From positions 124,001-188,000 of the forward strand of contig QPMI01000415.1 of assembly GCA_004431415.1 (NCBI GenBank): a DNA stretch of 64,000 nt, read 5' to 3'. A model generated the notes under the pieces. The model saw only the letters and a program-made list of their open reading frames with translations. It had not been told where the DNA came from and ran no database searches. The translations under genes and the position numbers were made by a program. The DNA comes from Cyanophora paradoxa CCMP329 (lineage: Eukaryota; Plantae; Glaucophyta). Below, piece after piece: positions 1-64,000 of the stretch (positions are counted from its first letter, which is position 1; the number at the start of each line of letters is the position of its first letter).

Positions 1-149
1 TGGTAAAGTGAAAGTCAGCTGCGCACGCACTGGCAATGATCATCATGGCACACGCATGTGGGACCCGGGAACATGTGTGCCGCACGTGCGCTCAAACGCC
101 GCTCACTGAGTCAGAGTCACTGAGCCGATTCTCAGAGACTTAGACTTTA

Positions 150-403
150 CCGTGCCACGGTGTAACACTTAAGTAATGCGCGCATTTAAGTAATGCGGTC
201 CCAAATTAACTGTAGTAATGCGCTTTCCGCTGGCAAAACGCATTAATTTGGGGCCGCATTAATATCCAAACGCTCGGAAACTGCTGTATGTGCCCCCCTA
301 TCGCAACCAATTGCAAAAAGCTGCAAATCGCATTAATTCGGTGCCGCATTAATAGCCATTATACTATGATTATAGGGGGTCCGGGTCCAGAAACGCATTA
401 ATT
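150..403. mobile_element. Degenerate, truncated copy of the MITE family seen at 461-720
   Basis: Starts TA|CCGTG...AACACTTAAGTAATGCG. Shares internal motifs with 461-720 (GCTGGCAAAACGCATTAAT, GCGCATTAATATC, GGGTCCGGG). No right TIR found. Confidence 0.45.
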
Positions 404-460
404 ACTGGCACATCATGGCATGTAGCGTCCCTGCGGCGAGCCTCGGAGAATCGGAGACTA

Positions 461-720
461 CCGTAGAACACTTAAGTGAGTAATGTGCACACTTCATTAA
501 TGCGCCCCCTAATTAATGCGTTTTCTGCTGGCAAAACGCATTAATTCGGGGGCGCATTAATATCGAAACGCTAAGAAAACTGCGGTAAGTACCCCCCTAA
601 CCCAGGCAGAAAGCTCCAAAACGCATTTATTTGGGGGCGCATTATTTCCCAAGTGAGGGGTCCGGGACCCCGGGTCCAAGAACGCATTAATATCGGGCGC
701 ATTAATTAAGTGTTTTACGG
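461..720. mobile_element. Non-autonomous Tc1/mariner-superfamily (Tc2/pogo-like) MITE
   Basis: TIRs CCGTAGAACACTTAA ... TTAAGTGTTTTACGG. TA on both flanks (459-460, 721-722). Internal repeated CGCATTAAT/ATTAATGCG motifs. Confidence 0.75.
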
Positions 721-917
721 TAGCGCTACCGGTACACGCCGTATGCGCAGGCTCCCGGTACTGGCTGGCACTAGGCCTGGCTCAGGCCCTGAGTCTGGGG
801 CCTGAGGGCCTGGCCATCTGCCAATGGCCATGGGCCGCCAGGCGCAGGCTGACTCAGTTAGGCTGGCACAGCCGGCGCCTGGCGCCGGCAGGTTGCTGAT
901 GAGCCTAGTTACCAGTA

Positions 918-1370
918 CCGTGTAATACTTAATTACCGCGCTGACATAACTACTGCGCTACCATATTACTGCGCTCAAAAATTTTAGAACGCAGTAATAT
1001 TTGGTAGCGCAGTATTACCCCCTTTCCTAACAAATAACATGTTTTCGAATTCTGAGGTCGACGGAACGCAGTAATTTGATAGCGCAGTAAAGCGCCTACC
1101 CGCGCAGAAAAGTTTGCTCCTCGTCGTTCTAGTGTGACTAGTACTTCTGCGTCGACGTCCTTGAGCTCTTATACTCCTTCTCCTGTGCTCGTTCTAGATC
1201 TCCTTATCCGATGATCTTTTGCGTTCTTCTAGATCTGATCGTGTCCCTTCTCGTGATCATTCGCCCCACGTGCACCGTAGTCTCTCAAAAGAAAAGTTTT
1301 AAGAGTTTTTAAAACGCGTTAATTTGGTACCGCGGTATTTTGCTCAGAGGAGGGCCATTTTTGAAACCGC
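918..1370. mobile_element. Related MITE-like element, right end unclear
   Basis: Starts TA|CCGTGTAATACTTAATTA, similar to the 461 TIR. Repeated CGCAGTA(A)T/TACTGCG motifs. Followed by a SINE 3' fragment. Confidence 0.35.
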
Positions 1371-1372
1371 GT

Positions 1373-1407
1373 GTGGGTACGCCCACCGTAGATTTTAAAA
1401 AAAAAAA
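1373..1407 (+). mobile_element. 5'-truncated 3' end of the SINE at 2039-2214
   Basis: GTGGGTACGCCCACCGTAGATTTT is identical to 2179-2202 and is followed by an A11 run. Confidence 0.55.
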
Positions 1408-2038
1408 GGTCCGGCCTACGGTATACAGTAGCATTAATATTACTTGAATGCATCATCATTATCAACGGTGGAGAATGCGCACTGCGGCAGAGCCTCGGAG
1501 CTTTGAATCATGATCATGATACCAGGTAAGCCTCGGAGGCTCAGCCGGCTCAGCCCGGCTGGCGGCGGCGTGGCACTGGCACTGCGGCAGATGGCGGCGT
1601 AAGGCACTGCGGCAGCTGGCGGCGTGGCACCCGGCCCGGCCATAACAAATCGGAAAGCCTTGGAGCCTCCGAGGCTCGAGCCTCGGAGCTCAGCGGCTAG
1701 CGCTCAGCCTGGATTCCTGGAACTTCGGAAGAGCGAACCGCCAAAAAAGTCGGAAAGCCGCCGATCGATAATAATGATTCGATATATCCCATCATCCTTG
1801 AAGCCTCCGAAGCTCGACTCGGCGAGCTCAGTCTGGAAGAGCGAACCGCCAAAAACAATATTGAAATCTGTCACGAATTTCCGACTATATAGACTATATA
1901 GACCATTGCTAGTAGCCAAAGACTCTTTAGACAGTGAATTGTAGGATTGCTCTTTTAGCCGATGATAAATTGCCGGACCGTAATACACAATATTACCATA
2001 ATACACATATATCAAATGTGGGGACGACACAATAAGTA

Positions 2039-2214
2039 CGCGCTTTTGGCGTAGTGGTATTAGGTCGTGCTACGACCTCCCGGATTTCCGGGTTCGGCTC
2101 CTGCTGTTTCCGCTTCGTTGTACTTCGAACCCTCGTGGTTCCCGATACTGTGACTTGTATCCTCGTTGTGTACTACGAGTGGGTACGCCCACCGTAGATT
2201 TTTATAAAAAAAAA
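2039..2214 (+). mobile_element. tRNA-derived SINE
   Basis: Pol III A box TGGCGTAGTGG (2047-2057). B-box-like GGTTCGGCTCC (2091-2101). Anticodon-arm-like hairpin AGGTC-GTGCTAC-GACCT. 3' hairpin GTGGG-TACG-CCCAC and an A-rich tail. Confidence 0.6.
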
Positions 2215-2725
2215 GACATAATAAAGTATGGAGCGTCTCTCTCAAAAAAGACATAATTTCGGGACGATATAATAAAGTACAGATCTTTACATTCTGCATT
2301 ACGGTATATATATAGCCGAGAGGCCGAATTCGGCAATCTTACATGTACAGTGCTAGTGTCTAGACACCGTCGGACTGTGGCCGGTAATTCACCAAAAAGC
2401 AAATACTGTAAGACTCTTATTATACTATTATAGACGGGTTTAAAATTAGACGTTCGCTTTTTAAGCCGATGTTAGACGAACTGCTGCCTACTCGAGCTCT
2501 AAACATGTACAGGCAGTAAGTACTATAGTATACCCCGTTCGGGCACATTCGGCGGGGATTAAGTTAGACGAATGGGTTACCTGAGAACTTACCTCGTTTA
2601 TCCGCGCCTACATTTTAATACCCGTCTAAAATAATAGCCTTACAGTATTTATACGGTAGTATCGAGCAGTCCGACGGTCCTGCGAGCGAGACTGAGCCAG
2701 TGCCAGGCTGAACTTCGGAATCCAG

Positions 2726-2800
2726 AGTCCTGACTCCTGACCCTCGGACTCCTGAGTCCTGAGTCCTGACTCCTGAGTCCTGACTCCTGACTCCTGAGCC
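2726..2800. repeat. 7-bp minisatellite (GA[C/G]TCCT)n, about 10 copies
   Basis: Read directly: agtcctgactcctga...gagtcctgactcctgactcctgagcct. Confidence 0.85.
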
Positions 2801-3089
2801 TAGTAGTATAGCTGTACCGGGTAGCCTAGCCCTAGTAGTAGCTACGTACACACTACCGGGGTAGGCAAAGCTGCTTAATCAAAAGCTAGAGGTGTGCTCC
2901 AAGCCTGCAGCGTGCTTGAAGAACGTATAAACAGGAAACAACGCTGTTGTTGCCAGACAGCTGTGCCCGCATGCACGGTGCACCGTCAGGATTGAACTGA
3001 CGTGGATGCGCTATAGCTAGCTGCAGCAGCGCATGCGTGGCGGCAGCAGTATCAATAGGTTCTCTTCCTTCAAATTCGAATTCGCCCCC

Positions 3090-6000
3090 ATGCATATGCA
3101 CACGTATAAGTATACGCCTTCCGGAACTCGAAGCTCAAGTGTCCGCTCCACCGGTTTGCTGCTTCTCGTGATGCTGTGCTTGGGGCTTCGAATTCGGGCA
3201 TCAGACGCGCGTGCGTACCATTGCATACGTACACATATGTATGCGCGTCGACGTGACCGTTAACGTTGGATCCGGATCCCGGACTTCGACAAGCGCAGAA
3301 TCTACAAGTAAGCCCCCTTCGTCAAAGCCTGCACAAGTCGTTCAGAGCGACGTGGCCACCACGAACGCTCCAAGTGGAATCAGCAAGGCGGCTGGCACAT
3401 TCTTTCGGACAGCGAACGGGAGCGCAGCTCTGCTGCTCGTCGGTTCAGCGTCTCATAACCAGATTTGGACGCTGGCTCAAAAGAACGCCAGCGCATTCGA
3501 ATGGACACAAAGGAACGAACTCGACGCAGGCATGAACATTATCACTGAAAACGTCACAAATCCAAGCGTCACATTGTCCGCCTGTGTGTGGTATGCGCAT
3601 CTACAGCCGGCGTGGCTGCTCTAGATCTGCACGTGCACCGACCGCGAATCGATCGCGATCGCGGTTTGCCGGCGCTCTGCGCCGAACTAATATAATTATA
3701 TACATATATATAACAGGGACGGGGGCAACAACGGCTACATCTACTGCTCAGGTGGAAAGATCAATAACAGCACAACGAACGTGAACTCCACGGACAAAGT
3801 TTGGCGGATGGGCAAGCTTCTAATCTTACATTGAAATGGCTGGCTTCAATCGCGAGCCGACGCTGTCCCTGCTTGCAGACACGACGCTGACCTCGATGAC
3901 GGTATTTGTGAACCCAATGCCAGCAAAAGTTCATGGTCATTGCATGGTTCGCGGCAAATGATCGCTCTGCGATTTCTGTACTGTAGCTAACCAGTACTTC
4001 ATTTCGATCTTGCAGGCTCTTCTCAACAATCAAACTCTGTTCGTGGCTTTCGGCTCCGGACCTGATGGGCCGCTCACAAAGCTCTACTGGTGGGCATGGA
4101 TATGTGCCGATGAGCTTGACTCTCCGTGATCTTTCTGACATCGATATCGATTGTCGCAGGTACGACGTGTCGCAGGGCGATCAGGGTTCCTGGAATGTTT
4201 GTGCGCTGAATATATATTAGACCGATTGCGAGGCTGATGAGTGATGACGGTACTAATATTAAATATCGATGACAGCCAATAGCACAGTTGCGGCGGGCCC
4301 GCGCGAAGGCGCTACGTGCAACCTATTTCGTGCGTTTGCTTTTCGATCTTCTGCGTGCACGTGGATACGGCGGCAATGCTCTGCGCTTCAGAGGGCAGGC
4401 TGTACGTGCTAGGCGGCAGGCGGCCGGAGATCAACGATAACGGAACAGTCACCAAGGCCTTCATGCTCCATGACCTCTGGGTGGCGGACCTCATGTCCGC
4501 CAGCAAAAGTTTCAGTCTGGTCGCATCGGACTTTGTGCTGGATTCCGTGGGAGCCGGCCTCGTCGGCTGCGGAGCCTGGCAGGTCCTCGTCCTCATGTGA
4601 GCTCTAGATCTCGCCATCCACGTGCTTTGTCGTTCGAAGGGCGAGACTTGAGCTTCAATTTTGTTCTAACGTGCAGGTCTCATAATGGTACCGGTGTCCG
4701 AGACATGCAGCAGGGCCCCATCATGCAATACCGGGTGCGCATTCAAGTCATAGAGCTCGAGTTTCCGATCGCGAACCGGAGTCACACCCCGGCACAGCTC
4801 GCATGGGGGTGAGCCCCACCAATTGTGCGACCTTCCCGCGACCATTTTCAATAAGCACATTTTCAGCATCACGAATCTCAGTCACAAAATCACAAATTCG
4901 CACTGAGCCACACTACATTTTTCAAACATCTAACCCCTCCTTACTGAAACCAATCACAAAAACCTACATATAATCTTTTCTCTAATTCCTTACCATTCCC
5001 AGTAAGCCCTTAAACCCTCCCTCGATTTCTCAGTAAGGACAGTAAGACCCCTATTTTTACGAAATGTTCCCGATCGTTTCCGGACTGTTTTCAGTTAGCC
5101 AAATTGAAAAATCAAGGTGAGCCCCACCAATTAAACAAGTGATCCCCACTTAAAGACTTCCCGATAATATACTGTAACAATGGCAAGCGATCAAGTAACT
5201 CTACCTGAGAGTAAGCAATGCAATGTATGCAACAAGGTAAAACCGGCATCGAGTTATACATTGCAAAAGGGTAGCTCAGGAAGTATACTTTTGAATTGGA
5301 GATGCAAAGTCTGCGAACGTGACTATCGCAATTACCTTTATCATTTCGTGTTAAAAACGCGTCCGAAAATCGAAGTGCAATCGAAGGTATGCTCGCACTG
5401 CAAGATTGAAAAGCCTGCAAGCGAGTATAATAAAAAACAAAGCACAAAGGATGGTCTCTACTATCAATGCCGAGAATGTTATAGTAAAACTCGTAAGAGT
5501 TAAAACCGAATTGCACTTTATCTATTCTTTTTAAAGCAAGTTTGTGCATGAGCAAGCATGCCGAAAATGCCCACCTGCACAAACTCGCGACTTCAATCGA
5601 AATGTTCCATTTAATGCACTGGAACCACTCGCGCCCCGCCCACTATGCAAGATACATGCAAACAACATGCGAGATACATATATAAATTGTTTTTCTCTTC
5701 CTATAATAAATGAAGACTCACTTTTACCATAAATATACCGGCAACAAGTATAATGAAATGGATACGATCTATCCATATATCGATTTAGAAGGAATTAATA
5801 AAGTTATAGAACCGTTTTGTGGTTCAGGTGCTTGTAGTTTCTATCTTTGGGAAAAGCATAAAGACCGGTTTGATTATTATATGAATGATAACGACGAAAC
5901 CCATACCCTTTTTTTGAATACAATGAAAGACCCAGACAATAAAGTTAAACTCTTAGAGAGTCTTAAACAGTTCGAAGCAGTAAGCAATATAGAAGAGCAT

Positions 6001-9000
6001 AAAGAAGTCTATAAGAAGTTTCTACAACATGATCGTAAAGATGCAATGGATTACTTAGCTCACCATTTCTATCTTCTTAAAAACAGCGTTTTAAATGTTA
6101 AAACCCTCCGTGATTTCAAAAAACGAAACGTGAAGGTGAGTCCATATACAACTCTTAAAAAGAAGATACCTTACGATGATTTTATTAAAGGAGCCAGCCT
6201 ATCCCATGGGGATTTTCGCGATATTGTAGCCAAATATAGAGATGATGAAGCGGCTTTTATATTTCTCGATCCTCCATACGTAAACAGCAATAATGACTTT
6301 TACGAAAATGTAGAATTCGATTTAGAAACCTTCTTTTTGGATTTGGAAGACCTATTTAAGACAGCGAAATGCAAGGTTATGATGGTTGTAAATGATGCTC
6401 TTTTAATGAAACTCCTATTTAAACCCTATATTCGCCATACGTATGGCAAAGTGTATGGTATAACAAAACGAAAAAGGAACCATATCATAATGACTAACTA
6501 TGAACTTGGTGAAAAATAACGACTCAGTCATATATATATTTCGTATATATGTCCGAACCTCCGTGTGTGTGATCCCGCACAACTTTGAATTTTTTGTGTT
6601 TTTTTTGTTTTTTTCGAAACCGCCACGCAAACCGACAAATCACTGCATCTCTTCACCAACTCATCGCCTTGCAAAACCAAAAATAGCGCCGTGACCGTCT
6701 TGACGAGGCTAACACGACCATGTAAGTATCATAGGGTCATTAAATATTTGTTTTATAATTAATAATGGATTCCCGATACCGCGGCTACCACGTTATGCTC
6801 GACTATATAACCGAGCCGTTTACTGAGTCCCCGGAGGCATGCGCCGAGTGGATCACAGCGAACCTATCGCAATATATCACAGATCGCAATATGCGCATCG
6901 TGCATCAGCACACTTGCATTTTCGATGGCTCTATTTCCCCTCCCGGTTTCGCGATTGGCTTTCTATTAGATGAGTCGCATGCCACAGCTCACTCTTATAG
7001 CGACCAGGGGCTATTAGCGATCGATATCTTTACATGCGGGTCAAATGCCGAAGCGAAGACAATGGGTATAGCACAGGACATTAACGATCTCATACAGGAA
7101 AGGCTGAAAGTGCGAAAGTGGGACTTACAGGTCGAGCAAAGGTTCCCAATTTCATAAAAAATGAAAAAAACGACAGATATATTTAATGCTCCTTGATCGG
7201 AAACTTGCCCATTAGCGGGTGATCGAGACCCATGACATACCAGGATTTCATAACGGGATCCCAGCGGGCTTTCTCAGCCTTCGCTTGATCCTTAAATTCA
7301 TAAGGAATATCGAGATAAACCTTCACGTTTCTTTGATACACTTGCTCATAGCTTAAAGTCTTGAACTGAGAGCATAGGGGGTGATCTTTCTGTGTCACAT
7401 ACCAGCAAGAATTCTCGGGATCCCACTTTCCACCGAGGGATTTCGCAACGTTCTTTTTATCATAGGGAATATCAACATAATGCTTTTCACCCTCCATCTC
7501 TTTTATATTTACCGGAGAAAATAATTTCGGGGTTTGTTATGAACGAGATGACCGAAGAATGCGCGTAGTAGGGGCTGTGTAGCTTGCGCTCTGATTCTTG
7601 AACGATTTATACCACCTCTGACTGTTTACCTCTGAGAGCTTCTCAGTTCCCGCGATCGTTAGTTTAGCGAGCTCTCTCAGCGCCCTCTTTGTCTTTTCTG
7701 CGCGATCTTCCAATAAAGCCCCTTTCGGAACACTTGCGGCGACATCTATGCCTTCCTTTTGAACCTGCCGGATCGAAGCTGCCTCTACATCAGCCGCTAA
7801 AATAGCGTTGCCTGATGGCTCCACCACAGCCTCGACCTCTGTAATGATTTGCAATTCGTGCGGCTTAAAAAGCTTCGGCATAACGTTCCCCGCTGCATCT
7901 TGCACCTCTATCGCGTTTCCTCTCCTTCCCGCAATTTTGTAGACCTCTCGGCTATACCTTTGAGTCGCCCCTTTATCGAATTTTGATCTCGGCAATAACA
8001 GGCGGACGTGGAGACCCGGCTTAAAGTCGCTGAATATATCCTTTACGATTGTGTTCTTCCTTGAAATAATAGCCGCTCGGATCCGCTCCATATCAGAAAG
8101 CTTAACATCTGCGGGTTTCATTCCTATGGTTCTGTGAATGGTGTTATTATAATTGAAAACGAAGTCGTCCAGCTTGTCCATAAACCGCACAGTATTATAT
8201 GCGACACAGTAATTGTTTATCATCGTTTTTAGGGTCAAATGAAAGCGATTCATTATTCCCAGCGAAGTGTGATCTCCGACCTGTTTAAAGCGGTGCTCTA
8301 TTCCATTGCTTTTAACGACCTCCTGAAACTCCTTCGCGATGAATTCTGAGCCGTTATCTGTCTCCAATCGAATCATCGGAGCCGGGAGCTCTGTAAGCAT
8401 CTCCGCAAAAGCGGCGGCAACACTTGCGCCCTCTTTGTTCTTTAACTTCTTGGCATATGCTTTTCGGCTTGTCATCTCGATGAGAGTAAGGACTGCAATG
8501 TAGCCGGAATTATAGCTGCCATATGAGAGATAAAAGATGAGATCGGCTTGGTAGCACCACGGCGGGGCTGTGATGGGAATAAAAGCTGTTTGGGTCGGTG
8601 CGGGGGCTTCTTGTTGATCTGCATAAATTCTTGTTTCGCTGCGACATCTTGCACTTCTTTTAATGTGAGGGTCTTGTCCTCTTTTCTCAGCTCTTCGTAT
8701 ATCGCGGACGGGTTCTTAAAACCTGTCTTCGGGTCATACATGCGTCGCACGATCTTAGAGGACGGGTTAGCAATGCTAAAAGGAACATCTCCTAATAAAT
8801 TTGATTTTGCTTGGCGTTTTGTGATTTTTTGGGGGACTTGCTCAGTTTCAGGAACCGCGATAGGTAGAATGGTGGTCTCCGTTTCCTCGCCCGCTACCCT
8901 TCTGACGATCCGTGACATTCTTCTAATTAACCCTGTTTATTTTTTGCTGCAATTGCACCCGTGATGCGCGAGTTGACAATTGTCTTTAAGATGTGGGCGC

Positions 9001-12000
9001 TTATTATTGATGCGATCCACGACGAGCCTATAATTCGGATCTTGCGGCTCAATCGGAATCGGAAGGGAACAGATCGCACAGGCGCCCTTCTGTTGCTTCT
9101 TGCGCTCTAATATCCACTCCGGCGTAATATAATCCGCTTCGTTGAAATCGCGCCCGGCACGCTGATCCTGGCATTTATATCCGCGGATCTTCGTTTTCAG
9201 ATATTCGATGTAGTCGCTCTTTCCTTGGAACTTGTGAATCGGTGTATAAATCAGCACAGTGGACAGATCGCGGTTACGAGTGAGAGCGGTATAGAACCAT
9301 TCGCGAGTGGTATAGCGGAACGTAGCCTCACAAATGACAATGCCCGAATCAAGTGTGAGACCTTGCGTTGAATGACCTGTTCCTGCATAAGGGAGAGAAA
9401 AATGTTCTAACATCGCGCACGGAACCTCGAACGTGACGCCATCGAAAACGTCAGTTAATGTGACCATTTGCTTGGTGATTTTGGTGATTCGATAGGTGTA
9501 ATTCGTGTATGCATTAATAGACTCACCCTCAGACCGCGAAATGCGTAGATACCTGCGACAAACGACCTCCAAACCCTTGTAGAATTTGATGCCGTTGACC
9601 TCTACGGTTGCAATATTTACTTTTCGTCTATCGTGCATCAGTTTGTTATAGGCTAAGGTCATTTCGTTTCTGTAAGCGATGCCAAAGTAGCCGTCGGGAA
9701 TGGCGCTTAGATCATTAATTGTCGGCAACCCGTATTTCGAGATAATCTGTGAGGCTTCGAGTCCGTTTTCGAAGAGATCCTCTTTAATCGCCCGAATTAA
9801 TTCACGGTCTGTCTCCTTCTTGTGCCGCTTGTTAATGCGTAGACTCAGGACGTTAGGGAACATGCTCTGCACAGCGCGCTTATAGTAGCCCTTGCGATCA
9901 GAAACCGATAGCTCATCATTAATCGGTTCGTTCTGATAGGTATCGCCATTAGCCAAATATTTGATATCCGGATAGCGATCGATAAACGACTTGATCTTAG
10001 CGAGATCTTTTACAGAATACGCGAATATCTCGTCGAACATAATGTGGCTGAACTCGGAGACAAACGCCCTCTGGTCTTTTTCGCTCATAGCCTCTTCGTA
10101 GGTCTGATCATTTGAGACACGGATCCCGAGAACATTATACAAAGTGCGAACGGTAATATTCTCGATTCCGCGGACTTTGAGAGAGTCCCTCAGCTCTGCG
10201 CACTGTTTGTTATAGGGGCAAATGACTAAGCAATTTGACTTTTGAGAGGCAAAGCAATTAATACCGAGGGTCGACTTTCCACTTCCGGGCATGTCAGCAA
10301 GGACAAGCATACGATTATGGAGCTCCGCAACCCAATTAAAGCACTCCGGATTAAATTCGTCCCTCAGCGAGAACCGGTTAATGAGTGTCTCGGGATCCTG
10401 AAATTCGAGAGTTACACCCCGTGGTGGGCGGAGTGCATTCTCAGGGCATCTTTTCCCGGGAATATAGCTGAATTTGCCCATGTTCTCAAACGCATTTCGG
10501 TCGAACTCTTTCTTACTTGTCCATGAACCTTCGATATATAGACAGTCCGTTCTGATCCCGGCAACCTTGTGCCCGCGCGCTGTCAGGCGCTTGTATTGCG
10601 CAAACATATTAGCACGGTTGCGATCGTAAATATGAAAGTGGATAGGAAGGAATCCGTTAACGAGCTCGCGGTGGGAGCTGATCTTAACGAAATAGATGTG
10701 ACCTTCGAATTCGCTAAGAGTTTTGACACGTTTCGAATTCTTAGGATTGAAAGTAAACACCTCTACTGTTCCTCCGCATTCTTGGGCGAACCTCTCAGCC
10801 TCGGCACGGTTGTAGAACATTTTCGTGGATGTTTGCGAGTCTTGGAATTTGCCGAGCATTCCGATCTCTTTCACTAAAATATGCTTCTTATCTGTGGTTT
10901 GAATGTCGCTTGACAGCACTTTTTGCATCTCAGCGATCGACGTATTGGGCACCAAATGCGAAGGCTCCGCGACCGCGATAATCTCTATCTTGTCCTTTAC
11001 GTCCGCCCAATGCATGGAGAGAGTGTAGCCTGTCATGAAATTATAACAGCGACCACTCACGGAAAATGCGCGATCCAGAATAATTTCGATTCCATCAATC
11101 TTGCGAGACATGGCGGCATCATAATCTATGTCCTCATCGTCGGCGAAAGTCGCTTGCTCTTTCTCAAACGCAACCACACGCACGTAGTAGATTGCGTATT
11201 CGAGAATATCGCTTCCCGCTTTAAAGGGAACGAAGTCATCGAATACATTGTATTTCGGAAGATATTGCATGCCTTTCAGTATCGAAGGGTAGCACTTCGC
11301 CATATCGACAGCTGTGTAGGTAGCTTTCGGGTTCGGCTTATAGAAATAGCCGCTTAGTGCGGATCGCTTGTAGTGCGTGAGAATTTCGCGCATGTTCGGG
11401 CTGTAATGTGAGATATTCGTGGTATTCAGTAGCGACTCCCGGAAACCCTTACCGATTTCACAGACCTTATTATAATACTCTTCTGTTTCGAAATCTTGCT
11501 CAATAAAGTGGTCGGTTGTGCGTGGATCTTTGATAGAGAACATCGAGCCATTAGCTTTGAATGTGATGCTGTCGATTTGTTTCGATGGCGTTAGCTTCAC
11601 AGCGGGCTCATATCGCATTTTCAGGAACGTAAATAGAAGACCTTCCAGACCTTCGCGCCCAGTATAAAGAATGCGGATGAAACTGCGCTCGTCGGGCGAT
11701 AGTTTAAGTTGCGTGATCTTTAACAAATCCTTGGATGTGTGCGCGAAGATATCGTGAGTAAGACACGTCGGAATTTTATAGAGTGCTAACGAAGAGGTCG
11801 ACTTAGGAACATGATTATCGAGCTCTTCGACCTCCATCTTCGCCATGCGCATTTCGAGCGACTTGATGTTATCGTTGAATATATAGATGTGCTTGTTGTG
11901 AATCATAAAGTGAATATTGCGGGGATTGATATTTTTGTTAATTGATTCCGCCGCGAATTTGTATACTAACTTTCCGTCGACATCAAAGACGCGGAAGCCT

Positions 12001-15000
12001 GTCTGGATTCTCTTACAGAATTTCTCGATGTGGCGGAGCGTGAGAGCCAGAGAGTCGCCAGGTGTGCGTTCACGACCGTGAAAGAATTTATAGAGACCGT
12101 CGTACGACATAGTTAAGTCAGTATATCGCGGTTTTGGCGCCTCCTGACACTTCTTAATGGACGCTCCCCATGTGGAGATGATCATATCGTAGCCGCAAGC
12201 GTTAGATGTCGATGATTTGGGAAGCTCAATAATATCTTCGAACTCAGACGCGTTTGGATTTAATGTGTAGTCTGTGAATTTGCTCATAATCGCGGTGCAT
12301 CGCATGCTGTCCATTAGCTCCTCATCCAGAAACGCATAGCGATTGCCAGGGATAGCACCGGCTCCGTCATCTTCGACACCTTCGTCCCCATCGATCACGA
12401 CCTCATGAACAGTTATAAAGGCATCATCGACACTGCCGCCAAAATCATCGAAACCTTTGCGTAGTTTTTTCTGTTCCTCGGTTGGTGGTGTCTTAAAGAA
12501 GAACATCTCGTATGCTTGTCCGAAAGTTCCCAGACGAATCTTCAATTCATCGTAGTTTTCGAGTAAATCGAAGATTGAATCTCTCTCTTCCGAATAATAA
12601 CGATTTTGAGCGGTGAGAATTCCATACACACTATCGATTTTTGCCAGAGCAAAGCTTCGCAACACACTCACCGAAACTGTCTCTCTTAGATTGCGGTAGG
12701 TGACAAAGGTTCTGTCTGGCATATTTGATTCGGGAATTCCGGGAATAACAATTACCTCCGACGACCGAGCACCGGATCCAGGTCCCCATAGCTTGAACGT
12801 AATTGTTGCGAGAGTTTCCGGATCATATTGGGCGATTGGATCGAGAATAATGCGTTTAATCGCATCCTCTACCGCTTTTAGTTTACCTCTCTGCTGCTTC
12901 GCTTCGAGTTTCGCTTCTTTCGCCCGTTTCTGTTCTCGTTTGCGATCGAAGCGCTGTAAACGCTTCGCCTCTTGTTCTTTTTGCTTTTGCTTTTCTATAT
13001 TAACTTGGGTGCGAGCGGCGCGCTTTTCTTTCCGCTCTGCCCTGCGGAAAACGCGGGGATTAATGATGCCATTCAGAGTATCCCGAATGTCGATCAGCGT
13101 TTGGAGCTTGGGCTTCCGATTCATTGTGTTGTGCATCGCCCAATGCGCCTGTTCTTCGGTTAGCAAATCCTGACTCAATCCCTGCATAATGTATCCGATA
13201 ATTTCATCCCGAACATTGTTAGCGATTCTGTTGGTTGCGCGCGGCATCTCTATTAGTTCTTTTAAAATAACCGGAGAAAATAATTTCGGCGCAATCTACC
13301 AAATTCTCCTTTTCATACCCTTGTCGCCAATTCTTTAAGTGCTTTTTGACCGATACGGGGAATAAAAAGGGAGGTAAAAAATTAATCATTTTTTGCATCG
13401 TGCGGATACTTTCCGCTACGAAGTTTTTGCGTTCTCGACGACATGCTTTCGGGGTCTTCCAGCGGGCTTTTGCGGCTGGGGCTTCACCGGCGGATTCAGC
13501 TTGCGTTCCGCTCTTTTCCTTCGTTGGTATTCACGTGCCTTCTCTCGGATTTTCTCCCGATACTCTTCATCGTCTTGGTATCGCTGCTGTTTACGAATTG
13601 CGATCTTTTGTAGCTGTTCCGGTGTGAATATAGTAGCCTCTCCGGCGGCTAATCGCTCTTGCTTTTGTCTCTGATGCTTGTTTCGCTGCCGCTCTGCATC
13701 TTTCTCGCGTTTTAGTCTTAATCTCTCCGCTTTCTCCTCTTCTGTGATCACCTTCTTCGGTCGCCCTGGTCTGCGCTTTTCTTGCTGTGCCGCCATTGCC
13801 TCTTGGTTTGAAATCTTGGGTTTCGCCATTTACTATAACCGGAGAAAATAGTTTTTTGTCACTCTGTATTATTTCCCTTGCCCTTATATACCTTTTACCG
13901 AAACCTTCAATTTTTGCCCTTGGCTCGATACAAGCGCCACCGAAATTCACCGCTCAATAACCGTTCCAGACGGTTCTTTCTTGTTGCTGAGGATATACAT
14001 AAGGTTGCTGAGGATAAACATAAGGGTTCGTTACATTTTCATCGTCGCCTAATGGCATTTGATCCAATCTATACATCGGATAAGGGGAGTCAGCGCGCAA
14101 ATGACCTTCTACAAATTCGGGACATGAGCGCCTTCTAATATGCTCTACATGCACGTCCTCTATCTGAGCGGTTTCGATATTAGAACTCATAGCCGCGGGC
14201 ACAGGCGAAGGCGATCGAGATCGTGGGTGGTTGTGATTGTCGCTGTGGTTAGAATATACAGAAAGGCGCCTACCTCCATTCTCGTCGTCAGAAATATTAA
14301 CCTCTACGGTTGTGTCGCAGCAAGAGTTGTGGCACGTGCTTGTGAAATGCAAATGAAACATTTCAATGCATTGTGTGATGAAATTCATCGACCCTACAAA
14401 TGGGCAACGTATTAAATATCGGAGAAAATAAAAGGGAATGAGGGCTTTACTTGCTCGTGTGTTCCCATACGAGTTAGTCGACCTTATAATGCTGTTTATG
14501 GAGCCGACCTGTCCCTTTTGCAGGGGAGTCCACATAAAGACCCGCTCTAAATACGGGCGGGTTCAGCTTTGCCTTGCGGATATTCACAGTCATTAGCGGA
14601 TATGGCGTTTACCACCGAGCATTGCCGCGAAATTCGCTGGTGCTGTCGGCACTATATGTGCATATTGCGGGGCAACCGATTGCTGACGAGTTACGGCTTG
14701 TGCATCTGTTTTTTCCTCCTTTTTAATCTCCTCTACGTCGACTTTTTGCTTTAATCCGAGTTTGGAGATCTCTTTCTTCACGAGCCCCTTTAATTTCTTG
14801 CGTTCGTTATAATCTTGCATCCATTTCTCGTAGTTTGACACTTTCATTTCAAGGTCTCGCACTTTCTCTTCAAAGCTCATGACAACGTCGACAGGAACCG
14901 TGTGTTTTTGATAGGATCCGCGCTTTTTGAGCTCAGTTTCGGCGGCTTTCGGGACGTCTTGCGTTTTGTGCTGGCTTGCGACAACTTGCGCTTTAATTAC

Positions 15001-18000
15001 TTTGTCGGTTGCTTCATCAACAGAGCCGCCTCCAATCTGTGGTTTTACAGTAGCTAAATCGTCCATTTGGCGTTTACCGCTATCTTGGTTTCCCTTGTCC
15101 GCGGTGGCACTCGCAATAATCGCCTCTTGCTTGGCGACCTCCTCTGGCGAAGTGTCTATAAGATATTCGGGCATTTCGAGACCGCCGCCCGACGTTAATC
15201 CAGACTCTTCAAGTCCGCGATTAGGATTACCAGAAGCGACCGTTTGAATGGTTTGAGGCTTCTTTCGGTAGACCATGATTATCTTTTCTTACACTTGATT
15301 AACATTTTCTTTTTCTTGGCGAAATTTGCGAAAGTTTGGGATACCTTCAAGCTCACGCTCAAATTTGGATAAAGTTTTGCATACAGTTGTCGAATCTTTG
15401 ACAGGCGGCGGTTTTGTCGCTTGCTCCTCTTGCTGTTTGCGCTTCTTTTCTTCAAAAGCCGCCCGCTTGTGGAATTTAGTAAACGGATGGTCATCGATCA
15501 TATCGGCTTTTTCGACCCACCATCGCACAGAATACCCGGTATTATCGTGAATGATCGCTTGGTAGCTATGACAGAATTCTTGGAACATGCGCTTGAAACT
15601 CTCTTTATCCATGTTCCCGAACTCTTCGTGATATGCTTCAAACTCTCGCATGTTTGACCAGCTTAGGAATATGATATACTCCGCATTGCTGCGAATGATC
15701 GTTGAAAGCTTTGTTAGTTTCTGCGATATTAAAGCCACGCTGCAAAAAGTATGACGACCTTGCGCCATCAATTTATTTAGCAAATGATCGCGCGAAAGAT
15801 CGATAGTTCCGGACTCCAAACAATCGTCGAGCACAATGAGAATATTCTTTGGTTTCTTACCCGCAATGATAGCCTTCTTGCGGGCTTCTATGATCGACTC
15901 TACATATTCCGGTTTCCAGGTATCATGCACTTCGTCTGTAATTTGTCCCCAGAAACCGTTGAAACTCGTTGGACAAAAGACCAGAACGTATGAGATCTGG
16001 TCTTCGAGTTCTTTGATCAGCCACTTTAAGAATACCGATTTACCACAATTGGTTTTCGCCAATAGGAGAAATCGTGCGGGAAGTTTCACCCTCTGTTTCG
16101 GGTTCCATTCTTCGAGATCCATGGGCGTCGTCCCTTTTTGCATTCTTTCACTATAAAAACAATAGAAAAATAAGACTGAATGTGGTAATTGGTTTAGATT
16201 TCGTTTAGGATCGCTTTATCACCCAGAATTTCGGCGGCTTTCTCATTGTAAAATCGAGCTGCGTCTTCCTTTGTGTCACATATTTTGCGCCATCTCTGTT
16301 TGTTATGCATGAAATTCGCTTCCCACTTTCCAGATCTCGTTTGATTGACACCACGATAACCACTCGAATTCGTTGATTTCAGCAATCTACGAGTTAGATT
16401 TACAGGATCCACATCATTAAGAACCGCAAGATCGCCGAACAGTTCGGTTGCTTTTGCATTGTATGCTGCTGCGGCTTCTTCTTTCGTGTTGAAGCATCCG
16501 AGATTATAAGAAATTCCGTTCTTTTGAATTTCAGCTCTCCATTTTCCAGTGTCTTTTCTCTGCATCACTCCTTTGAGACCTGACTTATTTGTTCGTCTCA
16601 CGCCAGTGTTAATGACGCTCTCTTGCGGGGTTAAAAAGCGAAGATTGCAACGCCTATTATCCAATTTATCTCTGCTAATGTGATCTACAAAGTGCCCATC
16701 GCGGCTTCCCATAATCCACTTGTGCATGTCAATATTCTTGCCCTTTCCAACATAGCCCCATGCGTAACCTCTGACATTATGAAAATACCACTTACTGATT
16801 TTAGTGACATGCTCATAGTCTGCTTCATCGACAAGCGCAAATTTGCCTTCTCCATGCTTCCCATTAAGTGCGATTCGCCTAATGCCTTCCATTTGTCCGC
16901 CGTATTCCATAATACTGTAAATTGTCTTGTCCTTAAATGGGCAAAAGATAAAAAGAACGTCATTTTTTGTCCGACGAATTCCTTAGCTACTTACACGCCT
17001 GATTCCGTCGGCACCAATTATCATTATGTTATGAGCGAGGGCAATGCACTGAATTTGCATCTTCTGATAAGCGGCACCCGCATACCATTCTGATGAACCT
17101 TCGGCTGCCGTTGTGACACCGTTGAATTCGAAGACCAGATCGAACGCCGATGTGCCTGTGGCATCGATGTAGCCCGTGTTCTCTTGGTTGAGAAGCGACG
17201 CCTTTCCGTTTCCAGCACCGAAGTAAATGCCAGTGAGAGCGGGGTAGCTTGTGCTCTCGGTGAAAATCGCCGAATTATATTTATCTTGAAGTTCGGTCGC
17301 GGCAATCATGAGAGGAAGCGAAGTATTCGAGTAAAGGCGGTTATTGTTGAGTTCCACATAGAAGCTTACGGCGTTGGTTCTGAGTGCACGAGGAGCCAGA
17401 ACGGAGAGAGTTCCGTTGTTAACCTTCGTCTTCGCGTTTTGGCGCACAGAGAATACGAGAGTGTGGATGAGACCCGCACCTGTGAGTTGCGAGAGATTGA
17501 CTCGCGAACCGGAGGCGGTCGGCTGGAAATCTGTGTGTAGGAAACCGATTTCGTTGTAGGGGATCGCGATGCCAGTCGATTTAACACGGGCAATGGTCTC
17601 AGATACAACCGCCTCATCGGCATTTACGACCTTGCAAATAACGCGGGGTTTCAGCACTTGAAGGGAAGCGCCATTGTTGGTTACCGCAATATTAGCAACA
17701 TTGTTTACATCCTCAATGATACCATCCCCTTGCGCCTTGAATTCGATTTCTACTGTGATCTCAGAGTTCAGAGCGCAAAGTGGGAACATCGCCTTCTCGA
17801 AAGGAGAGGGTAAATCGATTTCGTAGGTTCCACCGACAGTGTTACCAGCGGTTCCGACAAGACCACCCACATAGCGAAGTTTCTTATCGAGTTCGCCCTG
17901 TTCGGTCATCAGTAGAAAATACTGGGTGACGAAATCCTCTGGGACAACATAGCGGAATGAAGCGTGAGAGATTTCAATGCGCTTAATTAGCGATCCAATA

Positions 18001-21000
18001 ACGCGAAGGTAGCCAGTAGTTCCAGCGACACCATTCGTGAGATCAGTGAGGGTGATCGGGTTAAGGTCGAGTTGCAGCGCGAGACCATTCAGGAAATGGT
18101 AGCGGGGGATCTTGAAAACTACTCGGTTACCGAGGGCATTGGTTGGTTCGGTATCGGGGGCGACCAGAACTCGAAGTGGCTTAGTGCCAGAGGACGTTCC
18201 AATGACCAGCGACTTGTTTAGGAAATAATCCTTGTAGTCATCGGTGGTGAGCATAGATTTCAGCGTTGGGCGCTGGAATTGGCTGTTAGTCTCCATGAGC
18301 GTTTCTTCTCTTATCTTTGGGATCAGAAAATAATTTACAGGGCTCAATAGAAATTCATTTCGGGCGGTGCGTCGTAGGTTTCGATTTCAAAAGTGAAATA
18401 ATGCGCCCAAACCCGAAATCTAAGAGAGCGCCATCATGGTCGATGAGTTTAATCGTGAGGCGGTCGAAAGATTTTAATTCGCGGAATTCACGAATGAGAG
18501 GCACCGTAGTGGACGTGTCGAAGTGGTAGATATCACCATGTTCGAGTTCCTGTGGGATTGGAATGCGCATGAAATAACCATCGACGTGCTTGTTGACTGA
18601 GCGAATAAACGGCGCAAATTCATCAATATATAGCCAGATCATCGCCGCCGGGGTCTCATCTCCACGAGTATAGCCGCGAATGCGTCGATTGAGTATCACA
18701 GTTCCCGTCCCAGGATTAAACACAAGGAATGTATCGCTTGCAAAAGGGGTAAATGTCTCGTAAACATATAGCTGAATATCTTTGAAACCGAATATTGCGA
18801 GTTTCTTAGCGATTGCTTTGCGATTACTGGATTTTCTGAGTGTTTCAGGGGAAGCTTTGGAGAACTTGAACCAAAAGTTACTATCACTGAAAAACTCATA
18901 GATCTTTGAAGTAGTATTATAGCGGCATTTAATATATTTTCCACCGAAATCTGAAAGGCGAGCTGCTTCGAGTCTTTCTGTGACTTTTGCGGCAAGGTCG
19001 TCTTTGGTGTAAAATCCTTTGGGGATTGTGATGGTCACGAATCCGGAATCCGAAGCTGTGACCGAGAAATAGAGTTCCATGCGCTCGATGGTTGCACCAG
19101 TGGCGTCTATATCATTTGTCACGGTCGAAAGAACATTGGGAACCGTTGCCTGCACCAGGCGCACCGATTTTACGTTGTCATAGCGACGGGGTAATGTCAC
19201 TACATACTGGTTTGGCTGTGTAAACTCCTCGTCGCGATCATCGCTCGAAAAGCTCAGGTATTCTTTCATCTTACTATAATAGATTATGAAAAGAATAACA
19301 ATAAATTGCGACAGTAGAGACCTTGAAAACGGCGTGCTGCACTTGAAAACGCGCCTTAATAATGTTCGACGATTTCGTGTGCTATCCGCTGAGATTCCTA
19401 ATAGCTCTTATGTTGTTCCGCCCGATCAGACAATAACTATAACGCTTCTAAACGAAGAGCCCACAGTAATCCCCGCATCCAAAATGATAGCACCGATTCC
19501 CAGCGTAAACGATTATTATTACGTCGATGCTGATAACGAACGATATCCAAAAGAGAGAGCTCTAAACAGTGATGCTTTACTCGGATTTGCGGGCGGTTCT
19601 TTTGATCCGCTCGGTCTCTTCCCGGTTTCCTATTCTCTCGCTCTGTCTACGAACCGCTTCGTGTTCTCATCTCCGAATAGCCCTTTTACATTAGAGTCCT
19701 CAGACCAGGAGTTCTGTGACTGTCTCGGCATAGAACCCGGAGTGGTTTACGCCAGCACACCAGAACCAGTGCCGGTTCCACTCAGAGATTACCCCAGTCG
19801 CTACGCGATTATATGCCCGAAAATGGTCGACTTTAATGCAATTCCATATATTTACCTTGATATCGAAGAGCTCCGCCCGTTTACCAAATTCGCAGCGGTT
19901 ACTGGGAGACAGAACAATTTCGACGACTCCTATCTATTGCGAATTCAGATGAACTCGGACTTTGGTAGATATTCCTTTTACCACGAACCGAGCGCAAGCA
20001 TCCCTTTCGTAAATGTCACATCGCAACTCGATTTAGATCGCCTCACAATTTCGCTTCGAAAATGGCGGGGCTCTGTTGCGGATATAAACGGTCTCTCATT
20101 CTCGTTCCAGCTCGAAGTGATCACCGATTAAGCGCTGTCACACGTAGTAGCCCTCGAAATCAATTCGGCATGCCGAAGCTACGTTTGTCGAGAGCACCCA
20201 GATTACGAGGGTTCTCACAGATCTCGGGTTTGCTAAGAAATGTTCGTCGGGTTCTACACTTCCGGCTATTTGATTTGCATTTGTAAACACTCTCGTCGCG
20301 CCGGCTTCTGTGTATGTGACAAGCGCCGAAACTCCCGGAGTTAATTGGTAATCGATTTCAAACGTTTTAATGTAGTTTCCATTTGCAGCCGGCTTCATTT
20401 TTATAGAGGAAAGCATAAACAGACGCGGAAAATCAATGCGTAAATAATTGCCTCCCGACCTACTACCTTGCGGCGGGTTAGTAAATCCCACCCACCCCGT
20501 AGCATTTGACCAGCGGGCATCAGAAGCTGTGCCAAATTCCGCAATAAAGGCGCTATTATCGAGCGGCACCCAGTTAGACTCCGGGGGTGCGCTTACATCT
20601 GTGCACCCGGACAGATTAATAATGGGAACGTCTCCCTCTGATATATTCATCGTCAGCACTGAATACATCGCATTAAAATACGTTTGCTGTGCGGAAACAA
20701 ACGCGAGCGCTTCCGTTTCTAAATATTGCAAGTGCGTCGTTGTGATAGTATCGAGGGTCATTTTATCTTTCGGTAAAGGAACGCTCAGCTTATAGTAGCG
20801 ATCGTAATTCTGATCATCGTTTCTGGGTAAAAGTTCCAGCAGCTTTACGTGGGCATTTAGATCGCTCGACTCTAAGAACATGCTGAGAATTGGCGATCCT
20901 GTGGCGCCTAACATCCATTGCACGATCCCCCAATTTTTCATAGTGTCGTACGAATATCCAGATGTCGCCTTATCAGAGTCTTGGACGTGACCCGCCGTAA

Positions 21001-24000
21001 TCGAGACCACGATAAGCTCCTCCTCGCAAGAGTTTCCGAATAAAGTGCGGGCGAATGTGTAGCCGCAAACCCGGGCGAATTATTTCCACTCATGCAACCA
21101 TCAATTAAACAGTATGTTCTTCCGGCGACTGTGACTTGTTTCGGCTCGAAATAGGTCGGAGCAGCCGAGGTAGCCCTTGCAGCATCGCGCACAAGCATCC
21201 CATTAATATCTTCATCATTGCTTGAAATAAAAACGGGGGACATTTGAACCGTGTCGAACGCAGTCACGATGGTGGGTTTATAGAGATCCGCCATAGTCGC
21301 TGAGCCGCAGAGTTCCAGAGCCACAGCTTCTAAATTCGTGGCTTCATACTTGGGGCGTTGCACAATCGATGTAAGCACTCGTGGATTCGCGAAAATCAGC
21401 GGTAGTTTCGCTTTGTAGAGCGCCAGAATATCAGTAGCAGTATATTTAGGGGCGCCATCGGTTCCCTTGATATTCAAAAGGAGCGCGATTAATCCACCTG
21501 TGGATGTTCCCGCAAAGCAGTCGAATAGCTGTTGGATTCGTTTACCGGTTTGGGCTTCAATCTGTGCCAGTATAGCAGCCTCGATTATTCCACGCGACCC
21601 TCCACCACTCAGACATAAAACGGTCTTCATTATCTTATATACTTCTTATATATCTTCTTTGTTTATAAAGAGGATGTCGTTCCTGAATCCGCGACCAGAC
21701 GCACGAGTTATTAATTCGACCACTCAGATAGAGGACACTGATCAGGTAAACACTGAAATTCGCGGGTCTCTGAGAATAAATTACAATGCAGACCGCGAAG
21801 ATCCAGTCAGTGGGACACCGAGCAGACCCGCAGCTTTGCAGTTAATGAACGTCGAGAAAGGGGATCATAAACTTGGAATCGACTTTTTACTTGATGATAA
21901 CGAACGAAACAGAGTCGCCAGCATTCAGGCAACCCGCCAGCTACCGAAAACGGTGCGATATAATCGCAGGAACATCCCAAAAGCATTCGATAGAGGTCGC
22001 TTAAACTTCTTCATTCAAGATGAGAGCGGTTTCCAAAATGCAGCTATGAGAATCGTGGATAATAGCACACTTATAGCGGGAGTATCCACACGGAAAACAA
22101 AGGTAGAGGTCGTCCATGATCTCTCAGCAGGTAATCTAACGACGAGCAATATTACAGCAAGTAACATCACTACGGATACCCTAAATGTAAACTCGCTCAA
22201 CTCCGAGTCGTTTTTCGCCACCAATGTCGCAACCTGTAACCTAAACATCGAATCCTTTGTGATTCAGAAGAGCGAATCGGTTCCCCAGATAACAGAGGGT
22301 GTTTTCACATTAGACCCCGCGAAACCGACCTTAGAAATTGTCGAAAATGGGAACGTTGTCGATATAATTGGCGCCAATGCTCCGAATGTGAGATCCTTAG
22401 CACTTGATAAAACGACTATATCATTTGCAGAAGAAATTCCGGCTTTTACCACAGAGAAACAGGCACTGAGAACAGACCATGTTCACATAACCAGAGACAA
22501 TATAAACGATCTTTTAGGCAAGGACATCGTAAAGGCGTTTTTGGAGTTTGAAAGGAGCAAGAACACCAAAGATTCCAGCCAGGATGGAACCCTCACGACC
22601 CACACAACCGAAATCGCGGCTTTGCAATCAGAAATTAATGCTCTGTTTGCAGCAGATGGAGCGCTTGCAATAACCTTAGCCCATATTCTATCGAAAAGGA
22701 ACATATACCCCGCGACTGACAACACATACCGAGTTGGTTTATCGAATCTGAGATGGTCAGAGTTGCATGGAGTTTCCATGTTTGCCTCCAATTTAATCCT
22801 TCCATTTAATCACTCACTCCGACCCAATCAGATTCTCACCAGTGATAATGCACTGATCAGCTACACTGACTTTAATAGTAACCTTTCCCGATCAGTTTCG
22901 CGGACTGAGACCTACGAGGTCACAGGCTACCCGCAGAAATTCGCAGGTCTCGAAGTTTATGTAGTTTATGCAGACAGTCCAACATACACATTTACTTGGG
23001 ATCAATTGGGTGTCACAGGTTTCGAGACTTTACCTACGGTTACCTTGGTCGATCATACAGTTTACTTTAATCAAATCACTTTGACTGATGAATATAACAA
23101 GGCATATGTCCATAATATCACCTCCACAGGGTTTCAGGTTTTGTTCCAATATGTTGGAACAAATACTCTCATTATCCGGAACTCGTCACTGAACACCATA
23201 GCTAATCTGAGTTTCACTCTTACTGTCAATTATGTCACCCCTGTATTCGATAGCAAACCCAGAGTAAAGGTTTACCGAGATTTACAAGGTAGCAATATCG
23301 TGCCCTTCTCACAGAGTTTCGATCTTGGCGCGAACTCTTTAAGGTGGAACACAGTTTATTCTTTGAGTGCAAACACCTGTAATATTGTAGTCGCAGGTTC
23401 ATCGGCTACTATTGGAGATCTGACCGCCCCTTTTAAAAAGGAGTATCTTAAAGAACTGTATATTACAAAGTCTGATTTACCAGATGCTATTTCGTTGGTG
23501 CTCTCCCCGACTCCCAGCATATCATACCACAATGTGAAAGACACAAGTAATGTAGTGCAGAGGGGAAGTAAAGTATTCCAGGCATCCGAGATAGGATCGG
23601 TCTCATATAGATATCTTGCAGGGGTTCCAGCGAATTTTAATTTCACATTTGAGACACCATTTGTTTCCCCTCCTACTATTGAAATAACAGACACGAATTT
23701 GTATGTGGTCAATGATGGGTCAGCTACATCACTTCAAAATGCACCAGCCGGCTACTCCCCATTTGTTGCAACTAACATAACAACCACCGGCTTCACACTT
23801 GTCGGAAATGCAACAGTGACATATGCTCTGACATCATACCCTGTTGGGTTGTATTTTGCGAAATTTAATCTCTCTGTTATCCCAGCAGTTTCCCTTTCTC
23901 CTCCCTTCACTGTGAGTTGGAAGGCAACAGGAACTATTCCGCGATTTGACCCCGAAGACCGATTAAAAATAAGGTATCCTCTCGATGTTACCGACATTCA

Positions 24001-27000
24001 TACTACGAGGATCAATGGGCAGAACTTCGTATTTAATGGAACCAATGCTACTCTGATCGATAATCGAGTAACGAATAATTACTTTTTCGATTCTCGATAC
24101 ATTAATACTTGCAACATTGTCATACATAAAACGTTTGAGGATCGCAGTAAGACCTTAACAGTCACCTTGCCCACTCACTCGAATGTCTCAGATGGATTTT
24201 ACTATTATCTGTTAAATCGCTATTACACCTCTTATATTCCATATCCTTCTGAGACTGTCAGCATGAGCTATCCCAAAGTCACCCTAACATCGACCAATGC
24301 TGACTTCTTTGGATCCACAGACTTCATGAGAGACTTCTTTTATTTTACATCCTCCACAGATGGTCTCTTAGTTTATTACTCTTACAGATATGAGTCTATT
24401 GCTACCCAAATTGACAGCCACCCAAACACAGATATCATCACAGCAGGCGATAAGAAATATATAAAAACCGCTTCCCCATGGGTTTGCACTGTAAGGCTCG
24501 ATGACAGATACACTCCTAACCTAAATAACATTGGATTGCACTCGACATGCAATATTTATGTGCAAGGTGCGATTTCGGCTACCAAATATTATGAGGGCGG
24601 AAATTGTGATACAGGACATAGGTTGCTATCGCGAAATGGACTCTTTGAGTCATTCAGTGGGACGGCTCTACCGCCCTTTATCAGGGACACAGTCTATGAT
24701 ACCACATGCAATATTTGGGTGTGTCGATCTGTGAGTAATCCGCCTGTGACACAGGAATTATATAAATATCTCTCAGATACCTATGGGGCAATCACAGGGT
24801 CTTCAACAGGAAATCCAGCGACGGCTCCCATCGTGTTTGCAAATGCATACACAGCGCCGACATCATTAGCAGGGTCGACAGAGCCGCCACCAAACGATCC
24901 CAATCCGAACCAGCCTAACCCAGATCCCGATTCAAAAGATCCCCCTACAACTGATCCACCTTACACTCCACCCACAACAAATAATCCCACTCCCATTGGG
25001 GCGCCGCAAGGAGGTGGTAATGGGATAGGTGGCTTGATTGGGATAATCTTGGGCGCGATTGCAGGTGCAGCTTTACTTGCTCTTATGTGGAAGTATCGTA
25101 GTTTATTCTTTGCATGTTGCTATAATGCAGGGGCAGCATACTCTACACCAGAAGTAGGTTTAACAGAGACACCTGATGGTGATTTAGGTGTAGAGATTTC
25201 CAGACCAGAGGGGAATTCTCTTAGTGTCATTAGAAATGGCAGGAGTCCACAGGATCGAGGAGCATTGAGATCAGGAGGAGACAGTGATTTTATGTCCGAA
25301 ATAGCACAGCGAGAAGGTAGGGTCTATGAGCATGTCCCCAATGTGATGTAAAATAAACCTTCTTATAATAGAAATGACAATCATATCCAATCCCACCTTT
25401 AATAATAAATACTATGTTACAGATCCAGAGATACCCTCGGCTCAAAATGATCTTATAGTTTCACACACCCCATACTTGGGAGAAGTCGTTAAAGATTCAT
25501 GGAATGATGTAACGGGGCATGAATTTGGGCATCTATACGATATTCAGAGTGGGATAGGCTATGTCGATGCATTAACAGGGACAGTTTTTCGCAATCTTAA
25601 CTGTAATTGCACGGGAGGGTGGCTGTTTCAGACATGCAGCAATGTCGCCTCTGATCTTGATCCCGCCGAATACATTACTACGGATTTATATGGTGGGAAA
25701 ACGATTTTCTCCATCACTTGCAATCTCGTAAATTCGGATGTGCCCATAATAGCACCTGTAATAGGTGCATCCAATATGTATATCCAAAGAAATCCGGTCG
25801 TGCATACAGGAGCTGAATTTATATTGGGCGACAACACCCCAATCAGTCGAATCGAACTACCCAATTCTCACAAGCATTTGTGGGAACATATCACCAATGC
25901 CCCATTAACCTATCCACCCAGTTCTCACGAGCATTTGTGGGAGCATATCACCAATCGACCATTAACCTTCCCACCTGATCCACACACTCATGATTACTTG
26001 TCTCTCAAAGGTGGTGTTATCTCATCTAATCTTACAATTTCATCAAACCTTACAGTTACAAGTAACATTTATGCCAGTAACATTTATGCCAGTAACATTT
26101 ACAGCAGTAACCTATGGGCAAGTAATATTAATGGAAGTAATGTAATAGTCGATTATCTCACTGTGAAGATTGAAGCAAACCTACCAAATCATCCGACATC
26201 GAATGTTGTTTTAGATTGGTTAGCAAAGCAAAAACACACAAAAGCAGATATTACAGATTTTGCCCATAATCACACAAAAGATCAAATAACAGATTTTGCC
26301 CATAAGCATTTATGGAGGATATCACAAATCCGCCCTCAACCTTCCACCAGGAAACATTCCCATGATTATTCAGAGATTACCAATAGTAACCACAGGCACC
26401 CATGGGAGGAAATAGATGAGCAGCCTACTTTCGCACAATTGAATGCAATCGGAAACGTTTTTAATGGAGTCACACTTTACCAATCCATTAATACACCTGA
26501 AAGGCTGTTTTTGAATGATCATTATGTTAGTCTGAATGGGTCGTTTACAGGTGAAACAGGCACACCTATGGTGGGAACTCTTGCAGTAAGATTACCACGG
26601 GATCCAATCGTAAACGGAGTGTATAGTGGCGATTTCAATGTAGGAGTAAATGATACTTTCCCCAGTATCTATGTTACGAATTATCACCCAGGAGAAATAG
26701 GACAAGAAGCGGATTTTTCAGCAGCAATTCAAGTAAATGTAACAGATCAAAGCGCATATGATGGAGCAAGACCTAAGATTGTGTTCACAAGGGAGAAAGT
26801 TGTAAACTATCTTCCTGTTGTGGGACAACCCACAGATGATCACGGTAAATGCGAGATTGCATGGATTAAAACAACATCAGGAGGCGCCTTAGAAGTCAAT
26901 CAAAGAATGGCGGCGAAAAACTTACACAATACAACCCTTTCAGGTGTGGTAACAGATGATTACCTCGAAAGCAAAAACTATGTAGATGATACAGAACTTG

Positions 27001-30000
27001 CAGCAATTCTTGAAGATTATGTAACAGATACCGAATTAACGTCGGCTCTTGGGAATTATTTACCTCTAACAGGTGGGACTCTTACAGGTGATGTGCATGC
27101 TCCAAATTTCTTTGTGGACACTCCGAATGATCAAACATTTCCTGTTGTCCACCTTGGTGCTGAATATGTTTTAGATCCAAACACCCCATTTAGTCGTCTT
27201 GAATTACCCAATGTTCACAAGCATTTTTGGGAGCATATTGTCAATCCCCCATCGACCTATCCACCTGATTCACACGATCATGATTATTTACCACTAACAG
27301 GTGGAACAATTGCAGGTGATGTGCATGCTTCTAATTTCTTTGTTACTACTCCGAATGATCAAACATTTCCTGTTGTCCACCTTGGTGCTGAATATGTATT
27401 AGATCCAAACACTCCAATTAGTCGCATTGAATTACCCAATGTTCACAATGTTCGACCATTAACCTTCGCACCTCATCTACACACTCACACAAAGTCAGAG
27501 ATTACAGATTTTTCACACACTCACACAAAGTCAGAAATAACAGATTTTGCCCATACCCACACAAAGTCTCAAATTACAGACTTCCCGACATTTGCGACTG
27601 TGGCAACAACTGGAAACTATGATGATCTGATAAATACACCAACATACACTTCACCAACTGATTTTGACGCTACAAGTGGTATTTCCACAGACCGCACAGG
27701 AGATTGGAGAGATTATTTTGGGCAACCACTTGTAGGTGACACAAGCACTTGGGCAAACACATGGATTGATGGTGATGATGATTGTAGTAGCTGTAAGATG
27801 TATTGGACTGTTCCAACAGACATGAAATCATGTTATATCTATTATACGTGTCAGTATGACAGTAGATACTTTGATGTTGTTGGAATTGAACCATCAAACA
27901 ATACTTATACTCGTTTACGAGTAAATGCCTATGCTCCTGGAATTAATCCTGTAAGAGATTTTAAACAGTTTGTTGCAATAAATTGTGAAGGACTTGTTAA
28001 AGTTGGTGTTCATGGACAAATAGGAAGAATTTATCTTCCAGGTCCGATTACTGTTGGTTGGAGCAAAAACCCCGCTATATCGTCACACAGTGGTTTCCTC
28101 CATTGGAATAATATATACGGGAAGCCAACAGCTTCTACGACTGTCGGTCCTCACTCTCATTTTAAAGCAGATATCACAGATTTCGCACATAGTCACACAA
28201 AGGCAAATATAACAGACTTCGCCCATACTCACACAAAATCGGAAATCACGGATTTTCCAACCTTAGACCCATTTGTAGCGAACACGATCACAGCAAATAA
28301 TACCATGTATGTGGGATCCGGTCAAATTTACCAACCAGATGCACCACTTTATTTAGAACAATGGTTTTTCCACAATTCCGCAAATATATACGATAAAACG
28401 TTATTATGTCGGGGAAATGCTTACGCAAGAGCATATTATGCAATGGATGAAACAGATAATACAAAGATCGCAAAACTTGTTTCAGAACAGCGTGTCAATA
28501 AAGACCAGTATATACAAACAGGGAAATTCTCAAAATCTTTGACAATCACAGGTCCGGGTCATTGGGGATTTCCACAGGTTGTCACATTCCCGAAAGCATT
28601 TGCGGAAGCCCCAGAAGTGGTTCTCAATCTGATACAAGGATATAATGGTGGTTCATATGTATTGGTATATGGTGTCACAAGTTCCACAACAACAACATTT
28701 ACTATTCATGCAACAATTTCGGCAGAACATGCATTCAATGAAAGCATTGGACTTTTCCACTATCAAATGAGTTATATAGCAACAGGGAAGATGGTAGCAT
28801 AATATTCTCACGTAATAATAATAATATTCTCACGTAATAATAAAGAACAATCAAAAGATGTCGACTGTGTTTACCCCTGTGTTTTCCTTATCAGCCAGTG
28901 CTGTCCACAACGTGCAACACACTATATATGATCTAAGTGAGTCATTCCCTTCGACTGAGACAGCGAAAACCGATTCTTTCAATGAGACCTCCATTCTCAG
29001 AGTCAAAGAACTCAGAGCTGACAAGGCTGGTGGAATCGTTAAAGCTACTGAACTGATCGTATCGAATCGACCCGCAATCTCTTCGGGGCTGGTCACCAAA
29101 GAAAATCTATATGAAGGTCAACAGGATTCCAAAACGGCTTTTAATCCGGCTGATAGGAATTCGGCGGCTTTTCAAGTTTACAGTGGCGGGGCATGGATAG
29201 GGACTGGACTGAGTGTGAATGGGAATGCGACGATTACTGGAAGCCTTACGGCTGGATCATTTGGGACAGTTAAAACGACCACTATTGATTCTGGGGCGAA
29301 CTCTGATTTGTTGATTAAACGAAATGGAGTTGCAATGGCGACAGTAACTTCAACAGGTTTGACAGTCAATAGTGGAACAAATATGGGTTATCTTTCTCTT
29401 CCAAATCATCCAAGTTTCATGGTTTATGGAGTTGCCTATTCAACAGGTAGCACAGCAACTACCTCATATGTCAACTATCCTACTGTGGCTTTTAATATTG
29501 GAAACAATTTCAGTGTAGCTTCTGGTGCAACCCCCGCAAGGTTTACAGCTCCTGTAAGCGGAATCTATCTATTTAAGTTTTCAGTTTATCCATCAACACC
29601 TGCTGGATCGTGGGCTATGTTCTTTCGTGTAAATGGAAGCACAAACTATTACAATCAGTCCATTCAGAATCAAGGCACCCTTGCTCATATGGAAGCGGTG
29701 CTTATGATAAAACTGAATGCAACAGATTACGTATCACCATTCCTAGGACATACAACAGGTGTTACGCAATTGACATATGAGTATAACTGTTTCCAAGGTG
29801 TTCTTCTTCATGCTACCTAAAAATTTAATCTCCTGTTCATTTAAAAGCCAAACAATGTCAACTACACTCTCGGTTGCAATTTCAAATGCTGAATTACTTG
29901 GACTCGAATACTGTGCTTACTCTGTTCAGGAATGGTTAGATAATGCTGTTCATAATAGGGCGAGAATCGCGATTGATGAGATTGTGGACAAAGAAGTTAA

Positions 30001-33000
30001 ATCGTGTATTTCCGCTGGAATTCCGATTCCACTCACAAAGGAAGCGATTGTAGAGCAAGCATTTAATCGGGGGACTGTTCGAAAGGCAAGCGAAATTCCT
30101 GTGAGCGCTCCTATGTAAAGAATTCGAATTCGAAGAATGAGAGAGGCGCAGCCAAGGCAGCTTGTCTGACGACTGGGTTTATTGTTATTTTTCATAGATC
30201 ATGCATAAGAAAGGCATGTATCTTGCATAGTGGGCGGGGCGCGAGTGGTTCCAGTGCATTAAATGGAACATTTCGATTGAAGTCGCGAGTTTGTGCAGGT
30301 GGGCATTTTCGGCATGCTTGCTCATGCACAAACTTGCTTTAAAAAGAATAGATAAAGTGCAATTCGGTTTTAACTCTTACGAGTTTTACTATAACATTCT
30401 CGGCATTGATAGTAGAGACCATCCTTTGTGCTTTGTTTTTTATTATACTCGCTTGCAGGCTTTTCAATCTTGCAGTGCGAGCATACCTTCGATTGCACTT
30501 CGATTTTCGGACGCGTTTTTAACACGAAATGATAAAGGTAATTGCGATAGTCACGTTCGCAGACTTTGCATCTCCAATTCAAAAGTATACTTCCTGAGCT
30601 ACCCTTTTGCAATGTATAACTCGATGCCGGTTTTACCTTGTTGCATACATTGCATTGCTTACTCTCAGGTAGAGTTACTTGATCGCTTGCCATTGTTACA
30701 GTATATTATCGGGAAGTCTTTAAGTGGGGATCACTTGTTTAATTGGTGGGGCTCACCTTGATTTTTCAATTTGGCTAACTGAAAACAGTCCGGAAACGAT
30801 CGGGAACATTTCGTAAAAATAGGGGTCTTACTGTCCTTACTGAGAAATCGAGGGAGGGTTTAAGGGCTTACTGGGAATGGTAAGGAATTAGAGAAAAGAT
30901 TATATGTAGGTTTTTGTGATTGGTTTCAGTAAGGAGGGGTTAGATGTTTGAAAAATGTAGTGTGGCTCAGTGCGAATTTGTGATTTTGTGACTGAGATTC
31001 GTGATGCTGAAAATGTGCTTATTGAAAATGGTCGCGGGAAGGTCGCACAATTGGTGGGGCTCACCCCCATGCGAGCGGCACAAGTGACACGGATGCAGTT
31101 TTTCGACGAGGCGGGCGACGGGTACATCATTTCGAGCCCTTGGGAGTACTCGGGTGCGCATATGCTTGCATGGCCTTGCTTCTATGCGCCCTTTTCGGAT
31201 CGCCACGCGCACGTCCCCCTTTTTCTTTTATTTTTCCCACTTCGCTTCGGCGATTTCAGAAGCGCTGCATGCCCGCTCCGCCCTCCCGATCCCCCTCCGT
31301 CGTCCCCGTCCTTTTTTAGCAGGCTCCTCCACCCTACTTTTACGCCTTGTTGCAGGCTCCCACATTGGAACGTACGACAACACGTGGATTAGCGAGCCAA
31401 ACAGTGAAAACTGCACTATGTGTGAAATCTTACTTCAAGGCTTGAAACGCCACTTTCTTCTCTAGCTCTGATCATTACATTTCGCACGCAAATCAGGTAC
31501 TCGGTGGGGGGAGTCGGTCTCTGGAAAGACCGCCGCGCGGTCAACACTACAGCCGAGCACGCAAGCGTCTTCCAATACCAGGGTGGGCTATTGCGTGCAC
31601 GTTGCGCGCCCGATCGCAGTCTAGTTCCCCTGTTGACGGCTCTGGCAGCGTTCGACGCCGTCTTTCCTTACCGTTCAAAGAAAGAGCTTCAGATCACCAA
31701 CGTGAATGCGACACTGCAGACGGTGTACTCCGCAGGCGCTCTGATGAAGACGGAAGCAGGCGACCTGCGATACTTTGTCATCGGCGGTGAGTAAAACCAG
31801 AGTGGCCCTTGAGGCCGAGGCACGCGGACTGAAAACAATATTAATATTAATGCTATCGTTCGCTTCGTGGCGACCAGGCGGCGAGAACTATAACTACTAC
31901 AGAGTCTACCTTCCAAGCGTAAGGAAAAGGTCCGAAAATTGAATGGTCGCCCTTTCTATATGTAAAGACCGGCCGCAAGGTAATACGAAAACTTAGTCGT
32001 TTTCTGCAGCGATGCGATCACGATGGTCGACCTCGCGACGGGTCGCTGGTTTGACTCGGGCGTCCGCACGCCGAAGCCCGCGCACCGCATCACGTGCACG
32101 AACAGTGAGACCGAGATCTTTTGCTACGGTGGCGTCGGACAGGATCCGAAGCTCTGGATTCTGTACAGCGATGTCCGCAAACGCTTGTTCCTGATAGGAG
32201 TACATGATGTCCATAGTGACATGCGGTCCTGCGCGCAGTACTGGAAGCTCACTTTCGATCCGGCTACTGGGGATCTGGCGCCGGACGTGACGATGATAAG
32301 CCTGTCGAACGGGCCCGGGACGCGGTACCTTACCTCGATGACGTACTACGAAGGGGACGTGTACATGTTCGGGGGCGTGTCGGGCAAAATCGAGACTCGC
32401 GATGGACCGGACGGTACTCTGGACCTGTGGAGGTGCCTAGGCGCATGGCGAGGGTCGCTAGGCCTAGGGCTGATCATGGAGCGCTGCAGGTTGCCGACTG
32501 GCGATGGATCAGCGACACAGTTGATCAATGATGCGCAAGGGAGAACGCAGATCTACAAAGGCGAGACAAGAACATACTATGGCAGATGCGAAATGATGCA
32601 AGCTCGCTCGGGGTCAAAGTGGTGCGAGTTGTGCATTTTGCGATGAGCTCCATAAACTGGTCCAACCGTGATCAGGGTTTTCTTTGGCGGTTCTGACATC
32701 CTTACGGAGGGCTTTGGTGGTGCGGGAGATGTACATATATAGAGCAATAATTCAGCCGCTGTAAACTTCTACATACTTCTATATTCAACACTTGCATCAG
32801 ATCTCTTCTACATCGATCTGTCGGCGCCGGACGACAGTATGCAAATCGTTCTCATCAAGAGGTCCCTCCAAAGCATCGCGTTCTCCGTCGGCTACGGCTT
32901 TGCGTGCGGAAGCAAGGTCATATTCGGCGGTCTGGCGTTTTTCGGCTCAGCGAATCAATCTCGAGCTATATTCGAAGGAAATTTGAAGAGGATGCCTTAT

Positions 33001-36000
33001 CTACTGGAGTTCGACACATTGAGTGCGCGCGCACGGCAACTTCGGCTGACCATAGGCCTGAAATGAGATTGCACAGGCCAAGACGTATCGCAAAATGTAA
33101 GCGCACCTCTTGAGAGTGGAGGAGTGAGCATGCTTGGACCAAAACAACTGTGCGAGAAAGAGTTGCAATTTCGATTAAACCGCTGCTGAAGGCGGACATT
33201 TGATTCGAATTAAGTAATTCGTGATTTGCAGGTGGTGGGCGGGCGCGTTCGCGTCTATCGATTGCTTTTTGTGCGTTCGCTCGGATCGGACGGGTTTAGC
33301 CTGTGCGCGTGACACGATTGCGCAGATTGTACGGTCCTGGAAAGGAGTTTGCTGCGCCAGACATCGATTTCAAATCGGAGGTGAAGGAAAACGAGTGGAA
33401 CTTCCCTGACTCTGCATATGCCGAGGGAAACGTCTATAGCATTAACGGTGCGCTTGCAATTGGTCCTTAGAATTGTGACCGGTTCGGCAGACACTATATA
33501 GCTAGCTGATGTTTAACTCTCCCGCTTTGCAGCCACAATGATACCGCGGTCGGCCGCTGTCACAAGCCGCAAGCGGGGCCGTCCCCCCCCTGCGCCCCCG
33601 CGCCCCACGCTCCTCCAGTACTCCCAGAGCTCTCTCGTCGTCCAGGTGGGCCCCATTCCACGCGATTCCAATAGATTTAGCGCGCAGCTGCAGCGCAGTA
33701 CGATCGACGCGGCAATTGCGCAGGTGGAGCTTCCGGATGCCGCGAGTGCTGGCTACACGTACTCCAATCTAACGACGTGCGCTGAATCGGCTGGACACGT
33801 GCGATGTGAACTCCGCGCGGCCTGATTCGCTTGTCGTCTCTCATGCTCAGGTGCGACCTGTACACGAAGTCGGGCCAGCTGGTTGCCGGTCACGGCGTCA
33901 CCACCAACCTCGTCAACGCGACAGCGCTCAGCGAGCCGCGTCTGGCGCGGACGTTCATCGTCCAAAACCAGCAGCCGTCCTCGAAACTCGAGTTCTTCTC
34001 GCGGTGCAGCAACGAGGACGGCGTCTCCAGCGTAGGGGCCTCGTCGCTCTTCCTCAGTGCGCACCCATACGCATGTCAGCTGACCGAGTCTAGAACCTGA
34101 AAAACTCATGCTATGCCTTCTTTTGCAATGCAGCATCGGGCCCGCCGCTGAAGCCGGAGCCGCCGAGCCGCATTTCGGCGACCAAGGCCTCGGTCGTGGT
34201 CAACGTGACGTCGCCCTACATTGCCCCGTACAACCTGCCTCGCGAGGGCACGTTCTCCTGCTCCGTCTACTTTGTCATGGATGGCGGGTCTCGCGTGAGC
34301 TCTCCGTGATGCCTGAAGCTGAAAGCTTGGTGCGCCTGCATCTCTGAGGCGCCACGGCACGCGCGCGCAGGCGACGGCTGTGACTGTGACCTATGAAGAA
34401 TTTGGCGGTCCCGAGCGCTCTGTGGAACGAACAGTCACCGCTTACCGCTCAGGCTCTTCCTCCACACCGATCTCCCCCCAAAAGTACAACATGCTGACGG
34501 GTGAGTGCTTCGACTACGTCAACGATCGCAAGCTCGTCATCGATATCTGATTCATTGACTTTTCAGAGTGCGTCAACGAGTTCGGGTCGGGTATTCCAAG
34601 CGACCTTGTTGGATTTGAAATATTTGGTACGCGTTTCCGGTCCAATCAAATTCGAATTCATGCTGCGCTCAGCTGACGCTCTGAATGCAATGATCTGCAG
34701 CTCTTGATCCGGAGCCCGCTCCAAAGATCATATCGTTCACGCCGCTGGTGTCGAGCTTCCTTCTAGCGTACCTGCCCAAAAGCCCCTCGCCGGCGAACTC
34801 TATTACCTTCTGTGCTGTTTACATCAATCGCATTGAGGTACGCGCCATGCGCGATCGCGACAGCAACTTACTTTGATCTTGCTTTGATCGACAGGTGTTC
34901 CGGTCGGTGCGGGCGGACGTGTCTCAAGGCAACCGCATGGACGGCACGCAGCTGCAGTGCAGTACAGTGGAGGGCAGCGATGTTTGCGGGTGGGTGGAGG
35001 CCGGTCGCGTGAATCCGATTCGGCTCAAGGCTCGCATTCCGAATCGCGGCAACGGCGCCGCGCTTCTCCTCTCTGTCGGTTGTCACAACAGCAATGGTGC
35101 GACGCGCAAGCGCATTTGGAATATGTTTATGCCACTGCTGCCGACTCTTTTATATATCAGGCCGAGGAGCTCTCGCGGAGCAAACACTCACCCCAAACAG
35201 TGCGTCAGCAGTTCTAGTCACAAAACGGAGGCATTTTGTCCTCTCGATCACGGTTGCGAGCAGGTATCGAGACGCCTACGTCGCTGCGTAGCCTTGTCGT
35301 CGAGGTTCGATTTGGTTCTTACCATTTTCTGTTATTCCGTCTTCACGATTAATCCTTCGTGTGCAGGCTCAGTATGTCAGTGTCGCTTTCAAGCCTGGAA
35401 GCGGTGGCGGTCTTCCGCTCAGCAACTGCACTGTCTATGTCGACCGGCGGCTTGCAGGTGCTCCGCTCCGTAGAATCATAGGAGGCCATCCCTGCAACCC
35501 GTGACAAGGCCAAATCAAATCAGGTTGGGCGGCCGTGGATCCGCCTGCCAACGCGACGAACGACGTCAATTCTACCGCGGCCGCGGTCGAGGTCCCCATC
35601 ATCGCGAACACGACGGGCTTTATCGCAGTGGCCACTAATCCCCTCATCCGCGAGCTGTGGCCCAACACGGACTATGGTTAGCGATGCACCTAGGCCTTTC
35701 GTCATCGATCCCTCGCCGAGACGCAATCCCGCAGCCGTTGCAGTCGCCTGCGGGCATGAGGACGGCTTCAGCAATGTGTCGGAGGCTGTCACAATCAGGA
35801 CGAAGGACTCGTCAGTCCGCATCAACTTCCGTCAGATCGCGAACCTGCGGTCCAACGCCCGCGGCGAGCTAGAGGGGCAGGTGGCCGCGGCGCCCCCGCC
35901 CTGCACAGAGTCCCGCTACTGCAACTACCAGGCAAGCTTGCTTTGCCGACTCGGATCACTCCTCTTCCCTGCTTACGGAACGTCTTTGACCATGCCGAGC

Positions 36001-39000
36001 AGGGAACCGCTTTCAACGTGGAGCGGTACTGCAGGGTCGTCTGCGACCCAGGAACGAAAGAGTGCACGGAGGACTACCCACAGTACTGGGGCTACAAGAC
36101 CTGCCCTAAGCGTGGACCGATCTCCCCCGTGCCGCGTACGCCAAATTAAATGCTCGCCGCCTGATAACATGAAACTAATTAACAGAAAACAGTGCCGATC
36201 TCGATCAAGCTGACGGGCCGCCGGAGCCTGCTGCAATCAAGCCCGGCGGGGGTGTCCTTCAGCAGCGGCGTGCGGCCAGCAGGGGCCGAGTGCCACGATT
36301 ATTTGGACCAGAGGGCGGGCATGATCGGAAACACGGTCACTGCGTGCACGCAAGGGTGCGACATCGCGCAAGCACGTATTCGAAATGTATACGTACTGTT
36401 CTGATGTTTCTTGGCAGCGGAAAAGTTGTGTATTCAAGTTACACTTTTGCCGAGTGCGCAACATGCGGCTTCTACTGTTTCTCTTTTCTCGTGGCTAAAT
36501 AAATTTATGTTTCGCGCGCGAAAAACACCCAGCGGGAACAAAGTTGTGGTGCGGATGTCGGCGCTTCAATCGATCTCAAAATTGAAGCCGACGCCGCGCC
36601 CGTGCTGCTTTGTTTCGCGCAGGATGCCACCGGACGCATTACAGTGAACGTGAGTTTCTGCAGTTAAAGCGTACGCGTGACACCGCTTGTCGACCTCCGC
36701 GCTTGCAGATGCCCAATCTGATGCCTAACTCCACCGACATTGCTCCCAAGTCTCGTCGCGCCCGGAGCCTCCTCCAGACTGCGAACGGGGCGGGCATTCT
36801 GCCGCCTGTGCGTTATTCAATTTTTGATTACGTACTCTTGAATATGCTGCGGGTATTGCTGACACGTCCAACGCAGGGCACGGACTACGATTTGAATGTA
36901 CAAAACACTCTCACAGGACAGTCGACTACGATAGCGAAGGCCATGAGCTACCCGCCTCTCGATCCTGGTGCACTTAGGTGCAATGACAATATCAATTCCT
37001 CTGGCTGATACGGTTTTCTTTTTGCAGGTCTCGGCACCCCTTCAGGATTGCAGCTCCTAGCCAGCACTTTTCGTTCGGCTACCCTTCAGTTCGCACTCCC
37101 AGCAAACGGCGCGGTCGATCCCGCCACCGGGCTCCGGTTGCCTATTACAAAGGTGAGAACTCATTACTAGATGCCGGCGCATGCGCGCTTTTGGTTGTGC
37201 TGACGGCCTTCGGCCCGCATGCGCAGTGCTCACTGCTGTCGGAGACGATCCGCGAAGGGGTTGAGACGCTGGAGGAGATCGCCAGCATTGCGCAGCCCGA
37301 GAGCAAGGGGTCCCCGCCCACTTTCACGTTGGAAGGGCTCGCGACAGGGCGGCAGTTCACTGTCCTTGTCCGTTGCGAGAATGCCATCGGCAGCAGCAAC
37401 CGAAGCAACGTCCTGGTCTTCGAAACACCCGGTGCGCTTCGATTACTCTGCCGTTTCTTTTTCAGGAAGGCCTAGGGCCGGGGATGATTTAGAGTTGTTG
37501 CTTACAGCGTCGCGACTCGCGCCGGAGCTGGCGCGCGACTTCGGCCCATCTGCTCGGGGCACATGGCTCCCGCGGGCGGGCCTGGTCCTCTCCGTGCCGC
37601 CCCGCACCGGCCTCAACGGGGGCAAGAACAGGACCATACAGCTCTCAGGAAACTACCTCGCAACGCCCGCTGTGCGTCGCTCCCGGGTCCTGCTGTAATT
37701 CTTGATACTCCACTTATTCCTGTCCTCGCGACCGCGATGGCAGGTGAGCATCGGGGTCTTCACGAGCGACGGGCGCTCGCTCTCCAGCACCGTCCAGCTC
37801 CCCGCGGCCATCTCGCCCCCGCTGGACCCCAAAAATCCACAGCCCGCCACGCTGCTCACCTTTGGTGCGTGGCGCCGCTGTACATACGGTCTCGCTGTGA
37901 CTTATAATTACCGCTGGACCGAAGACGTCCCCGAGAGCCCCTGGAGCTCGAGCTCGACAAACGCGGGGGCGCGCCGCTCCGTTCTGCAGACGGCAGCGGT
38001 GGCGGGGGCCTCGCTGCTCTCCCTCGGCACGCCCTACAGCATCGCCATCGTCAGCGGCTCGTCCGCCGTCGTCATCGACAACGTGCGCGACTTTGCTCTT
38101 CACTCGTGCCTTCGCTGCGGTTGATTTGTTAAACGTTTCCGTATGCTCAGGCTGTAACCTGGCAGCGAGGTGAACAATGCGCCGCACCGACTTGCGTATA
38201 CGTATACGGACACTGACGCCGAGCGTGCACGCAGTGTCGGACTTCAACACGGCTGGCCTCACCTGCACCGCTGTAGCTGCCATTCGCAAGTGCTCCCGCT
38301 CGACCAACGCGACGAGCGGGAGCGGGGCGGCCGTTGGGGGAGCCCTCGTGCGGGTGGCGGCGCAAATCGCTGTTGGAACAACGGGGAACACCGAAGTCTC
38401 TTTTAGGGGACCGCATGCCGCGCTCCCCACACAGGTCATTCTCGAGAACGTTTCCGCGCTCACGCGTACGTGTCGCTGAAGCTCTTGAGCAGGTCATGAT
38501 CGGCACTTTCGACGAGAAGGCGCAGCCGACGTGCGCCTTCGCTCCGGTCAACGTCCGCCTCTGCGGCGCTTCAGGGACGGATCTCTGCTTCGGTGCGCCC
38601 CGAAGGCTTCAACTGCGTTTTTTGGCCCTGATATATAGCGTGCAGCCGTTCCGCTGGGCCCGCCGCCGGCCTGCGGAGCAGGGGCGCGGCGGGACCTCCT
38701 CATGACGACAAACGTCGCCTACGATCTGCTCTTCGTCCAGACGGACAGCGAGCGGACTCTCGTCTCCAGCGTATGCATTTTAATTTGGGCGTACGCATGC
38801 GCTCTTACGGATCTGCGTCTTACTTCTCGGCACTGCGGCAGTTCATTTCGTGGGACGCCAACAACGTGTCGGTCCTAGCGTGGGACGCGAACGGAGCGTC
38901 CTCGGGCTCGGGCTCGCTCAGCACCAGCACCAACCGCGACCTCGGACTCGGCCTGGGCCTCGGCCTCGGACTCGTGAGCGGCTGCGGCTGCTCTTCTATC

Positions 39001-39267
39001 CTTTTAGACTGCGACGCCTGAGCTCCTCCCGCGCGCCGCAGGGCACCGTGGCGCTCATTGTCGCCGCCCTCTGGTTCACACAAAAGAAGCGGCGGGGGCG
39101 CAACTCGCGATCGAGGCCTGGGCCTCTGCCTCTGCCTACGGATCCGGAGACGGGGCCTGCTCCTGACGTGCGCCTTGAAATGCCTTCGATTAATCTCGCA
39201 GCAATCAATACCGTCTTTAATTGACACTATGGATGACGCAGATTACCATGTTACACCTGTAGATTAA
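3090..39267 (+). CDS. Host multi-exon gene for a large type-I membrane protein with Kelch-like repeats and fibronectin type III domains; interrupted by the PLV; exon structure approximate
   Basis: Signal-peptide-like first exon (GLLLLVMLCLGLRIRASDA). Kelch-like motifs RLYVLGG, EIFCYGG, DVYMFGG. FN3 motif FTLEGLATGRQFTVLVRCENAIGSSNRSNVLVFETP. C-terminal TM segment (LGLGLGLGL..VALIVAALWF) followed by KKRRGR. Many short GT..CAG introns. Confidence 0.65.
4791..4796. repeat. Left target-site duplication GGCACA
   Basis: Identical to 31077-31082 and lies immediately outside the TIR. Confidence 0.93.
4797..5659 (+). repeat. Left terminal inverted repeat (863 bp)
   Basis: Reverse complement of 30214-31076. 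Both ends match, and the embedded ORFs give identical proteins at the same 383-nt offset from each terminus. Confidence 0.95.
5180..5503 (+). CDS. Tandem zinc-finger protein (2 x CxxC...CxxC), TIR-encoded copy 1
   Basis: KQCNVCNKVKPASSY...WRCKVC and KVCSHCKIEKPASEY..KDGLYYQCREC. Resembles zinc ribbons associated with phage/viral HNH and EndoVII nucleases. Confidence 0.75.
   Translation: MASDQVTLPESKQCNVCNKVKPASSYTLQKGSSGSILLNWRCKVCERDYRNYLYHFVLKTRPKIEVQSKVCSHCKIEKPASEYNKKQSTKDGLYYQCRECYSKTRKS
5710..6519 (+). CDS. Dam/D12-class N6-adenine DNA methyltransferase
   Basis: N-terminal YxGxK (YTGNK), motif I IEPFCGSGA, YMNDND, catalytic motif IV FIFLDPPY, C-terminal IIMTNY. Confidence 0.9.
   Translation: MKTHFYHKYTGNKYNEMDTIYPYIDLEGINKVIEPFCGSGACSFYLWEKHKDRFDYYMNDNDETHTLFLNTMKDPDNKVKLLESLKQFEAVSNIEEHKEVYKKFLQHDRKDAMDYLAHHFYLLKNSVLNVKTLRDFKKRNVKVSPYTTLKKKIPYDDFIKGASLSHGDFRDIVAKYRDDEAAFIFLDPPYVNSNNDFYENVEFDLETFFLDLEDLFKTAKCKVMMVVNDALLMKLLFKPYIRHTYGKVYGITKRKRNHIIMTNYELGEK
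6765..7157 (+). CDS. speD: S-adenosylmethionine decarboxylase proenzyme (pyruvoyl-dependent, short prokaryotic SpeD/SpeH type)
   Basis: N-terminal GYHVMLD, autocleavage motif LLDE/SH, HSY, and AIDIFTCG. The 130-aa length is typical of the short class. Confidence 0.85.
   Translation: MDSRYRGYHVMLDYITEPFTESPEACAEWITANLSQYITDRNMRIVHQHTCIFDGSISPPGFAIGFLLDESHATAHSYSDQGLLAIDIFTCGSNAEAKTMGIAQDINDLIQERLKVRKWDLQVEQRFPIS
7183..7497 (-). CDS. Protein with two tandem DUF5710-like repeats
   Basis: YVDIPYDKKNVAKSLGGKWDPENSCWYV and YLDIPYEFKDQAKAEKARWDPVMKSWYV. Confidence 0.75.
   Translation of the reverse strand: MEGEKHYVDIPYDKKNVAKSLGGKWDPENSCWYVTQKDHPLCSQFKTLSYEQVYQRNVKVYLDIPYEFKDQAKAEKARWDPVMKSWYVMGLDHPLMGKFPIKEH
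7511..7530 (-). promoter_or_regulatory. Conserved upstream motif CCGAAATTATTTTCTCCGGT (putative viral promoter)
   Basis: Identical 20-mer at 13270-13289 and partial copies at 13838-13850, 14420-14430 and 18325-18336. Each lies just upstream of a minus-strand start codon. Confidence 0.7.
7537..8918 (-). CDS. Retroviral-type (rve) integrase, split by a -1 frameshift near 8590
   Basis: N part has the Polinton-like YDPKTGFKNPSAIYEEL. Shifting frame gives FIPITAPPWCYQADLIF...VLTLIEMTSRKAYA, continuing into LETDNGSEF and YNNTIHRTIGMKP. Confidence 0.88.
8937..13247 (-). CDS. Fusion protein: divergent family-B DNA polymerase core, superfamily-1 helicase, C-terminal HNH nuclease
   Basis: PolB motifs: A VDMAKCYPS, B-like KKHILVKEIGMLGK, C-like GIRTDCLY. 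SF1 motifs: MPGSGKST, MFDEIF, GDTYQN, TGHSTQGLT, FYTALTR. HNH: CAIC..VDRINNKRPHLKDNCQLAHHGCN. Confidence 0.85.
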   Translation of the reverse strand: MPRATNRIANNVRDEIIGYIMQGLSQDLLTEEQAHWAMHNTMNRKPKLQTLIDIRDTLNGIINPRVFRRAERKEKRAARTQVNIEKQKQKEQEAKRLQRFDRKREQKRAKEAKLEAKQQRGKLKAVEDAIKRIILDPIAQYDPETLATITFKLWGPGSGARSSEVIVIPGIPESNMPDRTFVTYRNLRETVSVSVLRSFALAKIDSVYGILTAQNRYYSEERDSIFDLLENYDELKIRLGTFGQAYEMFFFKTPPTEEQKKLRKGFDDFGGSVDDAFITVHEVVIDGDEGVEDDGAGAIPGNRYAFLDEELMDSMRCTAIMSKFTDYTLNPNASEFEDIIELPKSSTSNACGYDMIISTWGASIKKCQEAPKPRYTDLTMSYDGLYKFFHGRERTPGDSLALTLRHIEKFCKRIQTGFRVFDVDGKLVYKFAAESINKNINPRNIHFMIHNKHIYIFNDNIKSLEMRMAKMEVEELDNHVPKSTSSLALYKIPTCLTHDIFAHTSKDLLKITQLKLSPDERSFIRILYTGREGLEGLLFTFLKMRYEPAVKLTPSKQIDSITFKANGSMFSIKDPRTTDHFIEQDFETEEYYNKVCEIGKGFRESLLNTTNISHYSPNMREILTHYKRSALSGYFYKPNPKATYTAVDMAKCYPSILKGMQYLPKYNVFDDFVPFKAGSDILEYAIYYVRVVAFEKEQATFADDEDIDYDAAMSRKIDGIEIILDRAFSVSGRCYNFMTGYTLSMHWADVKDKIEIIAVAEPSHLVPNTSIAEMQKVLSSDIQTTDKKHILVKEIGMLGKFQDSQTSTKMFYNRAEAERFAQECGGTVEVFTFNPKNSKRVKTLSEFEGHIYFVKISSHRELVNGFLPIHFHIYDRNRANMFAQYKRLTARGHKVAGIRTDCLYIEGSWTSKKEFDRNAFENMGKFSYIPGKRCPENALRPPRGVTLEFQDPETLINRFSLRDEFNPECFNWVAELHNRMLVLADMPGSGKSTLGINCFASQKSNCLVICPYNKQCAELRDSLKVRGIENITVRTLYNVLGIRVSNDQTYEEAMSEKDQRAFVSEFSHIMFDEIFAYSVKDLAKIKSFIDRYPDIKYLANGDTYQNEPINDELSVSDRKGYYKRAVQSMFPNVLSLRINKRHKKETDRELIRAIKEDLFENGLEASQIISKYGLPTINDLSAIPDGYFGIAYRNEMTLAYNKLMHDRRKVNIATVEVNGIKFYKGLEVVCRRYLRISRSEGESINAYTNYTYRITKITKQMVTLTDVFDGVTFEVPCAMLEHFSLPYAGTGHSTQGLTLDSGIVICEATFRYTTREWFYTALTRNRDLSTVLIYTPIHKFQGKSDYIEYLKTKIRGYKCQDQRAGRDFNEADYITPEWILERKKQQKGACAICSLPIPIEPQDPNYRLVVDRINNKRPHLKDNCQLAHHGCNCSKK
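13416..13829 (-). CDS. Small basic DNA-binding protein with two AT-hook-like motifs
   Basis: RRPGRPKK near the N-terminus and PAGRPRK near the C-terminus, with K/R/E-rich helices between. Preceded by the shared upstream motif. Confidence 0.65.
   Translation of the reverse strand: MAKPKISNQEAMAAQQEKRRPGRPKKVITEEEKAERLRLKREKDAERQRNKHQRQKQERLAAGEATIFTPEQLQKIAIRKQQRYQDDEEYREKIREKAREYQRRKRAERKLNPPVKPQPQKPAGRPRKHVVENAKTS
13954..14388 (-). CDS. Hypothetical protein (likely start MNFITQ at 14388)
   Basis: The ATG lies ~30 nt downstream of the shared motif. Cys-rich N-terminus (STCHNSCC) and a duplicated PYVYPQQ near the C-terminus. Confidence 0.5.
   Translation of the reverse strand: MNFITQCIEMFHLHFTSTCHNSCCDTTVEVNISDDENGGRRLSVYSNHSDNHNHPRSRSPSPVPAAMSSNIETAQIEDVHVEHIRRRSCPEFVEGHLRADSPYPMYRLDQMPLGDDENVTNPYVYPQQPYVYPQQQERTVWNGY
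14540..14562 (-). terminator. GC-rich hairpin downstream of the minus-strand gene at 14593-15276
   Basis: ACCCGCTC-TAAATAC-GGGCGGGT, about 30 nt past the stop codon. Confidence 0.35.
14593..15276 (-). CDS. Hypothetical coiled-coil protein
   Basis: 227-aa ORF in the gene-dense block with a heptad-like segment (FEEKVRDLEMKVSNYEKW). Confidence 0.65.
   Translation of the reverse strand: MVYRKKPQTIQTVASGNPNRGLEESGLTSGGGLEMPEYLIDTSPEEVAKQEAIIASATADKGNQDSGKRQMDDLATVKPQIGGGSVDEATDKVIKAQVVASQHKTQDVPKAAETELKKRGSYQKHTVPVDVVMSFEEKVRDLEMKVSNYEKWMQDYNERKKLKGLVKKEISKLGLKQKVDVEEIKKEEKTDAQAVTRQQSVAPQYAHIVPTAPANFAAMLGGKRHIR
15289..16143 (-). CDS. A32-like (FtsK/HerA) genome-packaging ATPase
   Basis: Walker A AKTNCGKS, Walker B LIVLDDCL, arginine finger QGRH, and ISQK..IRSNA. 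Confidence 0.92.
   Translation of the reverse strand: MQKGTTPMDLEEWNPKQRVKLPARFLLLAKTNCGKSVFLKWLIKELEDQISYVLVFCPTSFNGFWGQITDEVHDTWKPEYVESIIEARKKAIIAGKKPKNILIVLDDCLESGTIDLSRDHLLNKLMAQGRHTFCSVALISQKLTKLSTIIRSNAEYIIFLSWSNMREFEAYHEEFGNMDKESFKRMFQEFCHSYQAIIHDNTGYSVRWWVEKADMIDDHPFTKFHKRAAFEEKKRKQQEEQATKPPPVKDSTTVCKTLSKFERELEGIPNFRKFRQEKENVNQV
16194..16910 (-). CDS. HNH homing endonuclease with two AP2 DNA-binding domains
   Basis: HNH: VDHISRDKLDNRRCNLR. AP2: SGLKGV..KWRAEI..LGCFNTKEEAAAYN and SGYRGV..KWEANF..TKEDAARFYN. Confidence 0.9.
   Translation of the reverse strand: MEYGGQMEGIRRIALNGKHGEGKFALVDEADYEHVTKISKWYFHNVRGYAWGYVGKGKNIDMHKWIMGSRDGHFVDHISRDKLDNRRCNLRFLTPQESVINTGVRRTNKSGLKGVMQRKDTGKWRAEIQKNGISYNLGCFNTKEEAAAAYNAKATELFGDLAVLNDVDPVNLTRRLLKSTNSSGYRGVNQTRSGKWEANFMHNKQRWRKICDTKEDAARFYNEKAAEILGDKAILNEI
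16983..18296 (-). CDS. Probable major capsid protein (double jelly-roll); likely start METNSQ at 18296
   Basis: About 437 aa and beta-strand rich. Motifs VVFKIPRYHFLNGLALQLDL, SLIKRIEIS and FPLCALNSEITVEIEF resemble PLV/virophage capsids. Located between the ATPase and the pentons. Confidence 0.7.
   Translation of the reverse strand: METNSQFQRPTLKSMLTTDDYKDYFLNKSLVIGTSSGTKPLRVLVAPDTEPTNALGNRVVFKIPRYHFLNGLALQLDLNPITLTDLTNGVAGTTGYLRVIGSLIKRIEISHASFRYVVPEDFVTQYFLLMTEQGELDKKLRYVGGLVGTAGNTVGGTYEIDLPSPFEKAMFPLCALNSEITVEIEFKAQGDGIIEDVNNVANIAVTNNGASLQVLKPRVICKVVNADEAVVSETIARVKSTGIAIPYNEIGFLHTDFQPTASGSRVNLSQLTGAGLIHTLVFSVRQNAKTKVNNGTLSVLAPRALRTNAVSFYVELNNNRLYSNTSLPLMIAATELQDKYNSAIFTESTSYPALTGIYFGAGNGKASLLNQENTGYIDATGTSAFDLVFEFNGVTTAAEGSSEWYAGAAYQKMQIQCIALAHNIMIIGADGIRRVSS
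18344..19269 (-). CDS. Minor capsid (penton)-like protein 1; C-terminus frameshifted near 18407
   Basis: SSDDRD..YVVTLPRRYDNVKSVRLVQATVPN, ITIPKGFY, LYIDEF, LTIKLIDHDG. The -1 frame restores AHYFTFEIET, matching the paralog's SFSFQLEVIT. Confidence 0.7.
19286..20131 (+). CDS. Minor capsid (penton)-like protein 2
   Basis: INCDSRD..LNNVRRFRVLSAEIPN, YIYLDIEEL, LDRLTISLRKWRGSVADINGLSFSFQLEV. Same motif order as 18344-19269. Confidence 0.7.
   Translation: MKRITINCDSRDLENGVLHLKTRLNNVRRFRVLSAEIPNSSYVVPPDQTITITLLNEEPTVIPASKMIAPIPSVNDYYYVDADNERYPKERALNSDALLGFAGGSFDPLGLFPVSYSLALSTNRFVFSSPNSPFTLESSDQEFCDCLGIEPGVVYASTPEPVPVPLRDYPSRYAIICPKMVDFNAIPYIYLDIEELRPFTKFAAVTGRQNNFDDSYLLRIQMNSDFGRYSFYHEPSASIPFVNVTSQLDLDRLTISLRKWRGSVADINGLSFSFQLEVITD
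20138..21630 (-). CDS. Patatin-like phospholipase fused to a discoidin (F5/8 type C) domain; -1 frameshift near 21070
   Basis: Patatin motifs LSGGGSRG, GTSTG, SAAPTYF, IDGC. The alternate frame continues YTFARTLFG..LIVVSITAG..WGIVQW. The C-terminal NYLRIDF..YIKTFEIDY..CRIDFEG is discoidin-like. Confidence 0.8.
21674..25351 (+). CDS. Large fibre/adhesin-like protein with C-terminal Pro-rich stalk and transmembrane helix; likely start MSFLNP at 21674
   Basis: Phage-fibre-like motifs NIYPATDNTYRVGLSNLRW and FDLGANSLRWNTVY. Lectin-like FETPFVSPPTIEIT..TNITTTGF. Pro-rich linker, then hydrophobic GLIGIILGAIAGAALLALMW. Confidence 0.7.
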   Translation: MSFLNPRPDARVINSTTQIEDTDQVNTEIRGSLRINYNADREDPVSGTPSRPAALQLMNVEKGDHKLGIDFLLDDNERNRVASIQATRQLPKTVRYNRRNIPKAFDRGRLNFFIQDESGFQNAAMRIVDNSTLIAGVSTRKTKVEVVHDLSAGNLTTSNITASNITTDTLNVNSLNSESFFATNVATCNLNIESFVIQKSESVPQITEGVFTLDPAKPTLEIVENGNVVDIIGANAPNVRSLALDKTTISFAEEIPAFTTEKQALRTDHVHITRDNINDLLGKDIVKAFLEFERSKNTKDSSQDGTLTTHTTEIAALQSEINALFAADGALAITLAHILSKRNIYPATDNTYRVGLSNLRWSELHGVSMFASNLILPFNHSLRPNQILTSDNALISYTDFNSNLSRSVSRTETYEVTGYPQKFAGLEVYVVYADSPTYTFTWDQLGVTGFETLPTVTLVDHTVYFNQITLTDEYNKAYVHNITSTGFQVLFQYVGTNTLIIRNSSLNTIANLSFTLTVNYVTPVFDSKPRVKVYRDLQGSNIVPFSQSFDLGANSLRWNTVYSLSANTCNIVVAGSSATIGDLTAPFKKEYLKELYITKSDLPDAISLVLSPTPSISYHNVKDTSNVVQRGSKVFQASEIGSVSYRYLAGVPANFNFTFETPFVSPPTIEITDTNLYVVNDGSATSLQNAPAGYSPFVATNITTTGFTLVGNATVTYALTSYPVGLYFAKFNLSVIPAVSLSPPFTVSWKATGTIPRFDPEDRLKIRYPLDVTDIHTTRINGQNFVFNGTNATLIDNRVTNNYFFDSRYINTCNIVIHKTFEDRSKTLTVTLPTHSNVSDGFYYYLLNRYYTSYIPYPSETVSMSYPKVTLTSTNADFFGSTDFMRDFFYFTSSTDGLLVYYSYRYESIATQIDSHPNTDIITAGDKKYIKTASPWVCTVRLDDRYTPNLNNIGLHSTCNIYVQGAISATKYYEGGNCDTGHRLLSRNGLFESFSGTALPPFIRDTVYDTTCNIWVCRSVSNPPVTQELYKYLSDTYGAITGSSTGNPATAPIVFANAYTAPTSLAGSTEPPPNDPNPNQPNPDPDSKDPPTTDPPYTPPTTNNPTPIGAPQGGGNGIGGLIGIILGAIAGAALLALMWKYRSLFFACCYNAGAAYSTPEVGLTETPDGDLGVEISRPEGNSLSVIRNGRSPQDRGALRSGGDSDFMSEIAQREGRVYEHVPNVM
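25374..28802 (+). CDS. Repeat-rich fibre protein with C-terminal H-type-lectin-like domain
   Basis: Many HxHTKxxITDF repeats, YLPLTGGT and VATTGNYDDLINTP, all phage tail-fibre-type motifs. C-terminal VTFPKAFAEAPEVVL..TTTTFTI..SYIATG. Confidence 0.78.
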   Translation: MTIISNPTFNNKYYVTDPEIPSAQNDLIVSHTPYLGEVVKDSWNDVTGHEFGHLYDIQSGIGYVDALTGTVFRNLNCNCTGGWLFQTCSNVASDLDPAEYITTDLYGGKTIFSITCNLVNSDVPIIAPVIGASNMYIQRNPVVHTGAEFILGDNTPISRIELPNSHKHLWEHITNAPLTYPPSSHEHLWEHITNRPLTFPPDPHTHDYLSLKGGVISSNLTISSNLTVTSNIYASNIYASNIYSSNLWASNINGSNVIVDYLTVKIEANLPNHPTSNVVLDWLAKQKHTKADITDFAHNHTKDQITDFAHKHLWRISQIRPQPSTRKHSHDYSEITNSNHRHPWEEIDEQPTFAQLNAIGNVFNGVTLYQSINTPERLFLNDHYVSLNGSFTGETGTPMVGTLAVRLPRDPIVNGVYSGDFNVGVNDTFPSIYVTNYHPGEIGQEADFSAAIQVNVTDQSAYDGARPKIVFTREKVVNYLPVVGQPTDDHGKCEIAWIKTTSGGALEVNQRMAAKNLHNTTLSGVVTDDYLESKNYVDDTELAAILEDYVTDTELTSALGNYLPLTGGTLTGDVHAPNFFVDTPNDQTFPVVHLGAEYVLDPNTPFSRLELPNVHKHFWEHIVNPPSTYPPDSHDHDYLPLTGGTIAGDVHASNFFVTTPNDQTFPVVHLGAEYVLDPNTPISRIELPNVHNVRPLTFAPHLHTHTKSEITDFSHTHTKSEITDFAHTHTKSQITDFPTFATVATTGNYDDLINTPTYTSPTDFDATSGISTDRTGDWRDYFGQPLVGDTSTWANTWIDGDDDCSSCKMYWTVPTDMKSCYIYYTCQYDSRYFDVVGIEPSNNTYTRLRVNAYAPGINPVRDFKQFVAINCEGLVKVGVHGQIGRIYLPGPITVGWSKNPAISSHSGFLHWNNIYGKPTASTTVGPHSHFKADITDFAHSHTKANITDFAHTHTKSEITDFPTLDPFVANTITANNTMYVGSGQIYQPDAPLYLEQWFFHNSANIYDKTLLCRGNAYARAYYAMDETDNTKIAKLVSEQRVNKDQYIQTGKFSKSLTITGPGHWGFPQVVTFPKAFAEAPEVVLNLIQGYNGGSYVLVYGVTSSTTTTFTIHATISAEHAFNESIGLFHYQMSYIATGKMVA
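28799..28842. repeat. Exact 22-bp tandem duplication just upstream of the C1q gene
   Basis: ATAATATTCTCACGTAATAATA twice. Confidence 0.85.
28858..29820 (+). CDS. Fibre protein with C-terminal C1q globular domain
   Basis: PSFMVY..VAFNIGNNF..RFTAPVSGIYLFKFSV..FRVNG..IKLNATDYV..FQGVLL. Confidence 0.82.
   Translation: MSTVFTPVFSLSASAVHNVQHTIYDLSESFPSTETAKTDSFNETSILRVKELRADKAGGIVKATELIVSNRPAISSGLVTKENLYEGQQDSKTAFNPADRNSAAFQVYSGGAWIGTGLSVNGNATITGSLTAGSFGTVKTTTIDSGANSDLLIKRNGVAMATVTSTGLTVNSGTNMGYLSLPNHPSFMVYGVAYSTGSTATTSYVNYPTVAFNIGNNFSVASGATPARFTAPVSGIYLFKFSVYPSTPAGSWAMFFRVNGSTNYYNQSIQNQGTLAHMEAVLMIKLNATDYVSPFLGHTTGVTQLTYEYNCFQGVLLHAT
29855..30118 (+). CDS. Small phage-like protein (87 aa), possibly fibre-associated
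   Basis: LEYCAYSVQEWLDNAVHNRARIAIDEIV resembles, from memory, small proteins found next to tail-fibre genes in aquatic phages. Not verified by search. Confidence 0.55.
   Translation: MSTTLSVAISNAELLGLEYCAYSVQEWLDNAVHNRARIAIDEIVDKEVKSCISAGIPIPLTKEAIVEQAFNRGTVRKASEIPVSAPM
30214..31076 (-). repeat. Right terminal inverted repeat (863 bp)
   Basis: Reverse complement of 4797-5659. Confidence 0.95.
30370..30693 (-). CDS. Tandem zinc-finger protein, TIR-encoded copy 2
   Basis: Protein identical to 5180-5503. Confidence 0.75.
   Translation of the reverse strand: MASDQVTLPESKQCNVCNKVKPASSYTLQKGSSGSILLNWRCKVCERDYRNYLYHFVLKTRPKIEVQSKVCSHCKIEKPASEYNKKQSTKDGLYYQCRECYSKTRKS
31077..31082. repeat. Right target-site duplication GGCACA
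   Basis: Identical to 4791-4796. Confidence 0.93.
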
Positions 39268-39834
39268 AATTTCTGAAACTATAGCTAGTACTTTCTTTCG
39301 GTTTCGCATTCTCAAAAACTGATCATGAGTCAGCTCGTGGCTTGAAGATCCTTCTCAGTAGTCTTCTCTGTCAAATCGTTTCAAAGCTTCATGATCATGC
39401 TGCAAAGTCGGCCCGGCGGCCCGGGTCGGGAGCCCGGCCCATCTGGCCGGGGATCTAAATCTGTCGTGGGCTGCCTGATCGCTGCTGCAGCGATCATAAG
39501 AGGCTCTAGATCTGCTCGTACATGTACTTGTCGACGAGTCGAGCCTGAAAATGATATCGATAATTATATAAGGGCCTCGGCTGCGGTCTCGTAGAGCTCG
39601 AGCGCGAATCGAATGGAAGCGGGCTGGGCCCGGCTGGCAGCGGGAAAATTAAACCTGACGGGCGGCCTCGGGCCTGGCCTGTACTTGAACTCCGGATCAT
39701 CGATATCAGATCATCGGATCCGTCAGCAAGAATTTAAAGAGGTCACCCGGCCCGGGGGCCGGCCGGGCCGACTGCGGGGTCTGCAGGCAGGGGCGGCGTC
39801 TCACGGCTGACGTCGATCTGGGCCGGGGCCCGGG

Positions 39835-40036
39835 TGCAGTGCGAATGCGGCATCATAACTTGTGACGCCTCAGCTGCAGCCTGCAGGGCCCGCGGCCTAG
39901 TCCCCGAGTCGAGTCAACACATTAAAGCCTCTCGGTTGCAGTGCGAATGCGGCATCATAACTTGTGACGCCTCAGCTGCAGCCTGCAGGGCCCGCGGCCT
40001 AGTCCCCGAGTCGAGTCAACACATTAAAGCCTCTCG
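39835..40036. repeat. Tandem duplication, period 102 bp, two copies
   Basis: TGCAGTGCGAATGCGGCATC...ATTAAAGCCTCTCG starts at 39835 and again at 39937. Confidence 0.85.
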
Positions 40037-40285
40037 ATCGCAAGTGCCGCAGCGCTGCCCGGCGGCCCCGCAAGCGCTACCATATGCATCGAATGATTGA
40101 CGTTGTAATTGATATTCATGAATATCAATTACGTATTGTACAAAGTTGCAATTGCGACAGAAAGCTCAACGATCGCGGAATGGAAATGCATCTAAATTTC
40201 AAAGAAACTATTGATCGCTACCGGTACCTCATCGATATCAAGAAGAATAAGTTAATTACAAATCTGCAGCTGCAGCGCGCCCGGA

Positions 40286-40383
40286 TCAAATGTGGATTTC
40301 AGAGGAGGCGCCGCGGCTCGCGACCGCGGGGACGCCCGGCAGGGGCGCCGCCCCCACGACGAGGACCTGCCCCAGGGACCCGC

Positions 40384-40415
<32 letters not shown>

Positions 40416-43400
40416 TCCGGCGCTAGGACCGACGCCACGGGCACCGGGACCGAGGCGCCCAGCACGGGCCAGCCCCATGCGACTTGCGGCGCCGGCGCCG
40501 GCGCCGGCTGCGCCGCGATGCCGGCCTCGAGTGAGGGCGAGGGCGCCGCGGCCGCCCCGACGGCCGCCGAGTGCCGCCGGCGCTGGACGGCGATGGCGGT
40601 GCCGGCCACCGCCGCCACGAGCGCTGTGCCGCCGACTGCCGCCCCGATGGTGATGATCGCGTTCTGCGAGAGGCCGGACTGGGAGGAGGACGAGGAGGTG
40701 GTGGCAGCGGCCTGCCCGTTGCCCGAGCCGGTCGCCGAGGTGGCCTGCGTGGAGCCCGCGCTGCCGCTGCCGGCGGCCGCCGCATCCGTCGCCGCGGCGG
40801 CGGTGCCCGTGCTGGCGGCGACGGGGCTCGAGGCGGAGAGGGCGGTGGTGGAGGAGCCGTCGGCCGTCACAACGGGGATGTTGGCGCCCGGCGCCGAGAG
40901 GCCCGTCACCGCCCCGCCGAAGGTCGCCGCGTCCGCCGCGTCCGCCGGGAGGCTCGCCCCGGCGAGGACTGCCGCAGCGCCCTCCGCGAAGCTCCGCCCG
41001 CTCGTGCCCGACACGGCGCCCGCGAGGCCGGCCGCGAGCTGCGCGAAGGTGAGCGGGCGGGGGCGTGAAAATTTTAAAGGAGCGGGACAGGGGCGGACCT
41101 GGGCCGGAGACTGGCCGGAGGTTGCCGTGAGGGAAGCGGAGATGGACGCCGCGTCGGCGCGCAGGCGGCGGCCGGCGGCCGGCGCCGCGCAGGCCGTGTT
41201 CGAGACCGACGCGCAGCTCGTGCCGAGGTCGTCGCCGCCCATGACTGCCGGCGGGGGTCAGAGGCGCGCACGGGCAGAGGGCGAGGGCGGGCGGCGCACA
41301 GGAAATGAAGCACTGAAGGAGGCTGCAGCCGTTGGTCACGCAGCCGGCAGGAGCGGAGGCGGAGGTGGTCTTGGTGGACGCCATGGCCTCGCAGGTGCGG
41401 CGGAGGGCGCCCGACGAGGCCGCCGCCGACGCGAGCGAGAGCTGGATGTTCAGAGCAGAGACTGCGGGGTTCGGTCAGCTCGCTGCCCGGAGAGACACGA
41501 GGCGGGGCCACGCACAGTCGCCGGGGGCGGAGCGGATGAAGGGCCCGACGGCGGGGAAGGAGTAGTAGTCGTCTGCGCGGGCGTCGGTCAGAGACACGGA
41601 AGTGCAAATTAAAGGCGGCGAGGAGCCGGGGCGCACCAGTGGAGGCGGAGAAGAGGCCGCCGGTCTCGCTGCCGGGCAGCGGGAACTGCGGGGTCGCCAC
41701 GAAGACGCCGAGCGGCAGCGCCGGAGTGCCGTCCGCGGTGGTGAGCGCCACGGCCGAGGAAAGGCCGGTGAGGAGCGACACGGGCGTCGCCGGGTCCTTC
41801 GAGAGGCGCGCGTTCGTGAGGGAGATCTGCGGCGGCTGTCAGCGACAGACGATGAGCGAGGCCTGACGCGCGGAGGCGCACCCGGACGAAGCGGACGGGG
41901 CCGGGGATGAGCGGCATCTCGCGCGGCTGGCGGCGCGGCGGGCGCGGGTCGGTCCCGTTCATCGGAGGGCGCGCGCCGTCCATCGGGGGCCGCGTCTCGT
42001 TCATCGGGCCGTGCTCCGCGGGCGGGCGGGTCTCGTTCATCGGGTGGCGGGTAGCGTTGCCGCGGGGGCCGCGGGGGCCGCCGAGGCGCATGTGCGGGGG
42101 CCGCGGGATCTTCCACGGCAGCGAGTAGATCATCTGGAAGAGCGGCTTGGGCGCGCCCGCGGCGCCCTGAGCGCGCTGCTGCGGCGGCTGCTGCTGGCCT
42201 TGAGAAGGCTGCTGGCTGCCCTGCGCGGGGCCGCTGCGGGGACCCTGAGGAGGCTGCTGTCCCTGCGTCATCGGCGGCTGGCCGGCCGAGGGCGCGCCCT
42301 GCGGCGGCTGCATGCCCGCCTGGCCCTGCTGGCGGCCGGGACGGCCCTGCTGCTGCTGCTGCTGGCCCGATGCGCCCTGCGGCGGCGGCGGCGGCGGCAT
42401 CGTCTGCTGGCCGGAAGCCGACGCCGCGGGACCCTGCTGCTGCGGCTGCTGAAGGTTCTGCTGGGATGCCGGGCGCGGCTGGTCGGGCCGCATTCCCGCC
42501 TCCTCCTGCCGCATCGTCCTGACAGCGGGAGGCGTCAGATGCGCGTTCCGAGGAGCCCTGCGCCGGCACGGCAGCTCACATGGGGCACGTGCAGATATCG
42601 CCCTCCTCCTCCGGGCCGAACTGCGGCTCCCTGCGGACCGGCCGCTCGTCAGCAAGGGCTCAGTCGCGCGGTGGGGGCGCGCGGGGCGCACCGCTCGCGG
42701 GGCGGCTGCCCCTCGGGGCGCGACCCGTTGCGGGGAGGCGGCATCGAGAGAGGCTCCTGAGCGTTCGGCGGCGGGCCGCGCGGGCCCTCGCCCTCGCCCA
42801 TGCGCGGCGCCTCGCCCTCGCCCATGCGCGCCGGGCGCGGCTCCGAGGCGGTGGCGTTGAAGGACGGGCGCATGCCGCCGTCGCGCGGGCCGCCCATGCC
42901 GCAGTCGCAGGTGCCATTGTGCACGCGGCTGCGCGGAGCGTGAGCGGCGAAACATGCGCGGGGCCGGGGCGGCGCTCACCCGATGGACACGGCGGGCGCG
43001 GGGATGCACTCGGGGGCCGGGGCCGCGGGGTCGCAGGCCGGGTCCACGACGAAGAACGACGTGTCGTTGCGCACGCTGCCGTCGGCCGCCACAGTCGCGT
43101 TCACGTACGCGAGGCGCACGCCGGAGAAGTCGCCGGCCGTCTGTCGCAGCGTCAGCCGGCGAGCAGAGCGTCAAAGATGGCAGGGGCGGCGTGCCTGGTA
43201 CACGGTGAGGAGGCCGTCAGCGGCGTCGGGGGCGTCGAGGGAGAGGACGGCCACGCCGAAGGTGCCCGGCGGGATGCGGATCGGGGAGCCGGACTTGCGC
43301 GGGCGGAAGGGGAACGCCGGGGCGGGGGAGGCGTAGCGGTTCGACAGGTACGTCACGCGGTGCACGCGGCCGGCGCCGCCGAGGACCGCCCGGAAGCCGC

Positions 43401-43955
43401 GCAGCTCGAAGACGATGGTCAGGTTGTCGCCGGAGCCGGCGCCGGCCGCGCCCTCCGCGGAGAGCGCGGGCTTGAAGAAGCAGGCGGCGTTCCCGTCCTC
43501 CGACGAGCCCTGCACGATGCCGGTCCAGAGCGCCGCCGGCGCCTCCCGCTCCAAGTGCTCCTCGGGGACAGTCGCGTTCTCCGCGGGGGCCGGCGGGGGC
43601 GGCGGAGGCGGGAGGGTGACGTTCACGGCGCGGCCGATGAGCTTGTCGCACTCCTGCGCGCAAGGCGGTGAGCCCGTAGCGAGCGCCCAATTCGATCTGG
43701 ACCGGCCGCGGGCGAGCGCACCTCGGAGACGACAGCGACGGAGAGGAAGGCGCCGGAGCTGTCGGAGGACATCGAGGCGAGCACGAGGCCGCGGGACACG
43801 GGGCCCTCAAAGAGCACGCCGTGGTGCGTCACTGCGCGTTTGGGTCAGCGCGCACGGGAAGCGAGGGCGGATCGGCTCGCACCGGCGGACGCGTGAAGGA
43901 CCGCAGAGATGAGGACGAGGGCCGCCAGGAGCGGCGCGCTCGACGCTCGCGCCAT
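40286..43955 (-). CDS. Host multi-exon type-I membrane protein of unknown function
   Basis: Signal peptide MARASSAPLLAALVLISAVLHASA at 43955. Q/P/G-rich middle and S/T/A-rich stalk. TM segment AIITIGAAVGGTALVAAVAGTAIAV followed by QRRR. Confidence 0.6.
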
Positions 43956-46028
43956 CGAGTGCGGGTGTGTCGAGGACTCGCTGAGCGCTAGCTAGGGACG
44001 GGCCGAGGCCGATCAGGGCCTTTGCTTGGCTCTCTTGCGGGCTGCGGGGATAGCTGGAGCCGCCTGCGGGTGCGCTGCGGCGACGGGAAGCCTGCCTGAG
44101 CACTCTTGGAGCTAGCTTTGAAGAGCGTCGCCTTGAGGCTTCGCGAATGAGGTCTTTGCCTCTCGCTGCGCGCTTTTGAAGCCGCCATTTCGCACTTCGC
44201 CGCCATTTCGCACTTCGCCGAAGTTCGCCCGCGCCCGAAGCTTCACCGAAAAGCTGCGAACGAAGGCCCGGCCGGGAGCTCCGAGCACGTGGAAAATTCC
44301 TGGAAATTGACAACGCAGAAAAAACGGGGTCGACGGTCCAGCCACGTGCACTGGCAGCCACTGCCAGGCACTGCCAGCCAGTGGAGGTCACTGGAGGACC
44401 ACTGGAGGACCAGTGGAGGTCCACCGGTAGCCGGCGCCGGGCCGCCGGCCCGGCGCCGGCGGCTCTGCTGTTGGAGTGGTACCCGGTGACCGGTTGGGCG
44501 GTAGCCCGCCGTAACTAGTAAGCCCGGCGGTACCGGTAGCTTTATAGCCTAGTACTAGGCTAGTAGCCTAGTACTAGTAGGGGACTGTAGGGCGTACTAG
44601 GGCCCCCGGCCCCCGGGCCCCAGCCCCCGGGGCCCGGACCGGGGCCGGACCCCGGGGCCCAGGCTATAATCGATGATATCGATGGGCCCCAGGCTCCGGC
44701 TACTCGCGATCGGTATCTTTTTGAAGGCACATACGTATACGTCATGATACTTGTACAAGCTACTAGGCTAGGCTACTCGGTATCATCTAGATCTGATCGC
44801 TGGCGATTCGCTGCTTGTACATGTACAAGCTACTTGAAGCTAGGCTACTCGGTATCATCATGGCATCTACAACTGACTCAGTGAAATGTGCGTTCACCGC
44901 CGTTCACGCGTTGGATAGTGGACACTGCTGTTCATGATCAGAATTCTAAGCCTGAAGAGTCGTGTTTAGAAGTTCTGGAGCTCCCATGGCCAGGAGTCGG
45001 CTTTGAGCGTACGCGTGGGGCCCGGGGGGCATGCGCAGCGTCAACGTCGCCGACGGGAAAGAACTTCGGAAATACGTAAATCAATGGAGCTGCCGCTCAT
45101 CGGCTTCCTCAGCTTGCAATTGCCTGCGAGGCTGCACCGCAGCAGTTGCAATTGCAATCGCGCTAGATCTCAATAAATTAGAAACGCAGCCTGCAGCTGC
45201 GGAGTCTGATCTGAGATCCGATGATCGTGATCATGAGACAAGTCGAAAGGGATTCGATTGATATTGATATCGATTCTATTGGAGTCAGTGGAAGTCAACA
45301 ATCGAATTCGGAGAAAGAAGCTAACTTGACAAGAGCCTGCGACACTGTCGGACTAGTACAAGTACGGCACAACATGGCAAGTAGCTATAGTAGTCATGAT
45401 TTCGAAATCGATGTAAGAGAATGAGATACGTATATACAAACAGCTTTGATTTGAAGCTGGGCCACGGTGAGCATTATAATAAGAAATGCTAGGCTCGCCG
45501 TCTTATCGGATGCGGGTGATCCGGTGGGGGTTGCGAAGTCGCACTGCGGCATCTATGGCATATAGGAGGATAGCTTCAGCTACACTGTGACATCTGTCTG
45601 AGTATGCAGTCAACACTGTATCCGTATACGTGTCCGATACAAGGAAGAAGAGACACGAGCAAATTAAAATACAGAAAGTACAGAAATAGTATCCAAAAAT
45701 AGGTACTAATTTCACTCCAGCTCGCAAAATAGAAAATCATTTTGAATAGACAATGAGAGCTCGAGAAGGCCGGGTCGTTCCCGCACTACGGCGGGACGAA
45801 ATACACTAGGCGGAATAACCTGTAATAAACCTGGGTAAGCACACGCTACGTGCAGTAATAACACTCTGCATCCTGAAAGGACGTTAAATACTTCGAATTC
45901 GTTGCAAATTAGAAATGGTTGCTGCTTGGCTAGTAAAACGTTGCAAATTGCAAATGGCTGCTGCTAGGATGCTTGCAAATTGCAAATGCAAATGGTTGCT
46001 GCAGCTGCTGGGTTGATAGTCTACATAG

Positions 46029-49000
46029 CTACTCTGGAATGGGCGCGGACGCCGCTGTCGCCGTGCGGGCGTGTGCGCTGAGGGCGCTGCCCGCGGCGCC
46101 GCCCGCGGTCGTGCCGGCGGGGCGGCGCCACTGCGTGTGGGCCTCGAGGGCCGTCAGGAGCTCGTCGGCGCGGATCGGCTTCCGAAGGAACCCTGTAGCC
46201 CCCCGCACGTCAGCTCTTGAATTTGAATTCGATGAGCCGCAGAGAAGCGAGCAAGCAAAGCGGTGCGGAGCGGAGAGGCGCACCGTCCATGCCCGCGGAG
46301 AAGCACCGCCGCTCGTCCCCGCTGAGCGCGTTCGCCCTGCGGCGCCGGCCCTCCTCCGGTCAGCCCGCGGCCGGCCCCGGATCCAATCTGAATTCGATTC
46401 GGGACGGGCGGCGCACGTGAGGGCGACGATGGGGGTACGGGGCGCCGCCTCCGAGGCATGCGCGTCCCCCGCGGCGGCCGCCGCAACCTCCAGGCGACGG
46501 ATCTCGGCCGTGGCGCCCACGCCGTCCAGACGGGGCTGCCGGCCGACCGGGCCCGGGCGCACGCGTTAGCTGCAGGGCAGGCCTAGCCTGGGCCGCGGGG
46601 GCTGGGCCAGGGGGTCAAATTTAAATGCGCACCATCATCATGTCCTGTCAGGATGGAAGGAAGGAGGGGGTCGCGAGGGCGATCGCGCGCATCAGAGTCG
46701 GCCTCGAGCTGCATCGAGAAACATAATCGACGGTGGAAATAATTACCATGAGGATGAGGTCTGCGATTCCCCGAATCGGATCAAATCTCAGAAGCAGGAT
46801 CAAATCTCGGATCAAATTACTTCGTGCGCACCGAAGCGGGCGCCGGGGGAGGAGAAGCGCTCGACGGCCTCTACCCCGTCCCACGCGATCTCGATCTCGA
46901 TCCCGTGCTGCCGGCGGGGTAAGGGGGCGCCTAGGCAGAGCGGGGGCGAGAGGGTGAAGGAGAGCGGGCCCGCAAGTCAAGGCCTTCGTATCCCCCCGCA
47001 GCCGCTCCCCCCCCCTCCCCCTCCCCCTCCCCCCCTCCCCCCTCCTTTCCAACTCGACGCAGCGGAGGGGATGGTGGGCGAAGAAAGGGGGCGGCGCCCA
47101 AATCAAATGCATTCGTATTCCCGTACCCCCTGCCCCCCCCTCCCGCCCCAACCTCGAGGGGGGAGGGAGGGGGGGGGGCGAACCTTCCTGAGCATCGCCT
47201 CGACCACCTTCTGGTTGAACGCCTGTAGAGGAAAAAAAGGGGGGGAGAAGCAGGTCAGATCAGAAAGGAACGGGTGGATTTTTTTGGGGGGGGGGGACCT
47301 GGTCCTCGACAAGCAGGATGCGGGGCTTGGGCCCGGCAGGGGGGTTGGAGGCATCGGTCCCCGCCCTCTCCGCGCCGGCGGCGCCCTCGGAGGCCTCGGG
47401 GGCAGAGGATGCTTCGGGCGCTTCCAGGGCCGGGGCCCGCCCCTCGGATCCGCCGGCGCCGGCGCCGGCGCCGGCGGGCCCCGCCTCAGCCCCGCCGCGG
47501 AGCTCCTTCAGGCCCTGTGCGAGCTTCCCCAGCCGGACGGGCTTGCCCAGCCACCCGACCCGCCTGTGCGACGTCAGGATCGAGAGTGGGGGCGAGCTCG
47601 GGGGGTACGGGCACGCGCCGGTTGGCGTTCGGGGAGGTCGCCGGGAGGGAACGGAGCGCGCCGGTTGGCGTGAGGAAGCCCCTGCGCCTGTTCGCGCTGC
47701 GGTCGGGGGCTCAGAGCGGAGTAAAGTAGACAGCAAAGCAGCAGCAGACTGGCTATTATACAGGCCAGAGATCTTAGAGAGAGAGCTCTTTATAAAGTGG
47801 TGATTCTTTTCGTCCTAAAGCATATGCATCCTAAAGAATCTTAAAGGATCTTGAAGAAAGAGGCGGGCCTGGAGAGGAGGACGGGTACGACGGCGGGCCC
47901 GAAGCGACCCTCCACGAGGTCCGCCAGGAGCGCCAGGCCCGGCGGGGGGGACGCCGCAGACGCGGACGCAGAGGAGACAGGAGGAGGCGCGGGGCGGCCC
48001 CCGAAGAAAGGAGAGGGGGGGGAGGAGGAGGAAGAAGAAGAAGAGGAGAGGGGCGCCGCGTCATCGACGACGACGACGTCGAAGTGGGCCGCCCCCGCCA
48101 GCACCGCGCGCGCCTGCGGGAGGAGGAGGAGGAAAGAGGGGCGGGGAGCGTGAGCAGCAGCAGCGGCGGTGGTGGAGTGCGAAGGCAGAAAGAAAGAAGA
48201 AAGAAGAAAGAAGAAGAGAGAAGAAAGAAAGAAAGAGAAAGGAAGGAAGGAAGAAAGAGAAAGGAAGAAAGGAAGAAAGAAAGGGCGGACCTCCTCGACG
48301 GAGGGGACGAGCTCGGCGAGCTGGCCCAGCGAGGAGAGGTACGCCGCGAGCACCCCCCGGATCGGCGCGCTGCGCGGGCGGCGGCGTCAGGGCGGGGCGA
48401 AGTCGAAATTGAAGTCTAGTTGAGTATAGGAGAGGAGGCGGGGCCGGGCGGGGCGGGGCGGGGCGGGGCAGGGCCGGTCGGACCAGCCAGAGACGACAAG
48501 GGTGCGGTGGGGCGGCTCGTCCACCGAGAAGGGCTGGCGCTCGTATGAGTGGCGGGGGAGAAGAGAGGGGGGGGAGAGGGGGGGGGGGGGGCGGGGGAGC
48601 GCACGTGGGGCAGGGCCGCCGGGGACAGGAGCGGCGAGTCCTGCGCAACCGGCAACCGGCGAGCGAAGGTCGTTGAGCGAGTGCGGAAAAGAGCCCTGTC
48701 GGCTCGTCGAGTCGAGAGGGTCAGGCCGCGCGCACCGGCATCAAGTCGCGGTCGAGGGCGGCGGCGGGGTCCAGGCTGAACGTCACCTCGAACGAGAAGG
48801 TCGTCCCCACGCCTGGCGCAGCCGGTTAGGGGGGTACAAGAGAGATCGGAGTGGGGGGGGGGGTTACCGAGCTGGGAGGTGGCGTAGATCCTCCCCCCCA
48901 TGAGCTCCGCCAGCTGCTTGCAGATCGAAAGGCCCATGCCCTGAAAGGAGGGGGGGTGGGGAAGAGGGGGGTAAGCTCAAGGAAGAAAGGCGGGGTACAC

Positions 49001-52000
49001 AAAAAAGCTCGCGATCTGGATCAAATTGGGGCGCACGGTGCCGCCGAACTTGCGGGTGATGGTCTCGTTGACCTGCACGAAGTCCTGGAAGAGGCGGGAC
49101 AGGCCCTCCTCGTCCATCCCCATACCCTGCCGGCTCAGGTCAGATCAGATCAGATCAGATCAGATCAGATTAGGGGAGCCCCGGGCTTGAGCCGAGCCGG
49201 GCGTAGCTCATCCTATTAAGCTTCGCCTTAGCTAAGCTATATAGAATACAAATAGAAGCTAAAAGCCGATCCAATTCAGGCGCGGCTCCAGTAAACTTTA
49301 AGCGATTGTTTAGCCAATGGTTCAAGCGGAGCTGAGCGGCGAAGGAAGGGGGAGCGCGCACGGTGTCGGTGACGGAGAAGCGGAGCAGGATGGTGTCGGG
49401 GGGGGGGGCGACGGCGGAGGACACGGAGCGCCGCGCCCCGGCCCGCCTCGAGCTCATGCTCGTCGTGCGGGAGCCGGGCATCGAGATGGACCCCAGGCCG
49501 TGCTGCGCGCGCGCGTCCTTCAGAGAGGGCGTAGGCGCTCTCTCATCGCTCATCGCTCGAGCTCATCGGAGGGCATCGACGGGACGGGCCGGACGCGGGC
49601 GGCGCACCATGATCTCGCAGGCGACGAGGACGTGCCCGCGCTTCGTGAACTTGCACGCGTTGTGCTGCGCGCGGGGCGTGAGGGGCGTGAGTGAGGACGG
49701 AGGCAGGGGCGCCGATGGGCCAGGGACCCAGGACCCCAAGCCCCCCCGCGCGCGGGGCGTGATGGGAGGCGGCGGTGGCGGGGGCGGGGCGCGGGGGCCG
49801 AGGGAGGGGCGCCGGCTCGATCGTTCGTTCGATCGGATGCTTCTGATGGGCGATCGAATATGCGGGCACTCCCAACCCAATTGCAACCCAGCCCTCTCGA
49901 GCCCCCGGATCGCGTACCCCGAGGTTGATGAGGATCTGGCGGACGCGCGTGGGGTCCCCCCGCACGCGCCCCGGCAGCTCCGGCGGCAGGTGGCACACGA
50001 TCTGAGGCGTCTCAGCGGCGGTCCGAGCGAGAATGCTGCGATATGCTCCGATCGGAGGCGATCCGGCGGGGCCGGGCGGACCTCGATGCCCTTGGTGTAG
50101 CAGGCGGGGGCGACGAGCTCGCACACGCCCTCGACGACCTGAAAGGGGAAGGGATCAGATCAGATATCGATCCGTGGGCGACCGGATCAGATTCGATCAG
50201 GCCGACGTCGACTAGACGAGTCAGAAAGATATATCAGCTTATATTAGAGGACACGTAGCCTCGGAGCAGGAAGCGTTTAGTCTGGAAGTTGGCTCGAACT
50301 CGCGGGCGGGCGCGGGCGGGCGCGCGCACGTCGCGGAGGTCGAAAACGATGCTCTCCAGCGTGACCATCCCCGCCTCCAGCTTCGAGATGTCTGCGGGGA
50401 GGAGGAGGAGGAGGGGCCCGTCTTAAGCCGAGGGCCGGGTGGGGGGGGACGGGGGTAGAGGGCTGCACCCAGGAGGTCGTTGACGACGGAGAGGAGCTGC
50501 TCGGAGCACTGCGGCGCGGCGGCGGTGGCGCCGTCGGCGGCGACGTCGGCGTTGGCCGAGGAAGGAGGGAGGAGGGAGGCGGGCGCCGACGGTCGGCGTT
50601 GGCGGCGGGCCGGGGCGGCGCTAAGCGGAGCTATATACAAAAGAGGCGCGCTCCGTCCCCGGAGGAAGGGGGCAAGAGGCGGCGGCCGAAGGGGGGGGGG
50701 GGGGGGGGGGAAGGCCCGGAAGCGCGGCAGAGCTTTCTGCAGAGCTCACCTGGCCGATGATCTGGACGTGGTCGCGCTGCTCGGCGGTCATCTCCGTCTC
50801 CCCCAGCACTTGCGCCATCCCCGTGATCCCTGGCCCCCGCCCCGAAGTCAGGCGAGCGCGGCGAGCGAGCGCGACCCAAGCCGGCGACCCGCCCCGCCCC
50901 GCCCCGCCTCCTCTCCTAGCTATAGACTTCGGTTTCGACTTCGCCCCGCCCCCCGCCCCTCCTCCGATCTGCCCCGCCCCGCCCCGCATCCTCCGCCCCG
51001 CCCCGCCCCGCCCCGCCCCCCGTCCTCCTCACCGTTGAGGGGGGTGCGGACTTCGTGGCAGACGTACGCGATGAGCCGCGCCTTCGCGTCCGCCGCCGCT
51101 GCGTGGGGAGGAAGAGGCGGCTTCAGGCTTGGCGGGGGGCGTGGCGGGGGCGGGGGCAGAGAGCTCTGAAAAGCTGGAGGCATAGGTGCACGTGGGAGCT
51201 CTAGGAGGCCCTAGATGCGCGCGAGGCAGAGGCAGAGGCAGAGGGGGCGGGCTCAAATTCAAGAGGCAGACACGACGGCTCTGGATTTAAACGGCTCTAG
51301 ACTTCGTCGTGGCGTGGGGCGGGGCGGGGCAAGCAAGGCGCGCACCCTTCATCTGGATGGCCCGCACTTTCTCGCTCATGTCCTGCCCGGCGAAGCGTAC
51401 GAAGCGTAAGAAAACGGACCGGACTCCGAAATTGATGAAAGAAGCGAGGGCACCTGCCCAACGAAGATGCCGCCGACGACGGCGCCCGAGGCGTCGCGGC
51501 GGGCGGCGCCGCTGACCATCAGCCGCACGGGGCCGCCGCCCTCCGAGTGCCCGGGCCCCCCCGCCTCCACCTCGTAGTTCTCCACCTCCTCCCCGCCCTC
51601 CAGCACCCTAACAGAAAACGAGAAGCTTAGCTTGGCCTGGCGGCTACGCTTGGCTTGGCTAGCCGCCAGCCTTCGTAAATAGCCTTCGCTTGGCTTCGCT
51701 AGGTTCGCTCTTAAATATAAGCTTGGCGCGGCCTTTTTATAATTAAGCTTTCTCTTTTAAGCTTTCAAGTTTCGTTCTGCGCGGACGGACGGACGGACCC
51801 GCTTATGACCTGCTGGAAGGCCTCGCGGCAGTGCTCGGCGACGAAGGAGGCGAAGGGCCGGCCCCGGGCGTTCTCGCGCGAGCACCCCTGCGAGACGGGC
51901 GGACGAGTCGGATCGAATCCAACAGAACGCGGTGGGGAAAGCTCAGAGGGGCGGGCGCATGCATATGCGCACGGCGATGCGCTCCATGGCGCCGTTCCAC

Positions 52001-55000
52001 TCCTCGACGTTCCCGTCGGCCCCGACGCCCACGATCGGCGCGTTCGAGTGCTGCCGGCCCCGTGATCAGCTGGCGCTCTCAAGCTCGAGCTGAGCCTAAG
52101 CTTGGCGCTTCTTGAAATTTCGCGTGCTAATTATAAGGTTGGGGAGCCATGCAAGAAATCATTGGATGCAAGAAAACGGAGTTTATGTTTATGATTAGCA
52201 TGCGCGTCTTTAAAGCAAACTTCGAAAGCATTTTAACAGCTAGCTCGACATCTCGCAATCCTATATATATATGTGTGTGTGTAGAGCACCTCGAGGAGGT
52301 TGCGCAGGTCGCTCGCGAGGGCCGTCGCCTTGCTCTCGCTCGCCCGCACGCTGCGGGGCGGATTAGGCGAAGACGCGAGCGAGACGGGAGAGTGGAGATC
52401 TAGAGTTCGAATCCGCGCACTTGCTGATGAGGGTTTGCCGCTCGCTCACGTCGCGAATCACGAGCACCTGCGCGAGGCGGCCGCGTCAGCCGGTATTGTC
52501 TGCGGGCTGCTCTTGCCCTTGCTGCTCTCAAGCTCAAGCTCGAGCGGTGCCGGCCGGCAGGGCCTATCAAGCTCGAGTTCAGCACGCACGTGCATGGCCT
52601 CGGCGTCGACAGCGAGGGTGCCGACGGAGATCTCGGCGGGGAAGGAGGCCGCGCCGGCGCCGAGGCGGTGGCACGTGAACTCGCGCGTGTTCGCGCTGCC
52701 GGCCTCCTGCGACCAGACGGAGCCCTCGCCGCGAAGGAAGTCGTCGAACCTGCCGCGGCCGACGACGTCGGCGTCAGAGCGGCGCAGTCGCGTACATCGG
52801 AGCAATGGCCTAAGGTGGCTTAGGTGTGGCGGTAGAGTTAAGGCTAGGCTGTGCCCGGCACGCGTGGCTTGCTTGGACTGGGTGTCCTTCATCAACTCTA
52901 ACCGTCTAATGGCGCCGTCGGAGCCGGGCGGGCGGGCGGGCGGGCGCACCGGCGCCGGACGTCGGCGTCGAAGGGGAGGAAGAGGTCCGCGAAGCTCTGC
53001 ACGCCCGTGATCGAGCCCCGCGCCTTGATCCCGAACAGCTGCCGCGAGAAACGTGTCGGCGTCGGATCCTGGTCCTAGACGTCCGAGCACCCCGACGCAC
53101 GTCGATGGCGCGCGCGTTGAGCTTCGTGACGCGGCCGCAGCTCCCGAGCACCACCACCGCGTCCGTCTGCAAAGGCGCCATGATCAGAGCAAGAAAGAGA
53201 GGAAAGAAGTGAGGGGCGACCGGGCGGGCGGGCGGGGCTCGCACCATTCCCGCCACGATGGAGATCATGGACCGCAGCTTCTCGATGGCGTCGGCGCACA
53301 TGTGCAGCTCCTTGAGCCGGCTCTTCAGCCTCTGGCCCGGTTGCTGGGGGGGGCCATGACGCTTCAGGGCCCAGCGCACGGTCGACCCGGCGTGCTCCGA
53401 CGGGCTCGCGCACCCTGGCCGGCACGCGGAGCGACGAGACGATGTGGACCTCGCGGACGAAGAGGCGGAGCTGGCGGGTGATCTGTGGGGCCGGTGATCG
53501 GAACGAGTTGGTTAGTTGGAGGACGGCCGCGGGGGCACGGCCGCGGGAGCAAAGAAGGTCGGGTCGCGATCGATCGATCGAGGCCTAGGGCGTGCGCTGT
53601 CGAAGGGTGCGGACCTCGACGGACACGAGGACCAGGACGAGGGCCACGATGGAGAAGGAGGCGACGCCGACCCCGACGCTGACCTGCGGATCGAAGGCCA
53701 AAGCGGTTTAGAGTTGGTGAGAACGGACCGAGAACGGACCGGGCGGCAGATCTAGAGCAAGTTGAAGTGAACGAACGGACCTTGGTGCTGACGATCACGA
53801 GGCTCTTGAAGTCGTCGTGCGGGGACGCGACGGCCACCAGGATCTGCGGAGGCGAGCGAGGGCCGCAAGCGCAGCCGTTGAGACACTTCCAATTGCAACA
53901 GCACACGTCAGAACACGAAAGCTCAAGCGAACCGTTAGGGGGCGCCCCGAGTCGGTTCTGGCGTAGAGTGCCGCCGCGTGTCGGACGGGGACCGTCACAG
54001 GGATCGTCCTTTTGAGCGGAAAAATTCAAAGTCAAGCTTGAAGTGGATGGGCCCGCGGGCCACGGCCGGCCGGCCGCGGCGCACCGAGTGGTGTACTGCG
54101 TCCCCTCGAAAGTGAAGTCGCCGCGGGCCACGGGGAGGTTCGTCGTCTGGCCGCGATCGAGTCGGCGTCGAGGAAGACGGACGAGAATAATCGAAGGCCA
54201 CGCACCGGGTCCCGCTCCCAGTTCGACGAACCGGCGGGGAGAGACTCCACGAACGCGCGCACCAGCGGGTTCTGCCGTGCCGAGGCGTCAGGTCCGGTCC
54301 AGAGCCGGCCGGCCACACACGCGCGACGTTAACGCGATCACAGCAACGACTGCCTCGGCCGCGGCGATGTTAACGCGATCACAGCAACGACTGCCTCAGC
54401 CGCGGCGATGTTAAAGCGATCACAGCAACGACTGCCTCAGCCGCGGCGATGTTAAAGCGATCACAGCAACGACTGCCTCAGCCGCGGCGATGTTAAAGCG
54501 ATCACAGCAACGACTGCCTCAGCCGCGGCGATGTTAACGCGATCACAGCAACGACTGCCTCAGCCGCGGCGATGTTAAAGCGATCACAGCAACGACTGCC
54601 TCAGCCGCGGCGATGTTAAAGCGATCACAGCAACGACTGCCTCAGCCGCGGCGATGTTAAAGCGATCACAGCAACGACTGCCTCAGCTGCTGTTAATGCG
54701 GCAGCAGCTGCTGCCTCAGCCGCGGCGCTCACTGTGAAGTTCGCGACTGGGACGAGTGCGTAGGCCGGGTCGTGCGGGGGGCGGGGCCCCCGCGGGTCGC
54801 GGTACGCCACCACGAGCTGCCGCCCGTCCTCACCCACCGCTGCGCCAAAAACCAAACGAAAAGAGATGAAAAAGAACGGATCGGAACGGCGACCGCGGCC
54901 GGGGGCGGCTGGGTTTGCGGACGGACCCGTCACGACGGCGATGCCGTTCGGAGTTACGACGAGGTCCGTCAGGAACTTGTTGAGGCTCACGACGTTCAGC

Positions 55001-57508
55001 GTGATGCTGAAGATGCCTTGCATGTTCGCCCCCGCCGGCCGGTCGAACGGCTTACGCGACTGGAAGAACGGCTGCAGCGAAAAAGCTCGGGTCAAGCGAC
55101 CGACGGGTCTCACTAGCCCGCGAAGAGGGGGTGCTAGCGCAAGCGATCGCGACCCGGGTACCAGAGAGAACGACATTGCGTTCATGTTCGTTGACGTCGA
55201 TGGGTAGACGACCCAGGCCGGCTCCTGCTTCTCCACGACCGCCGTGTAGTACGGGCGCCTCCTGTTTGTGGGGGGCGACGTCGACGTCCGCATCAGCGCT
55301 AGCGCTCGTAATCCAAGCGCCCCTGACGCGTTAGAAAAGCAAGGTCGACACGGCAGACCGGGGGTCGAAGGCCAGGCGCGAAGGCCTCTCCTCGGACGTG
55401 ATCACTGGGCCGGGGCGCTCCGAGCTGTAATCTGCGCGCGGGACGGGTGCGGGGATCGAGTCAAGGACTCGCTTTTATGCCCAACCCATGGATCAAATCC
55501 TAGGCCCCGGGCCAGACGTTCAAATCCTAGGCCCCGGGCCAGACGTTAGCCCACAGTTTTCCGCGCGAGAGCGTCGCACGATTGTACGCAGCGTGAATAA
55601 AGTGGAGGATCATCTTATACGGATGCTAGAATGGAATAGTATAATCGCATAAGAAGCTCACAGTAGAACCAGGAGTCGATGGCCCTGGAGTCGTTCAGGT
55701 TGGGGCCCGTCGCGACCAGGCGGAGGCCCTCGGAGGGGGCCGGGACCGTGCTCCAGAAGGACGGCGTGTCCTCCTGCACGAGAACGTCGACGTCAGAGCA
55801 GAGCAGAGCCGAGCGGAGCGCGCGGGTCGAACGGGAGGCCGCAGCTGCGGAGCGTCTCGGGCGCGCTTTGCACATCTATGCTAATTCCCAGAAGCTTGCA
55901 GGAGACACATCTATTTTGGATGAACGTGCACTATGATATATGCTCATCAAGACGCTGTTATAGTTAAAGAGGGGACGCTCGCCTGTCGCACGACGAAGCC
56001 GAACCCGTTCGGGAGGACCAGTGCCTGCGCATTGGGGGGCGCACGAGCCGGCATTGAACGCCCGCACAGGGAAGAGGGCGGCCGGCGCCGGCGATGCAAA
56101 TGCGAACAAAGGCATACGGACCATAGACGCGATCGAGTTCGTCGTGACTGGCGCGCGCGGGAAGCCGAGGTCAGCGTCAGTCGCCAATTCGATTGGGACC
56201 TGGCCGCGGCCACAACGATCGCGAGGATCATAGGAAGCGGGCGCACGCATCGTGGCCCGCGCGTCGCGCTCGAGAGTCGGGAAGTCCTCGAACTTCAGCG
56301 TCGCCGGCGTGTTGTCCAAGTTGCGCGCCGCCGACCACGCGCACTGCGCATGAGTGCCGGGGCGGTTAATTCTGACCCACGGAGGGAATGGTGGGAAGCC
56401 AAGGCCTAGGACGTGGGGCGCGTACGTGCTCCGCTGCTTGGACCGCCTCCATGAAAACGCGCTTCAGCAGAAGTCAGAGTCTGATTGCAAATGTAGAGCT
56501 TGAGAGGGGCCGGCGCACCAGAACCTCGCTCTGGACGCGGTACCCCACGTGCACGAGCACTGCGATCGAAATCGAGCGCATCGATACCACGATATTAATC
56601 GCGATCAGGCCCTATTCAATTATAGCTAGGTAGCTGTGTATGTTATAATTAGCTATGATCATGCACAGGCGCGGCTAAATTGCGGGGGAAATGAAATGCG
56701 CTATGGGAGTGTGCCGCGTGCAGGCGTGATTGTGGGGAATCGCGCACGCTGGCTGTTGAGGTTCTCAGACATCGCGTCCGCGTTCCAGAAGCTGACCACC
56801 ACGATGGCCACGATGCACCCGATCTGTGTGGGGGCGAGTCATGATCAGCTGCGACGGCAGCCGCCCGCGAGCCCAGGCCAGGCCAGGGCCGATCCGGCAG
56901 GAAATTGAACGGATGGCAGCGAGTTGCAATTGGGGCCGCACCATGATGAGGCAGAGGGCGGGTAGCACGCCCCATCGGAGACTGACGGCCCGCCACTTGC
57001 TCAGCTCCGGTTCGGGTACCGGTGCGGCGCCAGCGCCCCCCTTGCTCGCGCTCGCTGCAGAGGATCCGGATGCTTCGCTGCTCTTCTCATGATCAGAATC
57101 ATGCGCTGCGGGGCTGCTGTGCTGGAGCGCGGGCTGCGCGTCCGGCTGAGCTGCCGGCTGCAACAGCCGCCCGCTAGCGCTAAAGACTGGATCGCGATCG
57201 TCCATCGGGAGATTCCGGGGCGAGGCCCCATGGCCCGGGGCCGCGGCCGGGGGGGGCGGGGAAGCCGCCAGCTTCGGCTCCTCCTCCAGGGAGAACGAGG
57301 AGGCGGCGGCAGAGGGGCTGCGCGACTGCGCCGCCACGTGCACGGGGTCCGCCGGCGTGATCTCCAGAGTTGGCAGGGCTCGCCGCGCGAGAGGATTGAC
57401 GTTCGCCCGCTCCGCCGCGCCCGAGCTCGCGATCGGTGCAAGGGGAACGACGTTGACCACTGAGCGGTCATGCTCGAGCTCGGAGGGTTCGTGAGCATGC
57501 GCCATCAT
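46029..57508 (-). CDS. Host multi-exon hybrid sensor histidine kinase (TM, Cache-like, TM, PAS, HisKA, HATPase, receiver)
   Basis: H-box CHEVRTPLNG. N-box GDPTRVRQILINL..NACKFT. FSVTDT, TRKFGGT, GLSICKQLAELMGG. Receiver RILLVEDQ..FLRKPI. PAS-like segments (EWNGAMERI; VRLMVSGAARRDASGAVVG). Cache-like RRPYY..PAW. Confidence 0.85.
54328..54687. repeat. 41-bp minisatellite, about 8.8 copies, probably intronic in the kinase gene
   Basis: Unit GTTAA[A/C]GCGATCACAGCAACGACTGCCTCAGCCGCGGCGAT starts at 54328, 54369, 54410 and so on to 54656. Confidence 0.92.
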
Positions 57509-59361
57509 GTCGCGCGTGCTGCCGCGGCGCTGCAGGCCTGGGGGCCGGGCCCGATGCTAGACGCTGCTGCTGCTGCAGTGCTGATGCTAGATGGAATCAG
57601 CTACAGGCCTAGGCCTGCAGCACACTTGGGCATCGCCACGCAGCGAGCTTGTTGAAGTTTGAGCCCCCGCGGACGTCCTGCGCATGCGTGCGTGATCATG
57701 AGAAAACCCGCAAGCTAAGCTTGAGCTTGCGGTACGGTGGCCATGGCCATGGGGGCCCGCCAGGCCCGTGCTATGTATGTCCGTAGACGGATCCCGCGGC
57801 TGGAGCGGGACGCACCACAATCGTAGAGCGCGCACGCATGCCGCGGCGGGGGATACGCAGGCTGCAGCTGCGCTGCAGTGGGAAGTTCAGTGGGAACAGC
57901 TGGAGACTGCAGCGCGGGCGGGGGGTGTTCCGAAGTTCGGTTGCTTCGAATCGGCGCGCGAGGCGAGCTTTAATTTGCCCAGCTAAGTTGGTCCGCGCAC
58001 GTTTGCAGCAGCGTTCCCTGCCTAGCTGCCGCGTTCGCCGCGCGCCGGGAGTTCCGAAGTTCCGAAGTTCCGCGCACGAGTACGTGCAGCAGCGCTCCGG
58101 CTCCTGCCTAGCCCACTGGGCCAGCTATAGCTGCCGCGTCCGCCGCGCGCCGGGCCGGGAGTTCCGAGGCCTACTCACTCACTAGACTTCTAGTGACTGA
58201 TGCTCCGCCGCGCGCCTCCGGATCCGCGCAGCGCACTAGTACTGTGGCACTATGGGCAGTCTATGGCGTATACACGCGATGAGACGAAAGACGATCGCTA
58301 TGGCATGGATGCTGGGAAGCCTGGGATTCCTGGGAACAAAACGTTAAAACCCTGTACCCTACTCGGTCGCTTCGAAAAAACGAATGTTTTAGTCACATTC
58401 ACAGAATTTCGAACCAATCACCTGGTCTCTCCAGTCAACCGCTTGACCAAATGTTCGGGCCAACTTCGGGGCCCCGCCGGCACCATATATGCATGATGCA
58501 CCCATATGCATAATATGATTCCATAGTGATATCGATTCTATTCTACCGTTATGATAATAACTTTATAATTTAGTAACAAGATGTCCGCCCGCAGATGTCC
58601 GCCCGCAGATGTCCGCGGGGCGCAGTCCGCGAGAGCTCGGGGCTTGTGCTCTCCAGGACTCAGGGACTTAGTGCAGGATCTTATCCCATTCCCCCTTCTT
58701 CGAATTCCCCGTGAATTGGATTTCTTCCCCCTCGTAATTTCTTGCTCATCATCGATTCGAAATGATACTCATGCTTTTTTTTCCATCAACTTGTTCCTGA
58801 TGCCACATCCCCCCGGGTCCACACCCACCCCTCACGAGCCCCACCCCCTACGCCTCGGGAAAATCTGTGTCGAAGGCCCCACATGCTATGACAGGGCGTA
58901 GGGACTTTGAGAACCTGGGTACGTATACGTATGATTCGATAATCGATATATATCATAGTACTAGTATCATCGACCGTGATGATCGACGTCGACCGCCCGA
59001 GCGATCGCGACTCGCGAGTACAAAAAAATAAACTTTTCTAAATTGCAACGCTCAGAGCGGCGGCCGCCGCCGCGGCCGCGGGCGCCGGGCGGTATACGTA
59101 CCGCCGCCGGGCCGGCGCCGGCCGGCCGCCGGCCGGGCGCGGGGCGCTGCGCCGCCCCGGCCGGGCGCCGGGCGCCGCCGGCGCCGGCCCGGCGGGCCGG
59201 CCCGCCCGGCCGCCGCGCGCGCCGCGCGCGCGGCCCGGGCTGCGCGGCCCGCGGGCCGCGGCGCGGGCCGCCGGGCGGCCGTATACGTACCGTCACTGGT
59301 CCGTCAGTGGTCCGTCGACGTCACTACCGTGTCACCGACTCACCGTGGCACGGCCCGCACG

Positions 59362-59796
59362 CAGGGTTGTCAAAATTTTACCCCCCCAAAATGGACCACA
59401 AAATTTTGAGGAATACACCGGTCCGGGAACGTTAACGTTCCCGGAATATTCCACCATACAAAATCCTGGAAAATTCTCAATACCGTGCGCTGCGCACAGC
59501 AGACACCCTTTCAAAGCTGCGAAGCACTAAGATAACATCACAACAAGCATTCTGAGAGACAGTATACAGCCTTCTGGAGCTTGGAGACGGAAATGCAAGG
59601 CCCGTGGTGGGGTCAGAAGGGGGGGGAGGGGGCGCAGAAAAGGGATGAAAATGAATACAATTATCATTAAATTATATTCAATTTCCTAAAATTTTCCCCC
59701 TGCAAATTTAAACGGCCGCGGGACGCGAAAATTTTCCCAAAATTTTCTAATATTCCGGGAACGTTCCAGGCTGGAATATTCCGGCTGACAGCCCTG
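59362..59796. mobile_element. Non-autonomous hAT-type MITE (435 bp)
   Basis: TIR CAGGG[T/C]TGTCA. Perfect 8-bp TSD CCCGCACG (59354-59361 and 59797-59804). Subterminal GGAATATTCC and GGAACGTT motifs near both ends. Confidence 0.85.
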
Positions 59797-60250
59797 CCCG
59801 CACGGGCCTCACGGAGTCACGGCCGGCCGTGTACGCATGCACTGTGCAAGTTTCTAAGTTACTACTACTAACTTACTACAAGTTACTAGTAGTGCCGCTA
59901 CTAGACTAGTACTAGTGCGACCCCACGGACGCCGTGACGCGTGCATGTATGGTAGCCCATGGCCACGGGCGACCGCCTGCGATACCCCTCGTACGGAGTC
60001 GTACCCCAAATATATTTTCATACCCCCTCCCCCGCAGATCGGAGTGCACCTCGTCCCAGGCAGTTAGTTGGAAGCATGGTGCCATGGCCAGAAGCAATGA
60101 CGATTACGAGGTCCAACGCCCACGTATGGTCTGCAGCTGCGCATGCAGCTGCAGCTGCGCGCGGCTGCGTATATCGTCTGCCCGGCTGCCCGGGCGGCCG
60201 GCGCCGCCGCGGTGCCGGCGCGGGCCCGGGGCCGGGGCCCGCGCGCGCGC

Positions 60251-64000
<3,750 letters not shown>

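What the first reader, a model, noticed from the sequence alone, without database searches (positions are those of the whole stretch)
4797..31076. Complete, apparently young endogenous Polinton-like virus with an unusual gene set
Seen: matching 863-bp TIRs, perfect 6-bp TSD, about 19 intronless ORFs covering integration, replication, packaging, capsid and attachment. Established: canonical Polintons and virophages carry an adenovirus-type cysteine protease; many PLVs lack it. I see no such protease and no gap large enough to hold one. Inference: a protease-less, rve-integrating PLV lineage that may still be reactivatable, possibly dependent on a giant virus.
Basis: partly seen in the sequence, partly recalled or inferred. 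Interest (0 to 1): 0.8.

Follow-up and report, generated by a model that had tools for sequence, protein, structure and literature searches.

The report
Algal provirus purged of restriction sites
A 26-kb virus integrated in the genome of what is likely the alga Cyanophora paradoxa has lost almost every copy of five short palindromic DNA words of the kind that DNA-cutting enzymes recognise, which likely records a life spent copying itself in cells co-infected by a still-unknown giant virus.

Summary
Confirmed: 863-bp identical TIRs, 6-bp TSD, 19 distinct genes, a double jelly-roll capsid protein, two pentons, A32 ATPase, rve integrase, pPolB-SF1-helicase fusion, no adenain-type protease. Read depth suggests about 25-30 similar copies. 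The gene set is not unusual: most PLVs lack that protease, the capsid family is already listed for Cyanophora paradoxa (PMC10120064 supplement), and the replicase likely carries its own vOTU protease. Four genes have single-base breaks here, probably assembly errors. What stands out: GTAC, CTNNAG, CTAG, GGCC and GGNCC occur 7 times against about 257 expected, with a sharp edge at both TIRs; the four surviving GGNCC are all forced Gly-Pro codon pairs. Upstream regions resemble the mimivirus late promoter. Best reading: a giant-virus-dependent PLV shaped by restriction-type nucleases met during co-infection (0.6). The enzyme's owner is not shown, and sister-copy variants do not confirm ongoing purging. 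Four paper searches found no report of such avoidance in PLVs; this scan noted it before in another small virus (e1-10191871).

The parts
4791..4796 (.). left target-site duplication GGCACA
4797..5659 (+). left TIR, 863 bp; the element starts 5'-GCTCGC
5180..5503 (+). 107-aa zinc-finger-like ORF inside the TIR (mirror copy 30370-30693, minus strand); absent from some sister TIRs
   Evidence: PHROG 5558 E 3e-13; joints 5099/5110 to 5559
5710..6519 (+). Dam-like D12 adenine methyltransferase, optional cassette
   Evidence: PF02086 E 6e-16; joints 5673 to 6512-6524, depth 4-8x flank
6765..7157 (+). S-adenosylmethionine decarboxylase
   Evidence: PF02675 E 1e-11; TIGR03330
7183..7497 (-). DUF5710 tandem-domain protein
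   Evidence: PF18974 E 7e-24
7537..8918 (-). rve integrase, one gene broken by a one-base frameshift near 8601; catalytic D, D and Asn in place of Glu
   Evidence: PF00665 E 1e-13
8937..13247 (-). 1436-aa replicase: pPolB palm motifs A/B/C (residues 646, 787, 898), SF1 helicase (Walker A 985), C-terminal EndoVII/HNH
   Evidence: architecture as in PMC11161782 section 9
11868..12230 (-). likely vOTU cysteine-protease domain in the replicase (Cys351, His453); inferred
   Evidence: motif positions; helix-helix-helix then four strands in a low-confidence model; fold and sequence searches gave nothing
13416..13829 (-). 137-aa basic coiled-coil protein with AT-hook-like motifs
   Evidence: weak
13954..14535 (-). 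unknown ORF (193 aa; likely true start 14388, 144 aa)
14593..15276 (-). unknown 227-aa low-complexity ORF
15289..16143 (-). A32-like packaging ATPase
   Evidence: PF04665 E 2e-10
16194..16910 (-). HNH-AP2 homing endonuclease, optional cassette
   Evidence: joint 16189 to 16974, depth 5-8x flank
16983..18296 (-). major capsid protein, double jelly-roll
   Evidence: Foldseek PBCV-1 capsid E 6.8e-15; VIA Z 16.4, rmsd 8.9, 299 aligned
18355..19269 (-). penton 1 (one-base break near 18411 alters the last residues)
19286..20131 (+). penton 2
   Evidence: paralog of penton 1, E 5e-6; pair profile hits PBCV-1 chain P1, E 8.3e-6
20138..21630 (-). patatin-like phospholipase with a C-terminal extra domain (discoidin-like by recall, not confirmed), one gene broken near 21069
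   Evidence: PF01734 E 7e-23; C-terminal part no hit
21674..25351 (+). 1225-aa fibre-like protein, weak H-lectin hit, hydrophobic segment at 1118-1138
25374..28802 (+). 1142-aa fibre with phage-tail repeats (HxHxxxxITDF) and weak C-terminal H-lectin hit
28858..29820 (+). C1q-domain protein, variable among copies
   Evidence: PF00386 E 8e-8; depth 1-3x flank
29855..30118 (+). small unknown ORF (87 aa; 113 aa from 29777)
7511..7523 (-). promoter-like motif TATTTTCTCCGGT (also 13270-13282, 13838-13850, and 14418-14430 with one mismatch), part of a mimivirus-late-promoter-like element
4797..31076 (.). element-wide purge of GTAC, CTNNAG, CTAG, GGCC, GGNCC (7 sites in 26,280 bp)
30214..31076 (-). 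right TIR
31077..31082 (.). right target-site duplication GGCACA

Best explanation
This is an integrated Polinton-like virus with a double jelly-roll capsid whose 26-kb genome almost lacks five palindromic DNA words, and it likely lives as a parasite of a giant virus whose restriction-type nucleases likely drove that loss. Shown: the insertion (TIRs, TSD), the virion module, the replicase domains, the five-word purge and its sharp edges at the TIRs. Inferred: an rve integrase made the insertion; the provirus sits silent until a giant virus infects the cell; the giant virus's late transcription machinery then reads the AT-rich W8-TCT-N4-W5-RTAKA-like promoters; the pPolB-helicase copies the linear genome by protein priming, a vOTU domain likely cutting off the terminal protein; the ATPase fills capsids that mature without an adenain; fibres bind the next cell and the patatin lipase helps entry. 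Because the free genome is unmethylated at those words, copies without sites would survive; an optional Dam-like methylase would cover a further site.
For: Whole element 2, 0, 1, 0, 4 sites versus order-2 Markov means 55, 77, 39, 39, 48. With proteins and codon usage held fixed (100 shuffles, 23,376 coding bases, 1000 motifs) GTAC, CTNNAG, CTAG, GGCC rank 1-4 (z -8.9 to -6.9) and GGNCC is 4 vs 29. Of 6421 words expected 12 or more times, 35 fall under 0.2 of expectation and all 35 contain one of the five. All 4 GGNCC are Gly-Pro codon pairs; Gly-Pro occurs 4 times vs 20.8 expected, Pro-Gly 16 vs 20.8. Host flanks hold 104 sites in 4.8 kb and 175 in 7.9 kb, dropping to 0 at the TIRs, so the pressure does not act on host nuclear DNA; host methylation is CpG-only (PMC12344493, passages). 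CTAG and CTNNAG are methylated by the algal giant virus AaV (PMC12700378, passages); GTAC is the target of M.CviQI (PMC3287169, passages; chlorovirus origin recalled). The Megamimivirinae late motif (PMC11464507, passage) matches 2, 4, 12 of 20 upstream regions at 1, 2, 3 mismatches vs 0.17, 1.3, 5.7 under an AT-position-preserving null (P 0.012, 0.025, 0 of 1000); reverse-complement control 0, 0, 3. Gezel-14T is a precedent for a PLV using giant-virus promoters (10.1101/2022.07.28.501842, passages).
Against: No helper virus or nuclease was found. AaV's methylases have no associated endonuclease, and Jeudy et al. found no support for R-M acting against virophages in Acanthamoeba mimiviruses (PMC7253447, passages). 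Of 77 sister-copy variants (the best-supported rows shown, of about 900 listed), 3 create a site against 4.1 expected, so ongoing purging among copies is not shown. No source was found for GGCC or GGNCC in giant viruses. The promoter test uses start sites I chose, only 2 of 20 reach the paper's one-mismatch bar, and the early AAAATTGA motif occurs once. No control set of other PLVs could be fetched (9 scans empty). The vOTU fold is unconfirmed (pLDDT 37).
Confidence: 0.6

Rival explanations
1. The purge is self-protection against restriction enzymes carried by this virus's own kin (sister PLVs or mriyavirus-like elements of the same host), used in competition or against giant viruses.
For: The host carries hundreds of viral insertions (366 MCP genes in two clusters, PMC10120064 Table S4); nucleases and methylases are common in these viruses and R-M systems were proposed (10.64898/2026.10.13.758929, passage); cassettes come and go between copies; an unchecked note describes a Polinton family avoiding its own enzyme's site (e1-8573668).
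Against: No restriction-enzyme hit among 10 proteins in PADLOC or 21 in Pfam; five separate words need several enzymes; an integrated element expressing such enzymes in the nucleus would cut the site-rich host DNA.
Confidence: 0.2
2. The words are lost for a reason other than cutting: methylation at these words by a co-infecting virus blocks or mutates the PLV genome, or the bias is inherited from an older niche and the virus may now be autonomous.
For: Many giant-virus methylases are orphans. Sister-copy variants regain GTAC and CTAG at about the neutral rate.
Against: Deamination products are barely raised (GGTC/GACC 142 vs 119, z 2.3); loss to zero and the Gly-Pro deficit fit strong selection; recently mobile cassettes (methylase, HNH) are site-free too (small counts).
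Confidence: 0.15
3. On viability (independent of the above): this copy is a dead provirus whose six one-base losses are real.
For: Four genes are broken as assembled, and the integrase has Asn at the third catalytic position. Contigs drop rare variants, so they cannot clear this copy.
Against: All six are one-base losses at or beside homopolymer runs and three fall within 40 bp; the TIRs are identical over 863 bp; CpG is not eroded (O/E 1.12); a sister MCP in the published assembly also runs out of frame. This pattern fits long-read errors in a repeat.
Confidence: 0.25

Closest known systems
Cyanophora paradoxa endogenous viruses in Bellas et al. 2023 (PMC10120064; passages and supplement Tables S2, S4 rows seen)
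   Same: Two listed MCPs are near-identical to this one by eye (about 8 differences in the first 240 residues), with HHpred capsid hits at 92-97%.
   Different: In what I saw only MCPs were counted, in clusters marked 'new'; no element anatomy, promoter or word avoidance. The supplement file was cut when stored.
Glaucophyte PLVs in Bulzu et al. 2025 (PMC12220804; passages, supplement search)
   Same: Discoidin-patatin fusion, phage-tail-repeat plus H-lectin fibre, reduced morphogenetic module, Dam-like methylases proposed as protection from giant-virus nucleases.
   Different: No site-avoidance analysis in the passages seen; no per-element table for this host found in the held supplements.
Tlr1-type PLVs with rve integrase and pPolB-S1H fusion (PMC11161782; passages and section 9)
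   Same: rve integrase, palm lacking the first Asp of motif C, SF1 helicase, C-terminal HNH, Cys/His pair before the palm.
   Different: Divergent MCP with only 5 relatives at E 0.001 or better among 1.84 billion representatives; two pentons; site purge not described.
Gezel-14T / PgVV (10.1101/2022.07.28.501842; passages)
   Same: PLV with fibre and lipase in the virion, dependent on a giant virus for transcription.
   Different: Tyrosine recombinase, TVpol-SF3 helicase, early AAAATTGA promoter; here rve, pPolB-SF1 and a late-like motif.
Restriction-site avoidance in phages (PMC6286503; abstract and passages)
   Same: Near-complete loss of orthodox Type II palindromes.
   Different: There the enzymes belong to a prokaryotic host, and eukaryotic viruses served as the negative control.

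Membership tests
Polinton-like viruses (broad sense) | [quoted passage not shown] | tested here: met
Polinton-like viruses (broad sense) | penton (minor capsid protein) | tested here: met
   two paralogs; profile hits PBCV-1 P1, E 8.3e-6; not folded
Polinton-like viruses (broad sense) | A32-like packaging ATPase | tested here: met
   PF04665 E 2e-10
Polinton-like viruses (broad sense) | 14-40 kb, TIRs, integrase and short TSD | tested here: met
   26,280 bp
Aquintoviricetes versus Nucleocytoviricota-related PLV groups | placement in MCP/ATPase phylogeny | not testable with these tools
   5 MCP and 1 ATPase relatives only; reference PLV sets not available; Atlas neighbours are NCLDV-type capsid clusters, a lead only
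Tlr1-type pPolB-S1H replicase | palm motifs, SF1 helicase, C-terminal homing endonuclease | tested here: met
   (palm by motif only)
Tlr1-type pPolB-S1H replicase | vOTU domain with catalytic Cys and His | tested here: inconclusive
   Cys351/His453 and matching secondary-structure order, but model pLDDT 37 and no search hit
Polintoviricetes (Mavericks, Gosseviruses) | adenain/Ulp1-type maturation protease | tested here: not met
   no hit; motif screen; no gap over 252 bp; a very divergent enzyme in an unannotated ORF is not fully excluded
Polintoviricetes (Mavericks, Gosseviruses) | rve integrase | tested here: met
Virophages (Virophaviricetes) | maturation protease | tested here: not met
   as above
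Virophages (Virophaviricetes) | virophage-type MCP | tested here: inconclusive
   fold closer to PBCV-1 (Z 16.4) than mavirus (10.4) or Sputnik (8.6), medium-quality model
Virophage lifestyle | replication depends on a giant virus | not testable with these tools
   indirect only:
Mriyaviricetes / Zoravirus group | HUH endonuclease, VLTF2/3, Mriya48 | tested here: inconclusive
   no HUH or VLTF hit in Pfam; no Mriya48 profile at hand; features

The most novel reading that the evidence does not exclude
The element is a virophage-like parasite whose genome is a negative print of the restriction arsenal of an undiscovered glaucophyte giant virus: five target words and a mimivirus-type late promoter can be read off the parasite. 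This would be genomic evidence that giant-virus restriction systems police their parasites, and word avoidance could be used to match PLVs to helper viruses.
Probability: 0.45. Interest if true: 0.75.

Novelty: new variant of a known kind. Interest (0 to 1): 0.55.

Why it matters
Whether giant viruses use restriction-modification against virophages has been proposed but was not supported in the one methylome survey I read (PMC7253447). A PLV that removed five palindromes, even at the cost of Gly-Pro dipeptides, makes this testable in a culturable alga: it predicts the methylome and late promoter of the helper virus and offers a sequence-only way to link the many orphan PLVs to their giant viruses. 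The element itself, as a protease-lacking PLV, is ordinary.

Tried and rejected
No whole genome is held for this window, so copies could not be counted directly. Related loci: 0 in 7 scans of viral contigs and 0 in 2 of metagenome contigs; no match in the phage collection; so no phylogeny, synteny or avoidance control on other PLVs. vOTU: no homologues, single-sequence model poor, fold searches matched only a coiled coil or noise, no PDB sequence hit. Patatin C-terminal domain: no hit. No RNA holder listed; guessed-RNA runs gave only scattered low-depth pieces over genes, which is no evidence on expression. Junction contigs run 30 and 28 bases into the TIRs without a difference, just under the tool's 31-base bar for a bridge. 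No Rfam hit in 1-40000. No stable terminal hairpin (z -0.74), unlike other elements noted in this genome; one 10-bp hairpin in the element. No sixth purged word (AAAATT 5 vs 24.5 is borderline). Flank exons did not identify the host. Paper searches for avoidance in virophages/PLVs: 0 papers each; 1 unrelated. bioRxiv supplements were not seen; the HMM set of 10.64898/2026.06.19.733378 may already name this MCP group (its main text does not mention Cyanophora).
Full report
Observation. The element spans 4797-31076 (26,280 bp). Its arms are 863 nt and 100% complementary, flanked by the 6-bp duplication GGCACA. GC is 44% against 51% on the left and 58-66% on the right. Single-copy short-read contigs run 30 bases into the left TIR (three runs) and 28 into the right (one run) without a difference, which fits real junctions but is just under the tool's bar for a bridge. 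There are 19 distinct genes.

Gene content. The 16983-18296 product, modelled with five relatives (pLDDT 63.6), matches PBCV-1 and iridovirus major capsid proteins (Foldseek E 6.8e-15; VIA Z 16.4, rmsd 8.9, 299 aligned; BFVD agrees). Two paralogous genes give a profile whose only PDB hit is PBCV-1 chain P1 (E 8.3e-6); that P1 is the penton is recalled. Pfam, PHROGs and NCBIfam identify an A32 ATPase, rve integrase, Dam-like methylase, SAM decarboxylase, DUF5710, HNH-AP2 endonuclease, patatin, C1q and fibre repeats. The 1436-aa protein has pPolB palm motifs, with motif C lacking its first Asp, then an SF1 helicase and an EndoVII/HNH tail. This is the pPolB-S1H architecture of PMC11161782 (passages and section 9), where a vOTU protease precedes the palm in all PLVs analysed. 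Here Cys351 and His453 sit at the start of a helix and in the fourth strand of a matching element order, but the model is poor (pLDDT 37) and no search confirmed it. No adenain-type protease was found.

Host and prior record. A relative at 37% identity is named as a Cyanophora paradoxa protein, and Table S2 of PMC10120064 lists two C. paradoxa MCPs that are near-identical to this one by eye; Table S4 counts 366 MCP genes in two clusters marked new. PMC12220804 notes patatin-discoidin and tail-repeat-H-lectin fusions in glaucophyte PLVs and calls the reduced morphogenetic module typical of Aquintoviricetes (passages). 10.64898/2026.06.19.733378 (parts 1-3 of 5 read) names Gosseviruses as the only major PLV group with the protease. 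An Oxyrrhis PLV also lacks it (PMC12721341, abstract and first half of Results). So the gene set is known and the family is at least catalogued.

Copies and intactness. Seventeen of 24 listed runs hold half or more of the sampled words. Long core contigs have 22-36 times the depth of the flank contig in five runs; the tool warns that depth is no copy number, so about 25-30 similar copies is an inference. The methylase and HNH genes are at 4-8 times and are skipped by joints, and the C1q region is at 1-3 times: the family is mosaic. Six places in four genes are one base shorter than the contigs, all at or beside homopolymers. Assembly error is the likelier cause, but contigs cannot clear this copy. 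The integrase has Asn where HTLV-2 integrase has its catalytic Glu.

The unexpected feature. The element holds GTAC 2, CTNNAG 0, CTAG 1, GGCC 0 and GGNCC 4 times, against order-2 Markov means of 55, 77, 39, 39 and 48. With protein sequence and codon usage fixed, four of these rank first to fourth of 1000 motifs and GGNCC is 4 against 29. In a wider screen all 35 strongly depleted words of 6421 contain one of the five. GATC, CATG, TGCA, TCGA, AGCT, CTNAG and GANTC are not depleted. All four surviving GGNCC are Gly-Pro codon pairs, which cannot be removed silently, and Gly-Pro itself is 4 against 20.8 expected while Pro-Gly is 16. The flanks carry 13-28 sites per kb over the kilobases of 1-5000 and 31001-39000, and the count falls to zero at the TIRs. 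Against this: 3 of 77 sister-copy variants create a site versus 4.1 expected; these 77 are the best-supported rows of about 900, scored on this copy's background, so the test is weak but gives no support for ongoing purging.

Whose enzymes. Near-complete loss of palindromes is the mark of Type II restriction in phages (PMC6286503, abstract and passages). The host DNA is rich in these words and is methylated at CpG only (PMC12344493, passages), so the pressure likely acts outside the nucleus. The element has no recognisable restriction enzyme. The algal giant virus AaV methylates CTAG and CTNNAG, though its methylases are orphans (PMC12700378, passages); M.CviQI targets GTAC (PMC3287169, passages); PBCV-1 has full restriction systems (PMC7248222, passages). 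Independently, a repeated upstream motif turns out to resemble the Megamimivirinae late promoter (PMC11464507, passage): 2, 4 and 12 of 20 upstream regions match at 1, 2 and 3 mismatches against 0.17, 1.3 and 5.7 under a null that keeps AT positions. This was tested after seeing the motif and on starts I chose. Together these favour a giant-virus-dependent life, as in Gezel-14T (passages). PMC7253447 (passages) reports no support for restriction acting on virophages in Acanthamoeba systems.

Novelty and verdict. Four paper searches found no report of site avoidance in PLVs or virophages; the library lacks most subscription papers and bioRxiv supplements were not seen. This scan noted the same kind of purge in a small marine virus (e1-10191871, unchecked), which I saw after making the measurement. 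The element is a known kind of virus; the five-word purge with a late-promoter-like motif is a new variant that makes an open question testable. Interest 0.55; the helper-nuclease mechanism 0.6.

Noticed in passing
window 4917-5605 and 30268-30956: Guessed-RNA runs hold high-depth contigs (200-437) that match parts of the TIR at about 90% and skip the zinc-finger ORF: a sister TIR type may be strongly transcribed or be a short derivative element.
   Followed up: no
window 8248-8250: The integrase has Asn at the position of the catalytic Glu of retroviral integrases; whether this is a family trait or a lesion is open.
   Followed up: partly
window 4797-4802 and 31071-31076: Ends read 5'-GC...GC-3', not the AG...CT of canonical Polintons (recalled), and form no stable terminal hairpin.
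   Followed up: partly
window 6765-7157: SAM decarboxylase beside an optional methylase in a 26-kb virus; could serve polyamine supply or drain the methyl donor of competing methylases (speculation).
   Followed up: no
window 21674-29820: Three attachment-type genes with very uneven depth and many joints among copies, suggesting repeat-driven shuffling; fibre 1 ends in a Pro-rich linker and a hydrophobic segment.
   Followed up: partly
window 14438-14596: Small plus-strand ORF (52 aa, CxxC) divergent from the 144-aa ORF; some copies replace 14443-14537.
   Followed up: no
window 216-651 and 1309-1344: Five 36-nt direct repeats and a 48-nt inverted pair in the left flank, possibly the end of another mobile element.
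   Followed up: no
window 54241-54732 and 39831-40034: A 41-nt tandem array and a 102-nt tandem duplication in host DNA.
   Followed up: no
window 31984-32643: Host ORF piece with weak Kelch-repeat hits about 0.9 kb from the insertion.
   Followed up: no

Follow-up and report, generated by a model that had tools for sequence, protein, structure and literature searches.

A predicted arginine decarboxylase and an optional methyltransferase as probable independent cargo of an endogenous Polinton-like virus in Cyanophora paradoxa

An endogenous Polinton-like virus (PLV) in the window, i.e., the whole 64,000-nucleotide stretch of Cyanophora paradoxa CCMP329 DNA analysed here, carries near its left end two adjoining genes that are best read as independent cargo: a resident gene for a predicted arginine decarboxylase and an optional gene for a predicted protective methyltransferase. 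We give this reading, drawn from sequence comparison, a probability of roughly 0.6. The SAM-manipulation module that an earlier note had proposed for the two genes is not supported, and a tempting lead falls away, since the two genes probably do not make up a new system. The features are, in window positions:

4797..31076, no strand: endogenous Polinton-like virus, 26,280 bp (TIRs, target duplication, GC, multi-copy in host)
4797..5659, no strand: left TIR, 863 nt
5180-5503: Cys-rich zinc-binding ORF, 107 aa, inside the left TIR
5674..6511, + strand: optional methyltransferase cassette (sibling contigs, 4/4 host runs)
5710..6519, + strand: predicted D12 (alpha-class) DNA amino-methyltransferase, 269 aa (PF02086, motifs; GC 0.33, GC3 0.33)
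6765..7157, + strand: class 1b AdoMetDC-fold pyruvoyl proenzyme, 130 aa, likely L-arginine decarboxylase (SpeDA) (GC3 0.56, like core genes)
7183..7497, - strand: DUF5710 protein, convergent neighbour of the decarboxylase (Pfam)
7537..8918, - strand: rve-type integrase, broken across two reading frames in this copy
8937..13247, - strand: replication protein, 1436 aa (C-terminal SF1-helicase-like part with weak Pfam matches, partial PolB-like motifs)
15289..16143, - strand: A32-like packaging ATPase (PF04665, E 2e-10)
16983..18296, - strand: major capsid protein candidate (atlas score 0.97-0.98 to viral clusters)
30214..31076, no strand: right TIR, 100% complementary to the left TIR

The element shows the PLV hallmarks of length (15-40 kb), TIRs, a target duplication, an A32 ATPase and an integrase. 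Its TIRs are perfect, being identical over 863 nt each, and are flanked by a 6-bp target duplication, GGCACA, at 4791-4796 and 31077-31082; its GC content is lower than that of most of the host flank. The family is multi-copy in the host, with many divergent contigs in 4/4 host runs, the sibling copies being known from contig fragments. The viral clusters matched by the capsid candidate have Capsid_N in 12-18% of their members, while the candidate itself has no Pfam or PHROG match and, compared with the L092-family capsid, gives no match either. Scans of IMG/VR with the decarboxylase, the methyltransferase (as a single sequence and as a 3-sequence alignment), the capsid, the ATPase and P0157 yielded no usable close-relative locus, so that this PLV stands without an independent close relative for comparison.

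Both ORFs, their Pfam matches and a gap of 245 bp bear out the earlier description of two co-oriented neighbouring genes with FCGSG, DPPY, an E/SH site and FTCG. The decarboxylase ORF is intact and matches PF02675 (E 1e-11), with an E70/S71-H72 cleavage site, H76 and FTC91G; S71, H76 and C91 align with S63, H68 and C83 of T. maritima. Its alignment-based AF2 model reaches a pLDDT of 96 (59 for the single-sequence model), and Foldseek matches the model to the class 1b AdoMetDC structures 2iii and 1tlu (TM about 0.72-0.75, E about 1e-7) and to distant proteins in BFVD (<=22% identity); the decarboxylase by itself drew no match in a word-index search of proteins. Of the 14 variants listed for the gene, 12 are synonymous, where 22-28% would be expected to be (p about 1e-5 to 1e-6); this shows purifying selection, and pseudogene status was rejected.

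Arginine, and not SAM, is the likely substrate of the decarboxylase, given that the speY (homospermidine) gene order and the MG II lineage of its relatives match those of proven SpeDA. Among the best 80 of 497 GTDB loci with decarboxylase homologues, all from archaeal MAGs titled mostly Poseidoniales or Marine Group II, a DHS/SpeY-like gene lies downstream in 79 and an agmatinase-like gene upstream in 28 (one locus of either kind was checked with NCBIfam), and neither SpeE (0/80, and 0/98 loci overall) nor a methyltransferase (0/80) is found nearby. With five MG II proteins the window protein shares 44-46% identity; it scores 112-117 bits with MG II profiles and 47 with a profile built from 7 canonical AdoMetDC-like sequences; on the AdoMetDC equivalog model TIGR03330 it scores 48.8 bits, under the cut-off of 75.65. 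In the phylogeny it is set apart from the 7 canonical AdoMetDC-like sequences (support 100/99), on the same side as the MG II proteins, although a tree joining it to canonical AdoMetDCs is not rejected by the AU test (p 0.118). The ingroup of this tree was picked by likeness to the window protein, leaving out validated algal-virus AdoMetDCs and assayed SpeDA sequences, and the tie to SpeDA thus rests on lineage and gene order. Of the two candidate positions for the published conserved 'gamma' proline marker, the decarboxylase lacks the HxxP proline and keeps the PxG proline, as do all 80 MG II proteins, and the validated phiYS40 AdoMetDC has a proline at neither exact position. In the 57 of the 150 top matches that were scanned, the domain fusions were PQ-loop (4), DHS-like (5), NNMT (3), SET (2) and arginase (1), with none to spermidine synthase or DNA methylase. 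Ornithine specificity was rejected, the enzyme having 0/4 of the SpeDC diagnostic residues (Gln, Thr, Phe, Tyr) at the positions inferred from the text of Fig. S5.

Poseidonales and MG II/III proteins encoded in speB-speD-speY clusters decarboxylate arginine, not ornithine or lysine, as do the Nannochloropsis and Tribonema homologues, and the two archaeal ones also failed to complement delta-speD (PMC10407285); that some AdoMetDC homologues are Arg or Orn decarboxylases had been remarked in the earlier note. Agmatine is the substrate of SpeY (PMC13625781). The fold and catalytic residues are those of class 1b AdoMetDC, but the name AdoMetDC is not confirmed, in view of the score under the TIGR03330 cut-off and the grouping with SpeDA-type proteins. 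Neither Pfam searches on 21 element ORFs nor a tblastn search of the window with E. coli SpeE found a spermidine synthase, in agreement with what had been claimed for the element, and of the suggested polyamine supply through host enzymes the role as polyamine precursor survives, the product being most likely agmatine from arginine, not dcSAM.

The methyltransferase ORF is likewise intact (PF02086, E 6e-16, 59.3 bits versus a cut-off of 22) and contains EPFCGSG and DPPY in the motif order X, I, II, IV of the alpha class, with motifs that look ordinary. It scores 50.5 bits on the Dam model TIGR00571, under the 114.85 cut-off, which makes the designation 'Dam-like', and even 'adenine', uncertain. 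Its top match among solved structures is 7m6b (E 9e-9), which we take to be M.CbeI, and Dam reaches no better than E 2e-4 with a profile. M.CbeI is annotated as D12 with DPPY, yet its product is m4C in GGCC (PMC3425538). GATC specificity was rejected on the Dam score and on the count of GATC in the element, which is not depleted (152 versus 129).

Sibling copies show that the methyltransferase is optional. In these copies position 5673 is joined to 6512, 6515 or 6524 through 8-20 letters of other sequence, i.e., the contigs omit 838-850 nt comprising the entire gene and preserve the junction toward the decarboxylase, in 4/4 host runs; the shorter side of the cassette junctions measures 40 letters in X3 and X5 and 24-30 in X1 and X20, and loose ends before 6756 in X3, X5 and X20 reveal a different upstream context for the decarboxylase. 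The methyltransferase is compositionally foreign to the element, with a GC3 of 0.33, whereas the decarboxylase has 0.56 and the integrase, replicase, ATPase and capsid genes lie at 0.49-0.55, and was likely gained recently; no variant falls inside it among the 40 of 354 rows listed. The two genes are thus not always inherited together. No copy with the methyltransferase and without the decarboxylase was seen among the sibling contigs, which leaves room for a one-way dependence on the decarboxylase.

Across the element, six restriction-type motifs have been purged: CTNNAG (0 versus about 78 expected), GGCC (0 versus 39), CTAG (1 versus 38), GTAC (2 versus 55), GGNCC and GGAN7TC. Codon shuffling and the host flank served as controls, and the codon-shuffle control rules out codon bias as the source of the loss. 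A purge of six motifs points to pressure from sequence-specific nucleases, which probably belong to a giant virus, and such pressure suggests an ordinary protective role for the methyltransferase. Most PLVs carry methyltransferases, which have been proposed as a shield against giant-virus R-M systems (10.64898/2026.06.19.733378).

Adjacency of the two genes is rare in other viruses. A methyltransferase adjoins the decarboxylase homologue in 1/18 IMG/VR viral contigs, and that enzyme is unrelated to the one in the window; together with the unfixed sibling pairing, this speaks against an obligate two-gene module. The contig concerned, L097, is PLV-like but unrelated, and has a small amino-methyltransferase directly downstream of the decarboxylase homologue, while a PLV lineage comprising L092, L093, L094, L098 and relatives has the decarboxylase with no methyltransferase detected in the 4-16 kb read. 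In Croceibacter phage P2559S an N6/N4 methylase gene overlaps the gene of an AdoMetDC reported as validated (PMC9992855). The methyltransferases of the window, L097 and P2559S are of separate families, and the two genes do not stand in the same order in them. The earlier statement that no such pair was known from a eukaryotic virus of PLV size needs the qualification that class 1b AdoMetDC was already known in large algal viruses (PMC9992855). The metagenome scan covered 51/64 parts. Genes predicted to encode SpeDA-type decarboxylases occur in at least three PLV-like lineages besides that of the window (four with it) and in giant-virus contigs; no earlier description in the literature of a PLV with such a gene was found.

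Under the independent-cargo reading, the proenzyme would self-cleave at E70/S71 to form the pyruvoyl group, and the decarboxylase, long resident in the PLV, would convert L-arginine to agmatine, from which host or helper-virus pathways may make putrescine, homospermidine or spermidine in the course of replication. The methyltransferase would protect a further motif, one left unpurged in the genome, from nucleases that would be those of a co-infecting giant virus, and the adjacency of the two genes would reflect a variable slot beside the left terminal repeat. A tentative extension, which we hold possible but doubtful, sets the PLV family against a giant virus with several restriction enzymes, with motifs erased, the methyltransferase swapped in and out, and arginine diverted to agmatine; if true, diversion to agmatine in co-infection would benefit the PLV or cost the helper, and the missing motifs would predict the restriction enzymes of the helper.

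Two alternatives concern the substrate. It is unlikely that the decarboxylase is a true AdoMetDC giving dcSAM to a host spermidine synthase, as in large algal viruses, beside a methyltransferase that is independent cargo: the fold and the catalytic Ser, His and Cys are the same, SpeDA and AdoMetDC are hard to distinguish by sequence (PMC10407285), the AU p is 0.118, and class 1b AdoMetDCs are validated in HaV01 and Yellowstone Lake phycodnavirus 2 (PMC9992855), but the low TIGR03330 score, the profile scores of 112-117 versus 47 bits, and the association with speY-like genes (79/80) and not speE (0/80) among the best 80 of 497 GTDB loci argue otherwise. About as improbable is a different amino acid substrate (ornithine, or that of the PQ-loop- or NNMT-fused protist members) yielding a small amine, which would fit the nearest tree neighbours (support 81/96), these being unassigned or protist-type with several PQ-loop or NNMT fusions and none tied to an assayed protein; the lack of all four SpeDC residues at the positions of the Fig. 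S5 text, and the arginine specificity of both assayed eukaryotic members (PMC10407285), weigh against it.

The other two concern the methyltransferase. A coupled module, in which the decarboxylase depletes SAM or makes dcSAM and the methyltransferase benefits or adds a non-methyl group to DNA, is quite improbable. The genes are adjacent in the same orientation, a methyltransferase-only copy was not seen, and the adjacency recurs in L097 and, with overlapping genes, in P2559S; however, the methyltransferase is missing from siblings in 4/4 runs and differs in composition, the three methyltransferases are of different families and in different gene orders, 17/18 viral contigs have no adjoining methyltransferase, the enzyme looks ordinary in motifs X, I, II and IV, and SAM depletion would presumably also inhibit the element's own SAM-dependent enzyme. 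Both SAM readings of the earlier note, anti-silencing by SAM depletion and a dcSAM-dependent adenine modification, presuppose both that the decarboxylase is a true AdoMetDC and that the pair is fixed: tree, profile scores and gene neighbourhoods make the former look unlikely, and the pairing fails within the sibling family. Most improbable of all is a different origin of the purge and the methyltransferase, in which the DNA of host or helper virus is methylated by the enzyme at a motif avoided by the element, e.g., GGCC. The top structure match, 7m6b, is presumably the GGCC-specific m4C enzyme M.CbeI introduced above, and GGCC is absent from the element, but an identity of about 26% cannot carry over specificity, six different motifs are too many for one enzyme, and the purge spans genes far older than the cassette.

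With independent cargo as the preferred reading, a SpeDA-type gene in a PLV would bring the smallest eukaryotic dsDNA viruses into the range of viral polyamine metabolism. The near-complete loss of six motifs provides direct, testable sequence evidence for the proposed restriction conflict between PLVs and giant viruses, and the purged motifs offer a possible means of matching an endogenous PLV to its helper.

Phage T3 SAMase, which attacks host SAM, shares with the module once proposed here the idea of hitting host SAM, but has another fold and reaction, and the decarboxylase of the element probably does not use SAM. The known polyamine enzymes of viruses (Li et al. 2023, PMC9992855) comprise phage AdoMetDC, ADC and ODC, the AdoMetDC of HaV01 and YLPV2, and a chlorovirus PLP-dependent ADC; as with these, a lone viral enzyme is predicted here to boost polyamine precursor supply, whereas the AdoMetDC-fold enzymes of eukaryotic viruses assayed there are true AdoMetDCs of large viruses, and 'polinton' and 'virophage' are absent from that supplement. 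With the SpeDA clade of Poseidonales, Gimesia, Solirubrobacter, Nannochloropsis and Tribonema (Li et al. 2023, PMC10407285) the window enzyme shares the class 1b fold, the Ser-His-Cys set, an identity of 44-46% to proteins from speY clusters of Poseidoniales and the absence of a spermidine synthase partner, differing in that the predicted enzyme resides in a small eukaryotic DNA virus without adjoining speY or speB. The methyltransferase resembles EcoDam and M.CbeI (m4C, GGCC; PMC3425538) in its motif order X-I-II-TRD-IV with DPPY, but falls under the Dam family cut-off and has no cognate nuclease gene adjoining. Finally, it is comparable to PLV-type accessory methyltransferases—stand-alone amino-methyltransferases of PLVs with a proposed anti-restriction role (10.64898/2026.06.19.733378) and Dam-group enzymes near A32-ATPase transposons of Trichomonas (PMC4738411)—from which it is set apart by its presence or absence between sibling copies and by the purge of six motifs from the genome.

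The methyltransferase and the decarboxylase at the left end of the endogenous Polinton-like virus (PLV) are both real genes, and they probably do not form a module. The element (4797-31076; 26,280 bp) ends in identical 863-nt inverted repeats (TIRs), is flanked by a GGCACA target duplication, and was found in 20 of 24 listed sequencing runs of one organism; its host is a GC-rich eukaryote. The two ORFs, which lie where the earlier note had placed them, are the first two genes inward of the left repeat, 245 bp apart.

Features of the element (coordinates from the start of the window)
5710-6519, plus strand: methyltransferase ORF, 269 aa; D12 family PF02086, E 6e-16
6765-7157, plus strand: decarboxylase ORF, 130 aa; AdoMet_dc PF02675, E 1e-11
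5180-5503 and 30370-30693: 107-aa Cys-rich ORF, inside both TIRs
7537-8918: rve integrase, split over two reading frames in the window copy (a true lesion or an assembly error, both possible)
16194-16910: HNH-AP2 endonuclease, between the capsid candidate and the A32 ATPase
7499-7530, 13258-13289 and 13826-13857: shared motif just upstream of three minus-strand genes
Encoded by the element: replication protein, 1436 aa
Encoded by the element: A32 ATPase
Encoded by the element: patatin and fibre-like proteins
Encoded by the element: capsid candidate, with an atlas lead as its sole basis

The shared motif could act as a promoter element. In sibling copies the Cys-rich ORF occurs in a diverged form, and the TIRs show several deletions.

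The name AdoMetDC, given to the second gene in the earlier note, holds for family and fold: the protein retains S71, H76 and C91, and its alignment-based model (pLDDT 96) matches class 1b AdoMetDC structures. However, it stays below the NCBIfam AdoMetDC cut-off (48.8 versus 75.65 bits) and falls on the Marine Group II (MG II) archaeal side of both trees (109 rows; 41 rows, support 100/99), which drew on 240 domains with MG II and lower-ranked matches subsampled and assayed SpeDA (AdoMetDC-derived arginine decarboxylase) sequences not included. It scored 112-117 bits on two profiles of seven MG II proteins and 47 bits on a profile of seven canonical sequences, of which three come from phages with AdoMetDCs reported as validated; a tree that unites it with the canonical sequences was not rejected in an AU test (p 0.118). 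The published proline marker of AdoMetDCs points neither way: in the window protein the HxxP proline is missing and the PxG proline is present, as in all 80 MG II proteins, and the validated phiYS40 AdoMetDC carries proline at neither exact position. The best 80 of 497 matching GTDB loci all came from MAGs of archaea, most of which name Poseidoniales or Marine Group II in their titles, with a gene resembling DHS or SpeY (a homospermidine enzyme) downstream in 79, an agmatinase-like gene upstream in 28 and SpeE (spermidine synthase) in none; for one SpeY-like and one agmatinase-like neighbour the expected family was the best NCBIfam match, yet below cut-off. PMC10407285 (Li et al.) shows that the Poseidonales and MG II/III proteins of speB-speD-speY clusters make up a single clade of arginine decarboxylases together with homologues of two stramenopile algae, and agmatine is reported to be coupled by SpeY (PMC13625781). 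Arginine is probably the substrate, as judged from lineage and gene order. Ornithine was rejected, the four ornithine-specific residues being absent.

A search of 1.84 billion protein representatives gave 293 matches at E <=0.001. In 57 of the top 150, picked for their rank or their length, the fusion partners were PQ-loop (4), NNMT (3), arginase (1), deoxyhypusine-synthase-like (5) and SET (2), one of each of the last two below cut-off, with no spermidine synthase or DNA methylase fusion. Protist-type family members (P0008, P0018, P0037, P0038, P0046, P0051, P0122, P0027) carry PQ-loop transporter domains, NNMT plus DHS-like domains, or SET.

The methyltransferase has ordinary motifs and scores below the NCBIfam Dam cut-off (50.5 versus 114.85 bits). 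Its best solved relative, 7m6b, ranks above EcoDam and is the D12-annotated M.CbeI, so that the target base of the window enzyme may be adenine or cytosine. M.CbeI makes m4C in GGCC (PMC3425538).

The coupled SAM-manipulation or DNA-modification module proposed earlier is made improbable by sibling contigs in all four runs, whose joints lead from 5673 to 6512, 6515 or 6524 and skip 838-850 nt. The skipped stretch is the methyltransferase gene; 8-20 letters of other sequence stand at the joint, and the shorter side measures 40 letters (two runs) or 24-30 letters (two runs). Loose ends before 6756 (three runs) give a further upstream context for the decarboxylase. None of the joints listed removes the decarboxylase; methyltransferase-only copies, absent from the joints and loose ends listed, may still exist. 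GC3 is 0.33 in the methyltransferase versus 0.56 in the decarboxylase. The latter value is close to those of the integrase, replicase, ATPase and capsid genes (0.49-0.55), and low values recur in the two fibre genes (0.41 and 0.30). Decarboxylase substitutions were synonymous in 12 of 14 listed cases, versus 22-28% expected, in a list that the tool had filtered. We infer a resident decarboxylase and a later-inserted methyltransferase; deletion from some copies would fit the joints too.

Co-occurrence elsewhere is mixed. A family profile found the decarboxylase in 18 IMG/VR contigs, and methyltransferases were sought by Pfam on 111 neighbouring ORFs (17 of 18 contigs) plus 76 further ORFs, and by tblastn with six methyltransferase queries at all loci. 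Only L097, a 16-kb PLV-like contig, has one directly beside it (4324-5309): a SpeDA-type gene is followed by a 165-aa amino-methyltransferase (PHROG 799), which belongs to another family than that of the window. A D12 enzyme (L081) and an NPPF-motif ORF (L085) lie ~4 kb and ~4.5 kb away. In one 19-20 kb PLV lineage (L092, L093, L094, L098; metagenome relatives L109-L114) and in L089 the decarboxylase is present and no methyltransferase came up within the parts read, and at least 19 metagenome loci, at least four of them repeating IMG/VR contigs, added no new adjacent case. Because most PLVs have at least one methyltransferase among some 20-25 genes (10.64898/2026.06.19.733378), adjacency in two of four PLV-like lineages (facultative in one of the two) gives too few cases for a decision either way. 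These viral decarboxylases form a branch separate from the window protein, a single origin not being rejected (p 0.058). In two giant-virus contigs (L087:919-1305; L088:8440-8817) an Atg8-like gene directly adjoins the decarboxylase. What favours a linked module is Croceibacter phage P2559S (L133:356-2808), where an ASCH-domain gene, an N6/N4 DNA methylase and an AdoMetDC that overlaps the methylase form one run, a better candidate than the window for dcSAM-linked DNA modification.

Viruses are already known to encode polyamine enzymes, among them the class 1b AdoMetDCs found in large algal viruses (PMC9992855), and Dam-group enzymes near A32-ATPase transposons are likewise on record (PMC4738411). 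Literature searches gave no match for S-adenosylmethionine decarboxylase with polinton, and unrelated work only for polinton-like with methyltransferase and decarboxylase; the main text of four PLV surveys lacks the word 'decarboxylase', and preprint supplements may list PF02675. The PLV is likely a new carrier of a probable arginine decarboxylase.

The element further bears a strong, testable restriction-avoidance signature, read from motif counts: GGCC (0 versus 38.9 expected), CTAG (1 versus 38.3), GTAC (2 versus 54.7), CTNNAG (0 versus 77.9), GGNCC (4 versus 36-55) and GGAN7TC (5 versus 49.8), with weaker depletion of CAGN6TG and GTCN4CA. Depletion survives correction for ~56,000 screened spaced patterns by many orders; for the five motifs tested, 200 synonymous-codon shuffles never gave fewer than 16-52 sites, the flanking host DNA shows no depletion, and the 13 remaining four-base palindromes, GATC among them, are near expectation. 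The loss probably reflects selection that a helper virus exerts through sequence-specific nucleases, avoidance of methylation itself being the alternative. The m6A motifs of Aureococcus anophagefferens virus include CTAG and CTNNAG; its methyltransferases are described as separate ORFs without an associated endonuclease domain, and other Imitervirales are predicted to encode enzymes of the CTNNAG type (PMC12700378). PLV-like L128, L131, L132 and L089 are each depleted for their own set of four-base palindromes (GTAC 0/29 expected in L132; TGCA 11/71 and AGCT 6/39 in L128), which suggests that PLVs may avoid motifs as a rule.
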